Positions 1 to 64,000 of a stretch of 64,000 nucleotides of DNA are shown here, piece after piece. Source of the stretch: Candidatus Heimdallarchaeum aukensis (GTDB taxonomy: Archaea > Asgardarchaeota > Heimdallarchaeia > Heimdallarchaeales > Heimdallarchaeaceae). Numbering within the stretch: the first letter of the stretch is position 1; the number at the start of each line of letters is the position of its first letter. Made by a program: the position numbers and the translations under genes. The stretch covers positions 2,048,001 to 2,112,000 of the forward strand of contig CP084166.1 of the NCBI GenBank assembly GCA_021513695.1. Reading direction: 5' to 3'. Under the pieces are notes generated by a model, which was given only the letters and a program-made list of their open reading frames with translations, had not been told where the DNA came from and did not search any database.

Positions 1-1
1 T

Positions 2-3000
2 TTAGTAGGTGTAGGAGAGAGTACAGAGCAGTATATTGCTACAATCAGCAGAGAAGAAAAAACGATTACTTATTCCGCTATTCTAAGTTCAGCAGAGGAG
101 CAAGAACAGTGGAAATATTTCTATATTAGCCTTTATCAGCTTGCGAGACATATTCCTAAAGAATTACTTGTAGATAATTATTCAAATGGAAATAAAGAGG
201 TTGATCTATTAGATGAAAATTACCCTGTTTCTGGTATAATTTCTGATGCAAAAATGGTCGTTAATTATGAAGGTTCATATGTGGAAAAAATCATCCAATT
301 AGAAAAAGGAGCAAATCAAAATCTATACATTTCTGACTTGAAATCTACAATTACTAACATCCATAGCGCATATCCTTACGAAAATGCTTTATCTTCTTTG
401 CCTGAGGAAATAAAATGGAAAAAATATGATGTTCCATTTGATGGGTATATTCCTCTTGATAATGTCTATCTTGATGATTTTGACGGTAGTTCGTATTATA
501 TCTACGATGTAGTGGTTTATGTTGATGCTTCCACTTATTCTAAAGTACATTTAACAGTTGAAACTGAGGGATCTTTTGTTCTTTCTAACCGCTACTCTAT
601 AATATTACAAAAGATGGGTTTTTCAAACGAAGTTGTTTCTACAGTCTTTAGCGCACAACAAGGATATACTCCCTTGTATCTTCACGTTGTTTTTCCAAAA
701 ACAGCTTTTAATCAGAATATACGCATTCAATACATCTCCAATGGAGGAGTGGCTATAAGTGCTGAAAACAATAGAGAAGGAGATGCCATATCAGAGTGGT
801 TGATCTCTACTCCTTTCTATTCGGAAAAAAATGAGGACACCGTTGATTATCTTAATTTTATTTCACAAGTTACACCTATGGAAGGAGAGCGATTCGAAAA
901 AAGAGTAGTAGATTCAGAAGGATTTACCCACACAGAAACAATAGAATTTTCTGAATTCACTTTTCCTGGATTTTGTCCTATCTTAGACTTTGTTCCTCAT
1001 GCTGTTCCTTCAGGTTATTCTGTTATTCTCACTACTACGCTCGATTTCGCCAAAAGTTTGAACACTTCCTTAGTTCTACTTCTAAACAAAGAAAGTGGCA
1101 TAACAATACAATCCTTACTTTGGGATGAGACTCCACTTCTTTACATCAATGAAGGAGTATTTAACGAAATTGACTCCGATTTGGAAAATGGTATGATTAC
1201 TATACCTTTGAATAGTGAAGGGTTAACTGTCAACAGTCTCTTTTCTCCTAAAGAAAACAACCCTAATGAGTATGGTTTCATAGAAAACGACCCTGATTAT
1301 AACTTTCATTTTTCATCTTCTGACCCTTATAGTATAAAAACATCCTCTGTTAACCCTGATTCTGTTATTTTGAACAACAAAGGCATTCACAGAATAGTTA
1401 TCCAATTAACCTTTCCTTCTCCTTATAATACAGATTTTGGAATATATTTGGAAAATGTAGATGATAGCGTGCGAACTGTTTTATCTCCCTCAGATAAAGC
1501 AATAGACTTTCATGCAATCGCACAGAAGAACTTTATTCAATTTGAAAACGATCTTCATCAACCTCAAACTCTTGCTCAATTAGAGAAAAACGAGAATACT
1601 TTATTTAAATCACGATATTTCAAAGATGACTATGGTCAATACCATTCCTATAGAATTTATAGTCTTGGCTTTTCTGATGAATACACCTTAGATAAAGGAA
1701 AGAAATGGAAAATATATGATGGTGATACTGATGATTCTAACGATGTTATCTATGAAAGTACAGCTCACTACAATTGGAAACATGTAATAGGAAAGATGAA
1801 TTTTGCAATTGTTATAGATGAAGGAACTCCACAAGTTTTGCAATTGCCTTTTAATTTTCTAGTAGGTTACATGGTCTTTTGTGATTGGCTAGATACAAAT
1901 GGAGATGGATTAGAAGATACATGTGCTCCTTATATAGGTCTAGCAGACCCCTTAGATGCTAGTTCTACTTACGATGATGTAAAAAAAGGTGTAGTGTATA
2001 ATACAGAGGAAGAGAAGAAAATAAGTTATGATGTTACTGATGAACAACAAGCAGAACTCAAGAATCTTACTGTACGCCAATCGTTGATATCTTCTCTTTC
2101 AACTACAGTAATTACAAAAACAGAAGAAACCATCCCCTTATCCTACACTTCTGACGAAATAGCTGCTATTCAAAACAATGGATTAACTCTTGATCGTTAT
2201 CTTCATTCTTTAATAGAAAATGACTATTTGACCTACTCTGAAGATATTGCAAGAGTAGAAATAACTATTAGTTCTTCAAATAATAAAGAAATTGACCTTG
2301 CTTATGATTATGATAAAGAAATATTGTTCACCCACAGTGTTGATAATGCTACAGGAGAAGAAGAAAAAATAGTCTATGATTTTAGATATGACTGTTTTTC
2401 TGTCCTCACTCCTGATGCTCTTGCTAACGACAACTACAGAGTAGATTTTTATACTTTTAATAATAAACTAAGTCTCTATGATACCGATTTGTATAAACTT
2501 AAAGAAACGCCTAATTCTTACGGATTGTTAGATGATCCACAAACTCTTTCACCTATGGTAGTCTTAGAAAATTATAACTATGAAATAAAAGAAACAGTTA
2601 ATAGTCTTGATTCAAAAGATGAAGAAATTTTAAACAATAGTCCAACAACAATTGTAGACGCTTTTGTTCAAGGATTAAGTCTTTCTCAACTAAGCGTGGA
2701 AATGTATGATGCTGAAATAGAGATGGATTATTACAGTTTAGATCTCTTCTATTCTGTTTTCTTTAATGAATATTTGACTCTACAACAATTCTTCTATTCT
2801 CAAGAAACATTAAATAACAACCAGAATTATCAGTATTATCCTACTGGGACAATCCAATTTGCTAAATGGATTAGTTCAATACTTAACTCCTATATAATCC
2901 AACAATCAGACAAATTATTTGATGAATACCAAAACCGTACTTCTCGATATGATTCAGAGAAAAAAGCTATAGCTGCTATGTCCTTTTTGTTAGACCTTAT

Positions 3001-6000
3001 TATTCCTTATCGCGGATTCAAAACCTACGGTTCGGAACCTAAACCAGAAGAGACTCATCACCCACGTTTCTCTAGTTATGTGGACTTCAAATATAGTCTA
3101 GTTATGTTTTGGGGATTAATCTTAGGTAATAGTGCAGGCTGTGGAATACCTAAAAATTCTGTCTCTCTGTTTAGCGAGAGTGAGAGAACTGGAAAACTCT
3201 TGATGATTGACGAATTATGGGATAAAGCTATTAAACACTGGAACTTGGCAGATAAAAGTAGAATAGATGATCCTAGCGAATATTTGCCCTATACTGACCG
3301 AGCTGTAGTAGACAAAATACTGTTTGACGCCAGAGTAAGAGGAGATGAAGCTATGATCGACTGGATAACAAATGAAGATTATAGTGCTGAGGCTTATTAC
3401 ATGCAACCCTATGGAGTGGATTATTCGATCTATTACTGGTTGAAGGCTTTTACTATTCAACAAGGATATGACCCTTATGCTATCAAGGTTTACACCATTG
3501 AAGAGATGAATAGTCAAGAGAGAGAAGATTTTGACGAAAATTATTTTGTTATAGGCGTTCCTGTTTCCACAATCGAAGACCAATATTTAGAATATAACTG
3601 GTTTGTAAGTCTAGATAAAGAAACACGTGTGCCCACTTCTGCTACATCACAACTAATAGACTTTATCCCTCTTGTATTCGGTCAAAGTTCTAATCCACAT
3701 ATAAGAACAATGATGAAAATAATTAAAAGATTAGGAAATGCAGCAAAAGGAGAAAATTTCGGTTATAATACTTTTAGCATGAGTGAATTCAGCTTAATCG
3801 TTACTTTAGAATTTTTAGTTAATCTTGTAGATATAGGCGCTTTACTTATTGATATCAGAGATGCCTATATAGGAGCTACTCCTTTCATACGCAAAATGTC
3901 GCTCATGCAAATACCAATGGATATACTAGATTTGTTCACTCCAGGACCTTTTTCTCTCGTAGGAAATACAATGAATAAAATTTTCAAATCTATAGTCGGA
4001 GACGTTACCTTAGAAGTAAATAGGATAACAAAAACATTTAATTTACTAGATATTGTACAAAATTTCCCAAAAGGAGAGTGGAAAAGCATTGCTCGAGCAG
4101 CAGGAAAATCAGAACTAATGATCTGGATAGTTGGAGCAGCACAAGTGACTTACCGTTTCTCTAAACTAGCCAATCAATTCTATCAATGGTTCTTCTTCCT
4201 CCCGCAAAAGATTTTCATGAGTAGTTTACAAATAACTTTAGGGTCATTCATGATATTTGCCTCTAAAATGATTTATGCCATCAGAAGAATGGATATCGAA
4301 GAAGCAATGTTGTTAAACATTAAAGCGCAAAAATACTTCAACCAAGGACTAGATGATACCGCTAAAATGACAAGAGCTATATTAAGCCATCCAAAAATGC
4401 TAGCAAGATTTGGAACTGAAGAACTTATAGAACGAGCAAATATAGTAGCAAAATATTACATGAACATTATTATAAAGAAAGTAATGGAATTGGAAGCAAC
4501 ATCAAAAGCAATACTAGAATCGGTTGAAAAGTCACGCTTCTATGTTATGATGGCCTTAAGATATGCTACACATATGTACATGAACACCCCAGGAGGAGTA
4601 GGTATACACTTCTCTCCCAATTTAATTGATAATGAGAAAGAAACTGAAGGAATAAGACATTTCAACACCGTGGATAATATTTTGCCAAAATTAGAATATG
4701 AAATAGCAATGTATTACTGGAAGCATGAATATCTAGCGGATGATGAAAAAATAAAAGAGTATAATAGTGAAAAATTCAATTTCAGAGATGTAGAAAGCGC
4801 AAAAATACATATAACTATAGCTTTTTCATCTATTGCTGCAATACATTCGACACCAGAATCATTCCAAAGATATAAAGAACTACTAGAATACACAGATAAG
4901 AGGTTAATAGAAATAAAAAATGAAAAGGGTGAAAATCTAGAGTATACACCTATATGGTGGATTTTACATTTGCCTGTTGATCCCTCGCTACAAAAACTAG
5001 CCCTTAGCCACATATTTGATGAATCACCTGCAGTTTCACTGCTTCTAAAAGTTCTAATGGTAGAGAAAGGTCTTAACGAAGACTTATTAGAAAATAATAT
5101 CGACGATATAGATGAATACAATAAAGAAGTTCATTCCATTTTAGATCAAATTTTATCTTCTTCCCCCCTAAATATAAGTCATAAAGTCTTTATCCTTGAA
5201 AAAGATGAAAAAGGGAATCATATCTGGAAAGCAAGAATTTTAGATTTGTTAGGGCAATCTGAAGGATCATTAACTAAGTTAAGGACACGAGATGAATATA
5301 TTAAGTGGTCTGTAATCGGTAGAACAGGAATAGACTTGTTAGGCCTTTTCGGAAGTGAAGAATTAAAAAACTATTTTCCCAAAGGAGTAAGAAATGCTTT
5401 AACTGCTAGAAATGATCAAACTTCAATAATCTATGAGCTTATATGTATGGGATTATTAGATTTTAGATTTTATACAGATGATAAAAATGTAAAGGATCAA
5501 TTAAAAATTGATTTTCCAGAGCATGACTTTGAAAAAGAACCCAGTATTAGCATTGCTGAATTAGCTAAAAAATATAGTAAATATGATATTCTAGAATTAT
5601 TTGAAAAAAGTAATTTTATTAGACAGACTCTTATAAGTAATGGAGTAGACGGATTAATACACAGTACAAAAATAGGAAAGTCTCTTTATTCTGTTAAAGA
5701 TTCAACGGGAATATTCAATAAAGCTAATTCAAAAAATATTTTATACTCTGTAGCAGCTGAAAATGCATATATAGGTCATGGAAGTGTTATTTATTATTAT
5801 GATAAGCTACAAGGTGATATTATCACGGATATAGATAATAAATTGATATACAATGCTAGATATTATGATCCTACAGCTTCAAAATCACCTAAACCTTTTG
5901 TTCCAGGCGATGCAATATTACTCTATGATTCCAATGTAAATCGTTATCTGTTTTTAAGAACTAATTTTCCTGAGGACACTATGCTAAATCAAAATCAGAA

Positions 6001-8641
6001 ACTAGATGAATATAGTGGTTTTAAAAGAGAAATTAACGTGTTTTGGTTTCAAATAAACAAAGATACAAATGAGGGAGAGATAGTTTATGATACATTAGAA
6101 CACTATTGTTATGAAAATGAAAAACTGAAGGAAGGAATAAAAGTTGTTGGAACGGAGGATATTTTGCAAGAGGTAGATAAGTTTCATCCAAAGAGAAATA
6201 AAATAAGAAGTAGTCAACCTATAATATCAATAGAAGCAAAGCAAAATGGAGGGAACATAGATTACGTTGTCTCAATGGATGAACAACTTCCTTTATTTAG
6301 GTTTATAGGTGGAGATTATTCAACTGCAACAGAAAAAGACATCAATTTTGCTAGTTTTCTTTACCCAAGAAAACATTCCAACGATATTGTTTTCGGATTG
6401 CAAGATGATAACTTAGATTTTATCGATGAAAAGGGTTTATGGCCTATCCATATGGGTTTAAGCCCAGGAAGGTTTACATACAACGTGCAAAACATATATT
6501 TAGATGAGATTAATTCAGCAAAAGCGTTATTGGATAAATTAGATGAATTAGATAACTTGCCTGTAGTAGAAGTTAAAACAAAGGATAATGAATATATAAC
6601 TCGACCAGCAACAGTTCAGGAAGTAAATCAACAGAGAGTATATGAGTTAATTAGATGGTACTCTACAAGTCAAGTGTATACTTATTATGTGTCTAGTTTA
6701 AATAAAGAAAATAAAGCATTTTTGTGCAGAGCATATCTAGATGATTGGAATGCAGCTAAATCGTTAGGTGAAATCATAGAAATAGCAGAAGATACTAATG
6801 GAAATCTATACCAGAAATATGGTTATGAGAATAAACAAGAATATCTAACCTTTAGAATGAATGTTATTCAAACAATAATAAACGAACAAGAACAGTTCTA
6901 TAAATACAAGTTTAAAGATGAAAGTGATTTAACAAAAGAAGAAAAGTTGGTAATATTTCTAAAAGAACAAAAAGAATTTTTTGAAAGATTACATAATGAC
7001 GCTGCTAAAATAGAGGCATTTCAAGAACCATTTTTTTCAAACTTGAGACTAGACATTAAAGAAGTCGATACATATAATGTACTTAATTATCGCAGTTTAG
7101 AATCGTCAATTGAATTACTTTTATTAAATAGATTTGACTCGTATAATAAGATACACTTATTCGAAGGAGATGTACCTTTTTCAAGAAACCCGATGAAATT
7201 CGGTTTCGATAATGTAATTGTCCAAATAGGTACGAGAGCATTCATAAACAAGGTCAAAGAAGAGGGAATATTAGATTTTGATGAAGATAAAAATTCAGTA
7301 TTAGAACTAGCTAATAAAGTATTTAAAAGAAAAACAGTTATAAAACCATTAATCCGCGGACCAATAAAAGCAAAATCAATTGCTTTTCTCCAACATGAAG
7401 AAACAATGGCTAAACTGAACAATTATAAAACATTGCAAAAAATATCCAAAGAAGAAATAAGGCTCTGGAAACTTTACAACAAAAAATTAGATAATGAAAA
7501 AGGCCATTTGACTGTAGAGCAACTATACGAAATAGAAGAAGAGTTCAACAATATAAATGGAAAAAATATAGTAGGAAAACAAGGAGCAGGGATGACAGTA
7601 ATAGAAGATGGAAACACATATGTTGTAAAAATATACAGTCTCATCAGTGATTTAAGATATAATAACAAAATTCATGCAGGTAGTGAGGCAAATAAGTATG
7701 ATATTGCAGAAAGAGTGTTGGGACTAGCACAACACATAAAGTACGTAGCAAAGGAAGGAAGAATATACATTAATTATGCAATGGCAAACATTCTTTATCT
7801 GATAAAAACACTAACAAACGGTAAAATGGAAATAGATGACGTCCAGAATCTAAGGGACCTGGGAAATCCAAAGGAATTAGAAGCTATACTAGTAAATAAT
7901 TTAGGGGAAGAAAGAACAAAAGAAATACTAAATATTTTAGAAGAAGTAACCATAAGAACGAAAAGAAAAATAAAACAAGGAAAAGATTATTCCATAGAAA
8001 ATATAGAAAAAGGACAATCGTTGGCTTTTCAAATTGGATATGTGGATCTGAAAAATATAACCCCTGAGGTAAGAGGAAAATTAAGGCTACAAGGGATGTT
8101 ATTGAGAGAAATCTTGATGTTACTGGATATAATATATGGACTATATTATACAGGAAGAAATTATATGAAACGCCTAGATATTAATTTAGCGCAAACAACA
8201 GTAATTTTCGAAAAAACAACGGAAGAAGGCAAAACAATACTAAAATTAAAAGACGTAAAAACAAGCACAGAACAAGAAATGAATGGAGAGTTCATATCAT
8301 CACTGAACGATTTCGACCAAAAAACAGCATCAATAATAGAAAAACTGGCTGAAACTAAATATTCATCAGTATTTGGACCAGAATTTATGACTAGAGAACA
8401 ATTAAGAAAATTGGTAGATGAAATAATAGAAGAATATGAGAGTATACTAAAATTGAAAATAAGAAAATTCAATGAAATATTAACTCAAGACGATATGGAA
8501 GTAGAACTAGTAGCAAAGAAATTCAAAATAGAAGAATTGCTAAAAATGCTAACACCTAAAGGATTATGGTCAATGTACGAGCAAAAGAAAAGAAATAATG
8601 AAAAAAGAGGACAAACAAAAATAACAGACTTCCTAATTTAA
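2..8641 (+). CDS. Giant hypothetical protein, 5'-partial: frame is open from base 2 to the window edge, so over 2879 aa. Probable surface/membrane-associated protein.
   Basis: Single uninterrupted ORF. I translated bases 2-253 by hand and found no stop, so the gene starts upstream of the window. No catalytic motif recognised. There is a D-x-D-x-N-G-D-G-x-x-D calcium-binding-like motif (DWLDTNGDGLEDT) and a hydrophobic stretch mid-protein (around nt 3800-4300). Cys-poor, Asn/Asp/Tyr-rich. Confidence 0.7.
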   Translation, partial: LVGVGESTEQYIATISREEKTITYSAILSSAEEQEQWKYFYISLYQLARHIPKELLVDNYSNGNKEVDLLDENYPVSGIISDAKMVVNYEGSYVEKIIQLEKGANQNLYISDLKSTITNIHSAYPYENALSSLPEEIKWKKYDVPFDGYIPLDNVYLDDFDGSSYYIYDVVVYVDASTYSKVHLTVETEGSFVLSNRYSIILQKMGFSNEVVSTVFSAQQGYTPLYLHVVFPKTAFNQNIRIQYISNGGVAISAENNREGDAISEWLISTPFYSEKNEDTVDYLNFISQVTPMEGERFEKRVVDSEGFTHTETIEFSEFTFPGFCPILDFVPHAVPSGYSVILTTTLDFAKSLNTSLVLLLNKESGITIQSLLWDETPLLYINEGVFNEIDSDLENGMITIPLNSEGLTVNSLFSPKENNPNEYGFIENDPDYNFHFSSSDPYSIKTSSVNPDSVILNNKGIHRIVIQLTFPSPYNTDFGIYLENVDDSVRTVLSPSDKAIDFHAIAQKNFIQFENDLHQPQTLAQLEKNENTLFKSRYFKDDYGQYHSYRIYSLGFSDEYTLDKGKKWKIYDGDTDDSNDVIYESTAHYNWKHVIGKMNFAIVIDEGTPQVLQLPFNFLVGYMVFCDWLDTNGDGLEDTCAPYIGLADPLDASSTYDDVKKGVVYNTEEEKKISYDVTDEQQAELKNLTVRQSLISSLSTTVITKTEETIPLSYTSDEIAAIQNNGLTLDRYLHSLIENDYLTYSEDIARVEITISSSNNKEIDLAYDYDKEILFTHSVDNATGEEEKIVYDFRYDCFSVLTPDALANDNYRVDFYTFNNKLSLYDTDLYKLKETPNSYGLLDDPQTLSPMVVLENYNYEIKETVNSLDSKDEEILNNSPTTIVDAFVQGLSLSQLSVEMYDAEIEMDYYSLDLFYSVFFNEYLTLQQFFYSQETLNNNQNYQYYPTGTIQFAKWISSILNSYIIQQSDKLFDEYQNRTSRYDSEKKAIAAMSFLLDLIIPYRGFKTYGSEPKPEETHHPRFSSYVDFKYSLVMFWGLILGNSAGCGIPKNSVSLFSESERTGKLLMIDELWDKAIKHWNLADKSRIDDPSEYLPYTDRAVVDKILFDARVRGDEAMIDWITNEDYSAEAYYMQPYGVDYSIYYWLKAFTIQQGYDPYAIKVYTIEEMNSQEREDFDENYFVIGVPVSTIEDQYLEYNWFVSLDKETRVPTSATSQLIDFIPLVFGQSSNPHIRTMMKIIKRLGNAAKGENFGYNTFSMSEFSLIVTLEFLVNLVDIGALLIDIRDAYIGATPFIRKMSLMQIPMDILDLFTPGPFSLVGNTMNKIFKSIVGDVTLEVNRITKTFNLLDIVQNFPKGEWKSIARAAGKSELMIWIVGAAQVTYRFSKLANQFYQWFFFLPQKIFMSSLQITLGSFMIFASKMIYAIRRMDIEEAMLLNIKAQKYFNQGLDDTAKMTRAILSHPKMLARFGTEELIERANIVAKYYMNIIIKKVMELEATSKAILESVEKSRFYVMMALRYATHMYMNTPGGVGIHFSPNLIDNEKETEGIRHFNTVDNILPKLEYEIAMYYWKHEYLADDEKIKEYNSEKFNFRDVESAKIHITIAFSSIAAIHSTPESFQRYKELLEYTDKRLIEIKNEKGENLEYTPIWWILHLPVDPSLQKLALSHIFDESPAVSLLLKVLMVEKGLNEDLLENNIDDIDEYNKEVHSILDQILSSSPLNISHKVFILEKDEKGNHIWKARILDLLGQSEGSLTKLRTRDEYIKWSVIGRTGIDLLGLFGSEELKNYFPKGVRNALTARNDQTSIIYELICMGLLDFRFYTDDKNVKDQLKIDFPEHDFEKEPSISIAELAKKYSKYDILELFEKSNFIRQTLISNGVDGLIHSTKIGKSLYSVKDSTGIFNKANSKNILYSVAAENAYIGHGSVIYYYDKLQGDIITDIDNKLIYNARYYDPTASKSPKPFVPGDAILLYDSNVNRYLFLRTNFPEDTMLNQNQKLDEYSGFKREINVFWFQINKDTNEGEIVYDTLEHYCYENEKLKEGIKVVGTEDILQEVDKFHPKRNKIRSSQPIISIEAKQNGGNIDYVVSMDEQLPLFRFIGGDYSTATEKDINFASFLYPRKHSNDIVFGLQDDNLDFIDEKGLWPIHMGLSPGRFTYNVQNIYLDEINSAKALLDKLDELDNLPVVEVKTKDNEYITRPATVQEVNQQRVYELIRWYSTSQVYTYYVSSLNKENKAFLCRAYLDDWNAAKSLGEIIEIAEDTNGNLYQKYGYENKQEYLTFRMNVIQTIINEQEQFYKYKFKDESDLTKEEKLVIFLKEQKEFFERLHNDAAKIEAFQEPFFSNLRLDIKEVDTYNVLNYRSLESSIELLLLNRFDSYNKIHLFEGDVPFSRNPMKFGFDNVIVQIGTRAFINKVKEEGILDFDEDKNSVLELANKVFKRKTVIKPLIRGPIKAKSIAFLQHEETMAKLNNYKTLQKISKEEIRLWKLYNKKLDNEKGHLTVEQLYEIEEEFNNINGKNIVGKQGAGMTVIEDGNTYVVKIYSLISDLRYNNKIHAGSEANKYDIAERVLGLAQHIKYVAKEGRIYINYAMANILYLIKTLTNGKMEIDDVQNLRDLGNPKELEAILVNNLGEERTKEILNILEEVTIRTKRKIKQGKDYSIENIEKGQSLAFQIGYVDLKNITPEVRGKLRLQGMLLREILMLLDIIYGLYYTGRNYMKRLDINLAQTTVIFEKTTEEGKTILKLKDVKTSTEQEMNGEFISSLNDFDQKTASIIEKLAETKYSSVFGPEFMTREQLRKLVDEIIEEYESILKLKIRKFNEILTQDDMEVELVAKKFKIEELLKMLTPKGLWSMYEQKKRNNEKRGQTKITDFLI

Positions 8642-8664
8642 AAATAGTAAATAAAGAAAAAAAC

Positions 8665-8768
8665 TGGTGCGTCAACCGGGAATTGAACCCGGGCCGTCGA
8701 ATCTCTTCTTGAGGCTTCTAGACGCCATATAATGGAAGTCCGACGTACTACCACTATACTATTGACGC
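8665..8768 (-). tRNA. tRNA, probably Gly(TCC), with about 30-nt intron at canonical 37/38 position and encoded CCA
   Basis: Reverse complement folds as acceptor GCGTCAA/TTGACGC, T-arm CCGGG-TTCAATT-CCCGG, anticodon stem TCGGA/TTCGA (two G-U pairs) with loop CTTCCA|intron|A, then discriminator A and CCA. Anticodon assignment is tentative. Confidence 0.6.
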
Positions 8769-8970
8769 TTTCTTTGTTTTTTTCTTTCTATTCTTTTGAT
8801 TACCGATTTCTTTTTAACTTTTATGGATTTTGTCTTTTTCTTTTTTTTCTTCTTTCTCTTCTTTTTTTTATTTTTAATTTATGTTTCTCTTCTTTTTTTT
8901 ATTTGTTTAAAATCAATATATTTAAGTAACGTTGTTTTGTTTCTGACTTAAGATATACTAACATTATTTA

Positions 8971-8976
8971 GAGGAG
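8971..8976 (+). promoter_or_regulatory. Shine-Dalgarno-like GAGGAG 8 nt upstream of rpl11 ATG
   Basis: ttagaggagaatatatt ATG. Confidence 0.5.
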
Positions 8977-8984
8977 AATATATT

Positions 8985-9482
8985 ATGAGTTCAGATACAG
9001 TTACTGTTGATCTTTTAGTAGATGGTGGTAAAGCTACCCCTGGTGGTGCTATGGGCCCTGCTCTTGGTCCTACTGGTGTTAATATCAAGCAAGTTGTCGA
9101 TGAAATTAACAAGCAAACTCAAGCTTATAAAGGTATGAAGGTTCCTGTTACTGTTACCGTTTTCAAGAAAACACGTGAGTTTACCCTTTCCGTTGGTATT
9201 CCTCCTGCTTCTGCTCTTATTTTAAAAGAAGCTGGTATTTCCAAGGGTTCTGGTACTCCTAATACTGAGGTTGTTGGTAATATTACTTTTCAACAGTTGA
9301 TCAATGCTGCTAAAGCTAAATGGCCTGATCTTACTGCTGCTACCCTTGCTGCTGCTTGTAAAGAGTTGCTTGGGACCATGGTTTGTATGGGTATTACTTG
9401 TGATGGTAAAGCTCCTCGTGTAGTTCAGAAGGAGATAGATGAAGGAGTATATGATGATATTCTCTCTGAGAATGAGGATTAA
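8985..9482 (+). CDS. rpl11: 50S ribosomal protein L11
   Basis: 165 aa; conserved L11 N-terminal domain (PGGAMGPALGPTGVNI, KVPVTVTV) and C-terminal domain. Strong NNT codon preference. Confidence 0.93.
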   Translation: MSSDTVTVDLLVDGGKATPGGAMGPALGPTGVNIKQVVDEINKQTQAYKGMKVPVTVTVFKKTREFTLSVGIPPASALILKEAGISKGSGTPNTEVVGNITFQQLINAAKAKWPDLTAATLAAACKELLGTMVCMGITCDGKAPRVVQKEIDEGVYDDILSENED

Positions 9483-9558
9483 ATTTCGTTATAAACAAAG
9501 TTTATGAATGCTAGTAAAAAATTAAACATGAAGTATATTTAAAATAGAGGTATAGATA

Positions 9559-9753
9559 ATGAGCAAATTTATTAACAATACTCGTTCTTTCGTTATTCGT
9601 AGTAGACGTTTACTTCGTCATGCTAAAAAGCCTAGTCGTCGAGAGCTTTCCATGACTGCTAAAATTACTGCTTTAGGTATTATAGTCATTGGATTAATCG
9701 GTTGGGTTCTTCATCTTATGTTCAACGTTATACTTGACGCTATTAACAAATGA
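9559..9753 (+). CDS. secE: Protein translocase subunit SecE (Sec61 gamma)
   Basis: 64 aa. Basic N-terminus (RRLLRHAKKPSRRE) then a single TM helix (ALGIIVIGLIGWVLHLMF), matching archaeal SecE. Adjacent to spt5. Confidence 0.8.
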   Translation: MSKFINNTRSFVIRSRRLLRHAKKPSRRELSMTAKITALGIIVIGLIGWVLHLMFNVILDAINK

Positions 9754-9799
9754 TATTATTCTTTCTTACGTTTTACTTAAACCTCGTGGAGATGAAATT

Positions 9800-10294
9800 A
9801 TGCCAATATATGCATTGAGAACAGCAATAGGGCAGGAACAATCTGTTTCTGAGTATTTAGCTCGTCGAGCAGATAAACGACCAGAGCTTGATATTAAAGC
9901 TATTTTGGTTACTGGTTCTCTTAAAGGTTATATCTTTATAGAATCAAGTTCAATTGATCACATAGAGTTACTAGTTGAAGGAGTCAGACACGTAAGGAAA
10001 CGTCCTCGTTCTTCTAGAGCTGAAGAGATACCTATTAATGAGCTAGAACATTTTCTTATGCCTCGTCCTGTTATTGAAGGGGTAAACCCTGGTGATATAG
10101 TAGAAATCGTCTCTGGTCCCTTTAAGGGTTCTCGAGCACGTGTCACAGATATTCATTCTGCAAAAGAAGAAGTTACCTTGGAGCTTTTAAGTGTTGATCT
10201 TCAAATACCCGTTACTATTTCTGGAGAATCAATACGCGTTATCGAAAAGGCCGCAACTGAAAAGGAAGAGGAAGAAGGAGAGTATCTTTTATAG
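9800..10294 (+). CDS. spt5: Transcription elongation factor Spt5 (NusG homolog)
   Basis: Start moved to the internal ATG (MPIYALRTAIGQEQ...), which is preceded by GGAG 8 nt upstream and matches archaeal Spt5 N-termini. NGN domain plus KOW motif (IVEIVSGPFKGSRARV). Confidence 0.85.
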   Translation: MPIYALRTAIGQEQSVSEYLARRADKRPELDIKAILVTGSLKGYIFIESSSIDHIELLVEGVRHVRKRPRSSRAEEIPINELEHFLMPRPVIEGVNPGDIVEIVSGPFKGSRARVTDIHSAKEEVTLELLSVDLQIPVTISGESIRVIEKAATEKEEEEGEYLL

Positions 10295-10326
10295 ATAACT
10301 AATTATTTTTTGCCTATTTTTCTTTC

Positions 10327-12684
10327 TTGTTCAGAACTTTATTCTTTTTTTGTTCCTTAAGCGTAACCTTTTTTATTTTTCCTCAATACATACTCTGGAT
10401 AGCAAAATTGACCTCCTATATTCCTTTATCTCTTTCTGATGTTGTGCATAAAATAAGTATCTATGAGTCTGAATTGAATTTATTTAATAGTTCCAAGAAA
10501 AAAAACTTTGGTATCTACTATACCCCTGACTTTATAGTTGATTATATTGTTTCTAACGCTTTTCTTAGATATTTATCGAAGTTTGACAGCGATATTCCGC
10601 AATTAGTTAAGAAAATCTTGTCTCTTAACTCAAACCTCTCAAATCATGAAAAAAAGATTCTAATATATTTACACCAACATATTTTTCCAAATATAACTGT
10701 CTGTGATATATCGATGGGTTGGGGTGTCTTCCTCATCCATACATTTGATTACTTATTTTTACTGCGTAAAAACGTATTTATTCTTTTATATTCTCCTTCT
10801 TCTTCTGAATTAGAAGAGGAAAGCAAAAAAATCGCTATAGATATCATTCAGAATAGTCTTTTTGGTGCTGATCTTTCCGAAAAGGCTATAGAATTGGCTC
10901 AATTAAAGTTATTTAAACAAGTAATGGAAGCTCTAAATTGTTCTAATATTAAACTTCCTCGTGCTAATTTTAGACAAGGAAATAGTTTACTAGGTTTTAT
11001 TAATAAAGAATATATTAATGGAAAGGATTCTACAAACTACTGGGTTGAACTTTTTTTATCTAAATTTAAAAAGAAAACATTAATCACAGAAGTTTATAAC
11101 TTTTTAAGAAAACAAAAACTAGTTCATTGGAAATCATTTTTTCCTCAATTGAGAAATCGAGAAGGTTTTGATATTATCGTAGGAAATCCCCCCTACATCA
11201 ATGTTAAACGTTTACCACAAATTGAGAGATATATTTATGCAAGCATTTATGAAACTTATAATTCCAACGGTGATCTATCTAACGTTTTCTGGGAACGTGC
11301 ATTATCAATATTACGTCCCTCTGGAGTTGTTTCTTTTATAGTTCCTCGATACTGGTTAGAGGGTAAAGATAGCAATAAATTGAGATATTTTATCCAGAAG
11401 AATTCTAGAATCCTTGAAATCATGGACTTCCAAAGTAATAGGAGTTTGTTTTCTGAGAGCGAAAAAAAGTTGGGGGTCGATGTTTCTATTGTAACTTTAG
11501 AAAAAAGAAAAGAAAAAGGATTGTTTGACGTTTATATTTTACAAAATTCTGAGAGAATAACCTCTGTCAATAAACATAATTTTCTTGTTAAACAAATCGA
11601 TCAAGAATCCCTCTCCTCTTCAAGATGGAACTTTAATGTTCCTAAACTGGTTGAATATCTCGATGAACATAGTTGTTTAACACTTGGGGGAGATAAAGAA
11701 AATAATATTCCTGGTGTGTGTTATATCGGGAAAGGTTGTTCAACAGGTAATAATTCAATATTTACTTTAAAAAAAATTAAAGATAATATATTTGAAGGAT
11801 ATAAAAAAGTTAAACTTTCTCTCCCTGAAAATGAACAAAGAGTTTTAAGAAGATTAATTAAAAATAGTGATATTACCCGCTATTTTCTTAAAAAACAAGA
11901 GCGATATTGGATATTTCTCAAAGACAAGTCTATTTCAGATTACCCTATGATTGAGCAGTATCTACATAAGTATATCGAGAAACTCAAAGAAACACAAAAA
12001 AAATATGGTAGTAAGAACTTCTTTGACTATGCAGCCTATCGCTCTTTAAATTTAATTGATAGTGTTCCAAAAATCGTAACGCCATATCAGTCTTCAATTA
12101 ATAGATTTGCTTTAGTTAAAAGTAAAGCGCCCCTAACAATTAATGAAACAGATGTTATCACTCTTGTTATCAAACAAGAAATGCGTTCTAAGTTGGACTG
12201 GTTTTTTCTTCTTTCTCTTCTAAATTCTGAACTTTTACATTATTATATTAAACACAGAAACAAAAAAATTTACTATCTCTACGATTTTAGAACAAGTCAA
12301 ATTACCACTCTACCTATTCAAGTCTCTCACAACCAAAAAGTGGTAAGTTTCTTTTCTGAATGTATGTACAGAGCACAAGCACTTCAATTGGATGATAGAC
12401 TATATATGCAAGTCAGATCTAAACTCGAGTTTATAATAAATTCTTTGGTTTTTGAAATTTATCTTAGAGAGAAACTATCTTCAGAATTAGAAGAAGTGTT
12501 GCAAGAAATTGTCTTTACGCAGAAACCTGAAGTCATTAATTTTAAACGCGAAAATGAATTTCTTTCAAAAATATTGTCCTCTCCTACAATTATTAAACAA
12601 CTAAGACAGATTTACTCAAATAAGGAAGTAACCTCTGTAGTTAAAGATTTAAGTTTACCCTATTCAAAATTTATTATAAAGTGA
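10327..12684 (+). CDS. Gamma-class N6-adenine DNA methyltransferase (Eco57I/TaqI-like, with TaqI-type C-terminal specificity domain). No nuclease domain, apparently orphan.
   Basis: Motif X (FGIYYTPDFIVDYIV), motif I-like (DISMGWGVFL), motif IV (IVGNPPYI) in gamma-class order. About 450-aa C-terminal TRD-like region. Start codon uncertain (first ATG used). Confidence 0.75.
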   Translation: MFRTLFFFCSLSVTFFIFPQYILWIAKLTSYIPLSLSDVVHKISIYESELNLFNSSKKKNFGIYYTPDFIVDYIVSNAFLRYLSKFDSDIPQLVKKILSLNSNLSNHEKKILIYLHQHIFPNITVCDISMGWGVFLIHTFDYLFLLRKNVFILLYSPSSSELEEESKKIAIDIIQNSLFGADLSEKAIELAQLKLFKQVMEALNCSNIKLPRANFRQGNSLLGFINKEYINGKDSTNYWVELFLSKFKKKTLITEVYNFLRKQKLVHWKSFFPQLRNREGFDIIVGNPPYINVKRLPQIERYIYASIYETYNSNGDLSNVFWERALSILRPSGVVSFIVPRYWLEGKDSNKLRYFIQKNSRILEIMDFQSNRSLFSESEKKLGVDVSIVTLEKRKEKGLFDVYILQNSERITSVNKHNFLVKQIDQESLSSSRWNFNVPKLVEYLDEHSCLTLGGDKENNIPGVCYIGKGCSTGNNSIFTLKKIKDNIFEGYKKVKLSLPENEQRVLRRLIKNSDITRYFLKKQERYWIFLKDKSISDYPMIEQYLHKYIEKLKETQKKYGSKNFFDYAAYRSLNLIDSVPKIVTPYQSSINRFALVKSKAPLTINETDVITLVIKQEMRSKLDWFFLLSLLNSELLHYYIKHRNKKIYYLYDFRTSQITTLPIQVSHNQKVVSFFSECMYRAQALQLDDRLYMQVRSKLEFIINSLVFEIYLREKLSSELEEVLQEIVFTQKPEVINFKRENEFLSKILSSPTIIKQLRQIYSNKEVTSVVKDLSLPYSKFIIK

Positions 12685-12708
12685 TTTTACCGATACAATT
12701 TTCTATTT

Positions 12709-13146
12709 TTAAGTCAATAATTTGCCTAATTTAATAGCTGCTCTTTCTAAATCTAAAAATAGTAAACCAAGTTTTGTGTCTGGTGTAGTGGAAACGGTGA
12801 TAACTGCATTTTCTCCTGCTTGCATTGTAACAATATATCCATTATCTCCTTCAATAAGAATCTTCTTTACTTTTCCTTTTCTTAATTCTGAAACCACACG
12901 TTCCCCTAGAGACAAGCTTGCTGCAGTCATTGCTGAAATGCGAGTTTCATCAATGTTGTCCAACATTAATGAAGCTATGGGTAACCCTTCGACAGAAACA
13001 ACCGCGATATCTAAAATCCCTGGGGACTTGAATCTTAATTCACTTATACAATCAGTTATTTCTTCACTAATTTTGTTTGTTAGAATTCCAAAAGACAATA
13101 TTTTCACTCCTAATTTTTCCTTTGATTGTTCTCCTTTTTTATACAA
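12709..13146 (-). CDS. Roadblock/LC7 (MglB-like) domain protein
   Basis: 145 aa; pattern DIAVVSVEGLPIAS ... AASLSLGERV ... ILIEGDNGYIVTMQAGENAVITV typical of the Roadblock/LC7 fold. Confidence 0.7.
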   Translation of the reverse strand: MYKKGEQSKEKLGVKILSFGILTNKISEEITDCISELRFKSPGILDIAVVSVEGLPIASLMLDNIDETRISAMTAASLSLGERVVSELRKGKVKKILIEGDNGYIVTMQAGENAVITVSTTPDTKLGLLFLDLERAAIKLGKLLT

Positions 13147-13434
13147 AAATAGAACTTATAAAGACCACAAAATGTTAGTGATAATTCAAAAAGAAAATAG
13201 TTTTTAGCAGTAGGCACTAACCTTTCTTCTAAAGTTTTTGCAATATGTCTGTCTCAACCCTCTCCTTTCATTGTATGTTTAGGTTGAGTTACCAAGTGAT
13301 TAAACTTCCTTTAGTTTTCTCTCTTGAAAGACTGAGTGCGAAAAACTTACGTAAAAAAGTAAATTATATCAATCGACACACTTAAATCATTTAATAATCG
13401 GTTGAGGACAAAGGTTAGATTTTGGTGAATCAGT

Positions 13435-15549
13435 GTGACTAAGCTTGAAAAACTATTAAGGCCTGAAAGCGTAGTAATTATTGGCGCTTCTTCTGATGAA
13501 AAGAAAGTTGGTTATGCAGCATTAAAAAATATGATTGATTGTGGGTTCAAAGGAAGGTTATATGCTGTTAATCCCAAAGCTGAACGCTATAATTATGAAA
13601 TTTTGGGTGTCAAGTGTTATTCTCGTGTAAGCGATATCGAAGATACAATTGATCTAGCAGTAATTTGCATTCCTGCACGGTTTATTCCTGCAACTATTGA
13701 AGAATTAGGTGGAAAGAAAGTCCCATATGTTGCTGTAATAACTGCTGGTTTTAAAGAAGTTGGAGAAGAAGGAGCAAAACTTGAAAAGGAACTAGTTGAA
13801 CTTGTGAAAAAATACAACATGAGAATGGTAGGGCCGAATATTTTAGGTATAATAGATACTATTGCACCTATAAATGCAAGTTTTGCAGAACAAACTCCAA
13901 TAAGAGGAGATATTGCATTTATATCCCAAAGTGGAGCTCTTTTAACGGGTATTCTAGATTGGAGTAGAGCAGAGGGAATAGGCTTCTCATCTTTTATAAG
14001 TATAGGTAATAAAGCAGATCTGGACGCAACAGACTTTATTGAAGCTTTAGGTGAGGATAAGCATACAAAAGCAATATTGGCTTATTTGGAAAGTATAAAT
14101 CGAGGGGAAGAATTCATTAAGATTTGTTCTGAAGTAACGAGGACAAAACCTGTCCTTATTATTAAATCAGGAAGATCAAAAGCTGGAGCAAAGGCAGCAT
14201 CTTCACACACAGGAAGTATGGCTGGTGCAGATACAACTTATGATGTTGCTTTTGAAAAATGTGGTGTAATAAGAGCTGATGATGCTGAAGAATTGTTTGA
14301 TATGGCATTTTCATTCAGTTGTATGCCTATACCAAAAGGAAATAGAATAGTAATAATTACTAATGCTGGTGGACCTGGAATTCTGGCAACTGATGCTGCC
14401 GAAAGAGAAGGGTTAGAATTAGCAGAGATATCCCCCGAGTTTGAGGCAAAATTAAGAGAATTTCTACCTCCTGCATCAAGTTTCAAAAATCCGATAGATG
14501 CCTTAGGAACAGCACAAGGAGAGGATTATGGACGGATAATAGAACTAGCATGTAAAGAAGAAAATATAGATGGAATAGTCGTTATTTTAACGCCACAAGC
14601 TATGACCGAAGGACAAGAAACTGCAGAAAGAATTGTGGAGATGCATGAAAAATATCCTGAAAAACCTATCATTGCAGTTTTTATAGGGGGAGAATCATTA
14701 GGCCCCGCAATATATTATTTGAAGAAACACAAAATACCCACATTTACACTTCCAGAGAGAGGGGTTGGAGCTATGGCCGCTATGGCAAGATATGCTAAAA
14801 TAAAAAACAGGCCAGAAGATGAACCTATACCTGAAATAGAAGTAGATAAACAGAGAGTAGAAGAAATATTCAAGAAAGTAAGGGCTGAAGGTAGAAAAAC
14901 GTTATATGGCACAGAAGCAAAAGAAGTGGTAAAGGTATATGGAATAACTACTCCTGCGGCTAAATTAGCAAAAACAAGCGATGAAGCTAAACAAATCGCT
15001 AAAGAACTAGGTTTCCCTGTAGTTATGAAGATAACAGGGGAAGGAATTATGCATAAAAGTGACATCGGAGGAGTAAAAGTAGGTATAAAAAATGAAGAAG
15101 AAGTAGAAAAAGCTTTTACTGAAATAATGGAAAATGTAAAGAAACATTATCCAAACGCAGAAAGCCTAATAGAAGTGCAATATATGGCTCCTCTAGGAAG
15201 AGAATTAATAACAGGAATATTACAAGATCCTCAATTTGGTCCACTAGTAATGATAGGATTAGGAGGAATATATACCAACTTCCTTAAAGATGCAGCTTTC
15301 GGTTTAGCTCCACTAAGCTACAAAGAAGCTGAAATTGTGTTAAGAAAAACAAAATCTTACACATTGTTAAAAGGAGTAAGAGGAGAAAAACCTTCAGATA
15401 TAAAGGCAATAGTTGACACTATGGTGAAAATATCACTGCTTGCAAGAGATTTCAAAAACGATATTAAAGAGATGGACGTAAACCCATTCTTCGCTTATGA
15501 AGAAGGAAAAGGAATCTCAGCAGTAGATGTAAAAATAGTACTTAATTAA
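13435..15549 (+). CDS. ADP-forming acetyl-CoA synthetase (NDP-forming acyl-CoA synthetase, fused alpha+beta)
   Basis: 704 aa, GTG start. CoA-binding/succinyl-CoA-synthetase-like N-terminal half (VVIIGASSDEKKVGY, MVGPNILGII) and ATP-grasp C-terminal half (GFPVVMKITGEGIMHKSDIGGVKVGI). Confidence 0.85.
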   Translation: MTKLEKLLRPESVVIIGASSDEKKVGYAALKNMIDCGFKGRLYAVNPKAERYNYEILGVKCYSRVSDIEDTIDLAVICIPARFIPATIEELGGKKVPYVAVITAGFKEVGEEGAKLEKELVELVKKYNMRMVGPNILGIIDTIAPINASFAEQTPIRGDIAFISQSGALLTGILDWSRAEGIGFSSFISIGNKADLDATDFIEALGEDKHTKAILAYLESINRGEEFIKICSEVTRTKPVLIIKSGRSKAGAKAASSHTGSMAGADTTYDVAFEKCGVIRADDAEELFDMAFSFSCMPIPKGNRIVIITNAGGPGILATDAAEREGLELAEISPEFEAKLREFLPPASSFKNPIDALGTAQGEDYGRIIELACKEENIDGIVVILTPQAMTEGQETAERIVEMHEKYPEKPIIAVFIGGESLGPAIYYLKKHKIPTFTLPERGVGAMAAMARYAKIKNRPEDEPIPEIEVDKQRVEEIFKKVRAEGRKTLYGTEAKEVVKVYGITTPAAKLAKTSDEAKQIAKELGFPVVMKITGEGIMHKSDIGGVKVGIKNEEEVEKAFTEIMENVKKHYPNAESLIEVQYMAPLGRELITGILQDPQFGPLVMIGLGGIYTNFLKDAAFGLAPLSYKEAEIVLRKTKSYTLLKGVRGEKPSDIKAIVDTMVKISLLARDFKNDIKEMDVNPFFAYEEGKGISAVDVKIVLN

Positions 15550-15645
15550 TTAAAATAAAGAATTTTAAATAAATTCTCTTCTTTTTTTGTTTTTTATTTA
15601 TAAAAGCAAATAAATTTTAAATAATACCATAAAAGTAGGAAAAAC

Positions 15646-16335
15646 ATGGTGCTTTTAGAGATTCTTGTACTCCTTGTAGGATATATCTGTGGCTCGATTC
15701 CCGTAGGTTTCTTAATAGGAAAAATAGGTTATAATATTGATGTAAGAAAACATGGTAGTGGAAATATAGGAATGGCAAATGTAATGCGTCTATGCGGAAA
15801 AAAAGCAGGAATAATGACAATGATAGGTGATATGGTAAAAGGAACAATTGCCGTTCTAAGTGGGAGAATATTAATATGGACAAAAAATTTTGAAGGATTA
15901 GGAAAAATAGGACAAGTAGAATTAACAAATGAAGGGTTATTTCTGTCATTAATAGTCTTTACAACAATAATAGGGCATAGTTTTCCAATATGGTTAAAGT
16001 TTAAAGGAGGGAAATCAGCAAGTGTGGGAGGAGGAGCAATATTAGGAATAAACCCAATAGCATTTGTAATAATAATGAGTTTATGGATTGTTATACTTAA
16101 AAAAACTAAATATACTTCACTTTCAAATTTAGTAGCAGGTATGCTCTATCCTCCATTGTTATGGGTGTTCGCGGGAACTGATCCTTTCTTTAACAACAAT
16201 TGGCAAGCAGCAATAGTAGGAGCAATATGTTTGTTGTTTGTAATCTGGAGACATAGGGAAAATGTGTCAAGGTTAATAAAAGGAACAGAAAGAAAAATTG
16301 GACAAAAAGAAAAAATAGAAGAGAAAAAAGACTAG
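15646..16335 (+). CDS. plsY: Glycerol-3-phosphate acyltransferase PlsY family (acyl-phosphate:G3P acyltransferase), bacterial-type
   Basis: YICGSIPVGFLIGK ... HGSGNIGMANVMRLCGKKAG ... GDMVKG matches PlsY signature blocks. Multi-TM. Confidence 0.8.
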   Translation: MVLLEILVLLVGYICGSIPVGFLIGKIGYNIDVRKHGSGNIGMANVMRLCGKKAGIMTMIGDMVKGTIAVLSGRILIWTKNFEGLGKIGQVELTNEGLFLSLIVFTTIIGHSFPIWLKFKGGKSASVGGGAILGINPIAFVIIMSLWIVILKKTKYTSLSNLVAGMLYPPLLWVFAGTDPFFNNNWQAAIVGAICLLFVIWRHRENVSRLIKGTERKIGQKEKIEEKKD

Positions 16336-16431
16336 AATTAAAATAATGGATAGTTTAGTTCTTTTTAAGTTCTTTTTTGAAAAATTGATTTTTCTTATTT
16401 TTTACTGATTAAAAACGTTTTAATTATTGAA

Positions 16432-17178
16432 ATGAGAGAAAAGAATATAATGAAGAGAAAAATCTCAAAGTCAATCAGTGCACTAGAAATCATAGGTATA
16501 ATAATAGTTGCGTCAGCAGCAACAATATTGATAGTAACAAACATTCAACTAGTAAAAGTAGAAGAGATTTTTCTTGAAAAAGAGTACATAAAAGGAGAGA
16601 ATGTGACATTAAAAGTCCAAATAAATAAAAAAATAGAAGAGATCTCAGAAATAGATTATTGTCTGGTGGGGATAAAATCAGAAAATTACTCTTATGAGGG
16701 AGTGTTCAAAGCAAACATAGAAAAAATAGAAATAGATAATTTAAAAACAAAAAGAACAAACATCACAGTATCATTAAAACCATTAATTAAAAATGAAAAT
16801 GGATATTATGCATTAAACGTAGGAAATTATGAAATAGAAAGCCTAGAGTTAAAAATAGGAAGAAAAATAATCAAGCATAGATTAAATGCAAATTTCGTTA
16901 TAAAACATGGAGAAGAGGAAGAAAGAATAAAAAATGGAAATTTTGAACAAGAAGGAGATTATTGGATAATAGAATACAATAAAGAAAAATTTACACTAAA
17001 TTTTAAAGAAAATGAGTATACAGATGGAAAAGCACTAATCTTAAGAAAAAATGAGGAAAAGACAGAAACAAATCAAACATCTATATTGACTATGACACAG
17101 AAAATTAAACTAAAAGATATACACTACCTAGAAATGGATGTAAAAGTAATAAGTGAAAATGAGAGTAAAGTAAATTAA
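16432..17178 (+). CDS. Secreted or surface protein with pilin-like (class III-like) N-terminal signal/anchor
   Basis: N-terminus is basic (KRKISKSIS) followed by ALEIIGIIIVASAATILIV, Glu about +5 from a possible cleavage site. Remainder hydrophilic and K/E/N-rich. Confidence 0.5.
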   Translation: MREKNIMKRKISKSISALEIIGIIIVASAATILIVTNIQLVKVEEIFLEKEYIKGENVTLKVQINKKIEEISEIDYCLVGIKSENYSYEGVFKANIEKIEIDNLKTKRTNITVSLKPLIKNENGYYALNVGNYEIESLELKIGRKIIKHRLNANFVIKHGEEEERIKNGNFEQEGDYWIIEYNKEKFTLNFKENEYTDGKALILRKNEEKTETNQTSILTMTQKIKLKDIHYLEMDVKVISENESKVN

Positions 17179-17180
17179 GT

Positions 17181-18032
17181 GTGAAAATTAACAATAAAGA
17201 AAGAAAACATGTGCAAGAAATAGATGAAAAAAGCAAAATGCATCAAAAAATAATTTTTGGAGAAATAAAAGAAGAAAATGAAGAAGCAAACATATCAATA
17301 GAAATAACAACAACAGAAGAAATAAACAAAGATTTTGAAATAATAATTGACAACGTGTCAATAAAAGCTTATGAAAAAAAGATTTTCATAGCAATATTAG
17401 ATAATAACTGGAAAATAGCACAAGGAAAGGTAATAAGAAACGAGACAGAGATAGCAGTAGAAAGAGCATCAAAATATTTCGAGAAGAACCTGGGTATAAA
17501 ACTAATACCACTGGTAAGAGTAGAGTGGAAACTAGAAAGTGAAAACAAAATAATAAGCTTAGATGAGATGCATGAAAAAGCAATAAAAGATGCAGAAAAA
17601 TTGTTGGGATTAAAACAAGAGTGGATAGTAGAAAAAGGAAGATCAGAAAAAAATAATGGGTTCGATATGCTAAACGCTTTCACAAATAAAACAGGAGAAC
17701 ATTTCGGATTTATATTCGGAGGAGAAAATGCAGCCTTCCACTTCGCTCAATCAAATTACCTGCAAAAAGCACTAAATGAAGCAGGAATGGGATACATACA
17801 AGTAACAGTGATAGATGAATGGGCAGAAAGCCTGGTACAACATGAAGTAAGCCATATATTCGGAGCAAAAGATAGAGACAGTAGAGAGTATGAACCAAGT
17901 GTGATGACAAAACAATTGACAACAGAAGAAGTAATAAAAGCATTTATAGAAGGAAAAATGTGGTTACAATGCAATAATTGGTTAATAGAAGACATGAAAA
18001 TAATGATAGAAAATGTAGAACTATTCAAATAA
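17181..18032 (+). CDS. Putative zincin (Asp-zincin/metzincin-like) metallopeptidase domain protein
   Basis: GTG start 2 nt after the upstream stop. C-terminal HEVSHIFGAKD (HExxHxxGxxD) followed by EPSVMT (Met-turn-like). No signal peptide of its own. Confidence 0.5.
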   Translation: MKINNKERKHVQEIDEKSKMHQKIIFGEIKEENEEANISIEITTTEEINKDFEIIIDNVSIKAYEKKIFIAILDNNWKIAQGKVIRNETEIAVERASKYFEKNLGIKLIPLVRVEWKLESENKIISLDEMHEKAIKDAEKLLGLKQEWIVEKGRSEKNNGFDMLNAFTNKTGEHFGFIFGGENAAFHFAQSNYLQKALNEAGMGYIQVTVIDEWAESLVQHEVSHIFGAKDRDSREYEPSVMTKQLTTEEVIKAFIEGKMWLQCNNWLIEDMKIMIENVELFK

Positions 18033-18200
18033 AAATAAAGAAAAAAGACAAAAGAAGCAATGGGTGGGAAAAAGAAAAATTGTAACTATCAGAAAGCGAA
18101 AACTTTAATTAATAATTTGGAAGCAGTAATCCGTCAATAAAAAGAAAAAATTGACAAAAAAGAAAAAAGAAAAATGGCAAAAACGCCCACTAAAAGCGCT

Positions 18201-18277
18201 GGCGGGGTAGTCTAGCTTGGTATGGCCCCTGGTTTGGGACCAGGTGATCAGGAGTTCAAGTCTCCTCTCCGCCACCA
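18201..18277 (+). tRNA. tRNA-Pro(TGG), CCA encoded
   Basis: Acceptor GGCGGGG/CTCCGCC, anticodon arm CCTGG-TTTGGGA-CCAGG, T-arm AGGAG-TTCAAGT-CTCCT, discriminator A, CCA. Confidence 0.85.
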
Positions 18278-18425
18278 TTTTCCTTTGTTTTGAGGCTTTT
18301 TCAGTTCTTTCTTCTGGGAAGATATGCATATTTTACTATTTGAATAAATAATCTAATTATTATGACCAATAATTGTTAGCTCATATTCACTGTATTCTCG
18401 TAACTAACAACAAAAAAACGCTTTG

Positions 18426-19178
18426 TTATTCTGACGAACTGGAGAGTAAATCCTCTGCTCTTAACTTTTTACTAGTTCTCCTATTATAATTTTCTTGAAT
18501 TCTATTAAGGCCGCTATAAAAATCATTATACCTGTTAATTTGTTTTGTAGTTTTTCTTTTTTCTTCATTTTTTCTCTCACGATTAAAAAGATAAGAGAAA
18601 TATTCTCTAACTGACAAACCTGTCTCCTTTATATGATTAAATAATAAACCAATTACGTAGGCAATAGGAAAAACAATTATGGCTATAATAAAGAGATATT
18701 TAAGCCAATCTACACTTTTTCCTACTACTAGAAGAACAATAACAGTTGGTAAATATAATGCTGAAATAGTAGCTACGATTATTGCTATTATATAAAAAAA
18801 TTCAAAAAAAAGTCTACTTATGCTATATGCACCACTTGAAAGATACTTAAACAACAGCCCAACTCCAAAGTTCACAGTAAAAATACCCAAAATAGTGAAC
18901 ATAAATAGATAAACAAGGCTGTTTGTAGGATACTTTTTAAGAGCAATTACATAAAGAATCGAGGATCCTAAAACAGTACAAATAATCTGGACAAAAGGCT
19001 TCCATCTCGACCAGTTTTTACTCACATACTTAGAGGTTTTTCTTTTTGGTGGAGTCTTTATACTAGCCTCAGCTTCGCCATATTCAGCAAGTTTTACAGC
19101 TGTAGAATATAGGCTCATACGTCTCCTCTTTTGTGTTAATTGCTTATGAAAGTCCTTTTCCTTTTTTTTACTGTACAT
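18426..19178 (-). CDS. Hypothetical multi-pass membrane protein
   Basis: 250 aa, 4-5 hydrophobic helices, basic N- and C-terminal tails. Confidence 0.6.
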   Translation of the reverse strand: MYSKKKEKDFHKQLTQKRRRMSLYSTAVKLAEYGEAEASIKTPPKRKTSKYVSKNWSRWKPFVQIICTVLGSSILYVIALKKYPTNSLVYLFMFTILGIFTVNFGVGLLFKYLSSGAYSISRLFFEFFYIIAIIVATISALYLPTVIVLLVVGKSVDWLKYLFIIAIIVFPIAYVIGLLFNHIKETGLSVREYFSYLFNRERKNEEKRKTTKQINRYNDFYSGLNRIQENYNRRTSKKLRAEDLLSSSSE

Positions 19179-19658
19179 TAAAACGAAAATCTCAATAAAT
19201 ATTTATAAATTTTATCTATTAAGAAGTATTATGACTAATTAGAACTATCTTGATAATACTCTAAAAGACTAGTTACTAAAAGTAAACAATAAACATAAAA
19301 AACAACCACACCCTAGAAAACTTAGAAAGAGAGTAGTTAAAAAGTACAGAATGGAGAGGAAGTAACCTAAACCGCAGTATAGTAAATATTGAGTAGAAAA
19401 ACCATCTATAAGCGAATTAAAAAGATAAGGAAGATACTAATAAAGAATGGTGTGTAAACACTCGGATGTATCAAAGAAGGGAAAGCGGAAGATCCACCAT
19501 AATTATCACTGATTTAATATCCTGTACTCAGTAGGACACCTAAACCTCTCAAACGGGTATCGAAGATGACAAAAGATTCTTCCATGAGAAGGTAATCCAT
19601 TTTGTTAGTAATTGACCTCTTAATCTTAATTCTCTATAAACTAATTAAAATAGGAACT

Positions 19659-19797
19659 TGGTGCCCCGACCGGGAACCTCAAAAAAAATGCCTCAACATT
19701 TTTCTTTTTGAACCCGGGTCTGCGGATATTCCTGCCACATCCGCGAACTTTAGCATGTGAAAGTCCGCAATGATTGGCCGAGCTACACCATCGGGGC
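19659..19797 (-). tRNA. tRNA-Glu(TTC) with two introns (anticodon loop about 30 nt and T-loop about 31 nt), CCA encoded
   Basis: Exon sequence closely resembles archaeal tRNA-Glu (GCCCCGA-TGGTGTAGCTCGGCCAATCAT-GCGGA-CTTTCA...TCCGC-AGAC-CCGGG-TTCAA...TT-CCCGG-TCGGGGC-A-CCA). 139 nt = 77 + 2 insertions. Confidence 0.75.
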
Positions 19798-19998
19798 ATA
19801 GAGTTTTTGTCTTGTTGAAATGATAGAATTAAATTGATTTTTAATATTTTTGTTTGTCGTGTCCTCTTATTAATAATGATTTTCTTTATATTCTGTTATT
19901 ATCTTACAGAGATAAATTTAAAAAATAAATGTTAACTCGTTTCTTAATCCATATAGAAAAACTGCTCGTTTCCTACTTTGTTCATTTGCTTAAAATTT

Positions 19999-20084
19999 CG
20001 CGGGGATTGCCGAGCGGTCAAAGGCGCTGGACTTAGGATCCAGTCCTTAGTGGTTCGAGAGTTCGAATCTCTCTCCCCGCACCA
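19999..20084 (+). tRNA. tRNA-Leu(TAG), long variable arm, CCA encoded; integration target
   Basis: Acceptor GCGGGGA/TCCCCGC, anticodon arm CTGGA-CTTAGGA-TCCAG, T-arm GAGAG-TTCGAAT-CTCTC. 3' end duplicated 2.8 kb downstream. Confidence 0.85.
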
Positions 20085-20095
20085 TTTCTTCTTTT
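20057..20095. repeat. 39-bp direct repeat, copy 1 (attL-like): last 28 nt of tRNA-Leu plus 11 nt
   Basis: gagagttcgaatctctctccccgcaccatttcttctttt, identical to 22887-22925. Confidence 0.85.
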
Positions 20096-21080
20096 ATCTT
20101 TATATATTTCCTTTTCCTTTTTTCTTTATGGTTGCTTTTTCTCCTACTTTTTCTGTTATCGATTCTTTCTCTTTTCTTCACGACCCTCAATTTGTTTTTT
20201 TACTTCAGACTTTTATTGATTCTTCCCCTGACTTTTTTTCGTTTCTTTCTCTTCTTTCTTCCTCTTCTCCCTCTTCTCTTTCTTCTTTTGTAAGGGACAT
20301 TTTTTTACTTATTTCTTTTGATGATCCTTTTTCTCTTTCTTCTTCCTCTTTTCATTTTTTTGATTCTCATTTTAATTGGAAATCTTTTCTTTCCTTTTTC
20401 CTTGATTCTTTTTCTTCCCGTAAATTTTCTCTTTGCAATTTTTCTTTATTTTATGCTCATTTTTCTTTTTTGCATTTTTCTATTCCTAATTTTTTATCTG
20501 ATTTTGCATTCTTTTTTTTATCTGATTTAGATTTTAATTTTTTATCTTCTTCCTTTTTCAGTTCTTTTTTCTCTTTTGAATCTTTTTATGATTTTTTCTT
20601 TTCTTATTTTGATTCTTTTTTACCTTCCTATCGTCTCCTTATGCGTCATCGTTTTAATTCTTCTCCTAACCATTTTTTTCCTCCTTTTCTTCCATTCCTT
20701 CGTTCTGAAGAGGTTAGCTCTTATTTTAAGTCCTTTCTGTATATTTGTGGCTTTGATAAATCTGTTTTCGGTTTTGGTTCTTCTCGTGCTAAGGTTGATC
20801 CTCGTCAATTTGCTGAGTCTTTTCAAACTTCTTGGATTAAATTGCACTTTCATTTAGACAAAATGCGTTTTCCTTTTACTCTTTCTTCTACTCGTGTTCT
20901 TTCTCTTTATCATCCTGGTCGTTATGTTTCTTCTGTTAATCCAAGTAATGGTTTTGACGATCTAATTGTTTTTTCTTCCTCCTCTTCCATTCCATCCTCT
21001 CTTTCCTCTTCTCCTTCTTCTCTTTCTTCCTTTTCTTCTCCCGTTTCTCCCTGCTTTACTATTTGTGTTATTGAGCAAAA
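20096..21080 (+). other. About 1-kb polypyrimidine (C+T) tract on + strand
   Basis: Plus strand is overwhelmingly T/C with only scattered purines. Open in several frames on both strands because stop codons need purines (or T on the complement). Confidence 0.8.
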
Positions 21081-21081
21081 A

Positions 21082-22881
21082 ATGAACCATTTAGACGTTA
21101 AGCGTTTAGATAGTCCTTCTTCCTCTTCCGATTTTACGCGTTATCTCTCTTACCTTGCTAAAACCCACTTAAATCCCTTTATTCTTCTTTTACAAGCGTT
21201 TCATTATCCTGAAAAAGATAGACTTAAATTGTCCTCTCTATTGTATGATCGCTCTTTAACTTATTCTAACTCTGTTGGATTAGACTTTTTACGTAAAATC
21301 ACGAATGGTGATTTTCTATCTTCTCTTAAACTAATTGAACCTTCTTTAGATGATCAAACTATCAATAATATTCTTCGGGGTTCTATTATCCAGCACCAGC
21401 TTATTTCTTTGATTAAGTCTGGTTTTTGTTTTAAATTGGCTTTTGTTGATGGTTATTATACCGTTAAAAAGAGGTATCCTGGTGACCTGGTCTCTTCTGT
21501 TATATGTTATTATAATTGTTTAAATGGTTCTTGCGTTGAAATCCATTTTCCTTCGTCGCTATTTGAAATAAGAATAGATTCTAGGGGTCATTTTCTTGTA
21601 CCTCAGTACTCTGAATCTCAGATTTCTTCATATGCAAAGACAGAAAACGAGCTTATGGCTTATCAGGAACTCAACAATCTATTTAACACTTTACGGAGCG
21701 ATATGATTTTTAATGTAAATATTTTGTCTCTCCCTCCTTTTGAAATTGTAAAAAAAGTTAATTTATATCAAAAAAAGATTCTCTTTTTTTTACTTAATTC
21801 TAGACGAATTGCTGATTTAAGTATCTTTAACGATGGTTTTGTTAAATCTTATTTGGAAATTTTTACTTTACCAAAAACAGCTCATCGGATCAAGAGATAC
21901 TTATCCTATATACACGATTCACTTTCAATTTTTCCCTATTCGTTTTATCAGCAGTGGAATGCTCCTTTTGGCGATAGACTAAAAAACATGTTCTCTGGTT
22001 CTTTTAGTCGTGATACCCTTCTTTGTAAGCGTTTTAAAGAAAAGCTTCTTGAGTTTATTTTATCCTCTGATTATGATTTTTCCGAAATGCCTTTAGAATT
22101 TATTGAAACTAAGTTACGTCATTCACCTGATATTCAAATTTTTTTAGATTGCTATTTTAGTCAGTTTGCTCTTTATCCTGACGGTAATTTTTTACGGTTT
22201 AAACATAATAAAATTTCTTTGAAAGCTCTTGCTTTTTGGGATGAGACCAACAATCAATGGTTTTCGCTTAACAAGAAGCGTTTTTACATTTTATTGAACT
22301 TTGAAGATATTTTAGCTAATATAAGTAAGGAAGTGTCTTTTAAAGTAACAAAAAATCTTTTGCTTTTTCCTATTAAATTTAGTTTAAATAAACGCACAGG
22401 GCAGTTATCAGCTCTATTTAATACTGATTTTACTAACACTGAAGTAAACAGAATTTGGGTTGCATATCTTAAAAAATTGAAAGGAATGGATCTTTCCTTT
22501 GAGATTTTGTCCTCTTTTTCTTATGGTCAACGAAATAAGCGGAGTGGAATTGATTTATTCTATAACTGTAACCAAAAAAAGCTTTCAATATTGTTGGCAA
22601 TATTATCAGAAACTATTAAGTTGTGGAGTTTGGTTAAAGAACTTGTCCTTAACGTTGTTTATAAAAAATTAGATTCTGAAATGGATAAAATTATCTTATC
22701 TACCAAAGGAGATAAAATTGTTCTCAATGGCAAGCAATACAAAATGGTCTTACTCAATTACAATGAAAGTAATTCAAGGGTTAGGTGGTCGTTTAAACAC
22801 TACCTATTTCCTGTTGAAGGAACAATTATTGATGATTTTGTTAAAAAATGTTATTCTATTTATACTGATTTATTTTCTTAG
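21082..22881 (+). CDS. Hypothetical protein of the tRNA-Leu-inserted element (conservative start; in-frame extension to ATG 20128 would add an S/F/L-rich low-complexity N-terminus)
   Basis: Normal-complexity ORF (MNHLDVKRLDSP...) ending exactly at the right repeat. No integrase/recombinase motifs seen. Confidence 0.55.
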   Translation: MNHLDVKRLDSPSSSSDFTRYLSYLAKTHLNPFILLLQAFHYPEKDRLKLSSLLYDRSLTYSNSVGLDFLRKITNGDFLSSLKLIEPSLDDQTINNILRGSIIQHQLISLIKSGFCFKLAFVDGYYTVKKRYPGDLVSSVICYYNCLNGSCVEIHFPSSLFEIRIDSRGHFLVPQYSESQISSYAKTENELMAYQELNNLFNTLRSDMIFNVNILSLPPFEIVKKVNLYQKKILFFLLNSRRIADLSIFNDGFVKSYLEIFTLPKTAHRIKRYLSYIHDSLSIFPYSFYQQWNAPFGDRLKNMFSGSFSRDTLLCKRFKEKLLEFILSSDYDFSEMPLEFIETKLRHSPDIQIFLDCYFSQFALYPDGNFLRFKHNKISLKALAFWDETNNQWFSLNKKRFYILLNFEDILANISKEVSFKVTKNLLLFPIKFSLNKRTGQLSALFNTDFTNTEVNRIWVAYLKKLKGMDLSFEILSSFSYGQRNKRSGIDLFYNCNQKKLSILLAILSETIKLWSLVKELVLNVVYKKLDSEMDKIILSTKGDKIVLNGKQYKMVLLNYNESNSRVRWSFKHYLFPVEGTIIDDFVKKCYSIYTDLFS

Positions 22882-22886
22882 GCTTG

Positions 22887-22925
22887 GAGAGTTCGAATCT
22901 CTCTCCCCGCACCATTTCTTCTTTT
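22887..22925. repeat. 39-bp direct repeat, copy 2 (attR-like)
   Basis: Identical to tRNA-Leu 3' portion plus 11 nt. Confidence 0.85.
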
Positions 22926-22967
22926 CTTTTGTTTTCTTTTTCGTTTTGTTTCGTTTTGTTTATTTTT

Positions 22968-23009
22968 TGATAGTGATAGTGATAGTTACACCTTTTTTGA
23001 TAGTGATAG
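22968..23009. repeat. TGATAG hexamer array (3 + 2 tandem copies, each preceded by TTTTT)
   Basis: ttttttgatagtgatagtgatag ... ttttttgatagtgatag, immediately after the element right repeat. Confidence 0.8.
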
Positions 23010-23012
23010 ACT

Positions 23013-23708
23013 TTATTTTTCTCTTATTGTTCCGTAAATTCTCATATATCTTGGTTTTATTTTTTTTCTTTTGATGTATCTTTTTATTATCGTCACATCT
23101 ACTATTATTTTTACTCCTATCATTATCATCAATATTGTTTCTATTGTTCCATTGAATACCAGTAGATAAATTAGGAATTCTTCATCTCCTGCTGCATTAG
23201 CTATTGAAGCTATTACTGAAACAATTATTGAATAGAATCCGAATATTTGGTATAATATACTTCCCACTTTAATATCTGTTATTTTTTTTATTCTTGTTAG
23301 CATTAGATCTATTTTTCTGAATCCTATTGCTCTTGACGCTAGACTTATTAGAATCGCAAAGCTTCCGAAAACCACACTTCCTATAGTGAATGGTTTTAAT
23401 ATTTCTCCTATTGCATAAATCAACAAATATGTTCTTCCTTGCATTCCTTCCTTTCTGACGTGGTCTTTAAAGTATAGGTCTGCTATTCCTCCGAAGCTTA
23501 ATGCTATTGGTATTAAGCTTAGAGCTATTACTGCAGCAAAAATATAATCAAAAAACCAATTTACTGCTCTTAAGTATTGTATTGTCCTGTTCGACAGATT
23601 TATTGCTGCTGCTATTGTAAACAAAATGCTTCCCGTTATTGCTAAAAAAGAAAATTTGTTTATTTCTGTGTTAAATATTTTCTTCTGCTTTTCTTCGTTT
23701 GAGACCAT
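23013..23708 (-). CDS. Hypothetical membrane protein, paralog of 27285-27950
   Basis: 231 aa multi-TM. Shared blocks with the 27285 protein (..GFG..F...F......R.EG, basic KRK-rich C-terminal tail). Confidence 0.6.
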   Translation of the reverse strand: MVSNEEKQKKIFNTEINKFSFLAITGSILFTIAAAINLSNRTIQYLRAVNWFFDYIFAAVIALSLIPIALSFGGIADLYFKDHVRKEGMQGRTYLLIYAIGEILKPFTIGSVVFGSFAILISLASRAIGFRKIDLMLTRIKKITDIKVGSILYQIFGFYSIIVSVIASIANAAGDEEFLIYLLVFNGTIETILMIMIGVKIIVDVTIIKRYIKRKKIKPRYMRIYGTIREK

Positions 23709-23723
23709 GCTTAAACCCTTTTT

Positions 23724-24593
23724 TTATACTTCTGATGCTAAGAGAAAGTCTGCTTCCTTTGCGTTAAATGAGCTTCTCACAAACGGAGCTGAAGCTACGA
23801 ACTTAAATCCCAGCTCATAACCTATTTTTTCATATTCCTTAAAAGTATCTGGGTGAACGTATTCTTCTATTTCTAAGTTTGAGCTTGGTGGTTTCAGATA
23901 TTGTCCTATAGTTAATATGTCACAATCTACTTTTCTTAAATCCTTTAATACTTGTATTACTTCTTCTTTTGTTTCTCCTAGTCCAACCATTATTCCTGAT
24001 TTAGTTAATATTTCCTTACTATATTCTTTGACCATCTTCAGTACTTTTAATGATATTTCATAATTTGCTTGTGGTGTGACTTTTTTATATAATCTTGGTA
24101 CTACCTCTACATTGTGATTAATTATGTTTGGTTTTGCTTCTATTATTGTTTTAATGCTCTCCTCTTTTCCTTTCATGTCAGGTATAAGTAGTTCTATTAT
24201 CAAATCTTCTTTATATTCTCTTAATTTTCTTGTTATTTCGGCGAAATGTGCAGCTCCTCCATCTGGTAAATCATCTCTTGTTACTGATGTGACTACTACG
24301 TGCTCTAAATTTAGTTTTTTAGCTGCTTCAACAATATGTTTTGGTTCCATGGGATCTAGTGGTTGTGGTCTTCCTGTTGTAATATCGCAAAATTTACAAT
24401 TTCTTGTACAGACATTTCCCATCACTAGAAATGTTGCAGTTTTATTTACAAAGCATTTTCCTATATTTGGGCACATTGATTCTTCGCATACTGTATGTAG
24501 ATGCAGTTCTCTCATAAGTTTTTGAACTTGTTTTATCTCTTCCCTCTGCACCTTCCCAATTCTTAACCATTCTGGCTTTCTTACATTTGGCAT
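23724..24593 (-). CDS. lipA: Lipoyl synthase
   Basis: Radical-SAM CTRNCKFC plus N-terminal auxiliary cluster cysteines (CEESMCPNIGKC). Confidence 0.9.
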   Translation of the reverse strand: MPNVRKPEWLRIGKVQREEIKQVQKLMRELHLHTVCEESMCPNIGKCFVNKTATFLVMGNVCTRNCKFCDITTGRPQPLDPMEPKHIVEAAKKLNLEHVVVTSVTRDDLPDGGAAHFAEITRKLREYKEDLIIELLIPDMKGKEESIKTIIEAKPNIINHNVEVVPRLYKKVTPQANYEISLKVLKMVKEYSKEILTKSGIMVGLGETKEEVIQVLKDLRKVDCDILTIGQYLKPPSSNLEIEEYVHPDTFKEYEKIGYELGFKFVASAPFVRSSFNAKEADFLLASEV

Positions 24594-24617
24594 TATTACT
24601 CACTTTTCTTTATTGTT

Positions 24618-25349
24618 TTATTGTTTTTCTATTTCTCTTTCTCTTTCTTTTTTTTCTATTTTTGTCAATAAATCTCTTGGTGAAAGATCCTTAATTTCTA
24701 TGTTAAATACTTTAGTAAAATTGTTTTTAAATTTCTCATACACTTCACGCATATCAACGCTTCTATTTAGAACTTCCTCGAGTGATATGGGTATAAAATC
24801 TGTTATTCCGCATGGAATTATCATTTGAAAATGACTCATATTTGTATTTACATTCAGTGCTAATCCGTGTGATGTTATATGCTTTGATGCTCTCGCTCCG
24901 ACAGCAGCTATTTTGGATATTTGACCATTATGTTCTATCCACACTCCAGGATATTCTTCTCTTCTGAAACCTTTTATGTTGTATTCCATTATCGTTTGAA
25001 TTACTACTTCTTCCATTTTGTGAACGAACTCGGGTATAGTGATTTTCAATTGTATTAAATCTAATAAAAAGTAAGCTACTAATTGTCCTGGGCCGTGATA
25101 TGTTACTTTTCCACCTCTTCTAATTTCAACAACTTCAATTCCTTCTTTTTCCAACACCTCATCACTAACAAGAATTTCACTTCTCTTTCCTTGTTTCCCT
25201 AAAGTAAAAACTGGTGGATCATGTTGTAACAATAACAGAAAATTGTCGTATTGTCTATCTTCCTCTTTTATGTTTCTTATTTTATTCTGTATCTCTAATG
25301 CGCTTAAATAATCGATAGTATCGTATTTTATAACAAAACATTCACTCAT
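24618..25349 (-). CDS. lipB: Octanoyltransferase (lipoyl(octanoyl) transferase)
   Basis: RGGKVTYHGPGQLVAY signature of LipB. Confidence 0.85.
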   Translation of the reverse strand: MSECFVIKYDTIDYLSALEIQNKIRNIKEEDRQYDNFLLLLQHDPPVFTLGKQGKRSEILVSDEVLEKEGIEVVEIRRGGKVTYHGPGQLVAYFLLDLIQLKITIPEFVHKMEEVVIQTIMEYNIKGFRREEYPGVWIEHNGQISKIAAVGARASKHITSHGLALNVNTNMSHFQMIIPCGITDFIPISLEEVLNRSVDMREVYEKFKNNFTKVFNIEIKDLSPRDLLTKIEKKEREREIEKQ

Positions 25350-25519
25350 TAAGTTATTTTTTTCTTATTCTTTTTACAGATTTCGATTGGACGATACCCC
25401 TAATATTTGTGATTAAAACTCTCTTTCTTTTATTTTTGTCCTTTTTTAAAGAAACACTAAATTCAAAAACTTGAAAAAGGTACTAATCAACGCTCCTATG
25501 AGATAAAAAGGTGAACTCA

Positions 25520-25786
25520 ATGAGCGTAAAAGTTTACAAAATTACTGGACATTATAAGAAGGGCAAACAAAGGATAAAATTCAGCAAGTTTGTTCGTGCG
25601 TTAAATCCACAAGATGCTTTGGAAAATATTTATGCAATTATGGGTAGTAAACATCACGTAAAGAGAACTGAGATCGTTCTTACTGAAGATAGCATTCGTG
25701 AAATTACTGATCCCAATGAAATAACAGATCAGTATGTTCATACATTCACAACTGACGATAACCTAAAAATCCCAAAAAAGGCTTAG
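25520..25786 (+). CDS. rplX: 50S ribosomal protein LX (L18Ae/L20A family)
   Basis: Start moved to ATG 25520 (AGGTGA 7 nt upstream). KVYKITGHYKKGKQRIKFSKFVRALNPQDALENIYAIMGSKHHVKRTEIVL fits the archaeal LX pattern. Conserved LX-pfdA-ftsY neighbourhood. Confidence 0.75.
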   Translation: MSVKVYKITGHYKKGKQRIKFSKFVRALNPQDALENIYAIMGSKHHVKRTEIVLTEDSIREITDPNEITDQYVHTFTTDDNLKIPKKA

Positions 25787-25787
25787 T

Positions 25788-26225
25788 GTGATAAGATTGG
25801 CAAGTAATAAACCCCAAATTGGCCAGGAAGAATTAAGTAAGTTACTTTATTCTGCTCAACAACTAGAGCAACAAGCTGGTCAATATCAGAAACAGCTAGA
25901 GGTCTTTCAAAGTTATTTAGCTGATATGAATAATGCTGAAAAAGCAATGAAAGAGCTCAAGAATATCTCTGATGAAAAAAATATTCTCGTTCCAATAGGT
26001 GCAGGTAATTTCATTCATGCATCAGTAAAGAAAACAGAGAAAGTTATTTCCTCTTTAGGTGCAGGAGTACATGCAGAGATACCAATCGACCAGGCATTAG
26101 CTAACATAGAAAAAAGAAAAACTGATGTAAACAATCAAATCTCACAAGTACAGGCAAATTATAACCAAGTAATTGAGAGACTAAAAGAAATCGATTCTTT
26201 TGTTAGAATGATACAACAAGGATAA
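25788..26225 (+). CDS. pfdA: Prefoldin alpha subunit
   Basis: Coiled coil - beta hairpins (ILVPIGAGNFIHASV, VISSLGAGVHAEIP) - coiled coil; position between rplX and ftsY. Confidence 0.8.
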   Translation: MIRLASNKPQIGQEELSKLLYSAQQLEQQAGQYQKQLEVFQSYLADMNNAEKAMKELKNISDEKNILVPIGAGNFIHASVKKTEKVISSLGAGVHAEIPIDQALANIEKRKTDVNNQISQVQANYNQVIERLKEIDSFVRMIQQG

Positions 26226-26248
26226 TCTTTCTTTACGGGGGAATTTTT

Positions 26249-27163
26249 TTGTTCAAAAATATGAAAAAAAGCCTTTCTTCTCTTTTGAAGAAGATCACTA
26301 TTGCCGAACTTAACCAAAAGACTATAAAAAAGGTAATTCACCCCCTTAAGGACATACTAATACAAAATGAAGTAGCGGTGGTAACAGCTGATAAAATTTG
26401 TGAAAGTGTTTCAGATAAGTTACTAAATGTTGAGTATAAACGTATGTCTTCTCCAAAAAGCCTTATCCTAGAAGCTTTACGCTCTTCATTATTAGAAATT
26501 TTACAACCAGAAGAGACAATTGATTTATTGAGTTTAGTAGAAGAATATAAAAAGAAAAAACAGCCTTTAGTCATTGCCTTCTTTGGAATAAATGGCGTTG
26601 GTAAAACTCTTTCAATAGCTAAATTAGGCTATTACTTGAAAAAAAATGACATTTCTTCTGTTTTTGCTGCGTCAGATACCTTTAGAGCTGGAAGTATACA
26701 ACAATTGGAGCAACATGCAAAAAAAGTAGGGGTAAAAATTATTTCTCAAACATATGGTTCTGATGCTGCAGCAGTAGCTTTTGATGCAGTATCACATGCT
26801 TCAGCTAAAGGAATTGATGTAGTTCTAATTGATACGGCAGGAAGGATGGAAACAAATAAGAACTTAATGGCTGAATTACAGAAATTAGATAGAGTTGTTG
26901 AACCTGATTTGAAGATTTTTGTAGGTGATGCTTTAACAGGTAATTCTTTAGTATCTCAAGCAGAATTATTTAATAGTAAGATAGGTATTGATGCTTCAAT
27001 TATTAATAAGATGGATGCAGATGTTAAAGGAGGAGCAACAATCTCTGTTGTGCATGCTACAAGGAAACCAATTTTATTTATAGGCGTAGGACAAAAATAT
27101 AATGACTTAAAACCATTTATTCCTGAACAAATAATCAAGAATGTTCTTCCAGATAAAATTTGA
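26249..27163 (+). CDS. ftsY: Signal recognition particle receptor FtsY
   Basis: SRP GTPase NG domain: GINGVGKTLSIAKL, DTFRAGSIQQL, LIDTAGR, INKMDADVKGG. Confidence 0.9.
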   Translation: MFKNMKKSLSSLLKKITIAELNQKTIKKVIHPLKDILIQNEVAVVTADKICESVSDKLLNVEYKRMSSPKSLILEALRSSLLEILQPEETIDLLSLVEEYKKKKQPLVIAFFGINGVGKTLSIAKLGYYLKKNDISSVFAASDTFRAGSIQQLEQHAKKVGVKIISQTYGSDAAAVAFDAVSHASAKGIDVVLIDTAGRMETNKNLMAELQKLDRVVEPDLKIFVGDALTGNSLVSQAELFNSKIGIDASIINKMDADVKGGATISVVHATRKPILFIGVGQKYNDLKPFIPEQIIKNVLPDKI

Positions 27164-27284
27164 ATTGAACCTTTTCACCTTTTACACTTGGAGTTCTATA
27201 GATAACTTGATTATTCACTATCGTAATGTTTAAAGAACTGATTTTTTGTTTGAAAACTACTAACGATAAGGTTTGTGAATTAAA

Positions 27285-27950
27285 TTGGACGTTTCTCACG
27301 AAGCATTACTACCGTTAAAAATAGAATATCATTTTAAGGAAACATTCATTTGGAGCTTTTCAGGTGTAATTTTGTTATTGCTTTCTTCATTATTCAACAT
27401 CATAGACCTTTTAGTTACAAGATGGGCTTATGTCGGATGGTTCCGACAATACCTAATAAGATCAACGATGTCTATTAGCTTTCTTCCCCTTGCAATAGGT
27501 TTTGGGATGATTTTTTCTAACTTTTTTGTAGGTTTTATAAGGCGAGAAGGAGAATTAGCAAAAAATTGGCTGATTGTTTATAGTATAGCAGAAATGGTCT
27601 CGCTTTTTACATTAAGTACAATAGTATTAGGTGCGTTTACTCTGCTAGCAATTATTTTCGGTAAATTGATAGCATTTATTTACTTAGACAGAGTTTTTTT
27701 GAAACTTAAAAAAAATGATGAGGTAAAGATAAATTTTAGTTTAATTTATCCGCTTTTTGGCTCCTACAGGATAGTAGTAGCTATAGTTGTAGGAATAGCA
27801 GCAAATGTAAGAGATTATGAAACAGAGCTATATTTGATAGCTGTAAATGCAACACTAGAAGCAATTTTTACCTTTATTATAGGAATAAAGTTGTTAATAG
27901 ACCTACTTAAAATTCGTTCTTATATAAATAGTAAAAGAAAGAAAAAATGA
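27285..27950 (+). CDS. Hypothetical membrane protein, paralog of 23013-23708
   Basis: 221 aa multi-TM, same block order and basic C-tail as the 23013 protein. Confidence 0.6.
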   Translation: MDVSHEALLPLKIEYHFKETFIWSFSGVILLLLSSLFNIIDLLVTRWAYVGWFRQYLIRSTMSISFLPLAIGFGMIFSNFFVGFIRREGELAKNWLIVYSIAEMVSLFTLSTIVLGAFTLLAIIFGKLIAFIYLDRVFLKLKKNDEVKINFSLIYPLFGSYRIVVAIVVGIAANVRDYETELYLIAVNATLEAIFTFIIGIKLLIDLLKIRSYINSKRKKK

Positions 27951-27967
27951 AAAATAAAATCTTTGAA

Positions 27968-28936
27968 TCACTCAAATACCTTTTTCACAGGTTCAAAGAT
28001 TTTTGCTAATTCGGTAGCAATAACTTTCTTTAAATCTAGAGGATGAAGATTTCCCTCAACAAAGGTTTTTTCTAATTCTTCATAATTATTGAAAGAAATA
28101 TCTCCGCCAAATTTTTCGGGTCTTTCAACAGTTAATGATTTAATGTTCGGAAAAATAATCAATTTTGCAATCTGAAGAACAGGATTGTCTTCAACGATTT
28201 TAGCAGGACAATATGCCTTCTTAAGTTTGCGTTGAATATCCTCCTTGGAATCTATGACAGATATCATCGATTCTGGGATTGAAGAAGACATCTTTGATCC
28301 TGGGCCCATGAGGGAAGAAATAAGAGGAGTGTGAATACATACGGGAGGTTTTAACTTTAATTCACTAGGGAAAACTTCTCTAGCTAACATGTGAATCTTT
28401 CTTTGCTCCATTCCTCCTTGTGCAGCGTCAAGATCAAGATATTTAATATCTAATACTTGCATAAGTGGATAAATCATCTGAGATACGGTAGCATTTTCAA
28501 TATCTCGAGCAATTTCTTGCATAGATCGTAAACCACGGTTAATAGTTACACGCAAAGCTAGACGGTGTAAGTCTTGAATGTATTCCTTGTCATATTGAAA
28601 CTCGCTACCAAGAACGATTTCAGGATTTTTAAGGCCTAAGGCACGCATAGCTTTTTCCCAGAGAACGCAATTTTCACTTATTTCCTCTTCAGTACCTTTT
28701 TTGTTCAAAAGTGCATGAACGTCAGCTAGTAAAATCTTAATATGAAAACCGGCACTTTCAAGATCTTTTAACTTCATTACAGTAACTGCATGACCAAGAT
28801 GAACAGGACCACTAGGTTCGTAGCCAGTATAAATGTTAGGTGAATCTTTAGTCTCTAAAAGCTCTTTTAATTCCTGTTCAGTAACAATTTCAGTAGTATT
28901 ATACTTAATAAGATCAATTTTTTTTGCAGTGTCCAT
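27968..28936 (-). CDS. tyrS: Tyrosyl-tRNA synthetase, archaeal type
   Basis: HIGH (HLGH) and KMSKS (KMSSS) motifs. Long colinear similarity to M. jannaschii TyrRS (YTGYEPSGPVHLGH, GGMEQRKIHMLARE, RPEKFGGD). Confidence 0.88.
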   Translation of the reverse strand: MDTAKKIDLIKYNTTEIVTEQELKELLETKDSPNIYTGYEPSGPVHLGHAVTVMKLKDLESAGFHIKILLADVHALLNKKGTEEEISENCVLWEKAMRALGLKNPEIVLGSEFQYDKEYIQDLHRLALRVTINRGLRSMQEIARDIENATVSQMIYPLMQVLDIKYLDLDAAQGGMEQRKIHMLAREVFPSELKLKPPVCIHTPLISSLMGPGSKMSSSIPESMISVIDSKEDIQRKLKKAYCPAKIVEDNPVLQIAKLIIFPNIKSLTVERPEKFGGDISFNNYEELEKTFVEGNLHPLDLKKVIATELAKIFEPVKKVFE

Positions 28937-29279
28937 TTAAATCAACAGTTAAAGTGGGTTAAAAACCATTTTACTAAAAATAATAAATACTTGTTGTTTC
29001 TGAGGAGAAAAAGGAAGAGAATTAGAACGAATAGTTCAATAAACTATTTTGATTTACAAATTAGCATCCTGTTTATTCACTTGGACATTAATAACTTTTC
29101 ATTTAATTGATAGTAAACTGGGCGTAGTTAAATATTGATTAGCTTAATTTTTGTAAGACAACTTTGCTCTCAAGGATAGTTAGAAAAAAACCATCTAAAG
29201 AAGAAAAAAAGAATAAAAGCTATTTTTATCTGAAAAAGATTTTTAACAGAAAAAATCAGTATACTACATAGGTGATTAA

Positions 29280-29513
29280 ATGGCAACAGCTTTTATATTA
29301 ATAAATAGTGAAATAGGAGAAGAAAAATCTGTTCTCGAACAACTGCTAGGGATGCCAAATGTGAAAGAAGCTCATGTAGTTTATGGTGTATATGACCTAA
29401 TAGCTAAAATTGAATCGGAAACAATGGATTCTTTAAAAAAGATTGTAACTGATAACTTAAGAGTATTAGAAAATGTTCGCTCAACAATGACTATGATTTG
29501 TGTAGAAAAATAA
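29280..29513 (+). CDS. Stand-alone Lrp/AsnC ligand-binding (RAM) domain protein
   Basis: 77 aa, AFILINSEIGEE...VKEAHVVYGVYDLIAKIESETMDSL, typical RAM fold sequence. Confidence 0.65.
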   Translation: MATAFILINSEIGEEKSVLEQLLGMPNVKEAHVVYGVYDLIAKIESETMDSLKKIVTDNLRVLENVRSTMTMICVEK

Positions 29514-29617
29514 CTAAGATAACAATAATTAGTTAATAAATAACAAAAAAAAAAGAAATTTGTCTCTTTTTTTCCTTTTTTCTTTTTCCCCATCTACTAC
29601 TTTTTGAAATAATTTTT

Positions 29618-30325
29618 TTATAGGTTGACATTTTGTTCTTCTTCAAAGTTATAAAGTGAAGCTAAAACGTGAGAAATAACAGAAAAAAGCTCTAATCCAT
29701 GAGGATAAATTGATAATCGATAATCAACAAATTTAGAGTCAATATTAAGGTGTCCATGGGAAAATCCACCAAAAATGAGCAGAGGATTTGAACAACGAGA
29801 AGAAAGAAGATAAGCATATTCACGAGAAGGTAAGACATCTCCCTTTTGAGAAAATTCAACAATAAGGTCATGTTTTTCACGAGCAGAAATTAAGAATTGA
29901 GTTAAAGATTGAGGATGAAGAGTGAGTAAAGGCTCATCAGAAAGAGGAGGAACACGGCCTTCCTTGAAAAGTTGAATCATAAGCCCCTTAAAACGATCTA
30001 AATTTTTAGGAAGACGAATAGAAGGATGGAATTCTATGATTAGATCATTAATGGTATGAATAAAGACACGAAGACGGCGATCTTGAGAAAGAAGAGAACC
30101 AAAACAGGCAAGAAGAGCTAAATGTGGAATATCAGGACGACCACGCTTGGATAAATTAGGTAAATTAGACATAAAACGAGAATGATAATTGGAATCAAGA
30201 ATAATATCACTAGGTTTTTTCTTTATCTTGCGAAAAAAGTTACGGACGGGTAAATTGGATAAAAGCTCTGAAGGAAAAGTTTCCAGAGAAGAATCAGCAA
30301 CAAGGATGGTATAAACATGGGGCAT
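29618..30325 (-). CDS. nep1: Ribosome biogenesis SPOUT methyltransferase Nep1/Emg1
   Basis: ILDSNYH ... RGRPDIPHLALL ... IHT ... RLPKN..RF.G ... GGFSHG, colinear with archaeal Nep1. Confidence 0.82.
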   Translation of the reverse strand: MPHVYTILVADSSLETFPSELLSNLPVRNFFRKIKKKPSDIILDSNYHSRFMSNLPNLSKRGRPDIPHLALLACFGSLLSQDRRLRVFIHTINDLIIEFHPSIRLPKNLDRFKGLMIQLFKEGRVPPLSDEPLLTLHPQSLTQFLISAREKHDLIVEFSQKGDVLPSREYAYLLSSRCSNPLLIFGGFSHGHLNIDSKFVDYRLSIYPHGLELFSVISHVLASLYNFEEEQNVNL

Positions 30326-30469
30326 AATTTGGCATGCGCAACAAACGTAATTAATTTTTCTGATACGAGGATAAATTGGAAGGAAAAGAAGAAGGGAAAA
30401 AAGAAGAAAAAAATAAGCGAAAAAACAACTTTTTAATGGGAAAAAAAAACAGTAATTAGGAATATAAAC

Positions 30470-31516
30470 ATGCCAAGTATTGTAAAATATGAAAATGGAA
30501 TAAGAGTGATAGATACAGAAAGAAAAACTAGTCTAATAGCTGATCCAACAACAATAGCAACAGCAAAAAAGAATACAGCAGCAATAATAACACATGCACA
30601 TACAGATCACGCAATAGCCTTCCCAAATGAAGGAATAAAAGTATACGCAACAAAAATAGCAAGTGAATTGTTTTCAACATTAACAGGAAAAAAAAGCAAA
30701 AATACATTTTTCATGGAATATAATAAAGAAATAAAAATTAAAGAAATGAATATAGAAGCACTGCCAGCAGGACACTTGCTAGGAGCAGCACAAATTCTGT
30801 TTAAAACAGAAAAAAAGAACATACTGTATACAGGAGATATAAGCTTTGGAAAAATGAAAACAGTAAAAGAAGCAAAAGAACCAGAAGAAAAAATAGACAT
30901 ACTGATAACAGAAGCAACATACGGAAAACCAGACCTATACTTCGAACCAAGAGAAACAGTAAAAATGAAAATATTCAACTGGATAGTAGAAAAAATAAAA
31001 GAAAATAACTTGGCAGTAATAAATGTGGGAAATCTGGGGCCCGCACAAGAAATAATAGCTTATCTAAATGAAATGCTAGAAATAGATATCTATTGCAACA
31101 AAAAAACAAGTAGAATAAATGAAGTGTACAAAAAAAACGGAATAAAACTAAAATACAAAGAAATAGAAGAAATAGAAGAAAAAATAGACCCAAAAAATAG
31201 CCTGATACTGTTATCAAGAGGAGAAAAAAAAATACCAGAAAAAATAATAAAAGAAAAAATAAAAGTGAAAAGAGCAATAGTAACAGGACAGGCAGCAAGA
31301 TTTAATTATACAAGTTTCGAAAAAGCTTTTCCGTTCTCGATGCACGCAAATACAAAAGAAATAGAAGAATACGCTAAAAAAATAAAACCAAAGAAAATAT
31401 ATACATTATATGGATTTGAAAGTGAATTGGCAGCTTATCTAAGAAAAAAAATAAATGTGGATGCTAGGCCATTAAAAATAGCAAATGAAAAATTACCAAT
31501 AGAGGAGTTCTTTTAA
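30470..31516 (+). CDS. Metallo-beta-lactamase-fold hydrolase (possibly beta-CASP-like, RNA-metabolising)
   Basis: HxHxDH motif (ITHAHTDHA), AGHLLGAAQI, TYG motif. 348 aa. Confidence 0.55.
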   Translation: MPSIVKYENGIRVIDTERKTSLIADPTTIATAKKNTAAIITHAHTDHAIAFPNEGIKVYATKIASELFSTLTGKKSKNTFFMEYNKEIKIKEMNIEALPAGHLLGAAQILFKTEKKNILYTGDISFGKMKTVKEAKEPEEKIDILITEATYGKPDLYFEPRETVKMKIFNWIVEKIKENNLAVINVGNLGPAQEIIAYLNEMLEIDIYCNKKTSRINEVYKKNGIKLKYKEIEEIEEKIDPKNSLILLSRGEKKIPEKIIKEKIKVKRAIVTGQAARFNYTSFEKAFPFSMHANTKEIEEYAKKIKPKKIYTLYGFESELAAYLRKKINVDARPLKIANEKLPIEEFF

Positions 31517-31607
31517 AGAATATAAATCTAAGAAAGGAGAAAAAGAGACCCAAAAAGAAAAATTTAAGAAAGAAAGAGAAAGAGTAAAACGAAAAAAAGT
31601 CAAGACA

Positions 31608-31733
31608 GGGGCATTAGCTCAGCTTGGTTTAGAGCATCCGGCTCATAATTTGCGTCCTAGAAACAGTCTAATTCATTAAGAACGCAAAAGAGCGACCGGA
31701 TGGTCATCGGTTCAAATCCGATATGCCCCACCA
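31608..31733 (+). tRNA. tRNA with CAT anticodon (elongator Met or Ile2) carrying about 49-nt intron at 37/38, CCA encoded
   Basis: Acceptor GGGGCAT/ATGCCCC, D-arm GCTC-AGCTTGGTTTA-GAGC, anticodon stem TCCGG, loop CTCATA|intron|A, T-arm ATCGG-TTCAAAT-CCGAT. Lacks the initiator GGG/CCC anticodon-stem signature. Confidence 0.8.
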
Positions 31734-31896
31734 GCTCTTTTGATATAGTTTATCGTTTTTCTTCAGTGCAAGAAAAAGGCTATTGGAAAATTTTTTTATT
31801 ATATTCTTATTTTCCGTTTTTACACTTTTTCTCTTTCTTTGCTTTAACGATAAATCTATAAATTGTTTTCTTTAATTTATTTATTGTCTAATATAG

Positions 31897-32835
31897 GTGA
31901 TTGAACTGGATGATAAATTTCAGAAAATAGTTGATGATATCCGAGCTCTTCGTATTCAAGGAGCGACCAATATTGCTATTGAGGGCGTTAAGGCTTTCTC
32001 TTCTTTAGCTGAGCGAATAGATTTTTCTTCTCTCCCTGATTATTTTGAACATCTTAAGAAAGCTAGTATTATTTTATCTACTGCTAGAGATACTGAACCT
32101 GCTTTACGTAATGGTTTACACTTTATTCTTTACGAGTTAGAGCATCAAGCTAGTTCTGTTTCTGAGGCTAAGGAACTTGTTTCTTCTCTTTCCCAGAAAT
32201 ACGTTGAGATGTTGAAGGATTCTAAAAGGAAAGTTATCTCTTATGGAGCTCACCGGATTCGTGATAATAGTGTTATTATGACTCATTGTCATTCTTCCTT
32301 GTCTACTGGTATAATTATTGAGGCTCACCGTCAGGGTAAAAACATTGAGGTTTTTCTTACTGAGACTCGTCCTAAGTGGCAGGGTCGTATTACTGCTAAG
32401 GAGATGGTTGATGCTGAGATTCCTACTACTATGGTTGTTGATAGTGCTATGCGTTACGTAATCAACAGACATAATGTTGATATTGTTATTACCGGTGCTG
32501 ATGCAATTACTAGCCAAGGTACTGTTATTAATAAGATTGGTACTCGTCTTTTAGCTTTGGCTGCTAGGGAAATGGATGTTCCTTTTTATACCGCTATCAA
32601 CTTGTTGAAGTATGATGCTTCCACTACTATTGGCAAGTTATCTGCGATTGAATTTCGCCCTTCTTCTGAAGTTTGGGAAGATCCTCCTAAAGGTTTGAAA
32701 ATTCTTAATCCTGCATTTGAGACAGTTTCTCGTGATCTTATTGATGGTGTAATCACTGAAGCTGGTATTTTTGCTCCTTCCTTGGTTTACATGATTATTA
32801 AAGAGCGTTATCCCTTTATGCTCTTAAACGAATGA
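31897..32835 (+). CDS. Ribose-1,5-bisphosphate isomerase (eIF-2B alpha/beta/delta family, e2b2)
   Basis: eIF-2B-like family blocks (ITHCHSS, VFLTETRP, ITGADAITSQGTVINKIGT). Immediately upstream of form III RuBisCO, as in the archaeal AMP salvage pathway. Confidence 0.8.
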   Translation: MIELDDKFQKIVDDIRALRIQGATNIAIEGVKAFSSLAERIDFSSLPDYFEHLKKASIILSTARDTEPALRNGLHFILYELEHQASSVSEAKELVSSLSQKYVEMLKDSKRKVISYGAHRIRDNSVIMTHCHSSLSTGIIIEAHRQGKNIEVFLTETRPKWQGRITAKEMVDAEIPTTMVVDSAMRYVINRHNVDIVITGADAITSQGTVINKIGTRLLALAAREMDVPFYTAINLLKYDASTTIGKLSAIEFRPSSEVWEDPPKGLKILNPAFETVSRDLIDGVITEAGIFAPSLVYMIIKERYPFMLLNE

Positions 32836-33028
32836 ATTTTATGAGCCAACTTTCTTTTCTTTCTTTTTTCTTTCTTTTTCTTCTATTGATTTTTTGCTTG
32901 ATTTTTTCTCTAATACATTTATAATTTTTTTTAATAACTAGTAAAGAGTTTTTTTAATTTTCATTTTTTCTGATTAATAAATTTGAACAAAACAGACCAT
33001 TTAAAAGTTCATTTGCTATTTTTATTTT

Positions 33029-34276
33029 ATGAATAACGCATATAAAGATTTAGTAGTTGCTCGCTATTACGTTGAGCATAAAAGCGTGGAAAAAGCCGCA
33101 GAAGAAATCTGTGATGAAGAAAGTGTTGGCACTTGGACAGACTTACGTACTACAGAGGGTAAGCCTCACGTTGCTAAACTTAGAGCTGAAGTTTTGGACA
33201 CTAAAGTTTTTTCTGAGAAGGATGGTTATCAAACTGGTGAAGTATTAATTGGCTTTAAAACTGAGACTTTTGACTTAGAAGCTGGTATTACTAGTATCCT
33301 CTCTATGCTTGCCGGAAATCTCTTTGGTCTCGGTGCTTTAAGAAACATACGTTGGTTAGACGTTGAGTTTCCTAGAGTCATTGCTGAAACTTATCCTGGT
33401 CCTAAATTTGGTATCGAAGGTGTAAGAAAGATAATAGGGACTGATAAAGGCGAATTTCCTAATCGGCCACATATCGGAACAATAGTCAAACCCAAAATGG
33501 GCTTAACCGCTCAAGAGTGGGCTGATGTAGCCTATGAAGCAGCTATAGGTGGTGTTGATTTCATCAAAGATGATGAAAATTTGTCTGATCAGTCCTTCTG
33601 CAGGTTAGAAGATCGAGTTGTAAAAGTACTTGAAAAATTAGATCAGGTTAAAGAGGAAACCGGTCGCACTGTTTTACATGCTGTAAATGTTACTGCTAAG
33701 CATGATGTTATGTGGAAAAGAATAGAAATGGCTTTAGATAACGGGGCAAAGTGTTTAATGATTGATGTAATATTAACTGGTTTCCAAGAACTTGCTCAAA
33801 TGGCTGAAGATCCAGCAGTTAATGTTCCCATACATGTTCATAGAACAATGCATGCCGCTTTCACTCGAAACCCACTTCATGGAATTTCTATGCTACCTAT
33901 TGCAAAAATAGTTCGCATGTCTGGTGGAGACCAATTGCATATTGGCTCATATGGACAAGGTAAGATGGACACTGATAAAGAACTAGAATTACAAATAAAA
34001 GATACCCTCACTCATCCAATGTATGAATTTAAGCCCACATTTCCTGTAGCTTCCGGAGGATTACATCCCGGAAAAATACCCAACCTAGTAAAATATGGCG
34101 GAAATAATATCATTATTCAAGCAGGTGGAGGTATACACGGTCATCCTGATGGAACAAGGAAAGGGGCAACAGCAATGAAGCAAGCACTAGAAGCAACATT
34201 AAAAGGTATCCCATTAGACGAGTATGCAAAAGAGCATGAAGAATTAGCCAAAGCTTTAACGAAATGGGGTAAGTAG
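33029..34276 (+). CDS. rbcL: RuBisCO large subunit, form III
   Basis: IVKPKMGL (active-site Lys), GGVDFIKDDE (carbamylated Lys), VHRTMHAAF, GGGIHGHPDG. 415 aa, no small subunit. Confidence 0.9.
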   Translation: MNNAYKDLVVARYYVEHKSVEKAAEEICDEESVGTWTDLRTTEGKPHVAKLRAEVLDTKVFSEKDGYQTGEVLIGFKTETFDLEAGITSILSMLAGNLFGLGALRNIRWLDVEFPRVIAETYPGPKFGIEGVRKIIGTDKGEFPNRPHIGTIVKPKMGLTAQEWADVAYEAAIGGVDFIKDDENLSDQSFCRLEDRVVKVLEKLDQVKEETGRTVLHAVNVTAKHDVMWKRIEMALDNGAKCLMIDVILTGFQELAQMAEDPAVNVPIHVHRTMHAAFTRNPLHGISMLPIAKIVRMSGGDQLHIGSYGQGKMDTDKELELQIKDTLTHPMYEFKPTFPVASGGLHPGKIPNLVKYGGNNIIIQAGGGIHGHPDGTRKGATAMKQALEATLKGIPLDEYAKEHEELAKALTKWGK

Positions 34277-34529
34277 TCAATTAATGCAACTTGACTTTTA
34301 CTAATTTTTTCTTTTTTTTCGTTTTTTTCTTGTTTCTTCTTATTGGCTTGAACCTTTTTTTCTAATTAGTTGATTATTGGAATAAATAAAAAGAAAATTT
34401 AAAATTAGTGGCTAATACTTAAAACAGAGGAAAGGAAAATAAACAATCTACTTTACAATACTAATCGAAAAAAGAAATATTTATATTAACAGTATAAACT
34501 TGAGGAACGAGAGAATTGGAGTAATGACA

Positions 34530-34757
34530 ATGAGTAAGACACAAAAACCAATGGACCTGTTGAATAACGCTAGAGAAAAAACAGTGTTGATAAGGCTAAG
34601 AGGAAATAGACGAATGAGAGGAACACTAAAAGCTTACGACGTGCACCTCAACCTAATACTAGAAAATGCAGAAGAAATAGGAGAGGAAGGACTTATACCT
34701 CTAGGAGACATAATACTAAGAGGAGACAATGTGATAATGGTCTCTCCAGTGATATAA
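34530..34757 (+). CDS. Sm-like archaeal protein (SmAP/LSm)
   Basis: Sm1/Sm2 motifs (VLIRLRGNRRMRGTLKAYDVHLNLIL ... IILRGDNVIMVSP). Start moved to ATG 34530 with GGAG 9 nt upstream. Confidence 0.8.
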   Translation: MSKTQKPMDLLNNAREKTVLIRLRGNRRMRGTLKAYDVHLNLILENAEEIGEEGLIPLGDIILRGDNVIMVSPVI

Positions 34758-34781
34758 TAATAAAGTAGAAAAGGGATAAAA

Positions 34782-34946
34782 ATGACTAAAGGAACACCAT
34801 CATTCGGAAGACATAATAAAGCAGCAACACACATGATCTGCAGAAGATGTGGAAAAAGATCATATCATCGAACAAAAAAAGTTTGTGCATCATGTGGATA
34901 TGGAAGAACAGCAAAAATAAGAAGTTATGCATGGCATAAACACTAA
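34782..34946 (+). CDS. rpl37e: 50S ribosomal protein L37e (C4 zinc ribbon)
   Basis: 54 aa, below the ORF-track cutoff, translated by hand: [54 protein letters not shown]. Conserved Sm-L37e adjacency. Confidence 0.85.
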
Positions 34947-35024
34947 AAGGTTAGATTTTACTAACCTAAAAAAATTTATAAAAGAAGAAAATCACAATTG
35001 CCATAAATTGTGAAAAAACATTGT

Positions 35025-35135
35025 GGGCTGGTAGTTCAGAGGAAGAACGCTTCCTTGGCATGGAAGAGGCCGGGGGTTCAATTGATTTTTCGTGCGCTGT
35101 GTGCGCCGAATCTGAAAATCCCCCCCAGTCCACCA
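35025..35135 (+). tRNA. tRNA-Ala(GGC) with about 34-nt intron inside the T-loop, CCA encoded
   Basis: Acceptor GGGCTGG/CCAGTCC with G3:U70 (Ala identity). D-arm GTTC-AGAGGAA-GAAC, anticodon arm CTTCC-TTGGCAT-GGAAG, T-stem GGGGG...CCCCC with loop TTCAA|intron|AT. Confidence 0.75.
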
Positions 35136-35287
35136 TTACTTTTTTAGTAATCAGTTATTGGTTTTGATTTGTTTTCTTTTTTTTACTTTAATTTCCATTA
35201 TTGGATTTTCTTTTAACCACAAAGTTTTTTTTATATTAGTTCCTTTTTTATACTTATGGGATTAATATATAATAGAAGGTAGAAATT

Positions 35288-37027
35288 ATGTCTGGTGAAA
35301 GAACAAGTTATGATGGTGATCTCGCTCGTTTAATGTCTGAAGCTCGTGATCTTTTTAAATCTGCCAATTATTCACAGGCAGCTAATAAGTATCTTAAAGC
35401 TGCTGAAGTTCAGCATGAGACCTTAGGATTAGAACAAGCTCGTGATTTATATAATGAGGCTATTCAGAATTTTTTACGTGCTTCTGAGGATTACAAAGAA
35501 AAAAAGCAATACCGTACTAGTGCTCAAAACCTCTACCAAATTGCTCTTATTTATAAAAAATTAAATGATAAAGAAAATTGGTCTGCTGCTATGCGGGCTG
35601 TCATTGATGACCTTTTAGCTGCAGCTCAAGATTATTTACAATTATGGAACGAGTATGAGCGAGCTATTACTTTGGTTTCTGCTTCTTGTTTTCTGTTATT
35701 CTCTTTAGAAGATTTTAGTCTTGCTGAGCAATATTACAATCAATATATTGCTCAAATTCAGAATGATCCAGGTTTTACTGTGGCTCAGCAAGTTCTTTAT
35801 GCAGCTGGGTATGCTATTAAAGCAGTTAAGGATTTAGACGCAAAGGCTCTTCTTAGTGCTCAACAACTTGTTGGGAGTCATCTAAAACCCCATCTTTCTC
35901 AGATGATGGATTCTTCTTTTGTGGATGCTATCGATCGTTCTCTTGACGATGTTGTTCGCATCTTTCGTTCCAAAATCAAACTTCCTAAAATTATCCCCGA
36001 GCTTAATTTCTCTCGTGATCTTGTTTTAAATGAACCCAGTACTCTAAAAGTTGTCTTAGAGAATGAAGGTGAAGGAGACGCTTTTAATATTGATTTTCAA
36101 CTTTATATTCCTGATGAGGTTGAAATTTTAGATGGACAGAAACAATTTATCGTCCCTGAATTATCTTCTGGACAAAAACATGAGCATTCTCTTACTTTTC
36201 GTTGTATGTCAGCTACTGGGGAAGTTACTCATGAGGTTAGTGGTAAGGTAACCTTCTATGACCAACTTCAAACCAAGCAAACAATGATGATTGGACCTTA
36301 TGATCTTATCTTTCGTGAAGTTAGTTTGTCAAAAGAACTGGGAGGAAAATTAGCTGATTTTGAAGCAAGGTGTAATAATTATAAAGAATCGTTGAAGAAC
36401 TCTTTAATTCTTCCAGACGAAGTGGTTGAAAAAACTATTTCTTTGATTCGTGATATCATACGTGCCGCAGAAGAAGATATAAGTAAAGAGGAGTTTAAAA
36501 GTGTTGAATCTAGCATATTGAGTATCTCCAAAGCCTTTAATTTCTTTGATGATATAACCTCACCTGATTTTGTACAAAAGATAAAGGAAGAGCGTGATAG
36601 AGAAATCCAAGAGAAAATTGATGCTGCAGTAGAGAAAGTAAAACTTGAACTACAGGAAGAATTTGCAAAAGAGAAGCAAGAGTTGTCTACCCGCCATCAA
36701 GAAGAATTAACCAATCTCGAAAATGAGTTACGTCAGAAGTTTGAGGAAGAGAAGGCTACTATTATTGAACAAACTAAAGCTGAAGTTAGTGAAACACATA
36801 AACAAGAAATAGAAGAACTTATGAATGAATTAAACAGCCAGCATAAGAAGGAGATCGAAGAGCTCAAGTTGGAAGCTGAAGAAGAAAAAAACCGAGCTTT
36901 AGCAGAACTTCGTGCTCAGATGGAAGAAGAGAAAAAGAAAGCGCTTGAAGAACAAGAATCACTTCTTCAAGAAGAGTTTCAGAAACGTCTATCTCAACTT
37001 CAAAATAGTTCAAAAAAGAAAGATTAA
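35288..37027 (+). CDS. Hypothetical protein with N-terminal helical (MIT/TPR-like) region and long E/K-rich C-terminal coiled coil
   Basis: 579 aa. C-terminal about 150 aa is heptad-like E/K/L-rich (EELKLEAEEEKNRALAELRAQMEEEKKKALEEQE). Confidence 0.6.
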   Translation: MSGERTSYDGDLARLMSEARDLFKSANYSQAANKYLKAAEVQHETLGLEQARDLYNEAIQNFLRASEDYKEKKQYRTSAQNLYQIALIYKKLNDKENWSAAMRAVIDDLLAAAQDYLQLWNEYERAITLVSASCFLLFSLEDFSLAEQYYNQYIAQIQNDPGFTVAQQVLYAAGYAIKAVKDLDAKALLSAQQLVGSHLKPHLSQMMDSSFVDAIDRSLDDVVRIFRSKIKLPKIIPELNFSRDLVLNEPSTLKVVLENEGEGDAFNIDFQLYIPDEVEILDGQKQFIVPELSSGQKHEHSLTFRCMSATGEVTHEVSGKVTFYDQLQTKQTMMIGPYDLIFREVSLSKELGGKLADFEARCNNYKESLKNSLILPDEVVEKTISLIRDIIRAAEEDISKEEFKSVESSILSISKAFNFFDDITSPDFVQKIKEERDREIQEKIDAAVEKVKLELQEEFAKEKQELSTRHQEELTNLENELRQKFEEEKATIIEQTKAEVSETHKQEIEELMNELNSQHKKEIEELKLEAEEEKNRALAELRAQMEEEKKKALEEQESLLQEEFQKRLSQLQNSSKKKD

Positions 37028-37038
37028 ACCTTTTTATT

Positions 37039-37455
37039 TTAGCTATTACTTTTTTTGTCTATCGTTAATGTTCTTCTTTCAGGGTCAATTGATATTATAT
37101 CTCCCGTGGACACTATTTTTGTGATGTCTCTATTTTCTACTTCAAAGAAAGGGATTTCTGCTAAAATTGCTCCTGCAATAACAATTGTTTCAGCGTGATT
37201 TGTTACTAAAGCTAGAGGACTAACGTTATTTACCTTTAAACTGTATATTACATAAGATCCTACTGTGGAACCCACACTTTCAGGAAAGACAAATATCTTA
37301 TCTTTAATTGATTTTCCGTGTAGTTCGCTTTGTATGTCTGCAATTATACCTTTTTTTCCATCTACTCCTCCAAGAAAAGAAATAGGTTTTTTAGAAACAA
37401 TTGCTTCTCCTCTAACACTACCTGTTACAATTACCTTTACTTCTACTTCTTTCAT
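37039..37455 (-). CDS. Aconitase X swivel-domain subunit (DUF126), small subunit of putative phosphomevalonate dehydratase
   Basis: 138 aa; 4-bp overlap with the upstream AcnX catalytic subunit. Confidence 0.65.
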   Translation of the reverse strand: MKEVEVKVIVTGSVRGEAIVSKKPISFLGGVDGKKGIIADIQSELHGKSIKDKIFVFPESVGSTVGSYVIYSLKVNNVSPLALVTNHAETIVIAGAILAEIPFFEVENRDITKIVSTGDIISIDPERRTLTIDKKSNS

Positions 37456-38648
37456 CTTAGAGTTCTCCTTAAAATATTTTCAAGTGTATCAAGGAAAACA
37501 TTAGTTTCTTTGTTTTTACTTAAATAAAAAACTGCTTTAGAAGAGTTAGTTATAATATTTCTGTAATTTTGTCTAGTCACAGGAGAGACAACCATACATG
37601 TATCAGCATAAACCTTTATACCCTTTTTAGTCAATTCTTTTACTATTGAAACTGTCTCAATATCAGTTAGAACTTTCCTTGAAGTAAAAATCATTATATC
37701 TACATCAGATTTTTTTTGTTTGCTCTTAACAACGTTATAAATCATTTTTATTTCTTTTTTTGAAGCGTGGGGGCAACCTATTGCAATCAAATCAATATTA
37801 TCTTGTTCTTTAAATCTTTCATAGATTGCTTTTTTTTCTTCTTCAGTAAAGTGAATTGTTTCTGTTAAATCCTCTTTTTTAATTTTCTTATATTCTGGTG
37901 TGAAGTGTTCTACATGATACATTGCTACGCTTCCTGATGCAGCCATTGCTGCAGATAGACTCTTTGCTTTTTCTATAGACAGTTGTTTTATACCCCTAAA
38001 GAAAGGTATTTTTCCTCCTTGATTCTCTCCAAACCAAAACCCTAAAACTGAAAAATCTGCGAAGGACTCTAATGCTGCATCTACTTCTATTAATACCTCT
38101 GGTTTACGATTTTCTGGTAAATGTAATCCATATTCTGCAGTAAGCCCTGTTAACGCTGAAGCTAAAGATGAGGGCCCTCCTTCACGATTTGTTCTTGCTC
38201 CAAAATAACTATTAGCCATTGAAACAGCAGAACTCTCACTCCAAGCAACATGTTCTCCAAATTTTGGTTCGTGCCCTACTAAATAGGGCGTGCATGTTAA
38301 AGTATCTTTTATCCCTAGCTTTCTATACTCTTCAATAATCTGTATTTGCTTTTTAGAAAATAAACTATCAATGCCCATCTCTTTGTATCTGCCCATGTCC
38401 ATTCCTGCTGGATTTAACCACGAAGGGATCTTAACTTTCAAATTGTCTTTATTTATCATGTCAAAAAAAGAAAATATTGCATCACCTACAGTTAAATAAG
38501 AGACTCCTGCAATTTGAGCACTATTTACAGAAATAAGCTTCTCTGCACCATTTACTTCTCCAATCTTAACTATTAGCTGCAGCATTTTAGAAAGAGCTTC
38601 CCCTTTTTCTCCTTCTAAAATTCTTTCTTGTTCTTTGGTTAGATACAT
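37452..38648 (-). CDS. Aconitase X catalytic-domain subunit (DUF521), large subunit of putative mevalonate-5-phosphate dehydratase
   Basis: 398 aa; conserved AcnX blocks (SAQIAGVSY, WSESSAVSMANSYFGARTNREGG). Confidence 0.7.
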   Translation of the reverse strand: MYLTKEQERILEGEKGEALSKMLQLIVKIGEVNGAEKLISVNSAQIAGVSYLTVGDAIFSFFDMINKDNLKVKIPSWLNPAGMDMGRYKEMGIDSLFSKKQIQIIEEYRKLGIKDTLTCTPYLVGHEPKFGEHVAWSESSAVSMANSYFGARTNREGGPSSLASALTGLTAEYGLHLPENRKPEVLIEVDAALESFADFSVLGFWFGENQGGKIPFFRGIKQLSIEKAKSLSAAMAASGSVAMYHVEHFTPEYKKIKKEDLTETIHFTEEEKKAIYERFKEQDNIDLIAIGCPHASKKEIKMIYNVVKSKQKKSDVDIMIFTSRKVLTDIETVSIVKELTKKGIKVYADTCMVVSPVTRQNYRNIITNSSKAVFYLSKNKETNVFLDTLENILRRTLR

Positions 38649-38701
38649 TACTTCTAACTTTTCTTATTTTTATTTAAACGCTTTCAATTGTCTATTCTTG
38701 G

Positions 38702-39331
38702 TTAATAAACCACTAATTTTTCACATATGTCGTTGAGAGGACATTTATCACATTTAGGACTTTTTTTTGAACATGTCTCTTTTGCATGTTTAACTAATAG
38801 TGCATGAAGTTCCTTGTATAATTCTACATCTTCAGGTATATTTTGTGATACTAGTTTTTGTAATTCGTTATAATCAAATTTCTCTTTATTATAAATCCCC
38901 AATCTTTTAAAAATTCTGAAAGTATAAGCATCGACTACGAAAAAGGGTTTTTCAAATAAATAGTTTAAAATAGAATCTGCAGTCTCGAAACCAATTCCTT
39001 TAACACTTAAAAGCTCTTCCCGCGTAGGTTTAGTTTTTTCTGCAAGTAAATTAATCAAATTACGCAACCGAATGGCCTTCAATCTGTAATAACCTGATGG
39101 ACGAATCAATTCTTCGAGTTTACTTAATTCGATTGATTGTAAGCATTTAATTGACAAACAATTTGCTTTTCTGAGGTTATTTAACGCTATTTCAACATTA
39201 TTCCATGATGTTTGTTGAGTAAGTACTGCACCTATAGCTATCTCTATTCCTTCTCCTGGCCACCAGTTTTGCCTTCCATAAAATTCTAATAGTTTTTGAT
39301 AAGTAAACTGTAGTTTTTCGCTTAAATCCAT
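38702..39331 (-). CDS. Endonuclease III-like HhH-GPD DNA glycosylase with [4Fe-4S] cluster loop
   Basis: HhH motif (LLSVKGIGFETAD) and C-x6-C-x2-C-x5-C (CSKKSPKCDKCPLNDIC). Confidence 0.7.
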   Translation of the reverse strand: MDLSEKLQFTYQKLLEFYGRQNWWPGEGIEIAIGAVLTQQTSWNNVEIALNNLRKANCLSIKCLQSIELSKLEELIRPSGYYRLKAIRLRNLINLLAEKTKPTREELLSVKGIGFETADSILNYLFEKPFFVVDAYTFRIFKRLGIYNKEKFDYNELQKLVSQNIPEDVELYKELHALLVKHAKETCSKKSPKCDKCPLNDICEKLVVY

Positions 39332-39404
39332 TGATTGTACAAAATTGGACTAATAAATTAATTTTTGTTTACTTAACTATTTATTCCGAAGTTTTATATT
39401 AACA

Positions 39405-40028
39405 TTGGTAAATGTCGTCACGCAAATGACAATCGAAGACATTGATGCTTCAGAATTTGATATTACTTGTCCATCTTGTAAAAGTAACGATGTTGAGGTC
39501 TCTCAGAAGATTCTAGATATTCCCCATTTTTCAAAGGTTTGGTTGTATAACATTAAATGCAATAATTGTGGTTACAAACATAATGATATGTTAAACCTTG
39601 AATCTAAGGAAGCGACGAGATATATTTATAAAGTAGAAAACGCCAAAGATTATACTTCTAAAATAGTTCGCTCTGCCAATGGGACAGTGAGAATCCCTGA
39701 ATTAGGCGTTATAATAGAACCAGGACCAAGTTCAACTGGCTTTATCAATAATATAGAAGGTGTACTGCAAGATGTGAAAGAAAAAGTCCTATTTTTACTT
39801 AAGAATGCACAAAGCGAAGGTGAACGAGAAAAAATTATCCAATATATTAACCAGTTAAATAGTTATATAGAAAGAAGTTTACCTCTTACATTTATTATTG
39901 AAGATCCACTAGGAAATAGTTTAATTGTCCCATATGATGAAGAAAAACTAACTGTTGAAATATTAACCGAGGAAGAAGCATCAAATCTAAAAACCGGGTA
40001 TTTAATTTTCTCAACAAAAAAAAGTTAA
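39405..40028 (+). CDS. ZPR1-type zinc-finger protein
   Basis: CPSC ... CNNCG C4 ribbon followed by a ZPR1-like beta-rich domain; about 200 aa as in archaeal ZPR1 homologs. Confidence 0.55.
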   Translation: MVNVVTQMTIEDIDASEFDITCPSCKSNDVEVSQKILDIPHFSKVWLYNIKCNNCGYKHNDMLNLESKEATRYIYKVENAKDYTSKIVRSANGTVRIPELGVIIEPGPSSTGFINNIEGVLQDVKEKVLFLLKNAQSEGEREKIIQYINQLNSYIERSLPLTFIIEDPLGNSLIVPYDEEKLTVEILTEEEASNLKTGYLIFSTKKS

Positions 40029-40043
40029 AGATGAGTTGATTTT

Positions 40044-41294
40044 TTGAAGCAGATAGTTGACTTTCATATCCATAGTCCTTTCTCGCGTGGTGTATCAAAA
40101 AACATGCAGATTTCTATTTTAGCTGCAGAAGCAAGAAAAAAAGGACTTGATATAATCGGAACCGGAGATGTTTTCCACAAACAATGGAATAAATACCTCC
40201 AAGAAAATTTGTCTTATGAAGTTGATGGATTATACAGCCCTTCAAAGAAAGAATATAATACATTGTTTATTGCTACAGGAGAAGTTGAGGATAACGAACA
40301 TATTCATCATTTAGTTATAGTTCCTAGTTTAAAAACTGGTATCGAGATAGCAATAGAGTTTGAAAAAAGGAACAAAATAAAGCTATCTCGCTATGGTGGG
40401 AGACCTAGAGTGGACATGGATGCTTCTCAACTTGTAGATTTGGTAAAAGAGTATAACTGTTTAATTGGTCCTGCACATATATTTACTCCTTTTACTTCAA
40501 TTTTTAGAGAAAATAAATATTCATCACTAAAAGACTGTTTTAAAGAATCAACTGTTAAGGTTGACTTTGTAGAGCTCGGCCTTTCTGCAAATTCTGCGAT
40601 GGCCGATAAAATAAAAGAACTTTGGGGGTATACTTTTTTAAGCAATTCAGATAGCCATTCTCCTAAATCATCGAAAATAGGACGAGAAGCAAATGTGATA
40701 GAGGTTGATGATGTATCTTTCAGTTCAATCCAAAAGTCATTAGAAAAAGGAAAGGAGTCCAAGATTATTTTGAATGTTGGATTAGATCCTCGTTTGGGCA
40801 AATATCATTTGTCTTTTTGCTATAAATGTAGAAGAAGGATAGTATATATTCATAATCCTTCAAAAATTTATGATGAAAAGTTCATTTATTTTGAAAAAGA
40901 AAATGAGAAACAATTCATGATTTCAATATCAGCTAGAAAACTACGTTGTCCTGCATGTAATGGTTTACTTAAATTAGGCGTAAATGACAGGGTAGAGTTA
41001 TTAGCAACTACAAATAAAAAGAACACAAAACGTCCTCCTTATTTTGATAGTGTGCCTCTCGTGTCACTTATTTCTAAAGGACTTAAAATAAAGAACCCTG
41101 ATTCAAAAACGGTGATAAAAGAGTATAACCGTTTAATAGCTACATTTGAAAATGAATACAATATTTTACTTAATGCATCAATAGAAGAAATTAGAAAAGA
41201 GAATGATTATATTGGTAAAAAAATAGAGTTGATGAGAGAAAATAAATTGGAAATCATTCCTGGTGGAGGGGGAAACTATGGGGAATTGGTTTAA
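40044..41294 (+). CDS. PHP-domain phosphoesterase with C-terminal zinc ribbon (COG1379-like)
   Basis: DFHIHSPFSRG PHP motif I, further His/Asp motifs, CxxC ... CxxC near residues 260-305. Confidence 0.6.
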   Translation: MKQIVDFHIHSPFSRGVSKNMQISILAAEARKKGLDIIGTGDVFHKQWNKYLQENLSYEVDGLYSPSKKEYNTLFIATGEVEDNEHIHHLVIVPSLKTGIEIAIEFEKRNKIKLSRYGGRPRVDMDASQLVDLVKEYNCLIGPAHIFTPFTSIFRENKYSSLKDCFKESTVKVDFVELGLSANSAMADKIKELWGYTFLSNSDSHSPKSSKIGREANVIEVDDVSFSSIQKSLEKGKESKIILNVGLDPRLGKYHLSFCYKCRRRIVYIHNPSKIYDEKFIYFEKENEKQFMISISARKLRCPACNGLLKLGVNDRVELLATTNKKNTKRPPYFDSVPLVSLISKGLKIKNPDSKTVIKEYNRLIATFENEYNILLNASIEEIRKENDYIGKKIELMRENKLEIIPGGGGNYGELV

Positions 41295-42058
41295 TTTATA
41301 TCGCGAATAAACGCTATGATTTCTTTAAACGCTAATTCTCTATTTTCATCCACTGTAAGAATATGATCTCCTTGTGGTATTTTTACAAGTTTCTTTTTAC
41401 ATTGTAGTTTCTTGTATATTTTTTCAGCGTTTTTAGGGTTAACTGTCTGATCTGATTGACTTTGGGTTAAAAGAACAGGATTATTAATTCTCTTAATGCT
41501 TTTGTGTAATTTTCTATGGAATTTTAAAATTTGATAAGCTCCGTAAGTAGAATCATATGAATATGAAAAAAGATTGTGTTCAATATACCATTTAATACGT
41601 TGTTCACTCCTTGGAATATGTTTCTTGAATATAGCTAATAATGGAGTAATAATTTTGTGTAAAGGTTTGAATTCATAAAAGGCATTTATGGTAAAGATCC
41701 CGTCAACATGGAATAAGCTTCCAAAGTATAAAGAAAGAGCTCCGCCTAATGATACCCCCCCAATAATTACTTTGTCATATTTTTTTGAATATTTGTCATA
41801 AGCATCTTTGATATCATTGATCCAATCTGTCCATTTTATTTTATCTAAATCTTTGGAGGAAGATCCATGACCTGATAGTAAAATACCGTAGCAATCATAT
41901 CCTTCTCTAACTAAAAATTCAGCTAAAGGACGTGTTTCTGTACACGACGCACCAAAACCATGTACTAGTAAAATCAAAGTATTTGTTTCTTTTTTTTCGG
42001 CTTTTAAGAAAAATGGTTGCGCCAACTCTTTTAATTTATCCTGATTCATTTTATTCAT
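41291..42058 (-). CDS. Alpha/beta hydrolase (esterase/lysophospholipase-like)
   Basis: HGFGAS oxyanion region, GxSxG nucleophile elbow (GGVSLGG), C-terminal Asp/His region. Confidence 0.7.
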   Translation of the reverse strand: MNKMNQDKLKELAQPFFLKAEKKETNTLILLVHGFGASCTETRPLAEFLVREGYDCYGILLSGHGSSSKDLDKIKWTDWINDIKDAYDKYSKKYDKVIIGGVSLGGALSLYFGSLFHVDGIFTINAFYEFKPLHKIITPLLAIFKKHIPRSEQRIKWYIEHNLFSYSYDSTYGAYQILKFHRKLHKSIKRINNPVLLTQSQSDQTVNPKNAEKIYKKLQCKKKLVKIPQGDHILTVDENRELAFKEIIAFIRDIN

Positions 42059-42175
42059 AATTTTGACCCTGAAACATTATTTTTTTGATTTCAAATTCAG
42101 AAATCACAAAATTTCAACACATATAAATATTATTCTACTAATATATATAATAGAACTTTTTAGGGTAGAATCTAA

Positions 42176-44419
42176 ATGACAAAAGAAAAAGAAATTTTAG
42201 AACAGGATGAGAAAAAGAAAAAGTGGAGTTTTCTAGGTTGGGGGTTGCTGTTTCTTCTAATTTGGACAATAGCTCTTATGTTTATTCTCGAGGTAGCTCT
42301 GCATCCTGCAGATAGTATTATAGCGACAATTGTTGCTTATGCTCTAGGATTACTAGGCCTAGGTGTTTTCGCAGGGTTGACTCGAAGTAAATGGAAAGTT
42401 TTGGTAACCTTTCCCTTAGCAATACTAATTATCTTTGGTGCAGGTTACCTGCTACACTTAGTTAACGCTCCTATATATAATCCATTAGCTCCCGTTTCAG
42501 AAAGAGTTTTTGTGATTGTAGATGAACTAGATAGTATTGCTAATACTTCTATAGCTGACAATATTCCCGCAGATCTATTGAATAATATGGAATCTATCAA
42601 ACAATATGCTGATTTTGCATTTGTAGTTGATTTAATTATTAGTTTACCGATATTTATCCTTGGTACGTTATCTGTGACGTGGATAGTTCAGATATTTACT
42701 CAGAAACCTAAATGGTGGGTGATTTTCTCTGCGTTTTTTGCTTTAATATTTTTCATGATAGGAATGATTATGACTCCCTTTGTTCACTTAGTTATTGCGG
42801 GCGTTGTTGACCTAGGAACTAATATGAGCATCGGAGCTTTATATATGGTAAATGGACTTTCATACCTACAAGATTTACAGAATGCAGATCAAGCAGATAT
42901 TAATGAAGCAGTAGCTAATCTGAATTTAGCTTCAGAATGGTTTCAAAAAGGAGGAGAAGATATAAAGGTATTCCTAGGCGCGCTTTCTATGTCACCTTAT
43001 TTAGGAGATGCAGCCGATGACTTTAATCACCTGTTCCAAGCAGCATTCATACTCTTAGGTGGAGCAGGAACGTTTGTTAATGGGTCATATCAACTATTCA
43101 AAGGATTTGATCTGATTTCAAAAGCTCTGAATACAAGCTCTGGGTCATTAACTATGCAAGATGATCAAGTTAAACAAGCAATAGACGACGATTTGTTTAA
43201 TCAAGGTATTGACTTTATTAATGAAGGTCTTGAACTATTTGATAATAGTAGCTATGTTTTTGATGATGCTTTAACTGAAATAAAACAAGTTGATTGGCAA
43301 GAAATAAAAACTGAACTTCACGAATTGCCGATAGAAGGGACTGAAGAAATAGATTCAACTTTGGACCAGATGGAAGGTTATCTCAGCATCTTTGAAAATG
43401 CAACAGGATTGATTGATGTACTAATATCAAAACCAACATTTGCTAATGGTAGTCAAAGTAATTATGCAACATTAATTCATTTCTTCTTAGGGGCTTATAA
43501 TATAATGAAAGCTCAAGAAATTATAGGTGATGAAACTAACTTTGCAGGAACAGAAGTTTACTTTAACAGGGCTGGTGAACACTTTAATGTTACATATAAT
43601 GCATTACAAACAAGAACTGTTGCTCAGTTAATACATTCAGACACCCCAATATTAAATGGGACTGTTGCTTTCATTGTTGATATGACCGGATTGGCCGCTG
43701 ATTTAAGTTTCTTCGGTGGAGATATGGGGCCAACACTTGTTGGATTAAATAGCACACTTTCAGTTTTGTCTAATGGATATGAAAATGTAACTGATTATGA
43801 CTCAATTAGAGCAGATATTTCTGATAGTATAACAGAATTAGATAACCTAAAGGATACTGCTCATTCGATAGATAATAGGATTTTAGGAATTCAAGAAAAC
43901 GCAACAGCAAACATTTATGGAGAGTTCAGTGAAACAGCAAGTGATTTTGCATCTAATTTCCAGAAATTTAATATTACTTTGAACCTCGAAAATGCTTATT
44001 ATATTGCCCAATCATTCTATTATCTATTTGGTGCTATGAAAGATCTTAAGGACATTAAAGGATATATTGAAACTGGACAAACTGCTTTTGATAATTCAGA
44101 TTATTTGACCGCCTATAATAACTTCTTAGCCGCTAATACATCATTAGATTCATGCATCGATCAGATGTGGAATGCAAGTTACTACTTTAACCAAACTATA
44201 GGCAATGGAATGGGACAGTTAAGTAGTTCTGGTGATGCAATTGCACTAATTTACTTCTCTCTAGTATCTATACAAACTGACATAAACGTTATAACTGGAA
44301 TCGCAGGGGGTGGTAGCCCAACTGAAAGCGAAATTACTGAAGTAAATAATCGCTTAGACCACATTAACACAGTATTAGTGAATGTAAACAATGAACTAGC
44401 ACAAGTAAAAGGACAATAA
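42176..44419 (+). CDS. Large membrane-anchored extracytoplasmic protein rich in N-x-S/T sequons
   Basis: 747 aa. About 5 N-terminal TM helices, then a about 500-aa hydrophilic domain with over 14 N-x-S/T sequons (NGS, NSS, NAT, NVT, NGT, NST, NIT, NTS, NAS, NQT). Confidence 0.6.
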   Translation: MTKEKEILEQDEKKKKWSFLGWGLLFLLIWTIALMFILEVALHPADSIIATIVAYALGLLGLGVFAGLTRSKWKVLVTFPLAILIIFGAGYLLHLVNAPIYNPLAPVSERVFVIVDELDSIANTSIADNIPADLLNNMESIKQYADFAFVVDLIISLPIFILGTLSVTWIVQIFTQKPKWWVIFSAFFALIFFMIGMIMTPFVHLVIAGVVDLGTNMSIGALYMVNGLSYLQDLQNADQADINEAVANLNLASEWFQKGGEDIKVFLGALSMSPYLGDAADDFNHLFQAAFILLGGAGTFVNGSYQLFKGFDLISKALNTSSGSLTMQDDQVKQAIDDDLFNQGIDFINEGLELFDNSSYVFDDALTEIKQVDWQEIKTELHELPIEGTEEIDSTLDQMEGYLSIFENATGLIDVLISKPTFANGSQSNYATLIHFFLGAYNIMKAQEIIGDETNFAGTEVYFNRAGEHFNVTYNALQTRTVAQLIHSDTPILNGTVAFIVDMTGLAADLSFFGGDMGPTLVGLNSTLSVLSNGYENVTDYDSIRADISDSITELDNLKDTAHSIDNRILGIQENATANIYGEFSETASDFASNFQKFNITLNLENAYYIAQSFYYLFGAMKDLKDIKGYIETGQTAFDNSDYLTAYNNFLAANTSLDSCIDQMWNASYYFNQTIGNGMGQLSSSGDAIALIYFSLVSIQTDINVITGIAGGGSPTESEITEVNNRLDHINTVLVNVNNELAQVKGQ

Positions 44420-44557
44420 TTTTTCTTTTTTTTTACACTATAATCAAAAAATAATTCTCCTTTTTTTATTCTTCTAAACTTTTTGTATTGCCTAGTGGGG
44501 AAATTTTTTAATAACGAATAAATCAATCATAGTATAGTATATCTTTTAGGTGTTAGT

Positions 44558-45052
44558 ATGGAACATGTTTATCTCATTTATGACCACTCTGTAAGAGAAT
44601 TTAAAGAACCTGCAGATCAAAAAAAGTTCAAATCAATAACTCAAGGCTCTCCCGATGAAATAAGTACAAGTTTAGATAGTGTGGGCGTTGATGGTTTGTT
44701 AATATTTAACAGAGAAAGAAATGAATGGAACTTAATATTCGCAAAAAGCTTAGGATTGGTTGCTCAAAGAACGGCAAGAAGGCAAGCAGATACAATAAGC
44801 AGATCAGGATTTTTGTTATCTTCAGGAGAACGGGTGGGGATACGTAGTAGATTACAGCAATTAACAGAAGATAATATAGGGGATTTACATAAAACTGTGC
44901 AGCAAAAATATATTGTTTCTGATTTAGTTGGTCATGTGGGAGATTCAAGAAGTGAACGTTTTCCAGCTAAAGTCTATGCAACAAAAGAATTAGAAGAAAA
45001 AAGAAATGAGGTTGAGAAAGAGCCAAAACAAACTACAAAAGAAAATATATAA
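44558..45052 (+). CDS. Hypothetical protein
   Basis: 164 aa, no recognised motif. Confidence 0.5.
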   Translation: MEHVYLIYDHSVREFKEPADQKKFKSITQGSPDEISTSLDSVGVDGLLIFNRERNEWNLIFAKSLGLVAQRTARRQADTISRSGFLLSSGERVGIRSRLQQLTEDNIGDLHKTVQQKYIVSDLVGHVGDSRSERFPAKVYATKELEEKRNEVEKEPKQTTKENI

Positions 45053-45323
45053 GACGGATAATGTAGAGTAAACACATTGATTACAACCTTTATTTTTTTG
45101 CTTTAAGGCTCCTATCCTATAGCTAAATTCAGTAAAATTAAGAAACCACAGTAATTTCTTCATTGTAAGACTGTTTTAGCATTGAAACTTTTTATTGGTT
45201 TTTCTTTTAATAGATGCCTGTAATAGCATCTGTCCCTTAAGATTTATATATAGTTTAAAAAATAAGATAATCTGTTGAGACACATTTATTAACTAGAACG
45301 AACTTACATTTTTTGGTGTTTAA

Positions 45324-46220
45324 ATGTATCAAACACAAGTAAATCCTTTTGAATTATCAAAAAGAAAGATATCTGAAAGTTCAGGAAAAATAGCTAAATT
45401 GCTTATAGCTGTTGTTGCGCTATTGTTTGTACTAATAATCCTTGTGATGATAATGCTAGCTATAGCAGGAGGAAGTTCTGTTGTTATTGACCCAAGTAAT
45501 CCTTATGCGGCAGTTGGTGCAATGTTTAGTTCCTTTATTGTTCTAGGTATCTTTATTCTTTTAATTGCTTTAGCCTTTATTGTCATTCAAATAATGGTGC
45601 TAGTACAATATTACAAACTTGGACAAGGCTTTTCAGAAGTTGCTAATATGGACCCCTCCCTGCCAAATGCGAAAAATATTAGTTTTGGAATCTATGGCTA
45701 CATCATGGGTTATGTTTTAGGCCTTATTATTCCTGGAACCTTTGGAAAAATAATGGCACTTTTAGGTACTTTCTCATTAGCTGCAGGTTTCTACTTCATT
45801 TATGAAACGTTTGAAGATTTTAGAAAACAAGGTAGATTTGGTAAACCCGCATCTAAAAAATTGTTTATTGCTGTGGCTTTTACACTAATAGGCAATATAA
45901 TGAACTTTGTTAACAGCATTGCTATGATCGGTGTTGGCGGTTTCTTTGGTTTAATTGGTTTTATTCTTTTGATAATTGGATTAAAAGATCTAGAGCGAGA
46001 TATTCTGTTGGTTACACCAACGGAAACAGTTCCTACACAACCACCCACACAAACCCCCTATCAAGCTCCAACTTCTGTACCCACTTCTCCAGCTCCTGAA
46101 CAATCTAATCAATCACCACAGACGCAAGACGCAACCCAAGTAAAGTTTTGTCCCAACTGTGGAACAAAAAATGAATTACAAGATAAGTTTTGCATATCTT
46201 GTGGAACAAAACTAGATTAA
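45324..46220 (+). CDS. Membrane protein with P/T/Q-rich linker and C-terminal double zinc ribbon
   Basis: Several TM helices; linker PTETVPTQPPTQTPYQAPTSVPTSPAPEQ; C-terminal FCPNCGTKNELQDKFCISCGTKL. Confidence 0.6.
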   Translation: MYQTQVNPFELSKRKISESSGKIAKLLIAVVALLFVLIILVMIMLAIAGGSSVVIDPSNPYAAVGAMFSSFIVLGIFILLIALAFIVIQIMVLVQYYKLGQGFSEVANMDPSLPNAKNISFGIYGYIMGYVLGLIIPGTFGKIMALLGTFSLAAGFYFIYETFEDFRKQGRFGKPASKKLFIAVAFTLIGNIMNFVNSIAMIGVGGFFGLIGFILLIIGLKDLERDILLVTPTETVPTQPPTQTPYQAPTSVPTSPAPEQSNQSPQTQDATQVKFCPNCGTKNELQDKFCISCGTKLD

Positions 46221-46279
46221 GTTCCCATCTTTTATTTCTTTTTTTAAAAATAGTTGCTTTTTTAACTTCATTGATTGCT

Positions 46280-46318
46280 CGATAGTGATAGTGCTGATAG
46301 TGATAGTGATAGTGATAG
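46280..46318. repeat. TGATAG hexamer array (CGATAG TGATAG tgc TGATAG x4)
   Basis: gctcgatagtgatagtgctgatagtgatagtgatagtgatagcac, about 150 bp downstream (3') of the minus-strand HTH gene. Confidence 0.8.
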
Positions 46319-46467
46319 CACTTTTTAAACCAAAATCGAAATGTTTTGAGAAAAAAGTTATTTAAATTAATTTAAGGTTAGTCCTAAAAAAACATACTGA
46401 CAGCTTTTTCGATTATCAACCAAGGATAGAATTTTCTAAATGGGGTGTTTTCTTTTTTTATGGTTTT

Positions 46468-47064
46468 TTATTCTGTATTGCTTTCGCCCATGGCCGCACT
46501 TAAAATTTCTACTTCCTGAGCTACGGACTTGATTTTAGAAGCGATAACTCTCTTCTTTTCTATTTCTTCTTGATCTTTAAGCTCTGGGAGATACTTTCCT
46601 ATAGCCGCAGTTGTTCGTATTCTTACACTATAAGGAAAAATGGTTTTATTACGACTTTTAAGTTCAGCAAGGATGCCCACGGTCCAACGTTCATTCTCTT
46701 CATCTTTGTGAATGTGAAATTTTGTTACATCAACATCACACAGGTTAAGAATTGATGAAAGAAAAGTTTCTATATCCTCATTATTAAATTGACTAATATC
46801 TAAAATCTCTCCTTTTTCAAATTCTTCTTCATGAAAATTGTATATCTGTTTTTTATCATGTATCTGTGAAAAGCGTTTATCTCTCTCGGTTCTTTTTTTA
46901 GCTGGTTGCTTTTTTCCTGTTTCATACTTATTTCTGTTACGAGCGACCCAAACACTAACAGCTTTTCCTGAACCAAGACCTATAATGGGAGCGATTTCTG
47001 AGTATGTATATCCTTGTTTTTTTAGCTCTTCTATCTTATTCCATCGCTCTTGACCTTGTAACAT
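46468..47064 (-). CDS. Small HTH-domain protein (putative DNA-binding regulator; N-terminus resembles transposase/terminase-small-subunit-type HTH)
   Basis: N-terminal ELKKQGYTYSEIAPIIGLGSGKAVSVWVARN helix-turn-helix; charged C-terminal region. Flanked on both sides by TGATAG motifs. Confidence 0.55.
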   Translation of the reverse strand: MLQGQERWNKIEELKKQGYTYSEIAPIIGLGSGKAVSVWVARNRNKYETGKKQPAKKRTERDKRFSQIHDKKQIYNFHEEEFEKGEILDISQFNNEDIETFLSSILNLCDVDVTKFHIHKDEENERWTVGILAELKSRNKTIFPYSVRIRTTAAIGKYLPELKDQEEIEKKRVIASKIKSVAQEVEILSAAMGESNTE

Positions 47065-47111
47065 TATTTTTCATCTTTTTTGGTTTTTTTATTTAGACTA
47101 CCATTCAATTA

Positions 47112-47136
47112 CTATCATTTTTTGATAGTGCTATCA
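47112..47136. promoter_or_regulatory. Operator-like inverted TGATAG half-sites upstream of the HTH gene: CTATCA-TTTTT-TGATAG-TG-CTATCA
   Basis: About 50-70 bp upstream of the start codon at 47064 (minus strand); same hexamer as the arrays at 22968 and 46280. Confidence 0.5.
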
Positions 47137-47626
47137 CTTTCATATAACATTTTACTTGCAACTATAAAAATTTTTACTAGTTAATAAAATCCTTGCGCAT
47201 AGTATTAGGCTTTTTGTCGGAATATTTTATATATGTCTAGCTAAAGCTACCTAGGCTGCTTCTAAGTTTACATATACTATGACTGTTTGATATTATCCCT
47301 TAAATTCAAGATTTGAATGTTAGTTAAAATGAAATTCTAAATCTTAGTTAATAACGTTGTATTATAAATAGACAAAATAAGCAAAAATAGACCTTTATAA
47401 TCTATATTTTAACCAATTAATCTAAATTCGTTTTGTTATACGTTTAATTATATTATTCCAAGTTTTCTATAACGCCTATTTCTCGATGAAAGTTAAATAT
47501 TAAACGTAAAAGGACTTTTATTATTAGGCTTTTAATGTAGACTTTTTACTTTTTTGAAAGGAGAAATAATTAAAAAGATGTTACAAACCTATTCTCTATT
47601 AGGAGGTAATTTACATACAGGTAAGT

Positions 47627-48622
47627 TTGGCTATCTTATCTGGTGGTGATTCGAAGCGTTATAAGCAGAAAGGTAAACTTATAGATAAAGCATTAATGGA
47701 AGTAAATACCAAGCCTCTGCTTTTTAAAATAGTTGAAGATGGTCTTAATAATTACGACAATGTTATTGTATCCCTGAACAACAATAAAAGGAAAAAAAAG
47801 TATGAAAGTGTATTAAAACCCCTACTGAAAAGCGATAATGTTGAGTTTGTTGAAGATGATAAAGAAATTAATTTTATTGGAGTAGGAAAGGGAATTGCTT
47901 CTGTACTATTGAAATTATTGCCAAAAACTTCAATCCAATTCATTCCTTGTGATCGCCCTTACCTTGATGTGAAATTACTAAGACAGTTAGAGACAGTAAA
48001 AGAGGGAGTAACAATACTTATTTATCAAAGTGGATTGATTGAGCCACTGCTTGCTCTATATGCTGAAAACTATGCATTTCCTCCACTCTTTGTTTTTTCT
48101 TTTGATCTAAGCAGAGCTGACGTGTTTATCCGCTTAGCTCCTCGAATCAGGCTTTATAATGCAACAGAAATAATTGAGATGAATGATCTCAGATCTAGTT
48201 TTTTCTTAAATGTAAACACTCCAAGGTTAACAGCTTCAGACCTCTCTTTAGAAAAAGAGAAATATTTCTTACCAAAATCTAAAATTGTGGAAAGAAAAAA
48301 TCTTGAACCTCTTGATAGTATCGATTTAGATGGTGATCCTACAGAGAGAATTCACCATTTGATTGAAAGAGAACACTTTTTTTTAGCATTCTTAGTAACA
48401 AAATACCTATTTCGAAGTCAAGTTTTTGACTTTGACCTCTTTTCTTACTATGTCAACTTAACACTAAAGTCAGAGTACGAATATTGGATGGAGAAAAATA
48501 TACCTTTCTTAGGATTACATGCGCTGCAAGATTTATCACATACTTTTCAGAATAATGTGTCTAATGAAATTGACAATGAAATAAAGACTCTAAAAGAAAA
48601 AATAGGTATAAAAAAGAAATAA
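47627..48622 (+). CDS. MobA-like nucleotidyltransferase (probable molybdenum cofactor guanylyltransferase) with about 130-aa C-terminal extension
   Basis: TTG start; AILSGGDSKRYKQKGKLIDKAL resembles the MobA/CobU NTP-transferase N-terminal motif. Convergent with a molybdopterin formate dehydrogenase gene. Confidence 0.5.
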   Translation: MAILSGGDSKRYKQKGKLIDKALMEVNTKPLLFKIVEDGLNNYDNVIVSLNNNKRKKKYESVLKPLLKSDNVEFVEDDKEINFIGVGKGIASVLLKLLPKTSIQFIPCDRPYLDVKLLRQLETVKEGVTILIYQSGLIEPLLALYAENYAFPPLFVFSFDLSRADVFIRLAPRIRLYNATEIIEMNDLRSSFFLNVNTPRLTASDLSLEKEKYFLPKSKIVERKNLEPLDSIDLDGDPTERIHHLIEREHFFLAFLVTKYLFRSQVFDFDLFSYYVNLTLKSEYEYWMEKNIPFLGLHALQDLSHTFQNNVSNEIDNEIKTLKEKIGIKKK

Positions 48623-48662
48623 AGACTCTAAAAGAAAAAATAGGTATAAAAAAGAAATAAAG
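48578..48662. repeat. 38-bp tandem duplication (2.2 copies) spanning the stop codon of the MobA-like gene
   Basis: gaaataaagactctaaaagaaaaaataggtataaaaaa x2 plus partial third copy. Confidence 0.8.
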
Positions 48663-48663
48663 A

Positions 48664-51375
48664 TTATTCTTTTGTCACTTTTACCGCACAGACTTTAAGT
48701 TCTGGTATTTTTGCAAGAGGATCAAGTGCATCATTTGTTAAGAGGTTAGCAGCTGATTCTTTAAAGTGGAAAGTCATAAAAACAACTCCTTCTTTAATTT
48801 TGTCAGTGACTTTTACTTCTGTTAGTAGTTTACCTCTCCTTGATTCAATGATTACTTTGTCACCCGTTTTTATTCCTAATCTTTTTGCATCTTTGACGTT
48901 TATTTCACTTCTTTCAATTGGTTTACGTTGGTGTATTCCTTCTACCCTACGTGTCATTTCTCCCGTATGGAAATGGAATAAATTGCGACCCGTAGTTAGA
49001 ATTAGGGGATATTCATCATCAGGAAGCTCATCTGGATCCAAGTAATCAATGGCATGGAATTTTCCTTTCCCTCTAGAGAATTTATCCTTATGTAAAATTG
49101 GAGTACCAGGATGGTCATCAGATGGACATGGCCACTGTAAACCTCCATTTTCTACTCTCTTATAACTTATTCCTCCATAGATTGGGGTCACCTGAGCTAT
49201 TTCATCCATTATTTCACTGGGAGAGTTATAGTGTTTTTCAATTCCAAAACGATTAAGCATAATCTCTAAGATTTTCCAATCAGGTAATCTGCTTCCATCT
49301 GTTTCTATAGCTTTTCTAACTCTCTGTACCCTTCTTTCAGTATTGGTGTAAGTACCATCTTTTTCTGCAAATGATTGTCCAGGGAGAATAACATCTGCAT
49401 ATTTTGCAGTTTCAGTAATAAATAAATCTTGAACAACTAAGAACTCCACCTTCTCAAGAGCTTCTCTAACATGGTTAATATTTGGGTCGCTAATAACAGG
49501 ATTTTCACCCATGATGTAGATCCCTCTAATGTTTCCTTTATGGGCTTCGTTCATTATTTCAACAACAGTCAACCCCGCTTTGTCATCAAGTTTATCTACT
49601 CCCCAGAACTCTTTGAATTTCTTGATGTTTTTTTCATCAGTTACTTTTTGATAACCTGGGAAAACATCAGGTAAACCACCTAGATCACAAGCTCCTTGAA
49701 CATTGTTTTGACCACGTAGTGGATTAACTCCAGTACCTGGTTTTCCAACATTTCCAGTTAACATAGCCAAATTAGCTAAACTTAGAACATTATCTGTCCC
49801 AGTAGTATGTTGAGTAATACCCATGGCATAAACTATAGCAGCAGTTTTTGCAGTAGCGTAAAGTGAAGCAGCTTTTTTCACATCTTCCTCATCAACATTC
49901 GCAATCTTACACAGTGAAGAAAAGTCTATCTTACTTATCTTTTCTTTCAATTTCTCAAAGTCTTCTGTCCTATTCTCAATAAACTCTTTATCATATAATT
50001 CTTCGTCAATAATGTACTTAATCATAGCATTAATGAGGGCAACATCGCTACCTGGTCTCTGAGACATATAAATTTCAGCATAATCTGCTAATTCAATTCT
50101 ACGAGGATCTGCAACAATCAATTTTGTTTTGCCTTTTCTAACAGCTTGCTTAATTTTTATTCCTATTACGGGATGCGCCTCTGTTGTATTGCTCCCAATA
50201 ATAAATATAACTTCAGCATTATTAGTTAAATCTGAGACACTGTTTGTCATTGCTCCTGAACCAAAAGCTTTGACAAGTCCTGTGACTGTTGAGGCATGAC
50301 AAAGTCGAGCACAGTGGTCAACGTTATTCGTTCCAATAGCTGCACGGGAAAGTTTTTGCATCAGATAATTCTCTTCATTTGTACATTTAGCAGAAGTAAG
50401 GAAAGCAAGAGAATCAGGGCCCGTTTCACTGATAATTTCCTTAAATCGTTTTTCAATAAGATCGAAAGCTTCTTCCCAGCTTACCTCTACGAAATTTCCA
50501 TTTTTCTTGATTAGTGGAGTATTCACTCTATCATGATGATGGACATATTCCCACCCATATCTCCCTTTTACACAAAGTGACAATCCATTAATACTATCTC
50601 TATGTGATTGGACATCTACGATTCTATTTTGTTTTGGATCAACCAATAGTTCTAGTTGACAACCAACTCCACAGTAGGTACATGTTGTTACTGTTTTCTT
50701 TAATTCATAAGACCGACTTTTTGTAGTTTTGATAGATTTGCTAACTAATGCTCCAACTGGACAGACTTCTACACAGTTCCCACAAGCAACACAACCTGCT
50801 TCTTCAAAACTTCTACCAAAACCAGCACTAGGATAGATGTCAAAACCTCTGTCTTGCATGGAAAGAACATTACATACTTGTATCTCATCTGTAACACGAA
50901 CACAAAGCTGACAACGGATACAGGCGGAATAATTGAGTACAAAAAATTCATTCACTTCTACTAGGTCTGTAGTTGGTTTTTTACCCTCTAGTTTACTTAA
51001 GCGGCTCTTTGGAACATACTGATAGGCTAGTTTTTGTAGAGTGCAAACACCATTTTTATTACACACTATACAGTTTAATGGGTGAGAACGAAGAAGTAAT
51101 TCAATATTAGTTTGACGAGCACGATGAATTCGTTCATTATAGGTGGTAACCACCGCATTAGGACGAACAGGTGTAACACAAGCGGCAACTAAATTAGGAG
51201 CTCCTTCAACTTCAATAACACAAATACGACAAGCACCAGACGGTTTTAATTCTTCCATATGACACAAAGTAGGGATCTCTATTCCAGCACGAGTGATAGC
51301 TGAAAGATATGTGTCATCCTTTTTACATAAGATTTTTTGACCATCAACAATAATAGAAATTTTTTCTTCTGACAT
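48664..51375 (-). CDS. fdsA: Formate dehydrogenase catalytic (alpha) subunit, molybdopterin-dependent, Cys-type, with N-terminal [2Fe-2S] and 4Fe-4S domains (FdsA/FdhF-like)
   Basis: N-terminal NuoG-like 2Fe-2S (CHMEELKPSGACRIC), two CxxCxxCxxxCP ferredoxin motifs, MopB domain with Mo-ligand motif HCARLCHAS (Cys, not Sec), C-terminal molybdopterin-binding barrel. Confidence 0.85.
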   Translation of the reverse strand: MSEEKISIIVDGQKILCKKDDTYLSAITRAGIEIPTLCHMEELKPSGACRICVIEVEGAPNLVAACVTPVRPNAVVTTYNERIHRARQTNIELLLRSHPLNCIVCNKNGVCTLQKLAYQYVPKSRLSKLEGKKPTTDLVEVNEFFVLNYSACIRCQLCVRVTDEIQVCNVLSMQDRGFDIYPSAGFGRSFEEAGCVACGNCVEVCPVGALVSKSIKTTKSRSYELKKTVTTCTYCGVGCQLELLVDPKQNRIVDVQSHRDSINGLSLCVKGRYGWEYVHHHDRVNTPLIKKNGNFVEVSWEEAFDLIEKRFKEIISETGPDSLAFLTSAKCTNEENYLMQKLSRAAIGTNNVDHCARLCHASTVTGLVKAFGSGAMTNSVSDLTNNAEVIFIIGSNTTEAHPVIGIKIKQAVRKGKTKLIVADPRRIELADYAEIYMSQRPGSDVALINAMIKYIIDEELYDKEFIENRTEDFEKLKEKISKIDFSSLCKIANVDEEDVKKAASLYATAKTAAIVYAMGITQHTTGTDNVLSLANLAMLTGNVGKPGTGVNPLRGQNNVQGACDLGGLPDVFPGYQKVTDEKNIKKFKEFWGVDKLDDKAGLTVVEIMNEAHKGNIRGIYIMGENPVISDPNINHVREALEKVEFLVVQDLFITETAKYADVILPGQSFAEKDGTYTNTERRVQRVRKAIETDGSRLPDWKILEIMLNRFGIEKHYNSPSEIMDEIAQVTPIYGGISYKRVENGGLQWPCPSDDHPGTPILHKDKFSRGKGKFHAIDYLDPDELPDDEYPLILTTGRNLFHFHTGEMTRRVEGIHQRKPIERSEINVKDAKRLGIKTGDKVIIESRRGKLLTEVKVTDKIKEGVVFMTFHFKESAANLLTNDALDPLAKIPELKVCAVKVTKE

Positions 51376-51376
51376 T

Positions 51377-53317
51377 TTAATTCACCTTCTCAATTGCTTT
51401 CTTTGGACAACGCTCAAAACATGCATTGCAAGAGATACATAGACGATTCTCAATGAAAAAACCCGTCTCCTTAGAACCAAAAACAGCATCAACTGGGCAA
51501 ACATTTTGGCACACACCACATTTAATGCAAAGGTCATCATTAATAACATAATTGAATAATCCTGGACAAACCTTTGCTCGACATACTTTTTGTTCAATGT
51601 GCTCAATATATTCTTCTCTGAAGTATTTAAGAGTAGACAAAATAGGATTAGGAGCCGTTTGACCTAAGCCACAGAGAGCAGTATCTTTGATAACAAATGA
51701 TAATTGCTCTAAATCAGTAAGAATGTCTAGTGTAGCATCACCAGATGTGATTTTCTCAAGCATTTCTAATGCGCGAACTGTTCCTTCTCGACAAGGAGTG
51801 CATTTTCCACAAGATTCAGATGCGATAAATGTCATAAAATAACGAGCTAAATCAACCATACAAGTGGACTCACTACAGACAATCATGCCTCCGGACCCCA
51901 TAATAGAACCAAGTTTCTTAAGAGAAGCAAAGTCAACTGGTGTATCAATTAGCGAAAAAGGAATACAACCACCAGAAGGACCCCCTGTCTGAACTGCTTT
52001 AAACTGTTTATCCCCTTTGACACCGCCACCGATATCGAAAATGATTTCACGAAGAGTTGTACCCATAGGAACTTCAACTAAACCAGAATTTTTAACATCC
52101 CCAGTAAGAGCAAAAACAGCTGTACCTTTAGTGTCCTCTGTTCCAATGCTACTAAACCATTTAGCGCCATTAAGAAGAATAACAGGAACTGTGACAAGAG
52201 TCTTGACATTGTTGATAATTGTTGGTTTTTCCCATAATCCGGAAACAGCAGGATAAGGAGGACGGGGGCGAGGTTCACCACGTAATCCCATTATAGAATT
52301 TATTAAAGCTGTTTCTTCTCCACAAACAAAAGCACCAGCTCCTTTTCTGATTTCAATAGAAAAATGAAAATCAGTACCAAAGATGTTATCTCCAAGAAAA
52401 TGGTTTTCGTAAGCTTGTTTTAGTGCAATCTCTAAACGCTTAATAGCAAGTGGATATTCAGCTCGGATGTAAATAAATCCCTTATTTGCTCCAATGGCAT
52501 ACGCAGCAATAGTCAATCCTTCAATTACACTATGAGGGTCTCCTTCAATCAAAGATCTGTCCATGAAAGCTCCAGGGTCGCCTTCATCAGCATTGCAGAC
52601 AACATATTTTTCAGTTTTTTCAATACTATCCTCGGTCGTTTTTGAAAGTTCTGCATTATATGCAAATTCCCATTTCACGCCAGTGGGAAAACCAGCACCA
52701 CCACGACCACGAAGGCCAGAAGATTTGATTTCATCAATAACCTCTTTGGGAGAAAGAGTAGTTAGAGTTTTGTAAAGGGCTTGGTAGCCACCTCTAGCAA
52801 GGTAATCGTTGATGTTTTCAGGGTCAATTATCCCAACATTTCTTAACGTTATTCTCTTTTGTTTCTTTAACATTGGCAAGGATTTGAAAGTTGGTAGTCC
52901 AGAGTAAATCTGTGGAATATTATATTTCCATGACTCTTGGTATTGAATAATATTTTCTTGTTCATCAAACATGCAGAAAACTTTTTCTTTTTTGAGATCT
53001 CCTCCAAAGTGTTTATCTATTATTTCTTTTACTTCTTCAGGCTTAACATTTTTATAAGAAACTCTGGGTGAGTTAGCTAGTTCAATATCCATTAAAGGCT
53101 CATAAGAACAACAACCTATACATCCTGTTTTTTCTATAATGACATCGTCTATTTTTAACTCATGAAGCACTTGTTGCACTTCTTTCAGAACTTCTTCTGC
53201 ACCTGCAGCAATACCACAAGTCCCATAGCCTATAATAATCCTATTTTTATTATGCTTCTCCTTGCTATGTAAAATCGCTTCTTCAGTTATATAATGAAAA
53301 TGATTGGATTTATTCAT
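51377..53317 (-). CDS. fdsB: NAD(P)H-binding flavoprotein subunit (NuoF/FdsB/HydB-like) with N-terminal thioredoxin-like 2Fe-2S domain and C-terminal 2x[4Fe-4S]
   Basis: GLRGRGGAGFPTGVKW (FMN/NADH site), 4Fe-4S CxxCxxCxxxC; C-terminal CIKCGVCQNVCP and CISCNACFERCP. Confidence 0.85.
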   Translation of the reverse strand: MNKSNHFHYITEEAILHSKEKHNKNRIIIGYGTCGIAAGAEEVLKEVQQVLHELKIDDVIIEKTGCIGCCSYEPLMDIELANSPRVSYKNVKPEEVKEIIDKHFGGDLKKEKVFCMFDEQENIIQYQESWKYNIPQIYSGLPTFKSLPMLKKQKRITLRNVGIIDPENINDYLARGGYQALYKTLTTLSPKEVIDEIKSSGLRGRGGAGFPTGVKWEFAYNAELSKTTEDSIEKTEKYVVCNADEGDPGAFMDRSLIEGDPHSVIEGLTIAAYAIGANKGFIYIRAEYPLAIKRLEIALKQAYENHFLGDNIFGTDFHFSIEIRKGAGAFVCGEETALINSIMGLRGEPRPRPPYPAVSGLWEKPTIINNVKTLVTVPVILLNGAKWFSSIGTEDTKGTAVFALTGDVKNSGLVEVPMGTTLREIIFDIGGGVKGDKQFKAVQTGGPSGGCIPFSLIDTPVDFASLKKLGSIMGSGGMIVCSESTCMVDLARYFMTFIASESCGKCTPCREGTVRALEMLEKITSGDATLDILTDLEQLSFVIKDTALCGLGQTAPNPILSTLKYFREEYIEHIEQKVCRAKVCPGLFNYVINDDLCIKCGVCQNVCPVDAVFGSKETGFFIENRLCISCNACFERCPKKAIEKVN

Positions 53318-53783
53318 TTTTTTCGCCCTCCTCTAATCCCGAAAGTAGCTTATCTATTGTTTTTACTGTATTTCTGCCGTAAACTTTTCCGTTGATAACA
53401 ATAGTTGGAGCTAAAGCACATGAACCAATACAAGCTACAGTCTCAAGAGAATATTTTCCATCAGGAGAATGCTCTCCTGCTTTTAGATTTAACTTTGATT
53501 CAATGTAATCAAGATTGCGTTTTGCTCCTGAAACATGACATGCTGTGCCTTGACAAACTGTTATGTTATATTTGGCAGGAGGTTTAAGTTTAAATAAGGC
53601 ATAAAAAGATATTACACCCCACATTTTACTTAAAGGGACTTCAATTTTTTGTGAAATGTCCTCTAAGACTTCACGTGGCAGATAACCATATTTATCTTGA
53701 GCATCGGACAAAATCTGAATTAGAGCGCTAGAATCAAAATTATAACGCGCTAGGATGGAATCAATATTAAAATCTGCATTCAT
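53310..53783 (-). CDS. fdsG: NuoE/FdsG-like thioredoxin-fold [2Fe-2S] subunit
   Basis: CQGTACHVSG ... CIGSCALAP motif spacing typical of NuoE family; 8-nt overlap with fdsB. Confidence 0.8.
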   Translation of the reverse strand: MNADFNIDSILARYNFDSSALIQILSDAQDKYGYLPREVLEDISQKIEVPLSKMWGVISFYALFKLKPPAKYNITVCQGTACHVSGAKRNLDYIESKLNLKAGEHSPDGKYSLETVACIGSCALAPTIVINGKVYGRNTVKTIDKLLSGLEEGEKNE

Positions 53784-53918
53784 AAAGAAAAAAAAATGAT
53801 TGTACCTATTAAATTTTATGTGACTGTGTGCAAAAAAATACTAAGTGAAAAACACTATGAATTAAAAAATAAGAAAAAACAAAGAAGTGTGAAGTAATAT
53901 GTTGCTCAAAAACAACTA

Positions 53919-54767
53919 TTATACTTCTAAATACTCCTTACCCAATCTATCCATGAATTCTCTAATCTTCTTCCTGTGTTCAGATCTTGTTCCCTTCTTG
54001 TCTACCATGGCAGCAAAAGGGTTCTCAATAGTCTTTTTAAAAGCTTGCTTGACTATCTCGTAATTGATATGATCTAAAACATATTTGGGAGCTATGTGAC
54101 CAATCAGAATGCTTTCTTCACTATACAACTTTTTTTCAAAACGGTAAGCATAATGATTTCCACCAAAACCAACATAAACGGATTCTCCATTTTCTCGGTT
54201 TTTTGCCTTTAAATATTCCTCTGCAGTCTTGATTATAGCTTTTGCAACTCCCTCAGCTCCTCGCTTATCTGTCCAATATTTTTCACTACTTCCTAATTCC
54301 ATGAAACATAAGGGAGTACTCATATTAGTAGGACCATGGTGAGTGACTTCTATCCCAACTCTGTATTCTTCAAGTTTTAAATCGTCTTTGAAAAATCTCA
54401 AGTTCTTTAAACCGATCTTGATGGCTAAAGCAGAAGAATAAGCAAGCTCGTTACTATTACCCCCCAATCTAGCTTCGCCCCAATTACCAGGAGTGTGAAT
54501 AAGTAAAGCAGGAAAACCAGATTCAGCACTATGTCTACTAGCAAAAATAAACAAATCGGTATCAATTATATCTTCTAAATTAGAAATATTCACACCGTCG
54601 TTATCAACATGAATAGCTTTAACATCATTAGGAAACTTAGTATAAGCATAAATCTCTTGGTCATAATCTAATTTCTTGAAAAGAGAAGATTCTTCAATTA
54701 TATCCCACATTGCTGATGCAGCTTGATCTCTTTTAGGAAAAACAATAACTACTTTGGACTTAATCAA
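53919..54767 (-). CDS. dtdA: D-aminoacyl-tRNA deacylase, archaeal type (DtdA)
   Basis: Colinear with Pyrococcus DtdA: FIFASRHSAESGFPALLIHTPGNWG, EVTHHGPT, ELGSSEKYW, GHIAPKY. Confidence 0.82.
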   Translation of the reverse strand: MIKSKVVIVFPKRDQAASAMWDIIEESSLFKKLDYDQEIYAYTKFPNDVKAIHVDNDGVNISNLEDIIDTDLFIFASRHSAESGFPALLIHTPGNWGEARLGGNSNELAYSSALAIKIGLKNLRFFKDDLKLEEYRVGIEVTHHGPTNMSTPLCFMELGSSEKYWTDKRGAEGVAKAIIKTAEEYLKAKNRENGESVYVGFGGNHYAYRFEKKLYSEESILIGHIAPKYVLDHINYEIVKQAFKKTIENPFAAMVDKKGTRSEHRKKIREFMDRLGKEYLEV

Positions 54768-54887
54768 AGTTACTCATCCTTTTTTAGACTTTTCAAAAAT
54801 TTATTTTTTATTAAGTTAGTTATTAAGACAAATCTGTCGTACTTCGTAAACAATAACAAGAAGGAACGGAACTTAAAAAAATAAGGC

Positions 54888-54965
54888 TGGTGGGGTAGAC
54901 AGGATTTGAACCTGTGACATCCTCCACGTCAAGGAGGTATCATAGCCGGGCTAGATCACTACCCC
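54888..54965 (-). tRNA. tRNA-Val(GAC), no intron, CCA encoded
   Basis: Acceptor GGGGTAG/CTACCCC, anticodon arm CCTCC-TTGACGT-GGAGG, T-arm ACAGG-TTCAAAT-CCTGT. Confidence 0.8.
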
Positions 54966-55564
54966 AATATTATTAAGGTCTACTGCTTTTTTTTTTCCTC
55001 TGTTTAAATATTTTTTGTTGAGTTATTTTTCTTCAACTGTATCTCATTTAAGTAAGTTTGATTATTAAAATTATTAATGAGTTCTTAGGCTGTTTTTAGA
55101 AAAAATAATTACTAAAGTTTTTTCTTATAGACTCTGACTTCTAGGGAAAAAATACTATCCTGTCATTTGTTATTCTTATAACCTTGCTTTTACATCAAAA
55201 AAGTTCAAACTTCAAAAATGGAATAAAAAAGTGAATAGTTTGGATTTTATACTACACATTTTCTTTGTGTAAGGTATATTGAAGTTTGAGTTAATTCTTC
55301 ACGTCTTGTTCTTTTTTGTACTGGTCTTGATTTCCAGTATTTTTCTGTTCTTCCTGTTTTTCTTTCTGCCATTTTTATCACTGTATACATAATGTCCCCT
55401 TATTTATTAAGCACTTTTAAAATCAACAGTTGTAACGCTTCTAATTGTTGGTTTTATCCTCTTTTCTTTTAATTAAGCTTCAAAAGAGAATCATTTATCT
55501 GATAAACCAAAAGGTTAAAGAGGAAATATAGAAGTGAACCACTTTTTATTACTTTTAGTGGCCA

Positions 55565-56437
55565 TTAATTAACTGTTTTACTAACGTTTGTTTGACTTTT
55601 CATCTCTTTTACTTCTCTTTTTTCAGTCGATCTACTTTCTTCTAGTTTACGTGAAAAAAAATTACTTAGTTCTACTTTTAGTTGTGGGCTGAGCCTTGTT
55701 AATTTTTCTACTATTCCGTAAACCTTTGGGTAATATAATTCTTTTTTCTTATTTAACATTAATTTTACTATTTTTTTTGCTAGATCTTCTTTTCTGTATG
55801 TTTTGAACGTTTTTGTGTTTATATTTGCTTTTTCACAGAATGGTGTATCATGTAGTGCTGGATAAACTGTGCTTATTTTTATTCCGCTTTTTTTTAACTC
55901 GTTTCTTATACTTTCGCTTAATATTTTAACTGCACCCTTTGTTATACAGTAAGTTGTGAACCTGTAGGTTGGTACTGCTGCTATTGCTGAAGACATGTTT
56001 ATAATCTGCCCTTCTCCTTGTTTTTTCATTATGTTTGCCACTTTTTTTGTTAATTTTATTAGTCCTATTACGTTTGTTTCTATCATTTCTTCTATATCTT
56101 CATCACTCTGCTCTAGGAAGTCTATATTTTTTCCATATCCTGCATTGTTTAGCAGTACATCTATCTTTCCGTATTTTTTTAACGTTTCATCTACAAGTTT
56201 TCTAATGTCTTCGTTGTTCTTTATATCTCCTACTATCTTTAATGTGCTGATGTTGTTTCTTTTTAGTTCTTCTTCTACTTTACTTAGCTTTTCTTCTCTC
56301 CTTGCAAAAATTACTACTTTTGCGTTGTACTTTATTAGTTCTTTTGCTACTTGTTTTCCTATCCCTGAAGATGCTCCTGTTATTATTACTACTTTTTCTC
56401 TCAATTTTTCTGAATTTTTCTTCTTCAATTTTTTCAT
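55565..56437 (-). CDS. Short-chain dehydrogenase/reductase (SDR)
   Basis: TGASSGIGKQVA cofactor motif, NNAG, catalytic YxxxK (YCITKGAVK). Confidence 0.85.
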   Translation of the reverse strand: MKKLKKKNSEKLREKVVIITGASSGIGKQVAKELIKYNAKVVIFARREEKLSKVEEELKRNNISTLKIVGDIKNNEDIRKLVDETLKKYGKIDVLLNNAGYGKNIDFLEQSDEDIEEMIETNVIGLIKLTKKVANIMKKQGEGQIINMSSAIAAVPTYRFTTYCITKGAVKILSESIRNELKKSGIKISTVYPALHDTPFCEKANINTKTFKTYRKEDLAKKIVKLMLNKKKELYYPKVYGIVEKLTRLSPQLKVELSNFFSRKLEESRSTEKREVKEMKSQTNVSKTVN

Positions 56438-56671
56438 CGAGTTGTTTACCCTATTATCTTATTTAAACAGCAAAAAAGTTCTTTCTTGATTTTCTTACTC
56501 TCTGCTTCTTTTTCTTCTTTTTGTACTTTTTTTAATTATCATTTTCTTTTGTTTAGTTTTTTGTCTGAACTTATCATCTAATTTCTTTAGAAAAAACTTA
56601 TAAAAATATCAACAATTGGTGAGTTAAAGAAAAGAATATTATTCTTTAAGATAAAATTAAATTAGTCAGAG

Positions 56672-58393
56672 TTGATCGACTTGAAAGCAATTGCAATCGG
56701 ATTGAAAGTATTAGGTTTTATCTTAATATTTACCACGGCCTTTGTGCCTATCTACAAGATTTATTATGATGCTACTCCACTGAGTGAGCATGACAAGTAT
56801 ACACAAGATTCACTTTTAATTAGTATATTTGGTTCGAGAGTTGAATATAATACTATAGGATATGATTACAATAACAATATCACGAAGGTGTATACGGAGT
56901 TACAAATTCCTAGTAATATAGTCCTACTGTCTGCAGCGCTATGGTTTTTGTTATTCTTTAGTGTTCTCGCTGCTGCTTTAGGTCAAGTATTTCAGTCAGG
57001 AGGAGTGAAAAAGAGAGGTAATATGGCAGACATAATGGCTGCATTATTCCTGTTAGTCTCTTTGATTGTTCTCATAATTGCTATTAATCGGACTTTGAAC
57101 TTCACTGCGAGTGAATACAAAGCGGTATTGTCTGGACAGACTGCTACTCCTTCATCTGCAGTAACTTTCAATCCCAATGATAGTAATCCTTCTTATTTCT
57201 TAATTAGCTTACGTGGAAAAATGACCTTCATGTTTTATATTTATATTATTGGTGTTCTTCTCACTCTAACAGGTTTATTCTTACCTGTTGATTGGACAAA
57301 ACCAAGTGAGGGAACATTCAGTAAAAAATTCGCTAGTTCTAAACCCATTTCCTTTATTAAACAAATAGCTACAATGAGGTTGACCATCTATATTCTTCGC
57401 CGACTTCTTACACTCATCCCCTTGTTCATTGCCATTATGGTTATGACCTTTGTAATGGTTTCTGGGTTGGGAGACCCTGTCGCATTGTTACTCTTGGGTA
57501 AGATTAACGTTACCGAGGAAGACAAAATTAACCTTACTAGATCTCTTGGATTGGATCAACCTGTTTATGCTCGATTTGTTATTTGGTTCTATAACTTCCT
57601 TCATGGTAATATGGGTGAAAGTTATCGTGGTGGTCGTTCTATTAACACCATGATTGGTGAACTTGTTTGGGAAACACTAAAACTTCAGCTTGCTTCTTTT
57701 GTTTTAGCTTTACTCATAGCTATTCCTCTAGGTGTGGTCGCAGCTAAGAATCAGAATACTTGGATTGATTCAACTGCAAGCACTATCGCTCTTCTTGGTT
57801 TGTCCATGCCTATTTTCGTTTTTGGTTTAATGCTTATTTATATCTTCAGTGGATATGGTTTAGGCTGGCTACCAGCAGCTAAAGCACATTCCATTCCAAC
57901 TCCTGTTGTTGATTGGTCCGCACTCCGGGCAGGAGACTGGGGTACGTGGTGGTCCTCGCTGATGGCGCGTACGGGAGATTCAATAATTCACATGATCCTT
58001 CCAACTACTGCTTTGACCTTCGCTTCTCTTGCTACCTATACTCGTTTAGTCAGAACAACAATGTTAGAAGTTCTTCGCCAAGATTATATTTTAGCAGCTC
58101 GAGCTAATGGTCTTTCTGAACGAGTTATTACTTGGAAACATGCTTGGAGAAACGTTCTTATTCCTGTAGTTACTTATGTTGGTCTATTTTTAGCTTCGGC
58201 TTTAGCTGGTGCTCCTATTACAGAAACGCTTTTCACTTGGCCTGGTTTAGGTTATAGGTATGTTGTTGCTGTGGGTCTTTTGGATTTTCCGATGATTTTG
58301 GGTACAACTGCTATTCTTACTATTTTGATCCTTTTAGGAAATTTAGTTACTGATATTGTTTACGTCGCTGTTGACCCGAGAATTGAATTGTAG
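56672..58393 (+). CDS. ABC transporter permease, OppB/DppB family, with about 230-aa N-terminal membrane extension (alternative internal start at 57374)
   Basis: C-terminal 340 aa is a canonical OppB (RLTIYILRRLLTLIP ... EAA-loop region YILAARANGLSERVI). N-terminal part has 5 extra hydrophobic segments. Confidence 0.8.
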   Translation: MIDLKAIAIGLKVLGFILIFTTAFVPIYKIYYDATPLSEHDKYTQDSLLISIFGSRVEYNTIGYDYNNNITKVYTELQIPSNIVLLSAALWFLLFFSVLAAALGQVFQSGGVKKRGNMADIMAALFLLVSLIVLIIAINRTLNFTASEYKAVLSGQTATPSSAVTFNPNDSNPSYFLISLRGKMTFMFYIYIIGVLLTLTGLFLPVDWTKPSEGTFSKKFASSKPISFIKQIATMRLTIYILRRLLTLIPLFIAIMVMTFVMVSGLGDPVALLLLGKINVTEEDKINLTRSLGLDQPVYARFVIWFYNFLHGNMGESYRGGRSINTMIGELVWETLKLQLASFVLALLIAIPLGVVAAKNQNTWIDSTASTIALLGLSMPIFVFGLMLIYIFSGYGLGWLPAAKAHSIPTPVVDWSALRAGDWGTWWSSLMARTGDSIIHMILPTTALTFASLATYTRLVRTTMLEVLRQDYILAARANGLSERVITWKHAWRNVLIPVVTYVGLFLASALAGAPITETLFTWPGLGYRYVVAVGLLDFPMILGTTAILTILILLGNLVTDIVYVAVDPRIEL

Positions 58394-58403
58394 GTGAAAA
58401 AAA

Positions 58404-59636
58404 ATGTTACGAGTGGCTCGTGAAAAAAGAAAAACAGTGTTTGAAAATAACGTTAAAGCTTATATGGAAGAGCATCGCCTTCCTCCATCAATGTCTTGGG
58501 TAGCAAAATTAGCTATTGCTTGGAGACATTATAGTGTTGATATAGCTGTACAGAGTTTGGCTATCTTTACTTTTCTCCTTATCTTTTTATCAATAACCTG
58601 GGATACTAGTTTTGCCCGGATTCTCATATGGTCTCTAATTGTTGCAGGAGTCTGGGGTGTAGTTAGATTTTCTATTCGTCTCTATAAACAAACTGCTATG
58701 CAAAAAGAACTTATTATTGCCAAAGATGGAACGTTAAGAGAACGTAGTCCTTCTAATTGGAGTCTTATCTGGAGACGATATAAGAAAAACAAGGTTTCTC
58801 TTTTGTCTGGAAGTGTGGTCGCAATCGTTACCTTAATTGCTATAATTTATCCTATTCTTTTACCCTTTAACCCTGTACAACAAGTTCCTCTATTTGATGC
58901 TTGGAATGGCGGTGGTTCAATCGCCCGACCTAATTTGAAGTATCCTGCTGGTACAGATATTCTCGGTAGAGATGAATTCTCAAGAGTACTTGCTGGTTCT
59001 GAGGTTTCTTTAACTGTTGGAGTATTTTCAACTGTCTTATCAGTTTTTATTGGTGTGTCCTTAGGAGCTATCGCTGGATATTATCGAGGTTGGTCAGAAG
59101 AAATTATTATGAGAATCACAGATATGTTCCTATCCCTACCTTTCTTAGTTATTGCTATTCTTGCTGTAGCCTTTATTAGGAGAGGAAGGATAGCTTTCTT
59201 GAAACAAATTCCTCAGTCTATGGTTATTATTCTTGTACTGGGAATATTTGGTTGGGGTGGACTGTGCAGGTTAGTAACTGCAAATACAAAGCAGATCTAT
59301 AGGTTAGATTATGTTAATGCTGCACGAGTATTAGGGGCCAGTAATCGTCGAATAATTCTATTGCATATTTTACCTAATATTTTAGCTCCTATAATTGTTA
59401 TAGCAACATTGTCTGTTGCAGGAGGAATATTGTCAGAAGCAGGATTGACTTTCCTAGGTTTGGGTAGTCCAACAACTATTTCGTGGGGACAAATGGTAAA
59501 TGAAGCCCAAACAGTTTTCAGATCCAATCCTGAACTCGCATTCATACCTGGTTTTGCAATATTTTTTGTTGTATTAGCTTTTAACTTACTAGGTGATGCC
59601 CTGAGGGACGCAATGGATCCAAGACTAAAGGAGTAA
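58404..59636 (+). CDS. ABC transporter permease, OppC/DppC family, with N-terminal extension
   Basis: PAGTDILGRDEFSRV N-terminal OppC motif, conserved permease core; about 110 extra N-terminal residues with 2 TM segments. Confidence 0.85.
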   Translation: MLRVAREKRKTVFENNVKAYMEEHRLPPSMSWVAKLAIAWRHYSVDIAVQSLAIFTFLLIFLSITWDTSFARILIWSLIVAGVWGVVRFSIRLYKQTAMQKELIIAKDGTLRERSPSNWSLIWRRYKKNKVSLLSGSVVAIVTLIAIIYPILLPFNPVQQVPLFDAWNGGGSIARPNLKYPAGTDILGRDEFSRVLAGSEVSLTVGVFSTVLSVFIGVSLGAIAGYYRGWSEEIIMRITDMFLSLPFLVIAILAVAFIRRGRIAFLKQIPQSMVIILVLGIFGWGGLCRLVTANTKQIYRLDYVNAARVLGASNRRIILLHILPNILAPIIVIATLSVAGGILSEAGLTFLGLGSPTTISWGQMVNEAQTVFRSNPELAFIPGFAIFFVVLAFNLLGDALRDAMDPRLKE

Positions 59637-60694
59637 TGAGAATAATGAAGAAAATAGAACCTATACTAGATGTGAAAAATCTTTACACCCGCTTTTATAC
59701 AGAAAGTGGTGTAGTAGAAGCACTTGATGGTGTTAACTTTGATGTAGGTTACGGAGAACCTGTTGGAATTGTAGGTGAAAGCGGGTGCGGAAAAACTGTA
59801 ACAAGTCATAGTGTGCTAAGAATTTTACCTAAAAATGGACGAATACTACAACCTCCAAGTGAAATATACTATAAAGGAGTTAATCTCTTAGACTTAACAG
59901 ATGAACAGATGCGACATGTTAGAGGAAAAGAAGCTGCAATGATATTTCAAGATCCGATGACTAGTCTTAATCCCATTTTCAAAATAAGTGACCAGATGAT
60001 TGAAGTTATCCAGTTACACAGAAAGGTAAACAAAAATGAAGCAAGGGATATAGCTATTGAGATGATGGAAGCAGTAGGTATCCCTGATTCCGCGGAAAGA
60101 ATTGACAATTATCCTCATCAATTCAGTGGAGGAATGAGACAAAGAATTCTAATTGCTAGAGCATTGGCATTACAACCAAGTTTGTTAATTGCTGATGAGC
60201 CTACTACAGCATTAGATGTAACCATTCAAGCTCAAGTTCTTGAAATAATCAAAGAAATGCAAAAGCAATTTGGTTTAGCTCTGATGCTAATCACTCATAA
60301 TCTAGGTGTGGTAGCTGAAATAACAAAAAGAGTACATATATTCTACGGTGGAAGAGTAGTGGAATCAGGTCCAACAGAGGAAATATTCGTTAATCCTTTC
60401 CACCCATATACAAAAGCACTTTTTGATAGTATCCCCTCACTAGAACAAGATAAAACAAGATTAGCAACAATACCTGGAACAGTACCTCAACTTATTAACC
60501 CACCGCAAGGTTGTAGATTTCATCCAAGATGTAAATATGCAACAGAAATATGTCGAAGGGCTCGTCCTCCAGATATGTGGGTAACAGAAACAAGACGTGT
60601 ACAGTGTCACCACTGGGAAGAATTAGATCTTACAATCGATAAAGAAAAAGTGAAAGAAGTGAGAAAAACAGCTGTTTCCGTGGAAGGTGTGTAA
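59636..60694 (+). CDS. ABC transporter ATP-binding protein, OppD/DppD-like
   Basis: Walker A GESGCGKT, signature FSGGMRQR, Walker B LLIADEPTTALD, C-terminal oligopeptide-transporter extension with Cys residues. Confidence 0.9.
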   Translation: MRIMKKIEPILDVKNLYTRFYTESGVVEALDGVNFDVGYGEPVGIVGESGCGKTVTSHSVLRILPKNGRILQPPSEIYYKGVNLLDLTDEQMRHVRGKEAAMIFQDPMTSLNPIFKISDQMIEVIQLHRKVNKNEARDIAIEMMEAVGIPDSAERIDNYPHQFSGGMRQRILIARALALQPSLLIADEPTTALDVTIQAQVLEIIKEMQKQFGLALMLITHNLGVVAEITKRVHIFYGGRVVESGPTEEIFVNPFHPYTKALFDSIPSLEQDKTRLATIPGTVPQLINPPQGCRFHPRCKYATEICRRARPPDMWVTETRRVQCHHWEELDLTIDKEKVKEVRKTAVSVEGV

Positions 60695-60696
60695 AA

Positions 60697-61749
60697 GTGG
60701 CAAGCATGAGATCATTTGAAGAATACGAAGTAATAGACACAGACTTGTTTTCAGCATGGGACCCAAATAAATTCCCTATTCTTGAAACAAAAAATTTGAA
60801 GAAATGGTTTCCAGTAGCTGAACAATCATTACTCTATTCAAAAACAGTAAACTTCATAAAAGCAGTAGATGGAGTAAATCTCTTTTTGAATAAAGGTGAA
60901 ACACTTGGACTAGTAGGAGAAAGTGGGTGTGGAAAGAGTACAACATCAAAAACAATAATTAAATTGGAAGAACCAACAGAAGGGTCTGTTTACTTTAAAG
61001 GAATAGATATGTTTCAACCAATGACAAGAGTTGAAGAGTTAGCAATAAAAAGACAGATACAAATGGTTTTCCAGGACCCATATGCAAGCCTAAACCCGAG
61101 AAGAATGGTTTTAGATATTATAAAAGAACCATTCGATATACATTTCGCTGATATGCCTTATGAAGAAAAAGAAGCAAGAGTACTGGAAATTCTAAGTAAA
61201 GTTGGTCTTGAAGATTATCATGCATTAAGATATCCACATGAATTCTCAGGAGGCCAAAGACAAAGAATAGGAATAGCAAGAGCTTTAGCTATGAATCCAG
61301 AAGTCATTCTGTTAGACGAACCAGTATCTGCATTAGATGTATCAGTTCAAGCTCAAATACTAAATCTATTACATGACTTGCAAATAGATTTCAAATTAAC
61401 ATATATGTTTATAGCACACGATCTAAGTGTAATTAAGCATGTATCAGATAGAGTAGCAGTGATGTATCTAGGAAAAATAATGGAAATGGCACCAACAGGA
61501 GAATTGTTCAGAAACACAGCTCATCCATATACAATAGCTTTATTGTCTGCTATACCGAGACCAGATCCAAGAATAAAAATGGATAGAATAATATTAGAAG
61601 GAGACCCACCAAGTCCAATTAATACTCCAAGCGGTTGTCCTTTTCATCCTCGTTGTTGGAAAGCTAAAGAAGTTTGTTCTCAAAAACAGCCTCCTTTGGA
61701 AGAAGTTAAACCTAATCATTATGTCAGTTGTTGGTTCCCTGAAATATAA
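60697..61749 (+). CDS. ABC transporter ATP-binding protein, OppF/DppF-like
   Basis: Walker A GESGCGKST, signature FSGGQRQR, Walker B ILLDEPVSALD. Confidence 0.9.
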   Translation: MASMRSFEEYEVIDTDLFSAWDPNKFPILETKNLKKWFPVAEQSLLYSKTVNFIKAVDGVNLFLNKGETLGLVGESGCGKSTTSKTIIKLEEPTEGSVYFKGIDMFQPMTRVEELAIKRQIQMVFQDPYASLNPRRMVLDIIKEPFDIHFADMPYEEKEARVLEILSKVGLEDYHALRYPHEFSGGQRQRIGIARALAMNPEVILLDEPVSALDVSVQAQILNLLHDLQIDFKLTYMFIAHDLSVIKHVSDRVAVMYLGKIMEMAPTGELFRNTAHPYTIALLSAIPRPDPRIKMDRIILEGDPPSPINTPSGCPFHPRCWKAKEVCSQKQPPLEEVKPNHYVSCWFPEI

Positions 61750-61867
61750 AACTGCAGAGAAATTAATCATTTTTTCTTTTTTTAATTTTAAAATTCATTC
61801 TTTTTTTTAAAAAATGATCTGATATTATTTTATACTACCGCTAAAAATAAAAATGATAAGTATCAAC

Positions 61868-61880
61868 TTATCATTGATAG
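61868..61880. promoter_or_regulatory. Palindrome TTATCA-T-TGATAG (core TATCATTGATA) 4-16 bp upstream of the GTPase start codon
   Basis: Same GATAG half-site as the arrays at 22968, 46280 and 47112. Confidence 0.4.
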
Positions 61881-61883
61881 ATT

Positions 61884-62822
61884 GTGAATGACAAAGTACT
61901 AAAGGTAGGAAAAGAATCAGTACCCGTAACTATACTTGGGTTAGAAAATGCTGGAAAAACCACTCTAATTGAGAGGTTAAAAACAGGTTCTTTTGTAGAA
62001 GATACAACTCCTACATTAGGTGTAAGCTTTGAATCTTTTAAAGTAGGTGATACTTTATTCAAGATTTTTGATGTTGGGGGACAATTTGTTTATCGAAAAC
62101 AGTTTTGGGTAAATTACGCATCAAATAGCTATGGTATTATCTTTGTATTTGATGCCTCCGATAAAGAAAGAACAACAGAAGGAAAAGAGTGGTTCTGGTA
62201 TCTAATAGACAATATTGAAATTGAAGACCGAATAGTTGTAGCTTTTTTTGCTAATAAAGCCGATTTAGAATGCATGTCAATAGAAGAAATTATTGAAGCG
62301 CTTGAACTCCCAAGGATGAGTGAGCACTCAAAGATTAGTTTCCAAATATTTAAGACAAGTAATAAAACAGGCGAAGGAATAGACGCTGCATTAGATTGGT
62401 TTACAAACAAACTAAAACAAATAGGAAAAGAAAAAATAGTCCATCCAAAAGGTTTGATTATAAGTACAACACTAGGCAGAGTGCAGTTATTCTTAGATCT
62501 TGAAGGATTATCACAACAAATATCGCAAATCAGAGAATTATTAGCTCAAATATTTAAATATGAATCAGCTACGCTCAAAGAAGAAAAATTATCTACTATT
62601 TCAAACGAGAATATAAAACTCGTATGTCACGAAAGAAGTGACGTGATAATAACAATGATCATAAATCCAGAAGAATCTCATGTAGAAGCTCAAAGATATA
62701 TTGAGCAAGTGTATGAATACTTAGAAAAGAAAACAGCAAAAACGAAAGATGAGCTTATAAAAGGAATATTAAACTTACTAAATATTAAAGATGAAAGTAA
62801 AGTTAAGATAATTACAATGTAA
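61884..62822 (+). CDS. Arf-family-like small GTPase fused to a C-terminal Roadblock/longin-like domain
   Basis: GTG start. G1 GLENAGKTTL, switch I TPTLG, G3 DVGGQ (Arf/Sar-type WDVGGQ-like), G4 NKAD, G5 TSNKTGEG. About 130-aa C-terminal extension with beta-beta-alpha-beta-beta-alpha periodicity (LIISTTLGRVQLFLDLEG ... IKLVCHERSDVIITMII). Confidence 0.75.
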   Translation: MNDKVLKVGKESVPVTILGLENAGKTTLIERLKTGSFVEDTTPTLGVSFESFKVGDTLFKIFDVGGQFVYRKQFWVNYASNSYGIIFVFDASDKERTTEGKEWFWYLIDNIEIEDRIVVAFFANKADLECMSIEEIIEALELPRMSEHSKISFQIFKTSNKTGEGIDAALDWFTNKLKQIGKEKIVHPKGLIISTTLGRVQLFLDLEGLSQQISQIRELLAQIFKYESATLKEEKLSTISNENIKLVCHERSDVIITMIINPEESHVEAQRYIEQVYEYLEKKTAKTKDELIKGILNLLNIKDESKVKIITM

Positions 62823-62910
62823 GAAACTTTTTTTCATTTTCAATTTTTTCTTTTTTATTAGACATCAAAATTATTCTATCTACCCTCACAGTAAATCTCT
62901 AAAAAATAAT

Positions 62911-62987
62911 TGGAGCCCCGGGGGGGACTTGAACCCCCGACCATTTGATTACAAGTCAAACGCTCTACCGAGCTAAGCCACCGAGGC
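62911..62987 (-). tRNA. tRNA-Thr(TGT), CCA encoded
   Basis: Acceptor GCCTCGG/CCGGGGC (one G-U), anticodon arm TTTGA-CTTGTAA-TCAAA, T-arm GGGGG-TTCAAGT-CCCCC, discriminator T. Confidence 0.8.
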
Positions 62988-63407
62988 CTTTTTATACATA
63001 TTGCTTTTTCTTTTGTTTTTTTGTTTTTCTTTTTCTTTGTGCTAAAAAATTTTTTTATTAGTTACAATTTTCTTTTCTCTTTTCTTCCTTTTTTACTAAT
63101 ATTTTTCTAATAATTATCTGGGTATTACATTTTCTTTTTAATCACTTTTTGCATTGTTTCCGACATAAAACTTCTTAGTTCATTTTTTAAATAAGTATTT
63201 GCGTTTAAGCCCCCTCCCCTTTGTTTCCAATGGAGTGTGCCGTTTTTTGTTATTTTGGCCGCTCTATCGCCTTTTTCTGAAAAATATTTAACCTTATTCT
63301 TTTTTTAATATATTTCCACTGAAACAATGAAAAGGTTTAATATTATATTAGGTTACTTTTTAAATAATAACATCTCAGTTAATATAGTGAAAGCAAAAAC
63401 AGGTGGT

Positions 63408-63722
63408 ATGATGACTACAATCGCACAAGCCCAAGAAAAATTACTTGAACTCATTCATAGTAGAAATAGTATAAAGCAGACTGACACCGTTCGTATCCCC
63501 AAGCTTCCCAGTAGGATAATTGGTGAAAGAATGCTAGATGCTTTTGCCAATCAAATCCAAAATGATGTTGAAGGTTTAGAATCAGATCCATATATTGAAG
63601 ATGAATTAGTTGAAAGTTTATTAAGCACTTTAGCTTTAGCAGGGCTTGTTGGTATTGATCTTGAATCAAAATTGGAAGAGATTCTATCTTTAATGGAAAT
63701 TGTAACAGCTGATAGTTCTTAA
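63408..63722 (+). CDS. MazG-like nucleotide pyrophosphohydrolase domain protein (start uncertain; ORF opens at 63327)
   Basis: Helical EKLLELIHS ... ERMLDAFANQIQNDVEGL ... EDELVESLLSTLALAGLVGIDLE pattern resembles the MazG/NTP-PPase all-alpha fold. Confidence 0.4.
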   Translation: MMTTIAQAQEKLLELIHSRNSIKQTDTVRIPKLPSRIIGERMLDAFANQIQNDVEGLESDPYIEDELVESLLSTLALAGLVGIDLESKLEEILSLMEIVTADSS

Positions 63723-64000
63723 ATAACAGTTGCTTGTTTTACTCTTTATATGCCTCTTTTATCTAATTTGTGCTTTTTATTAATACTAGGTACTTTTTTA
63801 TATACCTTCATTTGTGATTCTTTTGAAATGGGGTATTTTGTAACCTTTTCTTACTGATATCTAATTATATTCAATAATTAAAAATATAAACAACCTAAAA
63901 AAATTAAAACTAGAGTATCTAAGAGTGATTTATTCGATGTCTAAATTCAGGAAAAAATGTAATCGCTATTATAAATTTGGCGCTCCTACTATGGCTAAGA

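Follow-up and report, generated by a model that had tools for sequence, protein, structure and literature searches.

The codon "dialects" of neighbouring genes in the 64,000-nt stretch of Candidatus Heimdallarchaeum aukensis DNA analysed here (the window) reflect, with high confidence, a purine/pyrimidine skew of the DNA strands themselves that is centred on tRNA genes. A and G are enriched on the strand that points toward a tRNA gene, and hence genes reading toward it use NNA and NNG codons, while genes reading away from it use NNT and NNC codons; as the skew changes gradually with distance from the tRNA gene, long genes show a gradient along their length. We lean, to a modest degree, towards the whole statement, namely, a tRNA-anchored strand skew with a lineage-specific mutational or repair cause. 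A kilobase-scale antisymmetric skew on tRNA genes (about 81% purine at fourfold sites) is undescribed as far as could be found: no description of a kilobase-scale tRNA-centred skew was encountered in the literature searched, including the text of the genome paper.

Extent and shape of the codon-usage heterogeneity

Codon usage was described at fourfold sites by a per-gene index, (A3 − T3)/(A3 + T3), and by the purine excess, RY4. The per-gene comparison of T3 and A3, suggested along with the original prediction, revealed strong heterogeneity among the 50 genes of the window (chi2 = 804, 49 df). The index ranges from −0.85 to +0.87, with a standard deviation of 0.44 versus 0.12 expected from binomial sampling. 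The effect is truly synonymous, because all eight fourfold codon families (eight out of eight) co-vary, with r = 0.67–0.89. Strong synonymous differences are indeed seen for the genes initially named as T-ending or A-ending, with only a weak A-bias in ACS and OppD:

T-ending genes: rpl11, −0.82; secE, −0.85; spt5, −0.29; MTase, −0.33
T-ending, continued: ORF of the integrated element, −0.72; R15P isomerase, −0.85; 5′ third of the giant gene, RY4 about −0.3
A-ending genes: ORF 16432, +0.75; ORF 17181, +0.87; ORF 30470, +0.85
A-ending, continued: Sm, +0.63; rpl37e, +0.81; OppF, +0.36; 3′ end of the giant gene, RY4 about +0.64 (A–T component up to +0.73)
Weakly A-biased genes: ACS, +0.15; OppD, +0.13

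The heterogeneity is real and very large, and forms a continuum rather than two gene classes. The bimodality of T-ending versus A-ending usage claimed at the outset is not observed: the Bayesian information criterion prefers a one-component Gaussian mixture (140.6, as against 144.0 for two components and 151.1 for three), Sarle's coefficient of the index distribution is 0.28, and about half of the genes lie near zero, e.g., all those within 37–48 kb. A continuum caused by amino acid composition had been considered as well; of this, the continuum holds, but its cause is synonymous choice and not amino acid content. Moreover, the bias changes along single genes, with RY4 running from −0.35 to +0.64 in the giant gene and gradients also seen in ACS and OppB. 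Since the bias shifts continuously inside genes, it is not a property of genes as units. The ORF at 12722–13207 on the + strand is a shadow ORF, i.e., the Roadblock gene read in antisense; because third positions coincide in the shadow and true frames, such ORFs leave the measurement unchanged.

A strand sawtooth with tRNA genes at its switches

In sliding windows, RY4 of the + strand forms a sawtooth, in which slow rises are interrupted by seven abrupt drops, with a tRNA gene at each drop. The tRNA genes were called by Rfam and ARAGORN (with the -i option for introns); three of them (Gly, Met, and Ala) contain introns, and these three escaped the initial tRNA scan. All seven tRNA genes of the window are skew centres, and all seven switches fall at tRNA genes:

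8665..8768, − strand: tRNA-Gly(TCC) with a canonical intron (Rfam, ARAGORN -i); switch J1, RY4 +0.64 on the left and −0.65 on the right
18201..18277, + strand: tRNA-Pro(TGG); first half of switch J2, RY4 +0.81 on the left and about 0 toward tRNA-Leu
20000..20084, + strand: tRNA-Leu(TAG); second half of switch J2, RY4 −0.81 on the right; attachment site of the integrated element
31608..31733, + strand: tRNA-Met(CAT) with a 47-nt intron; J3, the strongest switch, +0.84 on the left and −0.80 on the right
35025..35135, + strand: tRNA-Ala(GGC); minor switch J4
54888..54965, − strand: tRNA-Val(GAC); switch J5, +0.54 on the left and −0.62 on the right
62911..62987, − strand: tRNA-Thr(TGT); J6, the weakest switch, +0.1 to +0.36 on the left and −0.35 to −0.37 on the right

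The tRNA-Ala(GGC) gene was located because the skew profile predicted a centre at this place, the Rfam match being sub-threshold. Its T-loop is interrupted by a non-canonical intron of about 35 nt (35082–35116), and the gene has a G3:U70 pair and an encoded CCA; its spliced form is called tRNA-Ala by ARAGORN, and an intron-less tRNA-Ala(GGC) is syntenic in a sister genome (GCA_054384195, L044). Past the window end, the right flank of tRNA-Thr follows the same rule, falling to zero and staying there for 8 kb. The rises between the centres are as follows:

1..8664, Ramp 0: RY4 near-linear from −0.35 to +0.64 inside a single 2795-aa ORF (254–8641), the giant gene
8769..18200, Ramp 1: RY4 from −0.65 to +0.81, through rpl11, secE, spt5, and MTase (+), Roadblock (−), and ACS, PlsY, a hypothetical gene, and a Reprolysin-like gene (+)
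20085..31607, Ramp 2: RY4 from −0.81 to +0.84, unbroken through genes of either orientation, first the element ORF (+), hypTM, LipA, and LipB (−), and rpLX, prefoldin, and FtsY (+), then TyrRS (−), AsnC (+), Nep1 (−), and MBL (+)
31734..35024, Ramp 3: RY4 from −0.80 (R15P isomerase) to about +0.6 to +0.8 (Sm, rpl37e)
35136..54887, Ramp 4: RY4 from −0.53 through a plateau near 0 (about 37 to 48 kb) to +0.54, the final rise spanning Fdh/NuoG, NuoF, NuoE, and DTD (all on the − strand)
54966..62910, Ramp 5: RY4 from −0.62 (SDR, −) via OppB, OppC, OppD, and OppF to +0.36

The ramps are roughly linear over the intervals of 8–12 kb, and the 20-kb interval shows exponential decay with a plateau. The negative start of Ramp 0 would imply a further, predicted centre upstream of the window.

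Ramp 2 begins with mobile DNA:

20054..22939, + strand: integrated 2.83-kb element with one 930-aa (tRNA-excluded) ORF and a strongly pyrimidine-rich + strand; its borders are formed by a direct repeat of 56 nt from the 3′ end of tRNA-Leu (20054–20109 and 22884–22939)

The N-terminal third of this ORF is open only because the DNA is CT-rich. Many elements are integrated at tRNA genes in the Heimdallarchaeum genus (Wu et al., 2022, PMC8813620).

Fourfold sites were fitted with a logistic model that takes the seven tRNA genes as centres, the estimates being 1.87–1.95 for the amplitude and about 2.2 kb (2.25 kb) for the decay length. The tRNA geometry gives a likelihood ratio (LR) of 943–952 versus 1078 for the saturated 50-gene model and accounts for 87% of the signal between genes; when seven centres were placed at random, the LR did not exceed 142 in any of the 100 sets, and the per-gene index correlates with the tRNA geometry (r = 0.88). 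The skew is gone beyond about 5–6 kb. Contributions of neighbouring tRNA genes are additive, and those of close ones cancel (Pro and Leu in the window, the Gly pair in PR6, the closed genome of Ca. Heimdallarchaeum endolithica, CP084167.1, 97% identical to the window strain). On the strand pointing toward the tRNA gene, fourfold sites within 1 kb carry 70% A and 15% T, being about 81% purine; near the strongest centres, the proportion of purines (A+G) reaches about 85%.

The two gene classes with pyrimidine- or purine-rich mRNAs of the original prediction are replaced by a bias tracking the DNA strand, and thereby the position and orientation of a gene with respect to the closest tRNA gene. 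At fourfold sites up to 1 kb away, the tRNA-ward strand has A and T frequencies of.63 and.20, respectively, when coding, and.76 and.10 when template. The RY4 profile is unbroken across convergent and divergent gene pairs, gene strand alone yields an LR of 49, and the transcription direction of each gene does not set the sign. The sense-strand coefficient at fourfold sites is −0.13, i.e., the average sense strand is slightly pyrimidine-rich. The skew is also nearly symmetric about the tRNA orientation, with amplitudes of 2.10 upstream and 1.57 downstream, and decay lengths of 2.18 and 2.10 kb, respectively.

By site class, the amplitude is 1.95 at fourfold sites, 0.57 in intergenic DNA, 0.54 at other third positions, 0.53 at first, and 0.22 at second positions. 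The classes shift in proportion to their freedom, showing nucleotide pressure rather than codon–tRNA matching. Intergenic flanks carry the predicted sign of the skew (LR of the intergenic fit, 193), and even amino acid usage shifts with it, as genes reading toward a tRNA gene are richer in Lys, Glu, and Asn, and those reading away, in Phe, Leu, and Ser; in Nep1, the purine fraction at first positions is 0.42. Fourfold GC content is 0.17–0.23 by bin (0.17–0.20 in all but one bin). Purine loading of mRNAs, a subject associated with Forsdyke, and Szybalski's transcription-direction rule are said to yield purine-rich sense strands for all genes. Purine-rich and pyrimidine-rich coding strands are likewise seen in the window; however, unlike under purine loading, strong pyrimidine loading is seen in half of its tRNA-proximal genes, and the sense strands of genes reading away from tRNA genes are pyrimidine-rich down to their first and second positions.

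The probability that this pattern is an artefact of assembly chimerism, wrong-strand ORF calls, or amino acid composition is practically negligible. The antisense ORF within the Roadblock gene and the CT-rich opening of the element ORF are of the kind that such an artefact would produce; but Logan contigs are 100% identical over 24.8–35.1 kb and 53.3–64 kb, a JGI contig is 99.7% identical, closed PR6 is collinear over 8.8–18.3 kb, and the measure uses fourfold sites only, with all eight codon families concordant. The artefact is thus refuted, and so is the chimerism raised in the original prediction, as separate assemblies are identical or collinear over the switch points.

Comparison with related genomes

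About 95 kb of the lineage were covered, out of a 3.3-Mb genome. Against 1.87 in the window, the fitted amplitude is 1.42 in PR6 and 0.18 in the sister lineage, and 0.00–0.14 in those other Heimdallarchaeaceae, Asgard archaea, Thermococci, and bacteria that were examined. In PR6, the two tRNA-Gly genes show jumps of +0.41 and +0.39, and tRNA-Pro, an inward rise of +0.80; the right flank of the latter lies between tRNAs. The giant gene abutting tRNA-Gly in the window is strain-specific, being absent from PR6, where unrelated DNA to the left of the tRNA-Gly pair shows the same inward purine rise, +0.57.

Orthologues in the sister genome L044 are nearly unskewed, e.g., +0.18 versus −0.82 here for rpl11 and −0.19 versus −0.85 for secE; the index is +0.51 versus −0.85 for R15P isomerase, and −0.15 for the Nep1 mRNA. 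The adjacencies of tRNA-Met with R15P isomerase and of rpl37e with tRNA-Ala(GGC) are nevertheless kept in the unskewed L044. The comparison demonstrates that, on this sequence evidence, the skew is derived in the Ca. Heimdallarchaeum endolithica lineage, and the tRNA positions predate it. Sawtooth-like jumps that lack a tRNA gene are seen in the sister lineage at the OppC/OppD junction (L036) and in the stretch past the R15P isomerase gene (L044), and tRNA genes may not be the sole possible anchors of skew.

These data bear on expression or translation classes, in which highly expressed genes would use GNN-decoded NNT codons and the others, NNA codons. Some T-rich genes are indeed highly expressed housekeeping genes (rpl11, secE, TyrRS). 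However, rpl37e and Sm belong to the A-rich genes, and neither bias is seen in rpLX or prefoldin; the original prediction rightly held expression level to be an awkward explanation, given A-rich rpl37e and Sm alongside T-rich rpl11 and secE. The bias also varies inside genes, tracks the DNA strand, is present in intergenic DNA, and is unimodal, and the orthologues in the sister lineage are unskewed or opposite in sign. Expression classes are hardly credible, and are refuted by the orientation independence together with the orthologues lacking conserved bias. Translational selection on codon usage, reportedly described by Ikemura and by Sharp and Li, similarly involves large between-gene synonymous differences, ribosomal protein genes included. 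In contrast to it, the window bias is not sense-strand-specific, is not conserved in orthologues, and is present in non-coding DNA.

Mosaic ancestry, i.e., transferred or mobile blocks with foreign codon usage, is highly improbable. Two flanks are mobile or strain-specific, namely, the 2.83-kb element at tRNA-Leu and the giant gene, and the OppDF block in the sister lineage looks out of context. Still, most of the skewed genes are core genes syntenic across Heimdallarchaeaceae, fourfold GC is uniform, and the skew is smooth and antisymmetric with distance, crossing gene and element boundaries, e.g., at 22.9 kb. The only block with a mobile border and atypical composition is the 2.83-kb element, and possibly the giant gene. 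Horizontal transfer as suggested in the original prediction therefore fails on the flat fourfold GC, the synteny in relatives, and the gradients running through genes.

Possible causes and comparison with known systems

As the cause, we tentatively propose a lineage-specific strand-asymmetric mutation or repair bias. Such a bias would be seeded at tRNA genes and would spread outward over tracts of a few kilobases. In one version, nicks or breaks would recur at tRNA genes, and 5′→3′ resection would be followed by an error-prone resynthesis of the strand that runs outward; in the other, short-range outward DNA synthesis or transcription would expose this strand. The events could originate from the tRNA genes of the genus being very highly transcribed and also the main target of integrating mobile elements. 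On balance, T would accumulate on the strand running outward and A on the one running inward. Among the explanations offered originally, local mutational regimes come closest to the data, but a mutational cause as such is held only tentatively.

Several observations are at odds with the simplest forms of this proposal. Synonymous divergence of the window strain from PR6 shows no elevation near tRNA genes: at fourfold sites of a single inter-tRNA domain, it is 3.2, 4.2, 3.8, 6.0, and 11.9% at 0–1, 1–2, 2–3, 3–4, and 4–5 kb, respectively. Purine–pyrimidine transversions number six out of 615 near tRNA genes and nine out of 410 far from them, with an equal transversion:transition ratio; a simple added-mutation model expects about 1.8-fold more transversions near tRNA genes, and these underpowered data point the opposite way. 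In logit units, intergenic DNA reaches only about 30% of the fourfold amplitude, and hence a mutational model needs substantial constraint on intergenic DNA. Finally, the drop of fourfold GC near tRNA genes expected from simple depurination with the A-rule is not seen in the window.

An alternative is selection on strand composition around tRNA genes, e.g., for U-rich, easily terminated RNA leaving hyper-active tRNA promoters. Weak termination or insulation signals would shield neighbouring genes from read-through downstream and divergent initiation upstream, their value falling with distance. Archaeal RNA polymerase and aCPSF1/FttA terminate on U-rich RNA, in line with this reading. Further, fourfold sites exceed intergenic DNA 3.4-fold in amplitude, the strongest skew coincides with the lowest synonymous divergence, as if the sites were constrained, and runs of A5+ in tRNA-ward genes (T-runs of the outward strand) number 144 versus 129 ± 5 expected from synonymous shuffling. 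On the other hand, transitions, neutral with respect to purine/pyrimidine content, are cut near tRNA genes as much as transversions; near-equal amplitude and decay on both sides are unexpected for read-through as opposed to divergent transcription; genes reading away (rpl11, R15P isomerase) would be equally harmed by U-richness, and avoidance of T5+ runs in them is not clear (62 versus 68 ± 5); a selection coefficient near 1/Ne would be required at every one of thousands of sites; and relatives with the same tRNA positions lack the pattern. Overall, we consider selection unlikely.

The mutation or repair bias proposed above shares features with transcription-associated mutagenesis. Thornlow et al. 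reportedly found, in PNAS in 2018, elevated mutation at and around tRNA genes, and transcription skews are said to have been described by Green and by Touchon. Here too, tRNA genes would be mutational foci, with the asymmetry tied to a directional process. The known effects, though, extend over tens to hundreds of bases around a tRNA gene, are of the transition or keto type, and follow the orientation of the unit, whereas the window skew has a kilobase reach, is two-sided, is of the transversion type (A<->T), and is indifferent to the orientation of neighbours. In vertebrate mtDNA, Reyes in 1998 and Faith and Pollock in 2003 are said to have described a skew gradient with time spent single-stranded. 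A continuous gradient of fourfold composition through genes is common to both systems, and in mtDNA it is read as a dose-response to strand exposure; but the mitochondrial changes are transitions (C→T and A→G, H strand) in a single replicon, as opposed to A versus T around many centres in the window.

Replichore GC/AT skew of bacteria and archaea (Lobry-type, or purine-type in PolC-bearing Firmicutes) is a replication-associated strand asymmetry. The window skew resembles it in being a property of the DNA strand irrespective of gene orientation, strongest at fourfold sites and weaker at other positions and in intergenic DNA, with abrupt sign switches at defined points and biased amino acid usage. 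In contrast to replichore skew, it switches seven times per 64 kb, not twice per replicon, vanishes within about 5 kb, is anchored on tRNA genes rather than oriC/ORB or dif sites, and is a purine/pyrimidine skew dominated by A–T and several times larger (about 81% purine within 1 kb). Mammalian skew N-domains, reportedly described by the Arneodo and Thermes groups, form a sawtooth with jumps at replication origins. The window similarly combines abrupt jumps of one polarity with gradual ramps of the opposite polarity between them, but on a scale of about 10 kb versus about 1 Mb, with another type of skew and a zero plateau at 37–48 kb; its jumps lie at tRNA genes, which are at most hypothetical origins.

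Could replication regularly start at the tRNA genes, or be blocked from both sides and end there, in replicons of 10–20 kb, the sawtooth being a miniature of the mammalian N-domains? The antisymmetric skew, abrupt switches, near-linear ramps between centres 8–12 kb apart, independence of tRNA orientation, and cancelling of close tRNAs agree with this, and a purine-type replication skew (A>T with G>C) does exist in PolC-bearing Firmicutes. Against it, the skew is flat at zero at 37–48 kb within the 20-kb interval of 35–55 kb and for 8 kb past tRNA-Thr, whereas a decay of fork polarity over 2 kb is not expected. The tRNA flanks contain no conserved origin-like repeat or shared motif, and there is no Orc1/Cdc6 gene among the annotated window genes, both counting against replicons, as does an amplitude (about 85% purine) far above known replication skews. 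Such a replicon structure is very unlikely. A related notion, namely, that DNA synthesis regularly begins at tRNA genes or that forks are regularly halted there, is quite unlikely; it could involve initiation primed by R-loops or driven by mobile elements, or else two-sided fork barriers like those of eukaryotic tDNAs. If it were true, the chromosome would consist of many small replication or repair domains, with the sawtooth as their footprint.

In practice, codon usage in this genome is unfit as a proxy for expression, gene age, or horizontal transfer, and composition-based binning, gene calling (shadow ORFs, CT-rich pseudo-ORFs), and codon-adaptation indices are misled near tRNA genes. The skew implies that a strong directional process, mutational or selective, sets out from tRNA genes and proceeds outward in both directions. 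As the skew is recent and occurs in a genus with two closed genomes and enrichment cultures, its cause is testable. In eukaryotes, tRNA genes act as barriers to forks, are places of condensin loading, and are targeted by retroelements, and Heimdallarchaeia are the archaeal group closest to eukaryotes. Hence, a tRNA-centred chromosomal process in Heimdallarchaeia would bear on the origin of these properties of eukaryotic tRNA genes.

Synonymous codon choice and its tRNA centres

Codon usage in the window was re-measured at fourfold-degenerate third positions only, as the per-gene index (A3−T3)/(A3+T3). The index ranges from −0.85 to +0.87, with very large heterogeneity among the 50 genes (chi2 = 804, 49 df) and a standard deviation of 0.44, where sampling alone would give 0.12. 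The eight fourfold families all co-vary (r = 0.67–0.89), and therefore the shift is one of synonymous choice; amino acid composition as its cause is ruled out by this agreement. The original prediction had assigned a number of genes to a T-ending or an A-ending class, and each of them is indeed found on the side given. The two classes as such are not recovered: one Gaussian component is favored (BIC 140.6 versus 144.0 and 151.1; Sarle's coefficient 0.28), and the index is near zero in approximately half of the genes. G tracks A, C tracks T, and the real contrast is between purine-ending and pyrimidine-ending codons.

When the index is re-expressed on the + DNA strand, with the sign flipped for minus-strand genes, neighbors of opposite orientation agree: the element ORF (+) at −0.70 and hypTM (−) at −0.76, Nep1 (−) at +0.74 and MBL (+) at +0.85, SDR (−) at −0.71 and OppB (+) at −0.40. 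The purine excess at fourfold sites of the + strand (RY4), taken in 1.5-kb sliding windows, forms a clean sawtooth of slow rises and abrupt falls, the latter at approximately 8.7, 18–20, 31.6, 35.0, 54.9, and 62.9 kb, with a plateau near zero at 37–48 kb. RY4 climbs within single genes as well, e.g., from −0.35 to +0.64 along the giant ORF, and one more center of skew is predicted upstream of the window.

Every large drop coincides with one of the six tRNA genes found by Rfam, two of which have introns and were absent from the first ARAGORN run; default ARAGORN detects four of the seven tRNA genes and alone would have concealed the association of the skew with tRNAs. One leftover minor drop, at 34.3–35.3 kb, had no annotated tRNA, and a permissive Rfam search there yielded a sub-threshold match, tRNA-Ala(GGC).

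Features of the window referred to in the text
254–8641: giant ORF, 2795 aa, stopping 24 nt before tRNA-Gly(TCC)
12709–13146, minus strand: Roadblock/LC7 gene (Pfam E = 6e-19)
20054–22939: integrated element, 2.83 kb, at tRNA-Leu(TAG), delimited by 56-nt direct repeats of the tRNA 3′ end
35025–35135: tRNA-Ala(GGC) with the G3:U70 identity pair, encoded CCA and a ~35-nt intron (sub-threshold Rfam match, 22.8 bits)

The intron of tRNA-Ala(GGC) is non-canonical and lies inside the T-loop (35082–35116); the gene was overlooked by ARAGORN and scores below the Rfam gathering score. With the intron removed, ARAGORN calls the sequence tRNA-Ala, and in the sister lineage (GCA_054384195) the corresponding position after rpl37e is held by a tRNA-Ala(GGC) without an intron. 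In total, seven tRNA genes match seven drops, one of the genes having been located from the skew. Canonical introns are present in tRNA-Gly(TCC) and tRNA-Met(CAT). Two window tRNAs have acquired introns that are absent in the sister lineage; according to a hypothesis attributed to Randau and Soll, such introns are said to disrupt integration sites. The 3′ CCA (…CACCA or …CTCCA) is encoded in all seven window tRNA genes, and likewise in the tRNAs seen in Ca. Heimdallarchaeum endolithica PR6 and in sister-lineage locus L044. A motif search found no shared motif in the tRNA flanks beyond composition.

Other explanations of the codon usage were rejected as well. Purine loading, mosaic ancestry, and translational selection (or classes of expression) were each excluded by testing the traits that define them. 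Assembly chimerism is ruled out by independent assemblies, identical or collinear across the switch points, heterogeneity of GC content by the flat fourfold-site GC, and tRNA anticodon type (GNN versus UNN) by the occurrence of both types at the centers.

Size, reach, and targets of the skew

In a logistic model of 6905 fourfold sites, where each tRNA adds −sign(d)·exp(−|d|/lambda), a single shared amplitude of 1.95 with lambda = 2.25 kb yields a likelihood-ratio chi2 of 943, compared with 1078 for a saturated model that fits a mean to each of the 50 genes; therefore, 87% is accounted for by the simple tRNA model. In 100 random sets of seven centers, the value was never above 142. Gene strand alone reaches 49, and each gene's own transcription is rejected as the cause. 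The geometric predictor correlates with the per-gene index at r = 0.88.

On the inward strand, that is, the strand running 5′ to 3′ toward the nearest tRNA gene, fourfold sites less than 1 kb from it comprise A.70, G.11, C.05, and T.15, and the composition is similar whether this strand is sense (A.63, T.20) or antisense (A.76, T.10); beyond 5 kb, A is.39 and T is.43. The pattern is nearly symmetric with respect to tRNA orientation (upstream amplitude 2.10 and lambda 2.18 kb; downstream 1.57 and 2.10 kb), and amplitudes vary by tRNA, from 3.4 for Met down to 1.0 for Thr. Contributions are additive, and the 1.7-kb stretch from tRNA-Pro to tRNA-Leu has a skew close to zero. That replication truly starts or ends at tRNA genes is disfavored by the plateaus at zero and by the decay over 2 kb, and we consider it unlikely.

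Every site class is affected, to a degree that scales with its freedom to vary: the fitted amplitude is 1.95 at fourfold, 0.57 at intergenic, 0.54 at other third, 0.53 at first, and 0.22 at second positions. Intergenic segments adjoining tRNAs have the predicted sign at roughly half amplitude (+0.65 at 31517–31607, −0.44 at 8769–8984), and proteins are enriched in K, E, N, G, and T when their genes read toward tRNAs, and in F, L, S, C, and P when their genes read away. Since all site classes and the proteins shift, the force acts on the nucleotide composition of DNA (or transcripts), not on codon–anticodon matching. The skew is shown to be a DNA-strand asymmetry that reverses its sign at tRNA genes, is antisymmetric around them, reaches over a short range, adds up between centers, and is specific to the lineage.

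Related genomes and gene content

PR6 (CP084167.1) is one of two closed Heimdallarchaeum genomes (Wu et al., 2022, PMC8813620). For rpl11, protein identity between PR6 and the window is 97%, and DNA identity is 96.6–97.9% over window positions 8819–18281; the window therefore derives from a near relative of PR6, probably a member of its species. Along these 9.5 kb, synonymous divergence varies approximately fourfold, with a minimum (~3–4%) beside both flanking tRNAs and a maximum (~12%) around Roadblock and the ACS 5′ end, transitions and transversions alike.

The sawtooth recurs at the PR6 locus, with a fitted amplitude of 1.42 ± 0.11, and left of its tRNA-Gly pair an inward purine rise of +0.57 occurs in DNA without homology to the window. 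A JGI contig reaching 10 kb beyond the window end has −0.35 to −0.37 right of tRNA-Thr and, farther out, is flat near zero over 8 kb without a tRNA. In other archaea and bacteria, the loci covered hold 40 tRNA genes, with jump statistics of −0.20 to +0.18, compared with +0.17 to +0.75 in the window. The lineage DNA covered amounts to ~95 kb, and the window is unusually tRNA-dense (seven in 64 kb).

The sister genome, at ~80% protein identity, has the same genes in rearranged order (loci L036 and L044), with the adjacencies tRNA-Met|R15P isomerase and rpl37e|tRNA-Ala(GGC) retained. Its genes are nearly unskewed (rpl11 +0.18, secE −0.19, Nep1 mRNA −0.15, LipA +0.07), and therefore these genes do not have extreme codon usage as a conserved trait. 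The R15P isomerase is at +0.51 there (L044 10043–11230) versus −0.85 in the window, despite tRNA-Met next door in both. Fitted amplitudes are 0.18 ± 0.06 in the sister genome, 0.07 in two Heimdallarchaeaceae at 72% identity, and ~0 elsewhere. From these comparisons, the tRNA positions are ancestral, and the skew is a recent gain of the H. endolithica lineage.

The sister Opp operon (L036 1–5200; JGI Ga0366833_1000906) shows a strong sawtooth without a tRNA: RY4 goes from −0.34 to +0.72 through OppB and OppC and falls abruptly at the OppC|OppD junction (3050/3057), OppDF being at −0.15/−0.46; the orthologous operon of the window is a simple monotonic ramp. In L044, the skew falls in the 300-nt spacer between the R15P isomerase and RuBisCO, where no RNA gene was found. 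Such jumps may be skew carried over after rearrangement, or a sign of other anchors.

By Pfam, the window holds an Asgard gene set: an Arf-family GTPase, Roadblock/LC7, Sm, Spt5, rpl11, rpl37e, type III RuBisCO, ribose-1,5-bisphosphate (R15P) isomerase, the LipA/LipB lipoate genes, ADP-forming acetyl-CoA synthetase, a NuoEF/Fdh-like complex, and the Opp transporter. The R15P isomerase (e2b2) adjoins type III RuBisCO (31897–34276) in all Heimdallarchaeaceae loci fetched, as expected for the archaeal AMP/nucleoside salvage pathway. Matches of the Arf search are nearly all orthologs, those of the rpl37e look-up are from the same strain only, and a repeat search of the window found no dispersed repeat fit as a probe. 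At its 3′ end (48575–48650), the MobA-like gene carries a 38-nt tandem duplication in perfect register, 97% identical, and short (TGATAG)n microsatellites occupy two unrelated intergenic sites (22968–22998, 46295–46325). In the 3′ part of oppF, 85 nt (61570–61654) are absent from one JGI contig of the same species; this length is not a multiple of three, and the gap is either due to assembly or a deletion at strain level that shifts the frame.

The direct repeats of the integrated element (20054–20109 and 22884–22939) are 88% identical and enclose one long ORF, ending at 22881, whose first ~370 codons are S/F/L low-complexity in nearly pure CT DNA, with all three + frames open; the element has no recognizable integrase. 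Neither this ORF nor the giant ORF has a Pfam, PHROG, or PDB sequence match. The giant gene is strain-specific and abuts tRNA-Gly: homology to PR6 begins at window position 8533, so that all but the last ~108 nt are absent there. Of 5.8 billion proteins, only one is a homolog, a partial protein from a Hodarchaeales MAG at 82% identity, and metagenome scans with the N-terminus of the giant ORF and with the tRNA-Gly(GCC) exon gave no match. The ORF recalls the tRNA-associated giant-gene “aloposons” (Wu et al., 2022), of which it is a putative member.

Possible causes and known asymmetries

Our confidence is high in the description of the skew and low in its cause. A directional process would begin at tRNA genes and act outward for a few kilobases on both sides, with the net outcome that the inward strand gains A and the outward strand gains T. 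As the cause, a mutation or repair bias seems most likely to us; resection/resynthesis tracts at nicks or breaks would match the length scale, as would short-range outward DNA synthesis or transcription. In Heimdallarchaeum, mobile elements integrate mainly at tRNA genes, and these genes have very high transcription (Wu et al., 2022). The mutational reading has weak points, namely, the intergenic amplitude well under the fourfold one, the lack of a fall of fourfold-site GC near tRNAs, and the sister-lineage jumps away from tRNAs (at OppC|OppD and after the R15P isomerase).

Alternatively, strand composition around tRNA genes may be selected, e.g., for U-rich outward transcripts that terminate easily; an analysis of T-runs and A-runs for terminator-like signals revealed a marginal excess only, and we regard such selection as unlikely. 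Near tRNAs, added mutation predicts ~1.8-fold more purine–pyrimidine transversions, and selection, about half as many. In one inter-tRNA domain, fourfold divergence from PR6 is 3–4% near tRNAs and 6–12% mid-domain, with no change in the transversion:transition ratio (6/17 versus 9/26; 58 fourfold differences, underpowered). These divergence data are too few to decide and do not favor extra mutation; ~30 within-species SNPs are likewise too few for a mutation-versus-selection test. The low divergence near tRNA genes could reflect recombination or homogenization there.

Skew, codon usage, and replication origins go unmentioned in the genome paper (Wu et al., 2022), and no prior description of a tRNA-anchored skew was found in the literature searched. 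The logic of the pattern is also that of replication skew, mammalian N-domains, transcription-associated asymmetry at tRNA genes, and the mitochondrial gradient of single-strand exposure; the anchor, the scale, the type (A versus T), or the symmetry sets it apart from each of these four. We place it within strand compositional asymmetry. For gene annotation, it means that in strongly skewed DNA shadow ORFs and CT-rich pseudo-ORFs (e.g., 8732–8929) are easily mis-called: the longer + strand ORF at 12722–13207 (161 aa) is not a real gene but the antisense shadow of the Roadblock/LC7 gene.

Follow-up and report, generated by a model that had tools for sequence, protein, structure and literature searches.

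The window, a 64,000-nucleotide stretch of the genome of Candidatus Heimdallarchaeum aukensis, opens inside a giant open reading frame that continues without an in-frame stop from nucleotide 2 to the stop codon at 8639-8641, a length of 2,879 codons, and is followed by a tRNA gene on the opposite strand (Table 1). The ORF track lists the version beginning at the first ATG (254..8641, 2,795 aa), and the first-pass annotation had proposed that the true protein must be larger, since the frame is open from base 2. This is borne out by two homologs: on a contig of a near-identical strain (L001) the frame continues upstream for at least 163 stop-free codons, and in Candidatus H. endolithica PR6 the full-length homolog is a single ORF of 5,541 codons. 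Neither a frameshift dividing the frame into several genes nor a stop codon just upstream, the two outcomes that had been named as fatal to this proposal, was found in these relatives. The first residue of the window protein aligns near residue 2678 of the PR6 protein; judged from these aligned sequences, the complete gene is about 5,540 codons long and the window contains its 3' half. The analysis is based on three alleles (window, L001 and PR6), of which L001 is partial, a short MAG contig that breaks off inside the gene on either side, and the reading frame is intact in all of them. Throughout the gene dN/dS stays at 0.07-0.56, and window positions 1284-13345 recur at 100% identity in an independent Logan assembly, which spans the internal junction described below without mismatch; therefore, the giant ORF is not a chance ORF.

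Table 1. Features of the giant gene and of its 3' flank, in window coordinates.
Feature	Position (nt)	Strand	Remarks
Downstream giant gene of the probable aloposon: final 2,879 codons and stop	2..8641	+	start lies outside the window
N-module (aa 1-1257)	2..3772	+	distal third of the acidic region of about 3,900 aa; T-ending codons; kept between strains
DTNGDGLEDT, calcium-loop-like pattern (DxNxDG)	1892..1921 (aa 631-640)	+	single copy
Hydrophobic junction block (aa 1258-1430)	3773..4291	+	long hydrophobic/amphipathic helices; contains the codon change point (codon 1296)
First recombination breakpoint relative to L001	3832..3950	+	first mismatch at nt 3833, next at 3949; identity is perfect over at least 4.3 kb before the first
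C-module (aa 1431-2879)	4292..8638	+	charge-balanced, helix-rich, K+R 13.5%; A-ending codons; alleles highly divergent
Breakpoint relative to the PR6 allele	4682..4801	+	nt identity 0.43 here
Last 36 codons of the ORF	8533..8641	+	same sequence stands alone beside tRNA-Gly in PR6; missing from PR6's own giant gene
tRNA-Gly(TCC) with 30-nt intron	8665..8768	-	3' CCA end is oriented toward the giant gene; begins 23 nt after its stop codon

The layout of the whole protein can be read from the full-length PR6 homolog. It begins with a clear signal anchor, MQKIKSKMNTFLGKLNKRSLVITGVALFISVIVILQSF, the sole strong membrane helix of the protein; then come a very acidic stretch of about 3,900 aa (net charge -301, K+R 7%), a conserved hydrophobic junction block, and a charge-balanced C-module of about 1,450 aa. 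The acidic region is probably extracellular. The hydrophobic block in the middle of the protein, reported at first pass, is present and carries the conserved motif DIRD..I...PF.R..S..QIPMDI.D.FT; its helices reach only marginal scores as membrane spans (2.2-4.4), so that the C-module could be either cytoplasmic or outside. The density of N-glycosylation sequons is depleted in both modules alike and is uninformative as an indicator of topology. No internal repeats were found in the giant protein, and no ribosome-binding-site motif supports an internal start at the MM codons that precede the junction. In PR6 the giant gene is preceded by another ORF that runs off the start of the locus, encodes at least 654 aa and ends 2 nt before the giant-gene ATG. 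This upstream twin terminates in a C-terminal membrane anchor, and its C-terminus has no similarity to the giant protein.

The window protein is poor in Cys (0.3%) and rich in Asn (6.5%), Asp (6.7%) and Tyr (6.1%), as had been noted, and the earlier impression that it possesses no recognisable enzymatic motif agrees with the database searches. Searches of Pfam and NCBIfam (E up to 1), PADLOC (E up to 0.1) and PDB sequences (E up to 1) with the window protein gave no match, PHROGs gave a lone non-significant match (E 0.19), and Pfam and PADLOC returned nothing for the N-terminal half of the PR6 protein. PDB searches with a single sequence and with a three-sequence profile produced chance matches to DDRGK1 alone, with E about 3. 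The motif DTNGDGLEDT, originally likened to the calcium-binding TSP3 type, is indeed there, but a single DxNxDG pattern against 0.15 expected from shuffling (P=0.14), together with the lack of a TSP_3 Pfam match in the window protein at E up to 1, does not exceed chance. Assignment to thrombospondin type 3 or calcium-repeat proteins was rejected, as repeated DxDxDG-type loops are absent.

The family to which this giant protein belongs is nearly orphan. An exhaustive HMMER search with residues 1230-2399 against 1.84 billion representatives retrieved three matches, all of them the same gene or short fragments. The word-indexed search detected one relative with the whole protein, and two short fragments with a profile of the junction block. 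In the distant fragments (P0072 and P0073) no part other than this block is conserved; in the former, identity is 47% across the first hydrophobic helix and the alignment is weaker over the remainder of the block. Scans of viral and metagenome contigs and a tblastn comparison with phages and plasmids yielded no relatives. AlphaFold2 models had a pLDDT of 30.5 for residues 1230-2399 (two sequences) and 30.9 for residues 1-1000 (single sequence).

The first-pass annotation had described a flip from T-ending to A-ending codons roughly one third of the way into the ORF. The flip is real, but it lies at 45% of the visible ORF. From the N-module to the C-module the frequency of A at four-fold degenerate sites increases from 0.32 to 0.52, and to 0.77 toward the 3' end, while that of T falls from 0.50 to 0.29. 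A single change point fits best at codon 1296 (support interval 1190-1331); its log-likelihood ratio is 33.9, against a maximum of 10.4 in shuffled sequences. A side effect of amino-acid composition is ruled out, because the switch is present at four-fold sites. The full-length PR6 allele has the same change point, and in all three alleles the switch falls at the same junction. Among the genes of this genome the A/(A+T) ratio at four-fold sites ranges from 0.07 to 0.93, and therefore the switch need not mean a foreign origin.

Comparison of the alleles revealed that the codon switch marks the join between a part conserved among strains and a C-terminal part that is strongly variable among them. 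Nucleotides 1-3832 of the window are 100% identical to L001, while beyond this position identity is 65-80%, with values of 0.88-0.93 at nt 3962-4321 and 0.70 from nt 4322. The breakpoint relative to PR6 lies further downstream; from nt 3482 up to this point nucleotide identity is 0.82-0.98, with 0.93-0.97 immediately ahead of the breakpoint, and beyond it the values are 0.54-0.88. The N-module shares 93-100% amino acid identity with PR6, against a genome baseline of 96.8% for aukensis and PR6 (seven orthologs) and a nucleotide identity of 96.6-97.9% in the host flanks. For the C-module, amino acid identity is 41-80% in all three allele pairs. Synonymous divergence jumps from 0-0.15 in the N-module (0.065-0.15 relative to PR6, with dN/dS of 0.07-0.18) to 0.6-1.5 in the C-module, where dN/dS is 0.18-0.56. 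This jump, with dN/dS remaining below 1, suggests that recombination at the conserved hydrophobic junction has exchanged old alleles. In the three alleles the gene is a two-part mosaic, in which the N-module tracks the genome and the C-module exists as at least three deeply diverged alleles with boundaries in or just after the junction block.

A different origin of the codon switch deserves consideration. The two modules may once have been separate genes, or have resided in different genetic backgrounds, and then have been fused, the switch being a fossil of the fusion that has no connection with selection for diversity. The change point occupies one and the same residue in the three alleles, where the composition of the protein changes as well; this is what such an event would leave, and both codon styles are found among other genes of this genome. 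A fusion alone leaves unexplained the at least five-fold jump in dS at discordant breakpoints between strains that are otherwise identical, and within the distant fragment P0072 a single frame already carries sequence from either side of the junction. As a replacement for exchange of C-modules a fusion is thus doubtful, though of the alternatives considered here it survives best; it is compatible with such exchange and does not exclude it.

The giant gene most probably belongs to an aloposon. Passages in Wu et al. 2022 (Nat Microbiol 7:200, PMC8813620) define this element by tandem genes for proteins of 3,000-6,000 aa with a tRNA downstream, name the giant tandem genes Otus and Ephialtes, and describe the element as conserved between Ca. 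H. aukensis and Ca. H. endolithica at different tRNA sites. A passage in a 2024 survey (PMC11529989) lists aloposons as the only non-viral integrated elements so far described in Heimdallarchaeia. The locus agrees with this description in each of these respects. The 5,541-aa ORF and the ORF preceding it form the tandem in PR6, the window showing 2,879 codons of the downstream gene; a tRNA follows the giant gene in both species, tRNA-Gly(TCC) in the window and, about 32 nt beyond the stop codon, tRNA-Asn(GTT) in PR6; and the downstream flanks of the two copies are unrelated in spite of their closely similar N-parts. The organism is the same, proteins encoded in the window being identical to database entries of Ca. 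H. aukensis, and nothing in the present gene contradicts membership. The window covers the right part of the element; the aukensis twin, four upstream genes and the left end lie upstream of it. The ORF is therefore read here, with a probability of roughly 0.8, as the 3' half of the downstream gene in the Otus/Ephialtes tandem in the aloposon copy at tRNA-Gly(TCC), and the identity and the mosaic anatomy, taken jointly, are held with high confidence. The gene is almost certainly that of the published Aloposon3, so the object itself is already known. A term search of the text of Wu et al. 2022 met with no N/C mosaic, codon change point, anchor and junction anatomy or 36-codon remnant in PR6; the mosaic, apparently absent from that text, is a modest new lead. 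A literature search found no functional follow-up on the giant aloposon proteins.

The tRNA-Gly(TCC) gene is the insertion site of the element. At the syntenic tRNA-Gly/L11 site of PR6 the giant gene is absent and a 36-codon tail remnant alone is left, and other strains have a clean empty site in which tRNA-Gly(GCC) and tRNA-Gly(TCC) adjoin. The PR6 remnant fits an element that was once present there, was cut inside the ORF and moved from tRNA-Gly to tRNA-Asn; the last 36 codons of the ORF are interpreted as a remnant of the right end, and as the place at which the element was cut on leaving the tRNA-Gly site of PR6. Insertion 3' of a tRNA, together with the presence of occupied, empty and remnant sites in related genomes, resembles the tRNA-targeting archaeal integrative elements of the SSV and pTN3 types. 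Unlike in those elements, no integrase is detectable in the part of the aloposon seen here, and the tRNA itself does not contain the junction, which falls inside the giant ORF about 110 nt ahead of the tRNA.

It is plausible that most of the giant protein lies at the cell surface, in view of its signal anchor, its acidic bulk and the C-terminal anchor of the twin. The earlier suggestion of a surface protein stands to that extent; it needs correction in that the gene is cargo of a mobile element and not an ordinary chromosomal surface gene. The setting first imagined for it, a small-genome or symbiotic archaeon, does not hold either, as the host is an Asgard archaeon with a genome of 3.08 Mb.

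The architecture recalls the effectors of polymorphic-toxin and contact-dependent-inhibition systems (CdiA/Rhs-like), in which a conserved delivery region is joined at a junction to a variable toxic C-terminus. Giant size, an N-terminal export signal and conserved bulk with a sharp switch, at a conserved motif block, to a variable C-terminus exchanged by recombination are shared with the present gene. In contrast to these systems, there is no space for an immunity gene, as the tRNA follows the stop codon so closely; FHA, YD, VENN and toxin domains were not detected with Pfam, NCBIfam and PADLOC at permissive thresholds, and internal repeats are missing. The variable modules, about 1,450 aa long and homologous to one another over their full length, differ from short unrelated toxins, and the dN/dS of 0.18-0.56 extends across the C-module. 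A toxin of this kind is accordingly improbable.

It is still less probable that the gene is an ordinary giant adhesin or S-layer-type protein of the host chromosome, outside any mobile element. The signal anchor, the acidic bulk and the very large size would suit such a protein, but the occurrence of the gene at different tRNAs in two species with otherwise syntenic flanks, the empty site in closely related strains and the remnant at the old site in PR6 would not, and typical adhesins have the repeats that this protein lacks. An assembly artefact, in which chimeric joining of reads from two populations produced both the mosaic and the composition switch, draws some plausibility from the broken ends of the L001 contig within the gene; it is rendered highly improbable by the mismatch-free Logan assembly across the junction, by the closed PR6 genome with the same architecture and codon change point, and by the intact frame of all alleles. 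Least credible is targeted hypermutation of the 3' part by a diversity-generating retroelement or a similar system, for although variability is confined to this A-rich part, there is no excess of changes at A (involvement per base: A 0.40, T 0.43, G 0.58, C 0.71; transition/transversion ratio 1.0), the variable tract of 4.5 kb is far above known variable repeats, and indels and purifying selection are present. On this substitution spectrum, which lacks an A excess, mutagenesis of the retroelement type was rejected.

The preferred explanation of the mosaic is that the C-modules represent old functional variants, which would be swapped through homologous recombination at the conserved junction, with balancing or frequency-dependent selection maintaining their diversity. 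The giant protein and its membrane-anchored twin would both be exposed on the cell surface, and a surface-linked role for the element, such as recognition, exclusion or attachment, would be probable under this scheme, with the C-module as the specificity-determining part. As a functional reading of the protein, this surface role with specificity in the C-module is tentative. More speculative still is the full proposal, in which the last 1,450 aa of the protein would serve the aloposon as a specificity cassette open to exchange, with ancient alleles under frequency-dependent selection, swapped at the hydrophobic junction and setting cell-cell recognition or the incompatibility and exclusion of elements, and with the right-hand cut site within the ORF. 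If the latter is true, each insertion site would supply the last codons and the stop of the gene. Should the cassette proposal prove correct, such recognition or exclusion would operate in the lineage of archaea most closely related to eukaryotes.

The identity of the gene is not advanced by these results, but the split at the hydrophobic junction shows experimenters which region to test for specificity, and for population genetics the gene offers a locus where selection for diversity is testable. The block-wise mosaic, in which diverged alleles meet at conserved sequence, is similar to the cassette-based surface variation of Neisseria pilE/pilS and Borrelia vlsE; unlike in those systems, no donor cassette was found within the window, and the variation is seen between strains. 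Passages in Wu et al. 2022 (PMC8813620) mention that other places in the genome hold truncated pieces with homology to a giant gene; such pieces could serve as donors. Within the divergent C-module, a better conserved core extends over residues 1901-2350.

From window nt 2 the frame runs without interruption for 2,879 codons before reaching its stop at 8639-8641, and the 2,795-aa entry of the ORF list is only its first-ATG version. The sole relative returned by the first protein search was P0001, a partial protein of a "Hodarchaeales" MAG on the 8,052-nt contig L001, which reaches 139 residues upstream of the window, with the frame unbroken to the contig end. A scan of species-representative genomes revealed the full-length homolog, a single 5,541-codon ORF in the closed genome of Candidatus Heimdallarchaeum endolithica PR6. 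The alignment sets the first residue visible in the window close to residue 2678 of PR6, so about 5,540 codons make up the whole gene, of which the window carries the final 52%. The first-pass annotation had rightly anticipated a protein larger than the listed ORF and an upstream continuation; the feature is real and its description was largely correct. An independent Logan assembly of run SRR15988954 matches window 1284-13345 with zero mismatches. The presence of intron-containing tRNAs, ribosomal protein L11, SecE and Spt5 marks an archaeal chromosome, and ten window proteins are identical to entries of the Asgard archaeon Ca. H. aukensis. Its closed 3,081,793-bp genome does not fit the earlier comparison with small-genome or symbiotic archaea.

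Wu et al. 2022 (PMC8813620) describe aloposons of Heimdallarchaeum, in which genes named Otus and Ephialtes lie in tandem and encode proteins of 3,000-6,000 aa; the feature is such an aloposon giant gene, an object already published. It is positioned at a tRNA, tRNA-Gly(TCC) in the window, and the counterpart position in PR6 is held by tRNA-Asn(GTT) with a 42-nt intron. At the PR6 giant-gene locus (L007) an upstream ORF (nt 3-1967), truncated by the start of the locus, has its stop 2 nt ahead of the 5,541-codon gene's ATG, a spacing that suggests coupled translation. This upstream twin ends with QALILSFSLFIGSLTFI followed by basic RKR, a C-terminal membrane anchor, and its last 654 aa have no similarity to the downstream twin. 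The genes downstream of the giant gene are unrelated between aukensis and PR6.

Searches of Pfam, NCBIfam and PDB sequences (E up to 1) and PADLOC (E up to 0.1) gave no matches for the visible protein and PHROGs gave one non-significant hit, at E 0.19, in line with the reported lack of a recognisable enzymatic motif. The Cys-poor, N/D/Y-rich composition was likewise reproduced (Cys 0.3%, N 6.5%, D 6.7%, Y 6.1%). The sequence DTNGDGLEDT, previously read as a TSP3-like calcium-binding motif, is present at aa 631-640, but DxNxDG occurs once against 0.15 expected (P=0.14), so the motif is at chance level and carries no weight. Exhaustive HMMER comparison of a profile of aa 1230-2399 with 1.84 billion cluster representatives matched three proteins: P0001, a chimeric PR6-like fragment, and P0072, a 304-aa marine-sediment fragment. 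The latter aligns over the hydrophobic junction block and has in common with the giant protein the motif DIRD..I...PF.R..S..QIPMDI.D.FT; its identity is 47% in the first hydrophobic helix. A junction-block profile search added one fragment, and scans of viral, metagenome, phage and plasmid sequences were negative. In effect the giant gene belongs to an orphan family, within which the junction block is conserved best. The marine-sediment fragment P0073, related to this block, is represented by two overlapping gene calls on contig L009 (55-798 and 791-1294; span 55-1294), which may reflect a frameshift or sequencing error of the contig.

The PR6 protein starts with MQKIKSKMNTFLGKLNKRSLVITGVALFISVIVILQSF, the only segment scoring as a clear membrane helix. 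The following ~3,900 residues are strongly acidic (net charge -301, K+R 7%), and the C-terminal 1,430-1,450 residues, past the hydrophobic block, are charge-balanced (K+R 14%). The giant protein is laid out as anchor, ectodomain, junction and C-module. The hydrophobic block noted mid-protein does exist, at about aa 1258-1430, but its best segments are marginal as membrane helices when scores are calibrated on real membrane and soluble proteins from the same window. If the single marginal span at aa 1404-1427 is real, the C-module would lie in the cytoplasm; with zero spans, it would form the far end of a protein tethered at its N-terminus. Two AlphaFold2 runs reached a mean pLDDT of ~31, and in these low-confidence models the junction looks helix-rich and the C-part mixed alpha/beta. 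Internal repeats were absent across the whole 5,541-aa protein; repeat-free sequence is unusual among giant surface proteins.

Comparison of the three alleles (window, L001 and PR6) revealed a mosaic. Window nt 1-3832, plus 487 nt more upstream, are 100% identical to L001, and identity is 65-80% beyond nt 3832. At the protein level the N-part is 93-100% identical to PR6, on a par with the genome baseline of 96.8% over seven orthologs, and the C-part only 41-80%; in the C-part the three alleles are roughly equidistant from each other. The breakpoints differ, L001 diverging at nt 3832-3950 with a steep drop at nt 4322, and PR6 at nt 4682. The dS values are 0 (L001) and 0.065-0.15 (PR6) in the N-part and 0.6-1.5 in the C-part, within which aa 1901-2350 form a better conserved core, and dN/dS is 0.07-0.58 over all segments. 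These alignments point to a recombination mosaic, in which, on our reading, the alleles would be old and functional and joined to a common N-part via recombination. Hypermutation or decay is not favoured as the source of C-part divergence, given dN/dS of 0.18-0.56 there and an ordinary substitution spectrum with no adenine excess. A term search of the text of PMC8813620 did not find this conserved-N/divergent-C mosaic.

The codon style also changes within the gene: at four-fold sites the share of A climbs from 0.32 to 0.52, with 0.77 at the ORF end, and that of T drops from 0.50 to 0.29, so amino-acid content is not the cause. A likelihood change-point search placed a single break at codon 1296 (support interval 1190-1331; LLR 33.9 vs a shuffle maximum of 10.4), coinciding with the junction. 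The flip from T-ending to A-ending codons reported earlier is therefore real, but it sits 45%, not one third, of the way along the visible ORF. The switch is common to all three alleles, and the formal change points of the window and PR6 fall on one and the same residue, which argues that the C-module pool has long been A-rich. Fusion of two formerly separate genes may well be the source of the two codon styles, but it leaves the strain-level mosaic unexplained. Among window genes, all compared, A/(A+T) at four-fold sites varies from 0.07 (31897-32835) and 0.09 (L11) up to 0.93 on both strands (examples: 8985-9482, 16432-18032, 23013-24593, 30470-31516 and 31897-32835). This genome therefore uses both codon styles natively, and a switch between them is on its own no proof of foreign origin; variation on both strands indicates a cause linked to the coding strand, not replication, candidates being expression level, gene origin and transcription-linked mutation.

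Occupied, remnant and empty sites demonstrate that the element is mobile. According to PMC8813620, Aloposon2 (endolithica) and Aloposon3 (aukensis) are the same conserved element, inserted at a different tRNA in each species. The PR6 region syntenic to the window (L010), located by exact SecE look-up, has the order Cas3-Cas4-Cas1-Cas2, CRISPR array, two more genes, tRNA-Gly, L11, SecE, Spt5 and methylase, with host flanks 96.6-97.9% identical to the window, and lacks the giant gene. Adjoining its tRNA-Gly is a stretch 96% identical to window 8533-8641, encoding ELLKMLTPKGLWSMYKQKKRNNEKRGQTKITDFLI and a stop; these are the 36 codons with which the aukensis ORF ends. The DNA upstream of the stretch is unrelated and contains stops. 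The PR6 giant gene at tRNA-Asn terminates with FKIENLLKIFKTK and a stop, without this tail. In two other strains (host flank ~98% and 96% identical) a spacer of 23 nt separates tRNA-Gly(GCC) from tRNA-Gly(TCC), which lacks an intron there, and nothing of the element is present. In the PR6 lineage the element would formerly have resided at tRNA-Gly, leaving ~130 nt of its right end; the cut would fall inside the ORF 3' end, at window nt 8533-8550, so that the last codons and stop come from what remains at the site. A deletion in the PR6 giant-gene copy together with a separate, unrelated loss at tRNA-Gly would give the same arrangement, but is less economical than such excision.

The tRNA-Gly(TCC) has an intron of 30-32 nt where aloposon sequence adjoins it (aukensis, PR6) and none at the clean sites (L011 100-174, L013 123-197); this may be coincidence or tied to the idea of tRNA introns interfering with integration. 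Left of tRNA-Gly/L11, L010 1-6199 (syntenic to the left of window 8665) holds the Cas operon and a CRISPR array in which the repeat GTTAAAATTGGACTAATATAGGATTGAAAT occurs at least 45 times; this tRNA site thus looks like an insertion hot spot for islands of different kinds.

The two twins may be displayed together on the cell surface. The C-module would be the specificity-determining part, kept diverse by selection, and might act in recognition, exclusion or attachment benefiting the element. A polymorphic toxin has a similar conserved/variable layout, but this explanation fails, as an immunity gene and any delivery or toxin signatures are absent and the variable modules are long and mutually homologous. 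The mosaic at a conserved junction and the PR6 tail remnant are modest new leads.

Features of the giant gene and its surroundings (window coordinates)
Feature	Position	Strand	Remarks
Giant ORF	2-8641	+	3' half of downstream twin
Junction block	3773-4291	+
C-module	4292-8638	+
tRNA-Gly(TCC)	8665-8768	-	30-nt intron; 3' end faces giant gene, 23 nt past stop
Roadblock/LC7 protein	12709-13146	-	near element
Bacterial-type glycerol-3-phosphate acyltransferase (PlsY)	15646-16335	+	near element
Zinc metalloprotease, two adjoining ORFs	16432-17178, 17181-18032	+	248 and 283 aa, different frames
967-codon ORF	19978-22881	+	four-fold T 0.68; local AT skew -0.40
tRNA-Leu(TAG)	20000-20084
RuBisCO large-subunit-like gene	33029-34276	+	near element
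Intergenic sequence	35023-35135		85% identity over 116 nt to PR6 L007 22320-22435

The two metalloprotease ORFs correspond to one protein of 527-539 aa in Ca. H. endolithica and related MAGs, and in Ca. H. aukensis the gene seems to have been split or to carry a frameshift; extreme A-ending codons (four-fold A 0.78-0.79) characterise the two halves alike. The 967-codon ORF had no Pfam matches, and its listed start overlaps tRNA-Leu(TAG), so the true start lies further downstream. The intergenic sequence is shared with an otherwise unrelated PR6 locus; Rfam gave a weak tRNA-like match at 35025-35096 (22.8 bits, below threshold), and the sequence may be either a tRNA in decay or a repeat derived from a tRNA.

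Follow-up and report, generated by a model that had tools for sequence, protein, structure and literature searches.

The bacterial acyltransferase PlsY (YgiH/YneS; PF02660, TIGR00023), which is structurally represented by the enzyme of Aquifex aeolicus (aaPlsY; 5XJ5-5XJ9), has PlsX as its partner, whereas no PlsX is known in archaea (PMC6431249). In Firmicutes, PlsY is also part of the FakA/FakB (DegV)-PlsY pathway, which incorporates exogenous fatty acids and consists of a Dak2 kinase, the fatty-acid binder DegV and PlsY. Coupling of FakA/B to PlsY works in vitro with bacterial enzymes (PMC13400652). The preliminary description of the locus studied here referred to reports of mixed or bacterial-like membrane-lipid capacity in some archaeal lineages. 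PlsY homologs are indeed already published for Asgard archaea, namely Lokiarchaeum GC14_75, Thorarchaeota SMTZ1-83 and Heimdallarchaeota LC_2 (Coleman et al., 2019, PMC6431249; Manoharan et al., 2019, PMC6737245); Villanueva et al. (2017), as cited in PMC6431249, is a further source. NCBI already names close relatives of the present protein PlsY. It has been concluded that archaeal PlsY is unlikely to take part in membrane synthesis (Coleman et al., PMC6431249).

The features considered in this study are located as follows in the window, i.e., the whole 64-kb stretch of DNA that was analysed:

13435..15549, + strand: ACD, a fused ADP-forming acyl-CoA synthetase (TIGR02717, 573 bits; ATP-grasp_5, Succ_CoA_lig)
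15575..15604, + strand: oligo-T tract, then a TTTATAAA box (15597-15604), read from the sequence
15646..16335, + strand: PlsY-family acyl-phosphate:glycerol-phosphate acyltransferase (229 aa, seven-TM fold, PF02660 and TIGR00023)
16432..18032, + strand: Reprolysin-like metzincin downstream of PlsY (~530 aa, membrane-anchored, HEVSHIFGAKD)
29280..29513, + strand: stand-alone 77-aa AsnC/Lrp ligand-binding (RAM) protein (PF01037)
41291..42058, - strand: Est30/monoacylglycerol-lipase-type alpha/beta hydrolase (PF12146, Hydrolase_4)

Identity and native status of the PlsY gene

The gene had been assigned to the PlsY family from its signature blocks, and the assignment was borne out by profile, sequence and structure searches. 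The ORF is exact at 15646..16335 (ATG start, TAG stop). It scored 165.7 bits against PF02660 G3P_acyltransf (E 1.2e-48, cut-off 24.1, profile positions 1-164 of 164) and 177 bits against TIGR00023, the NCBIfam equivalog for PlsY (cut-off 137.2, positions 1-196 of 196). The sole sequence match in the PDB was aaPlsY (5XJ5, E 8.3e-24). An AF2 model (pLDDT 94.7, pTM 0.91) was compared with the PDB by Foldseek (E <= 0.001) and matched only the PlsY structures 5XJ5-5XJ8, with target-normalised TM of 0.85-0.89 and rmsd of 2.3-2.8 A. Both signature blocks, CGSIP (residues 15-19) and HGSGNxGxxNVxR (here HGSGNIGMANVMR, residues 36-48), are present, and the match is far above chance. The ORF thus encodes a full-length, intact-looking, genuine member of the PlsY family. 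Homology to the bacterial enzymes extends over the full length and includes the same seven-TM fold. The protein shares ~26-29% identity with aaPlsY; with the best bacterial homologs the figure is 35-42%. Unlike aaPlsY, it carries an inserted beta-hairpin of ~17 residues between TM helices (residues ~79-95), and its charged C-terminal tail is longer. It is an integral-membrane acyltransferase of this family, and we infer that it is probably active.

The archaeal gene context noted in the preliminary description was confirmed. Archaeal genes lie on both sides of PlsY for tens of kilobases, and those of the window include Spt5-NGN/KOW, L11, L18Ae, prefoldin, EMG1/Nep1, ZPR1 and LSM; Roadblock/LC7, an Arf-family GTPase, type III RuBisCO and a split AcnX are also encoded. 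Two tRNAs (101 and 123 nt) are probably intron-bearing, because Rfam detects both and ARAGORN neither. The composition of the PlsY gene (GC 0.329, GC3 0.217) is native to the window (means 0.336 +/- 0.032 and 0.227 +/- 0.023), not foreign. The same order of ACD, PlsY and downstream gene was found on an independent metagenome contig with 95% nucleotide identity (L184), so that a chimeric assembly is excluded for practical purposes; the PlsY ORF is intact in this second strain as well. In many assemblies, covering more than 19 lineages, orthologs are likewise embedded in archaeal contexts. Contamination with bacterial DNA or a chimeric contig, which had been named as a possible flaw, has nothing in its favour beyond the bacterial affinity of the PlsY family as a whole and is effectively refuted.

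The identity of PlsY to its orthologs (68% in L081, 57% in L001) equals the median of neighbouring genes, which points to ordinary purifying selection. Heimdallarchaeaceae-type PlsYs form a clade in neighbour-joining (NJ) trees (bootstrap 196/200 and 194/200) and a single 50%-identity cluster among 17,692 representatives, set off by a score gap from 276 to 151 bits. Their nearest neighbours are named Heimdallarchaeota or Kariarchaeaceae. This core clade is separate from the LC_2/Kariarchaeaceae-type clade (~36-40% identity), and NJ support for joining it to other Heimdall groups is just 32/200 and 1/200. Of the 80 loci returned by a scan of genome contigs, only L001 was from an archaeal species representative. 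The window PlsY is a native gene of a Heimdallarchaeaceae-type Asgard archaeon and is vertically inherited within the lineage. The earlier label of a bacterial-type PlsY is therefore apt for the family, but not in the sense of a recent bacterial import.

Active-site residues and a lineage signature

Residues were mapped by alignment to aaPlsY, and four segments cover the sites of interest:

15751..15789, + strand: motif 1, HGSGNIGMANVMR (residues 36-48)
15973..16029, + strand: His111 and the motif 2 phosphate-hole loop FKGGKSASVG (residues 119-128)
16111..16128, + strand: YTSLSN (residues 156-161), containing Asn161 at the position of aaPlsY Ser142
16246..16275, + strand: motif 3, WRHRENVSRL (residues 201-210), with His203 and Asn206 at the positions of aaPlsY H177 and N180

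Motif 1 retains Ser38, Asn40 and Arg48 (aaPlsY S35, N37, R45), His111 is retained (H92), motif 2 keeps Gly121, Gly122 and Lys123 (the Gly102-Gly103 turn and K104), and motif 3 keeps His203 and Asn206. The complete G3P phosphate clamp, defined in aaPlsY numbering as Ser35, Arg45, Lys104 and Asn180 (PMC5700162), is accordingly present together with His177. All nine residues are identical in the ORF and bacterial PlsY, and each is kept in at least 30 of 31 core-clade sequences.

Three other sites differ from the bacterial enzyme. Ala44 occupies the position of Thr41, a ligand of the acyl-phosphate carbonyl, Asn161 that of Ser142, which contacts the G3P 2-OH, and Ser124-Ala125-Ser126-Val127 stands in place of the bacterial G-V-A-T (aaPlsY Gly105-Val106-Ala107-Thr108). 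Position 105 is Ser in 28/29 core-clade sequences (G in 145/165 bacteria) and position 106 is Ala in 29/29 (V or I in 147/165 bacteria), which makes the core-clade phosphate-hole loop, K-S-A-[AS]-V, distinctive; Ser for Gly105 is a natural alternative in 3.4% of sequences. Asn at position 142 was found throughout the core clade (29/29), in 51 of 52 Kari/LC_2-type sequences and in all nine of a third Heimdall group; elsewhere it occurred in 1/67 lower-scoring matches and 1/79 named bacterial genomes. Named bacteria have Thr41 in 79/79 cases and Ala41 in none of the 79. The PlsY of Heimdallarchaeota LC_2 (P0301) has both Ala41 and Asn142 in common with the window protein. Judged by these alignments, the pair is a lineage-specific signature that is near-universal in Heimdall/Kari PlsYs.

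In aaPlsY, the T41A mutant has 4.75% of activity left (PMC5700162). Ser142 is not a strict defining feature of PlsY, because Ser is conserved in only 52.6% of the family in bacteria (PMC5700162). The phosphate hole is built from backbone amides, so function may be retained despite Ala44 and Ser124. Since both Thr41 and Ser142 are replaced, G3P-specific, bacterial-like chemistry should not be assumed. It has to be considered that the scaffold was kept while specificity shifted to sn-glycerol-1-phosphate (G1P) or to another phospho-activated acyl donor, which would yield heterochiral or chimeric lipids. Two of the few substrate-touching side chains, one at the acyl-phosphate carbonyl and one at the stereocentre of G3P, are replaced lineage-specifically beside the distinctive loop, and bacterial PlsY already takes both G1P and G3P (PMC13400652). 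However, neither the phosphate clamp nor His177 has changed, and Ser142 is weakly conserved in bacteria themselves. Moreover, one member of a group of ~200-aa homologs carrying GSGNIGMANV, i.e., Ala41, bears the label Rubrobacteraceae, which makes it probable that ordinary PlsY function tolerates Ala41; this label is a single one, and cluster look-ups for the "GMAN" group returned no taxon names. We consider a shift in substrate unlikely; it overlaps with the explanation preferred below and need not exclude a PlsY fed by fatty-acid kinase.

Gene neighbourhood and a probable source of acyl-phosphate

Based on gene order in relatives, the ancestral cluster is composed of the esterase, the RAM protein, PlsY and the metzincin-like protein, and it is scattered in the window. 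The esterase adjoins PlsY in 9/14 informative lineages, being divergent and beside RAM-PlsY in relatives, and is displaced by ~25 kb here. In the PDB, its sequence comes closest to carboxylesterase Est30 (8ILT, 1TQH; E 1.8e-28) and to thermostable monoacylglycerol lipases (5XKS, 3RM3). The RAM protein, found 5' of PlsY in 13/17 informative lineages, is displaced by ~13 kb and is 86-91% identical to the gene directly 5' of PlsY in L001, L081, L084, L085 and L091. The metzincin gene lies directly 3' of PlsY in 12/15 informative lineages. A 1-nt deletion in an A-run near 17172 breaks the window copy into two parts, 16432-17178 and 17181-18032, which align with the N- and C-terminal halves of genes that are undivided in L081 and L085; the gene is also unbroken in the 95%-identical strain. 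Reprolysin_3 matched 5/5 metzincin-like members, the Pfam Reprolysin_3/5 matches being weak; a profile search of the PDB with this protein was empty, and no functional link to PlsY can be drawn from it. In contrast to the ancestral esterase-RAM-PlsY-metzincin order in the clade of the window protein, L087 and L088 have RidA-PlsY-tubulin-like genes.

ADP-forming acyl-CoA synthetases have an enzyme-bound acyl-phosphate intermediate, and ACD lies 96 nt upstream of PlsY. As a partner or acyl-phosphate donor of PlsY it was rejected: the adjacency is limited to the window and L184, the ortholog in L001 is ~6 kb 3' of PlsY (~7 kb midpoint to midpoint), and it is missing from other neighbourhoods. The two genes are also separated by the oligo-T tract, which follows the ACD stop codon, and by the TATA-like box TTTATAAA ~45 nt 5' of the PlsY ATG. 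Tract and box suggest that PlsY may have its own promoter, but they are weak evidence, since such matches are common in AT-rich DNA. We judge the position of ACD beside PlsY to be a product of rearrangement and functionally uninformative. Of the adjoining housekeeping genes cited in the preliminary description, the archaeal context stands, but the immediate upstream neighbour says nothing about function.

Because archaea are without PlsX, acyl-phosphate would most likely come from a fatty-acid-kinase-type (Fak) system. In L089, genes for a Dak2/FakA-like_M protein (314 aa, 6002-6946 of that locus), DegV (290 aa, 7056-7928) and PlsY (245 aa) are adjacent and co-directional with gaps of 109 and 72 nt, and thus comprise the same three families as the Firmicute pathway. 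The row recurs on the P0053 contig, and both contexts are archaeal. DegV (TIGR00762, 216 bits) was found within 6 kb downstream of PlsY in 5/10 informative core-clade lineages. The short FakA-like protein falls in a clade with many members, which carry the labels Heimdallarchaeota or Asgard group. At ~313 aa it has Dak2 and FakA-like_M without the C-terminal PF13684, whereas bacterial FakA, at 530-550 aa, carries this domain; the archaeal DegV scored 121 bits against the FakB1 equivalog (cut-off 350). The PlsY of the row, from a Heimdall lineage, is just ~37% identical to the window PlsY. No FakA-like gene was found in core-clade PlsY flanks, and DegV is not near PlsY in the sub-branch of the window protein (L081, L083, L001). 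Profile scans of the ORFs in the 64-kb window detected no gene for DegV, Dak2/FakA, PlsC or the formation of glycerol phosphate; when two DegV and two FakA-like proteins were used as tblastn queries, no Fak genes appeared there either. A Hydrolase_4 gene beside FakA-like in L093 was given little weight, being a distant paralog of the window esterase (27%/62 aa). Our literature search, in which coverage of subscription journals was thin and which leaves novelty unproven, found no paper linking Fak to PlsY in archaea or Asgard archaea.

On balance, we find it somewhat probable that the native PlsY is fed by a Fak-type fatty-acid kinase in a salvage route, not by PlsX, and supplies a minor acyl-lipid pool. 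For this particular genome we infer both the Fak link and this physiological role. The DegV/FakB-like protein would bind a free fatty acid and the short Dak2/FakA-like kinase would phosphorylate it; by homology, PlsY would then esterify the free primary hydroxyl of glycerol phosphate with the acyl chain of acyl-phosphate, so that lysophosphatidic acid is formed. The esterase beside PlsY in most relatives may release fatty acids, although this adjacency is weak evidence because alpha/beta hydrolases are common. Compared with Firmicutes, there is no archaeal PlsX to hand acyl groups to ACP. Free fatty acids would thus be salvaged into a minor pool, with no bacterial-type bulk membrane. The sole lipid analysis of a cultured (Lokiarchaeial) Asgard archaeon cited in PMC13400652 found archaeal lipids only.

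Further observations run against this Fak-fed reading. Ala41, the natural state of the window PlsY, is the very change that disables most of the activity of aaPlsY. The window holds no Fak genes, and the ancestral cluster is dispersed in this strain.

PlsY is the committed enzyme of the canonical de novo route in bacteria (with PlsX, PlsC, G3P dehydrogenase and fatty-acid synthesis), and PlsC has been reported in Heimdallarchaeota LC_2 and Lokiarchaeum (PMC6431249), so bulk ester lipids or a mixed membrane might be envisaged. However, genes for PlsX, PlsC, GpsA/GlpA, ACP and FAS were not found in the window or in the archaeal PlsY neighbourhoods examined, and neither PlsX nor PlsB was found in archaea by Coleman et al. 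(PMC6431249). The window itself fits normal isoprenoid synthesis, as its split AcnX stands beside other archaeal genes. We take this split archaeal AcnX to belong to the mevalonate pathway. The canonical route is thus very unlikely here. The PlsY in an archaeal context noted in the preliminary description stands; the bacterial PlsX-PlsY-PlsC route is not supported.

A retained gene without any role in lipid synthesis, either a horizontally acquired relic or one recruited to a non-membrane function, would agree with the patchy distribution of archaeal PlsY and the doubts of Coleman et al. about membrane synthesis (PMC6431249), with the dispersed cluster and the frameshift in the tightly linked downstream gene, and with the strongly deleterious effect of T41A in aaPlsY. 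Yet at least 19 lineages with identities of 47-68% keep the nine catalytic or binding residues, PlsY diverges as fast as the housekeeping genes around it, its synteny with genes related to lipids (DegV, esterase, FakA-like) has been retained, and the ORF is intact in both strains. We regard such a relic or recruited protein as improbable, and a Fak-fed PlsY remains our preferred explanation.

Implications for archaeal lipid metabolism

In the literature, a lipid role of archaeal PlsY is disputed mainly for want of an acyl-phosphate source, since archaea are without PlsX. The row of fakA-like, degV and plsY in Heimdallarchaeia, along with the repeated presence of DegV and a lipase-type esterase near PlsY, provides a concrete candidate for this source. 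It defines a three-protein Fak-PlsY system that could be reconstituted in the existing coupled FakA/B-PlsY assay with G1P versus G3P (PMC13400652), and the Ala41 and Asn142 signature supplies specific mutants. A more far-reaching proposal, which we put forward as rather doubtful, is that Heimdallarchaeia possess their own vertically inherited pathway, in which free fatty acids would be activated by a truncated FakA-like kinase with DegV and joined to glycerol phosphate by a lineage-specific PlsY; Ser142 to Asn and Thr41 to Ala would tune this PlsY to G1P or mixed substrates, and acyl-ester or chimeric glycerolipids would be made beside isoprenoid ethers.

Heimdallarchaeia are the closest archaeal relatives of eukaryotes. 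It does not follow that eukaryotic lipid enzymes descend from these archaeal genes: we know of no PlsY in eukaryotes, and to our knowledge published trees do not specifically connect the lipid-gene sequences of eukaryotes with those of archaea. If the pathway is real, it would bear on the fatty-acyl glycerolipid capacity of the archaeal lineage nearest to eukaryotes.

Identity and archaeal context of the PlsY gene

An ORF of 229 aa (ATG to TAG) occupies positions 15646..16335 (+), exactly where the preliminary description had placed a PlsY gene, and both of the motifs cited there, CGSIP (residues 15-19) and HGSGNIGMANVMR (residues 36-48), were found. Assignment to the PlsY family, likewise made in that description, is unambiguous by Pfam, NCBIfam, PDB sequence search, and AlphaFold2/Foldseek. 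The protein matched the entire Pfam PF02660 profile at 165.7 bits (cut-off 24.1) and the NCBIfam equivalog TIGR00023 (glycerol-3-phosphate 1-O-acyltransferase PlsY) at 177 bits (cut-off 137.2). The sole solved structure related by sequence was Aquifex aeolicus PlsY (aaPlsY; 5XJ5, E 8.3e-24). An AlphaFold2 model, computed with 50 homologues as input (pLDDT 94.7, pTM 0.91), retrieved five PlsY chains and nothing else with Foldseek at E <= 0.001 (target-normalised TM 0.85-0.89, rmsd 2.3-2.8 Å). A ~17-residue insertion (residues ~79-95) is predicted to form a beta-hairpin between transmembrane helices.

The archaeal gene context proposed for PlsY was borne out, specifically as Asgard. The window encodes L11, Spt5-NGN/KOW, L18Ae, prefoldin, FtsY, EMG1/Nep1, ZPR1, LSM, and Roadblock/LC7, together with an Arf-family GTPase, type III RuBisCO with an IF-2B-like isomerase, and split AcnX. 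Contamination or a chimeric contig, raised earlier as a possible origin of the gene, is dismissed as exceedingly improbable, given these Asgard genes, the native composition, and a matching gene order elsewhere. GC across the window is uniform (about 0.32); the PlsY gene has a GC of 0.329 vs. a window mean of 0.336 +/- 0.032 and a GC3 of 0.217 vs. 0.227 +/- 0.023, and its codon usage falls inside the range of window genes of similar size. The order of ACD (a fused ADP-forming acyl-CoA synthetase), PlsY, and downstream gene recurs on L184, an independent metagenome contig with 95% identity over 3 kb. We consider it very probable that the window gene is a native, intact PlsY.

Phylogeny and active site

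The best matches to the window PlsY were 49-68% identical, and all those with a taxon name were Heimdallarchaeota or Heimdallarchaeaceae; below them, identity dropped to about 40% (bacterial PlsY). An exhaustive search over 1.84 billion representatives clustered at 50% identity yielded 17,692 members of the family, with the entire Heimdall group falling into one representative (276 bits; runner-up 151 bits). An NJ tree of 195 sequences over 202 columns recovered the Heimdallarchaeaceae-type PlsYs, including that of the window (core clade), as monophyletic in 196/200 and 194/200 bootstraps. The closest neighbors were the homologs P0053/P0130/P0267, then a group with P0157; cluster look-ups label these groups 'Heimdallarchaeota archaeon' and 'Kariarchaeaceae archaeon'. 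A profile of the P0157 group pulled about 52 sequences, including Heimdallarchaeota LC_2 (P0301) and several Kariarchaeaceae. Phylogeny, which the preliminary description had suggested as a check, places the window PlsY in a Heimdall clade with Heimdall and Kari neighbors in an NJ tree whose deeper nodes lack support (32/200 and 1/200). Deep nodes were likewise unsupported for PlsY, a short protein, in Coleman et al. 2019 (PMC6431249). The window PlsY is 68% identical to its ortholog on contig L081 and 57% to that on L001, which is the median of the flanking genes and indicates vertical inheritance under ordinary constraint.

Residue roles known from mutagenesis and structures of aaPlsY (PMC5700162) were mapped onto the window protein. 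The residues that clamp the G3P phosphate (S35, R45, K104, and N180 of aaPlsY) are kept as S38, R48, K123, and N206, as are His177 (H203), Asn37 (N40), His92 (H111), and the Gly102-Gly103 turn (G121-G122). Three changes were found. Thr41, the acyl-phosphate carbonyl ligand, is replaced by Ala44; T41A retains 4.75% activity in aaPlsY (PMC5700162). Gly105-Val106-Ala107-Thr108, the phosphate-hole loop working via backbone amides (PMC5700162), reads Ser-Ala-Ser-Val. Ser142, which touches the G3P 2-OH (PMC5700162), is replaced by Asn161. In aaPlsY numbering, Asn142 occurs in 29/29 core-clade, 51/52 Kari/LC_2-type, and 9/9 third-group Heimdall sequences; outside these groups it was seen in one of 67 lower-scoring matches and one of 79 named bacterial genomes (a Patescibacteria genome). 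Ala41 occurs in 23/29 of the core clade (24/30 in the first alignment), 51/52 of the Kari-type, and none of the 79 named bacteria. Judged from these alignments, the changes are signatures of lineage and no single-sequence oddity. The motif GSGNIGMANV was also read in one other group, of ~200-aa homologs; because this group includes a member labelled Rubrobacteraceae, Ala41 is probably compatible with normal PlsY function. We read the window PlsY as catalytically competent. An altered substrate specificity, with a changed donor or backbone preference, appears unlikely, and would overlap with the Fak-fed acylation favored below.

Gene neighborhood and other features of the window

Collapsing the core clade at 90% PlsY identity left 19 lineages, whose PlsY neighborhoods were surveyed. 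Among the informative ones, a divergent Est30/monoacylglycerol-lipase-type alpha/beta hydrolase lies upstream in 9/14; a stand-alone AsnC/RAM protein of 77 aa directly precedes PlsY in 13/17, and a membrane-anchored Reprolysin-like metzincin (~520 aa) directly follows it in 12/15. In the window this recurrent cluster is dispersed.

Genes of the PlsY cluster and ACD in the window
13435-15549 (+): fused ACD; PlsY starts 96 nt downstream
15646-18032 (+): PlsY and metzincin gene, still adjacent
16432-18032 (+): metzincin gene, ~530 aa, HEVSHIFGAKD; split into ORFs 16432-17178 and 17181-18032
29280-29513 (+): stand-alone AsnC/Lrp RAM protein, 77 aa, displaced from PlsY
41291-42058 (-): Est30/monoacylglycerol-lipase-type esterase, abutting a 747-aa gene that in L081 comes after the cluster

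The metzincin gene is the tightest conserved neighbor of PlsY, overlapping it by 8 nt in L085. In the window, loss of 1 nt from an A-run near 17172 splits it; the 95%-identical L184 lacks this deletion and has the gene intact. Neither a solved relative by sequence nor a known tie to lipid metabolism was found for the metzincin-like protein. Across lineages whose PlsY is only 52-68% identical, the RAM protein keeps 86-91% identity. The Kariarchaeaceae/LC_2-type neighborhood (L087 8638-12492, L088 8653-12589, -) is, in contrast, entirely unlike that of the window clade, with RidA upstream of PlsY and a conserved downstream block of two or three tubulin-like genes and pyruvate kinase. A functional ACD-PlsY coupling was rejected: the pairing was seen only in the window and the near-identical L184, and the oligo-T tract and TTTATAAA box between the two genes also disfavor it.

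Other features of the window
254-8641 (+): 2795-aa ORF, giant protein at the left end; no Pfam domain found at E <= 0.001
8668-8768 (-) and 31608-31730 (+): two tRNA genes (101 and 123 nt), found by Rfam and missed by ARAGORN (bacterial mode)
10327-12684 (+): Eco57I-type restriction-modification methylase/endonuclease fusion, 785 aa, between the Spt5 and Roadblock genes
12709-13146 (-): Roadblock/LC7, eukaryote-like signature protein
19978-22881 (+): 967-aa ORF; first ~30 codons overlap tRNA-Leu (20000-20084)
31897-34276 (+): IF-2B-like gene, then type III RuBisCO (TIGR03326 419 bits, under the 497 cut-off)
34500-34757 (+): LSM, eukaryote-like signature protein
37039-38648 (-): split AcnX, large and small subunits
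39405-40028 (+): ZPR1, eukaryote-like signature protein
48664-53783 (-): NuoE-like 2Fe-2S, NuoF-like FMN/Fe-S, and molybdopterin formate-dehydrogenase-like subunit with NuoG-type Fe-S domains (three genes); syntenic with L084, L085, and L091
61884-62822 (+): Arf-family small GTPase, eukaryote-like signature protein, 312 aa; residues 9-176 form the Arf domain, followed by a long C-terminal extension

Detection by Rfam and not by ARAGORN suggests that the two tRNAs of 101 and 123 nt carry archaeal introns. The 967-aa ORF has a low-complexity, Ser/Phe/Leu-rich N-terminal half and a pyrimidine-rich coding strand (GC skew -0.25, AT skew -0.40) that sets it apart from other + strand genes; the ORF gave no Pfam match, and its start and N-terminal part are putative. 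The IF-2B-like gene probably encodes ribose-1,5-bisphosphate isomerase, whose pairing with type III RuBisCO is a usual mark of AMP/nucleoside salvage in archaea. The NCBIfam match of split AcnX, cis-3-hydroxy-L-proline dehydratase, scored far under cut-off. We take this archaeal-type AcnX to be a putative phosphomevalonate dehydratase of the archaeal mevalonate pathway, and the region would therefore serve isoprenoid lipid synthesis too.

Proposed acyl-phosphate supply for Asgard PlsY

Coleman et al. 2019 (PMC6431249) list PlsY for Lokiarchaeum GC14_75, Heimdallarchaeota LC_2, and Thorarchaeota SMTZ1-83, with Villanueva et al. 2017, which they cite, as a starting point; plsY has also been reported in Loki- and Thorarchaeota (Manoharan et al. 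2019, PMC6737245), and Rieche et al. 2026 (PMC13400652) drew attention to plsY/plsC genes of Asgard. Close relatives of the window PlsY already carry a PlsY annotation at NCBI. The gene is therefore not new in kind; it adds to already known Asgard PlsYs and is in itself ordinary for Asgard genomics. Unlike the published LC_2-type PlsY, to which it is about 36-40% identical, it belongs to a distinct Heimdallarchaeaceae-type clade. Archaeal PlsY was inferred to have been transferred from Bacteria, with a membrane role considered unlikely (Coleman et al. 2019, PMC6431249); for the window PlsY, with its G3P clamp kept, we regard the absence of any lipid role as improbable. The same study did not find archaeal PlsX or PlsB, and a canonical PlsX route is quite improbable here.

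Relatives, which gave the most informative result, suggest a different donor route. On L089, a Heimdallarchaeota MAG contig with EMG1, RPA-like, and HypD among the neighbors, genes for a Dak2 + FakA-like_M protein (314 aa), DegV (290 aa), and PlsY (245 aa) are co-directional at 6002-8738 (+), with gaps of 109 and 72 nt. The fakA-like, degV, plsY row recurs on the P0053 contig (JGI 3300042731). In the core clade, a DegV gene lies <=6 kb downstream of PlsY in five of 10 informative lineages; for DegV here, TIGR00762 gives 216 bits and the FakB1 model 121 bits, under its cut-off. The short Heimdall FakA-like protein is without the C-terminal PF13684 domain and forms a populous clade (74-98% identity) whose labels read Heimdallarchaeota or Asgard group; a second Heimdall lineage stands at 43% identity and full-length Firmicute FakAs at roughly 40%. 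In the second lineage the FakA-like gene is preceded by another Hydrolase_4 gene, only a distant paralog of the window esterase.

In Firmicutes, as outlined in PMC9136124 and PMC10146087, FakB (DegV) binds a free fatty acid for phosphorylation by FakA, and PlsY consumes the acyl-phosphate so formed. Rieche et al. 2026 (PMC13400652) employed this coupling in vitro, and in their FakA/B-coupled assay B. subtilis and E. coli PlsY accepted both G1P and G3P. By our reading, which we hold somewhat likelier to be right than wrong, a Fak-type kinase would activate free fatty acids to acyl-phosphate, and PlsY would transfer the acyl group to glycerol phosphate in a salvage or minor-lipid pathway. Set against this mechanism, DegV, FakA-like, PlsC, and glycerol-phosphate genes were not found within the 64 kb of the window, DegV was not found near PlsY in its own sub-branch, and the PlsY of the lineage with the complete row is only about 37% identical to that of the window. 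Full-text literature searches, with most subscription journals outside their coverage, returned no paper on a Fak-PlsY link for archaea and none describing the short FakA-like clade or the gene row. What deserves experimental follow-up is the Fak linkage, together with the Ala41/Asn142 signature. A Fak-type acyl-phosphate supply would meet the 'no PlsX' objection to archaeal PlsY.
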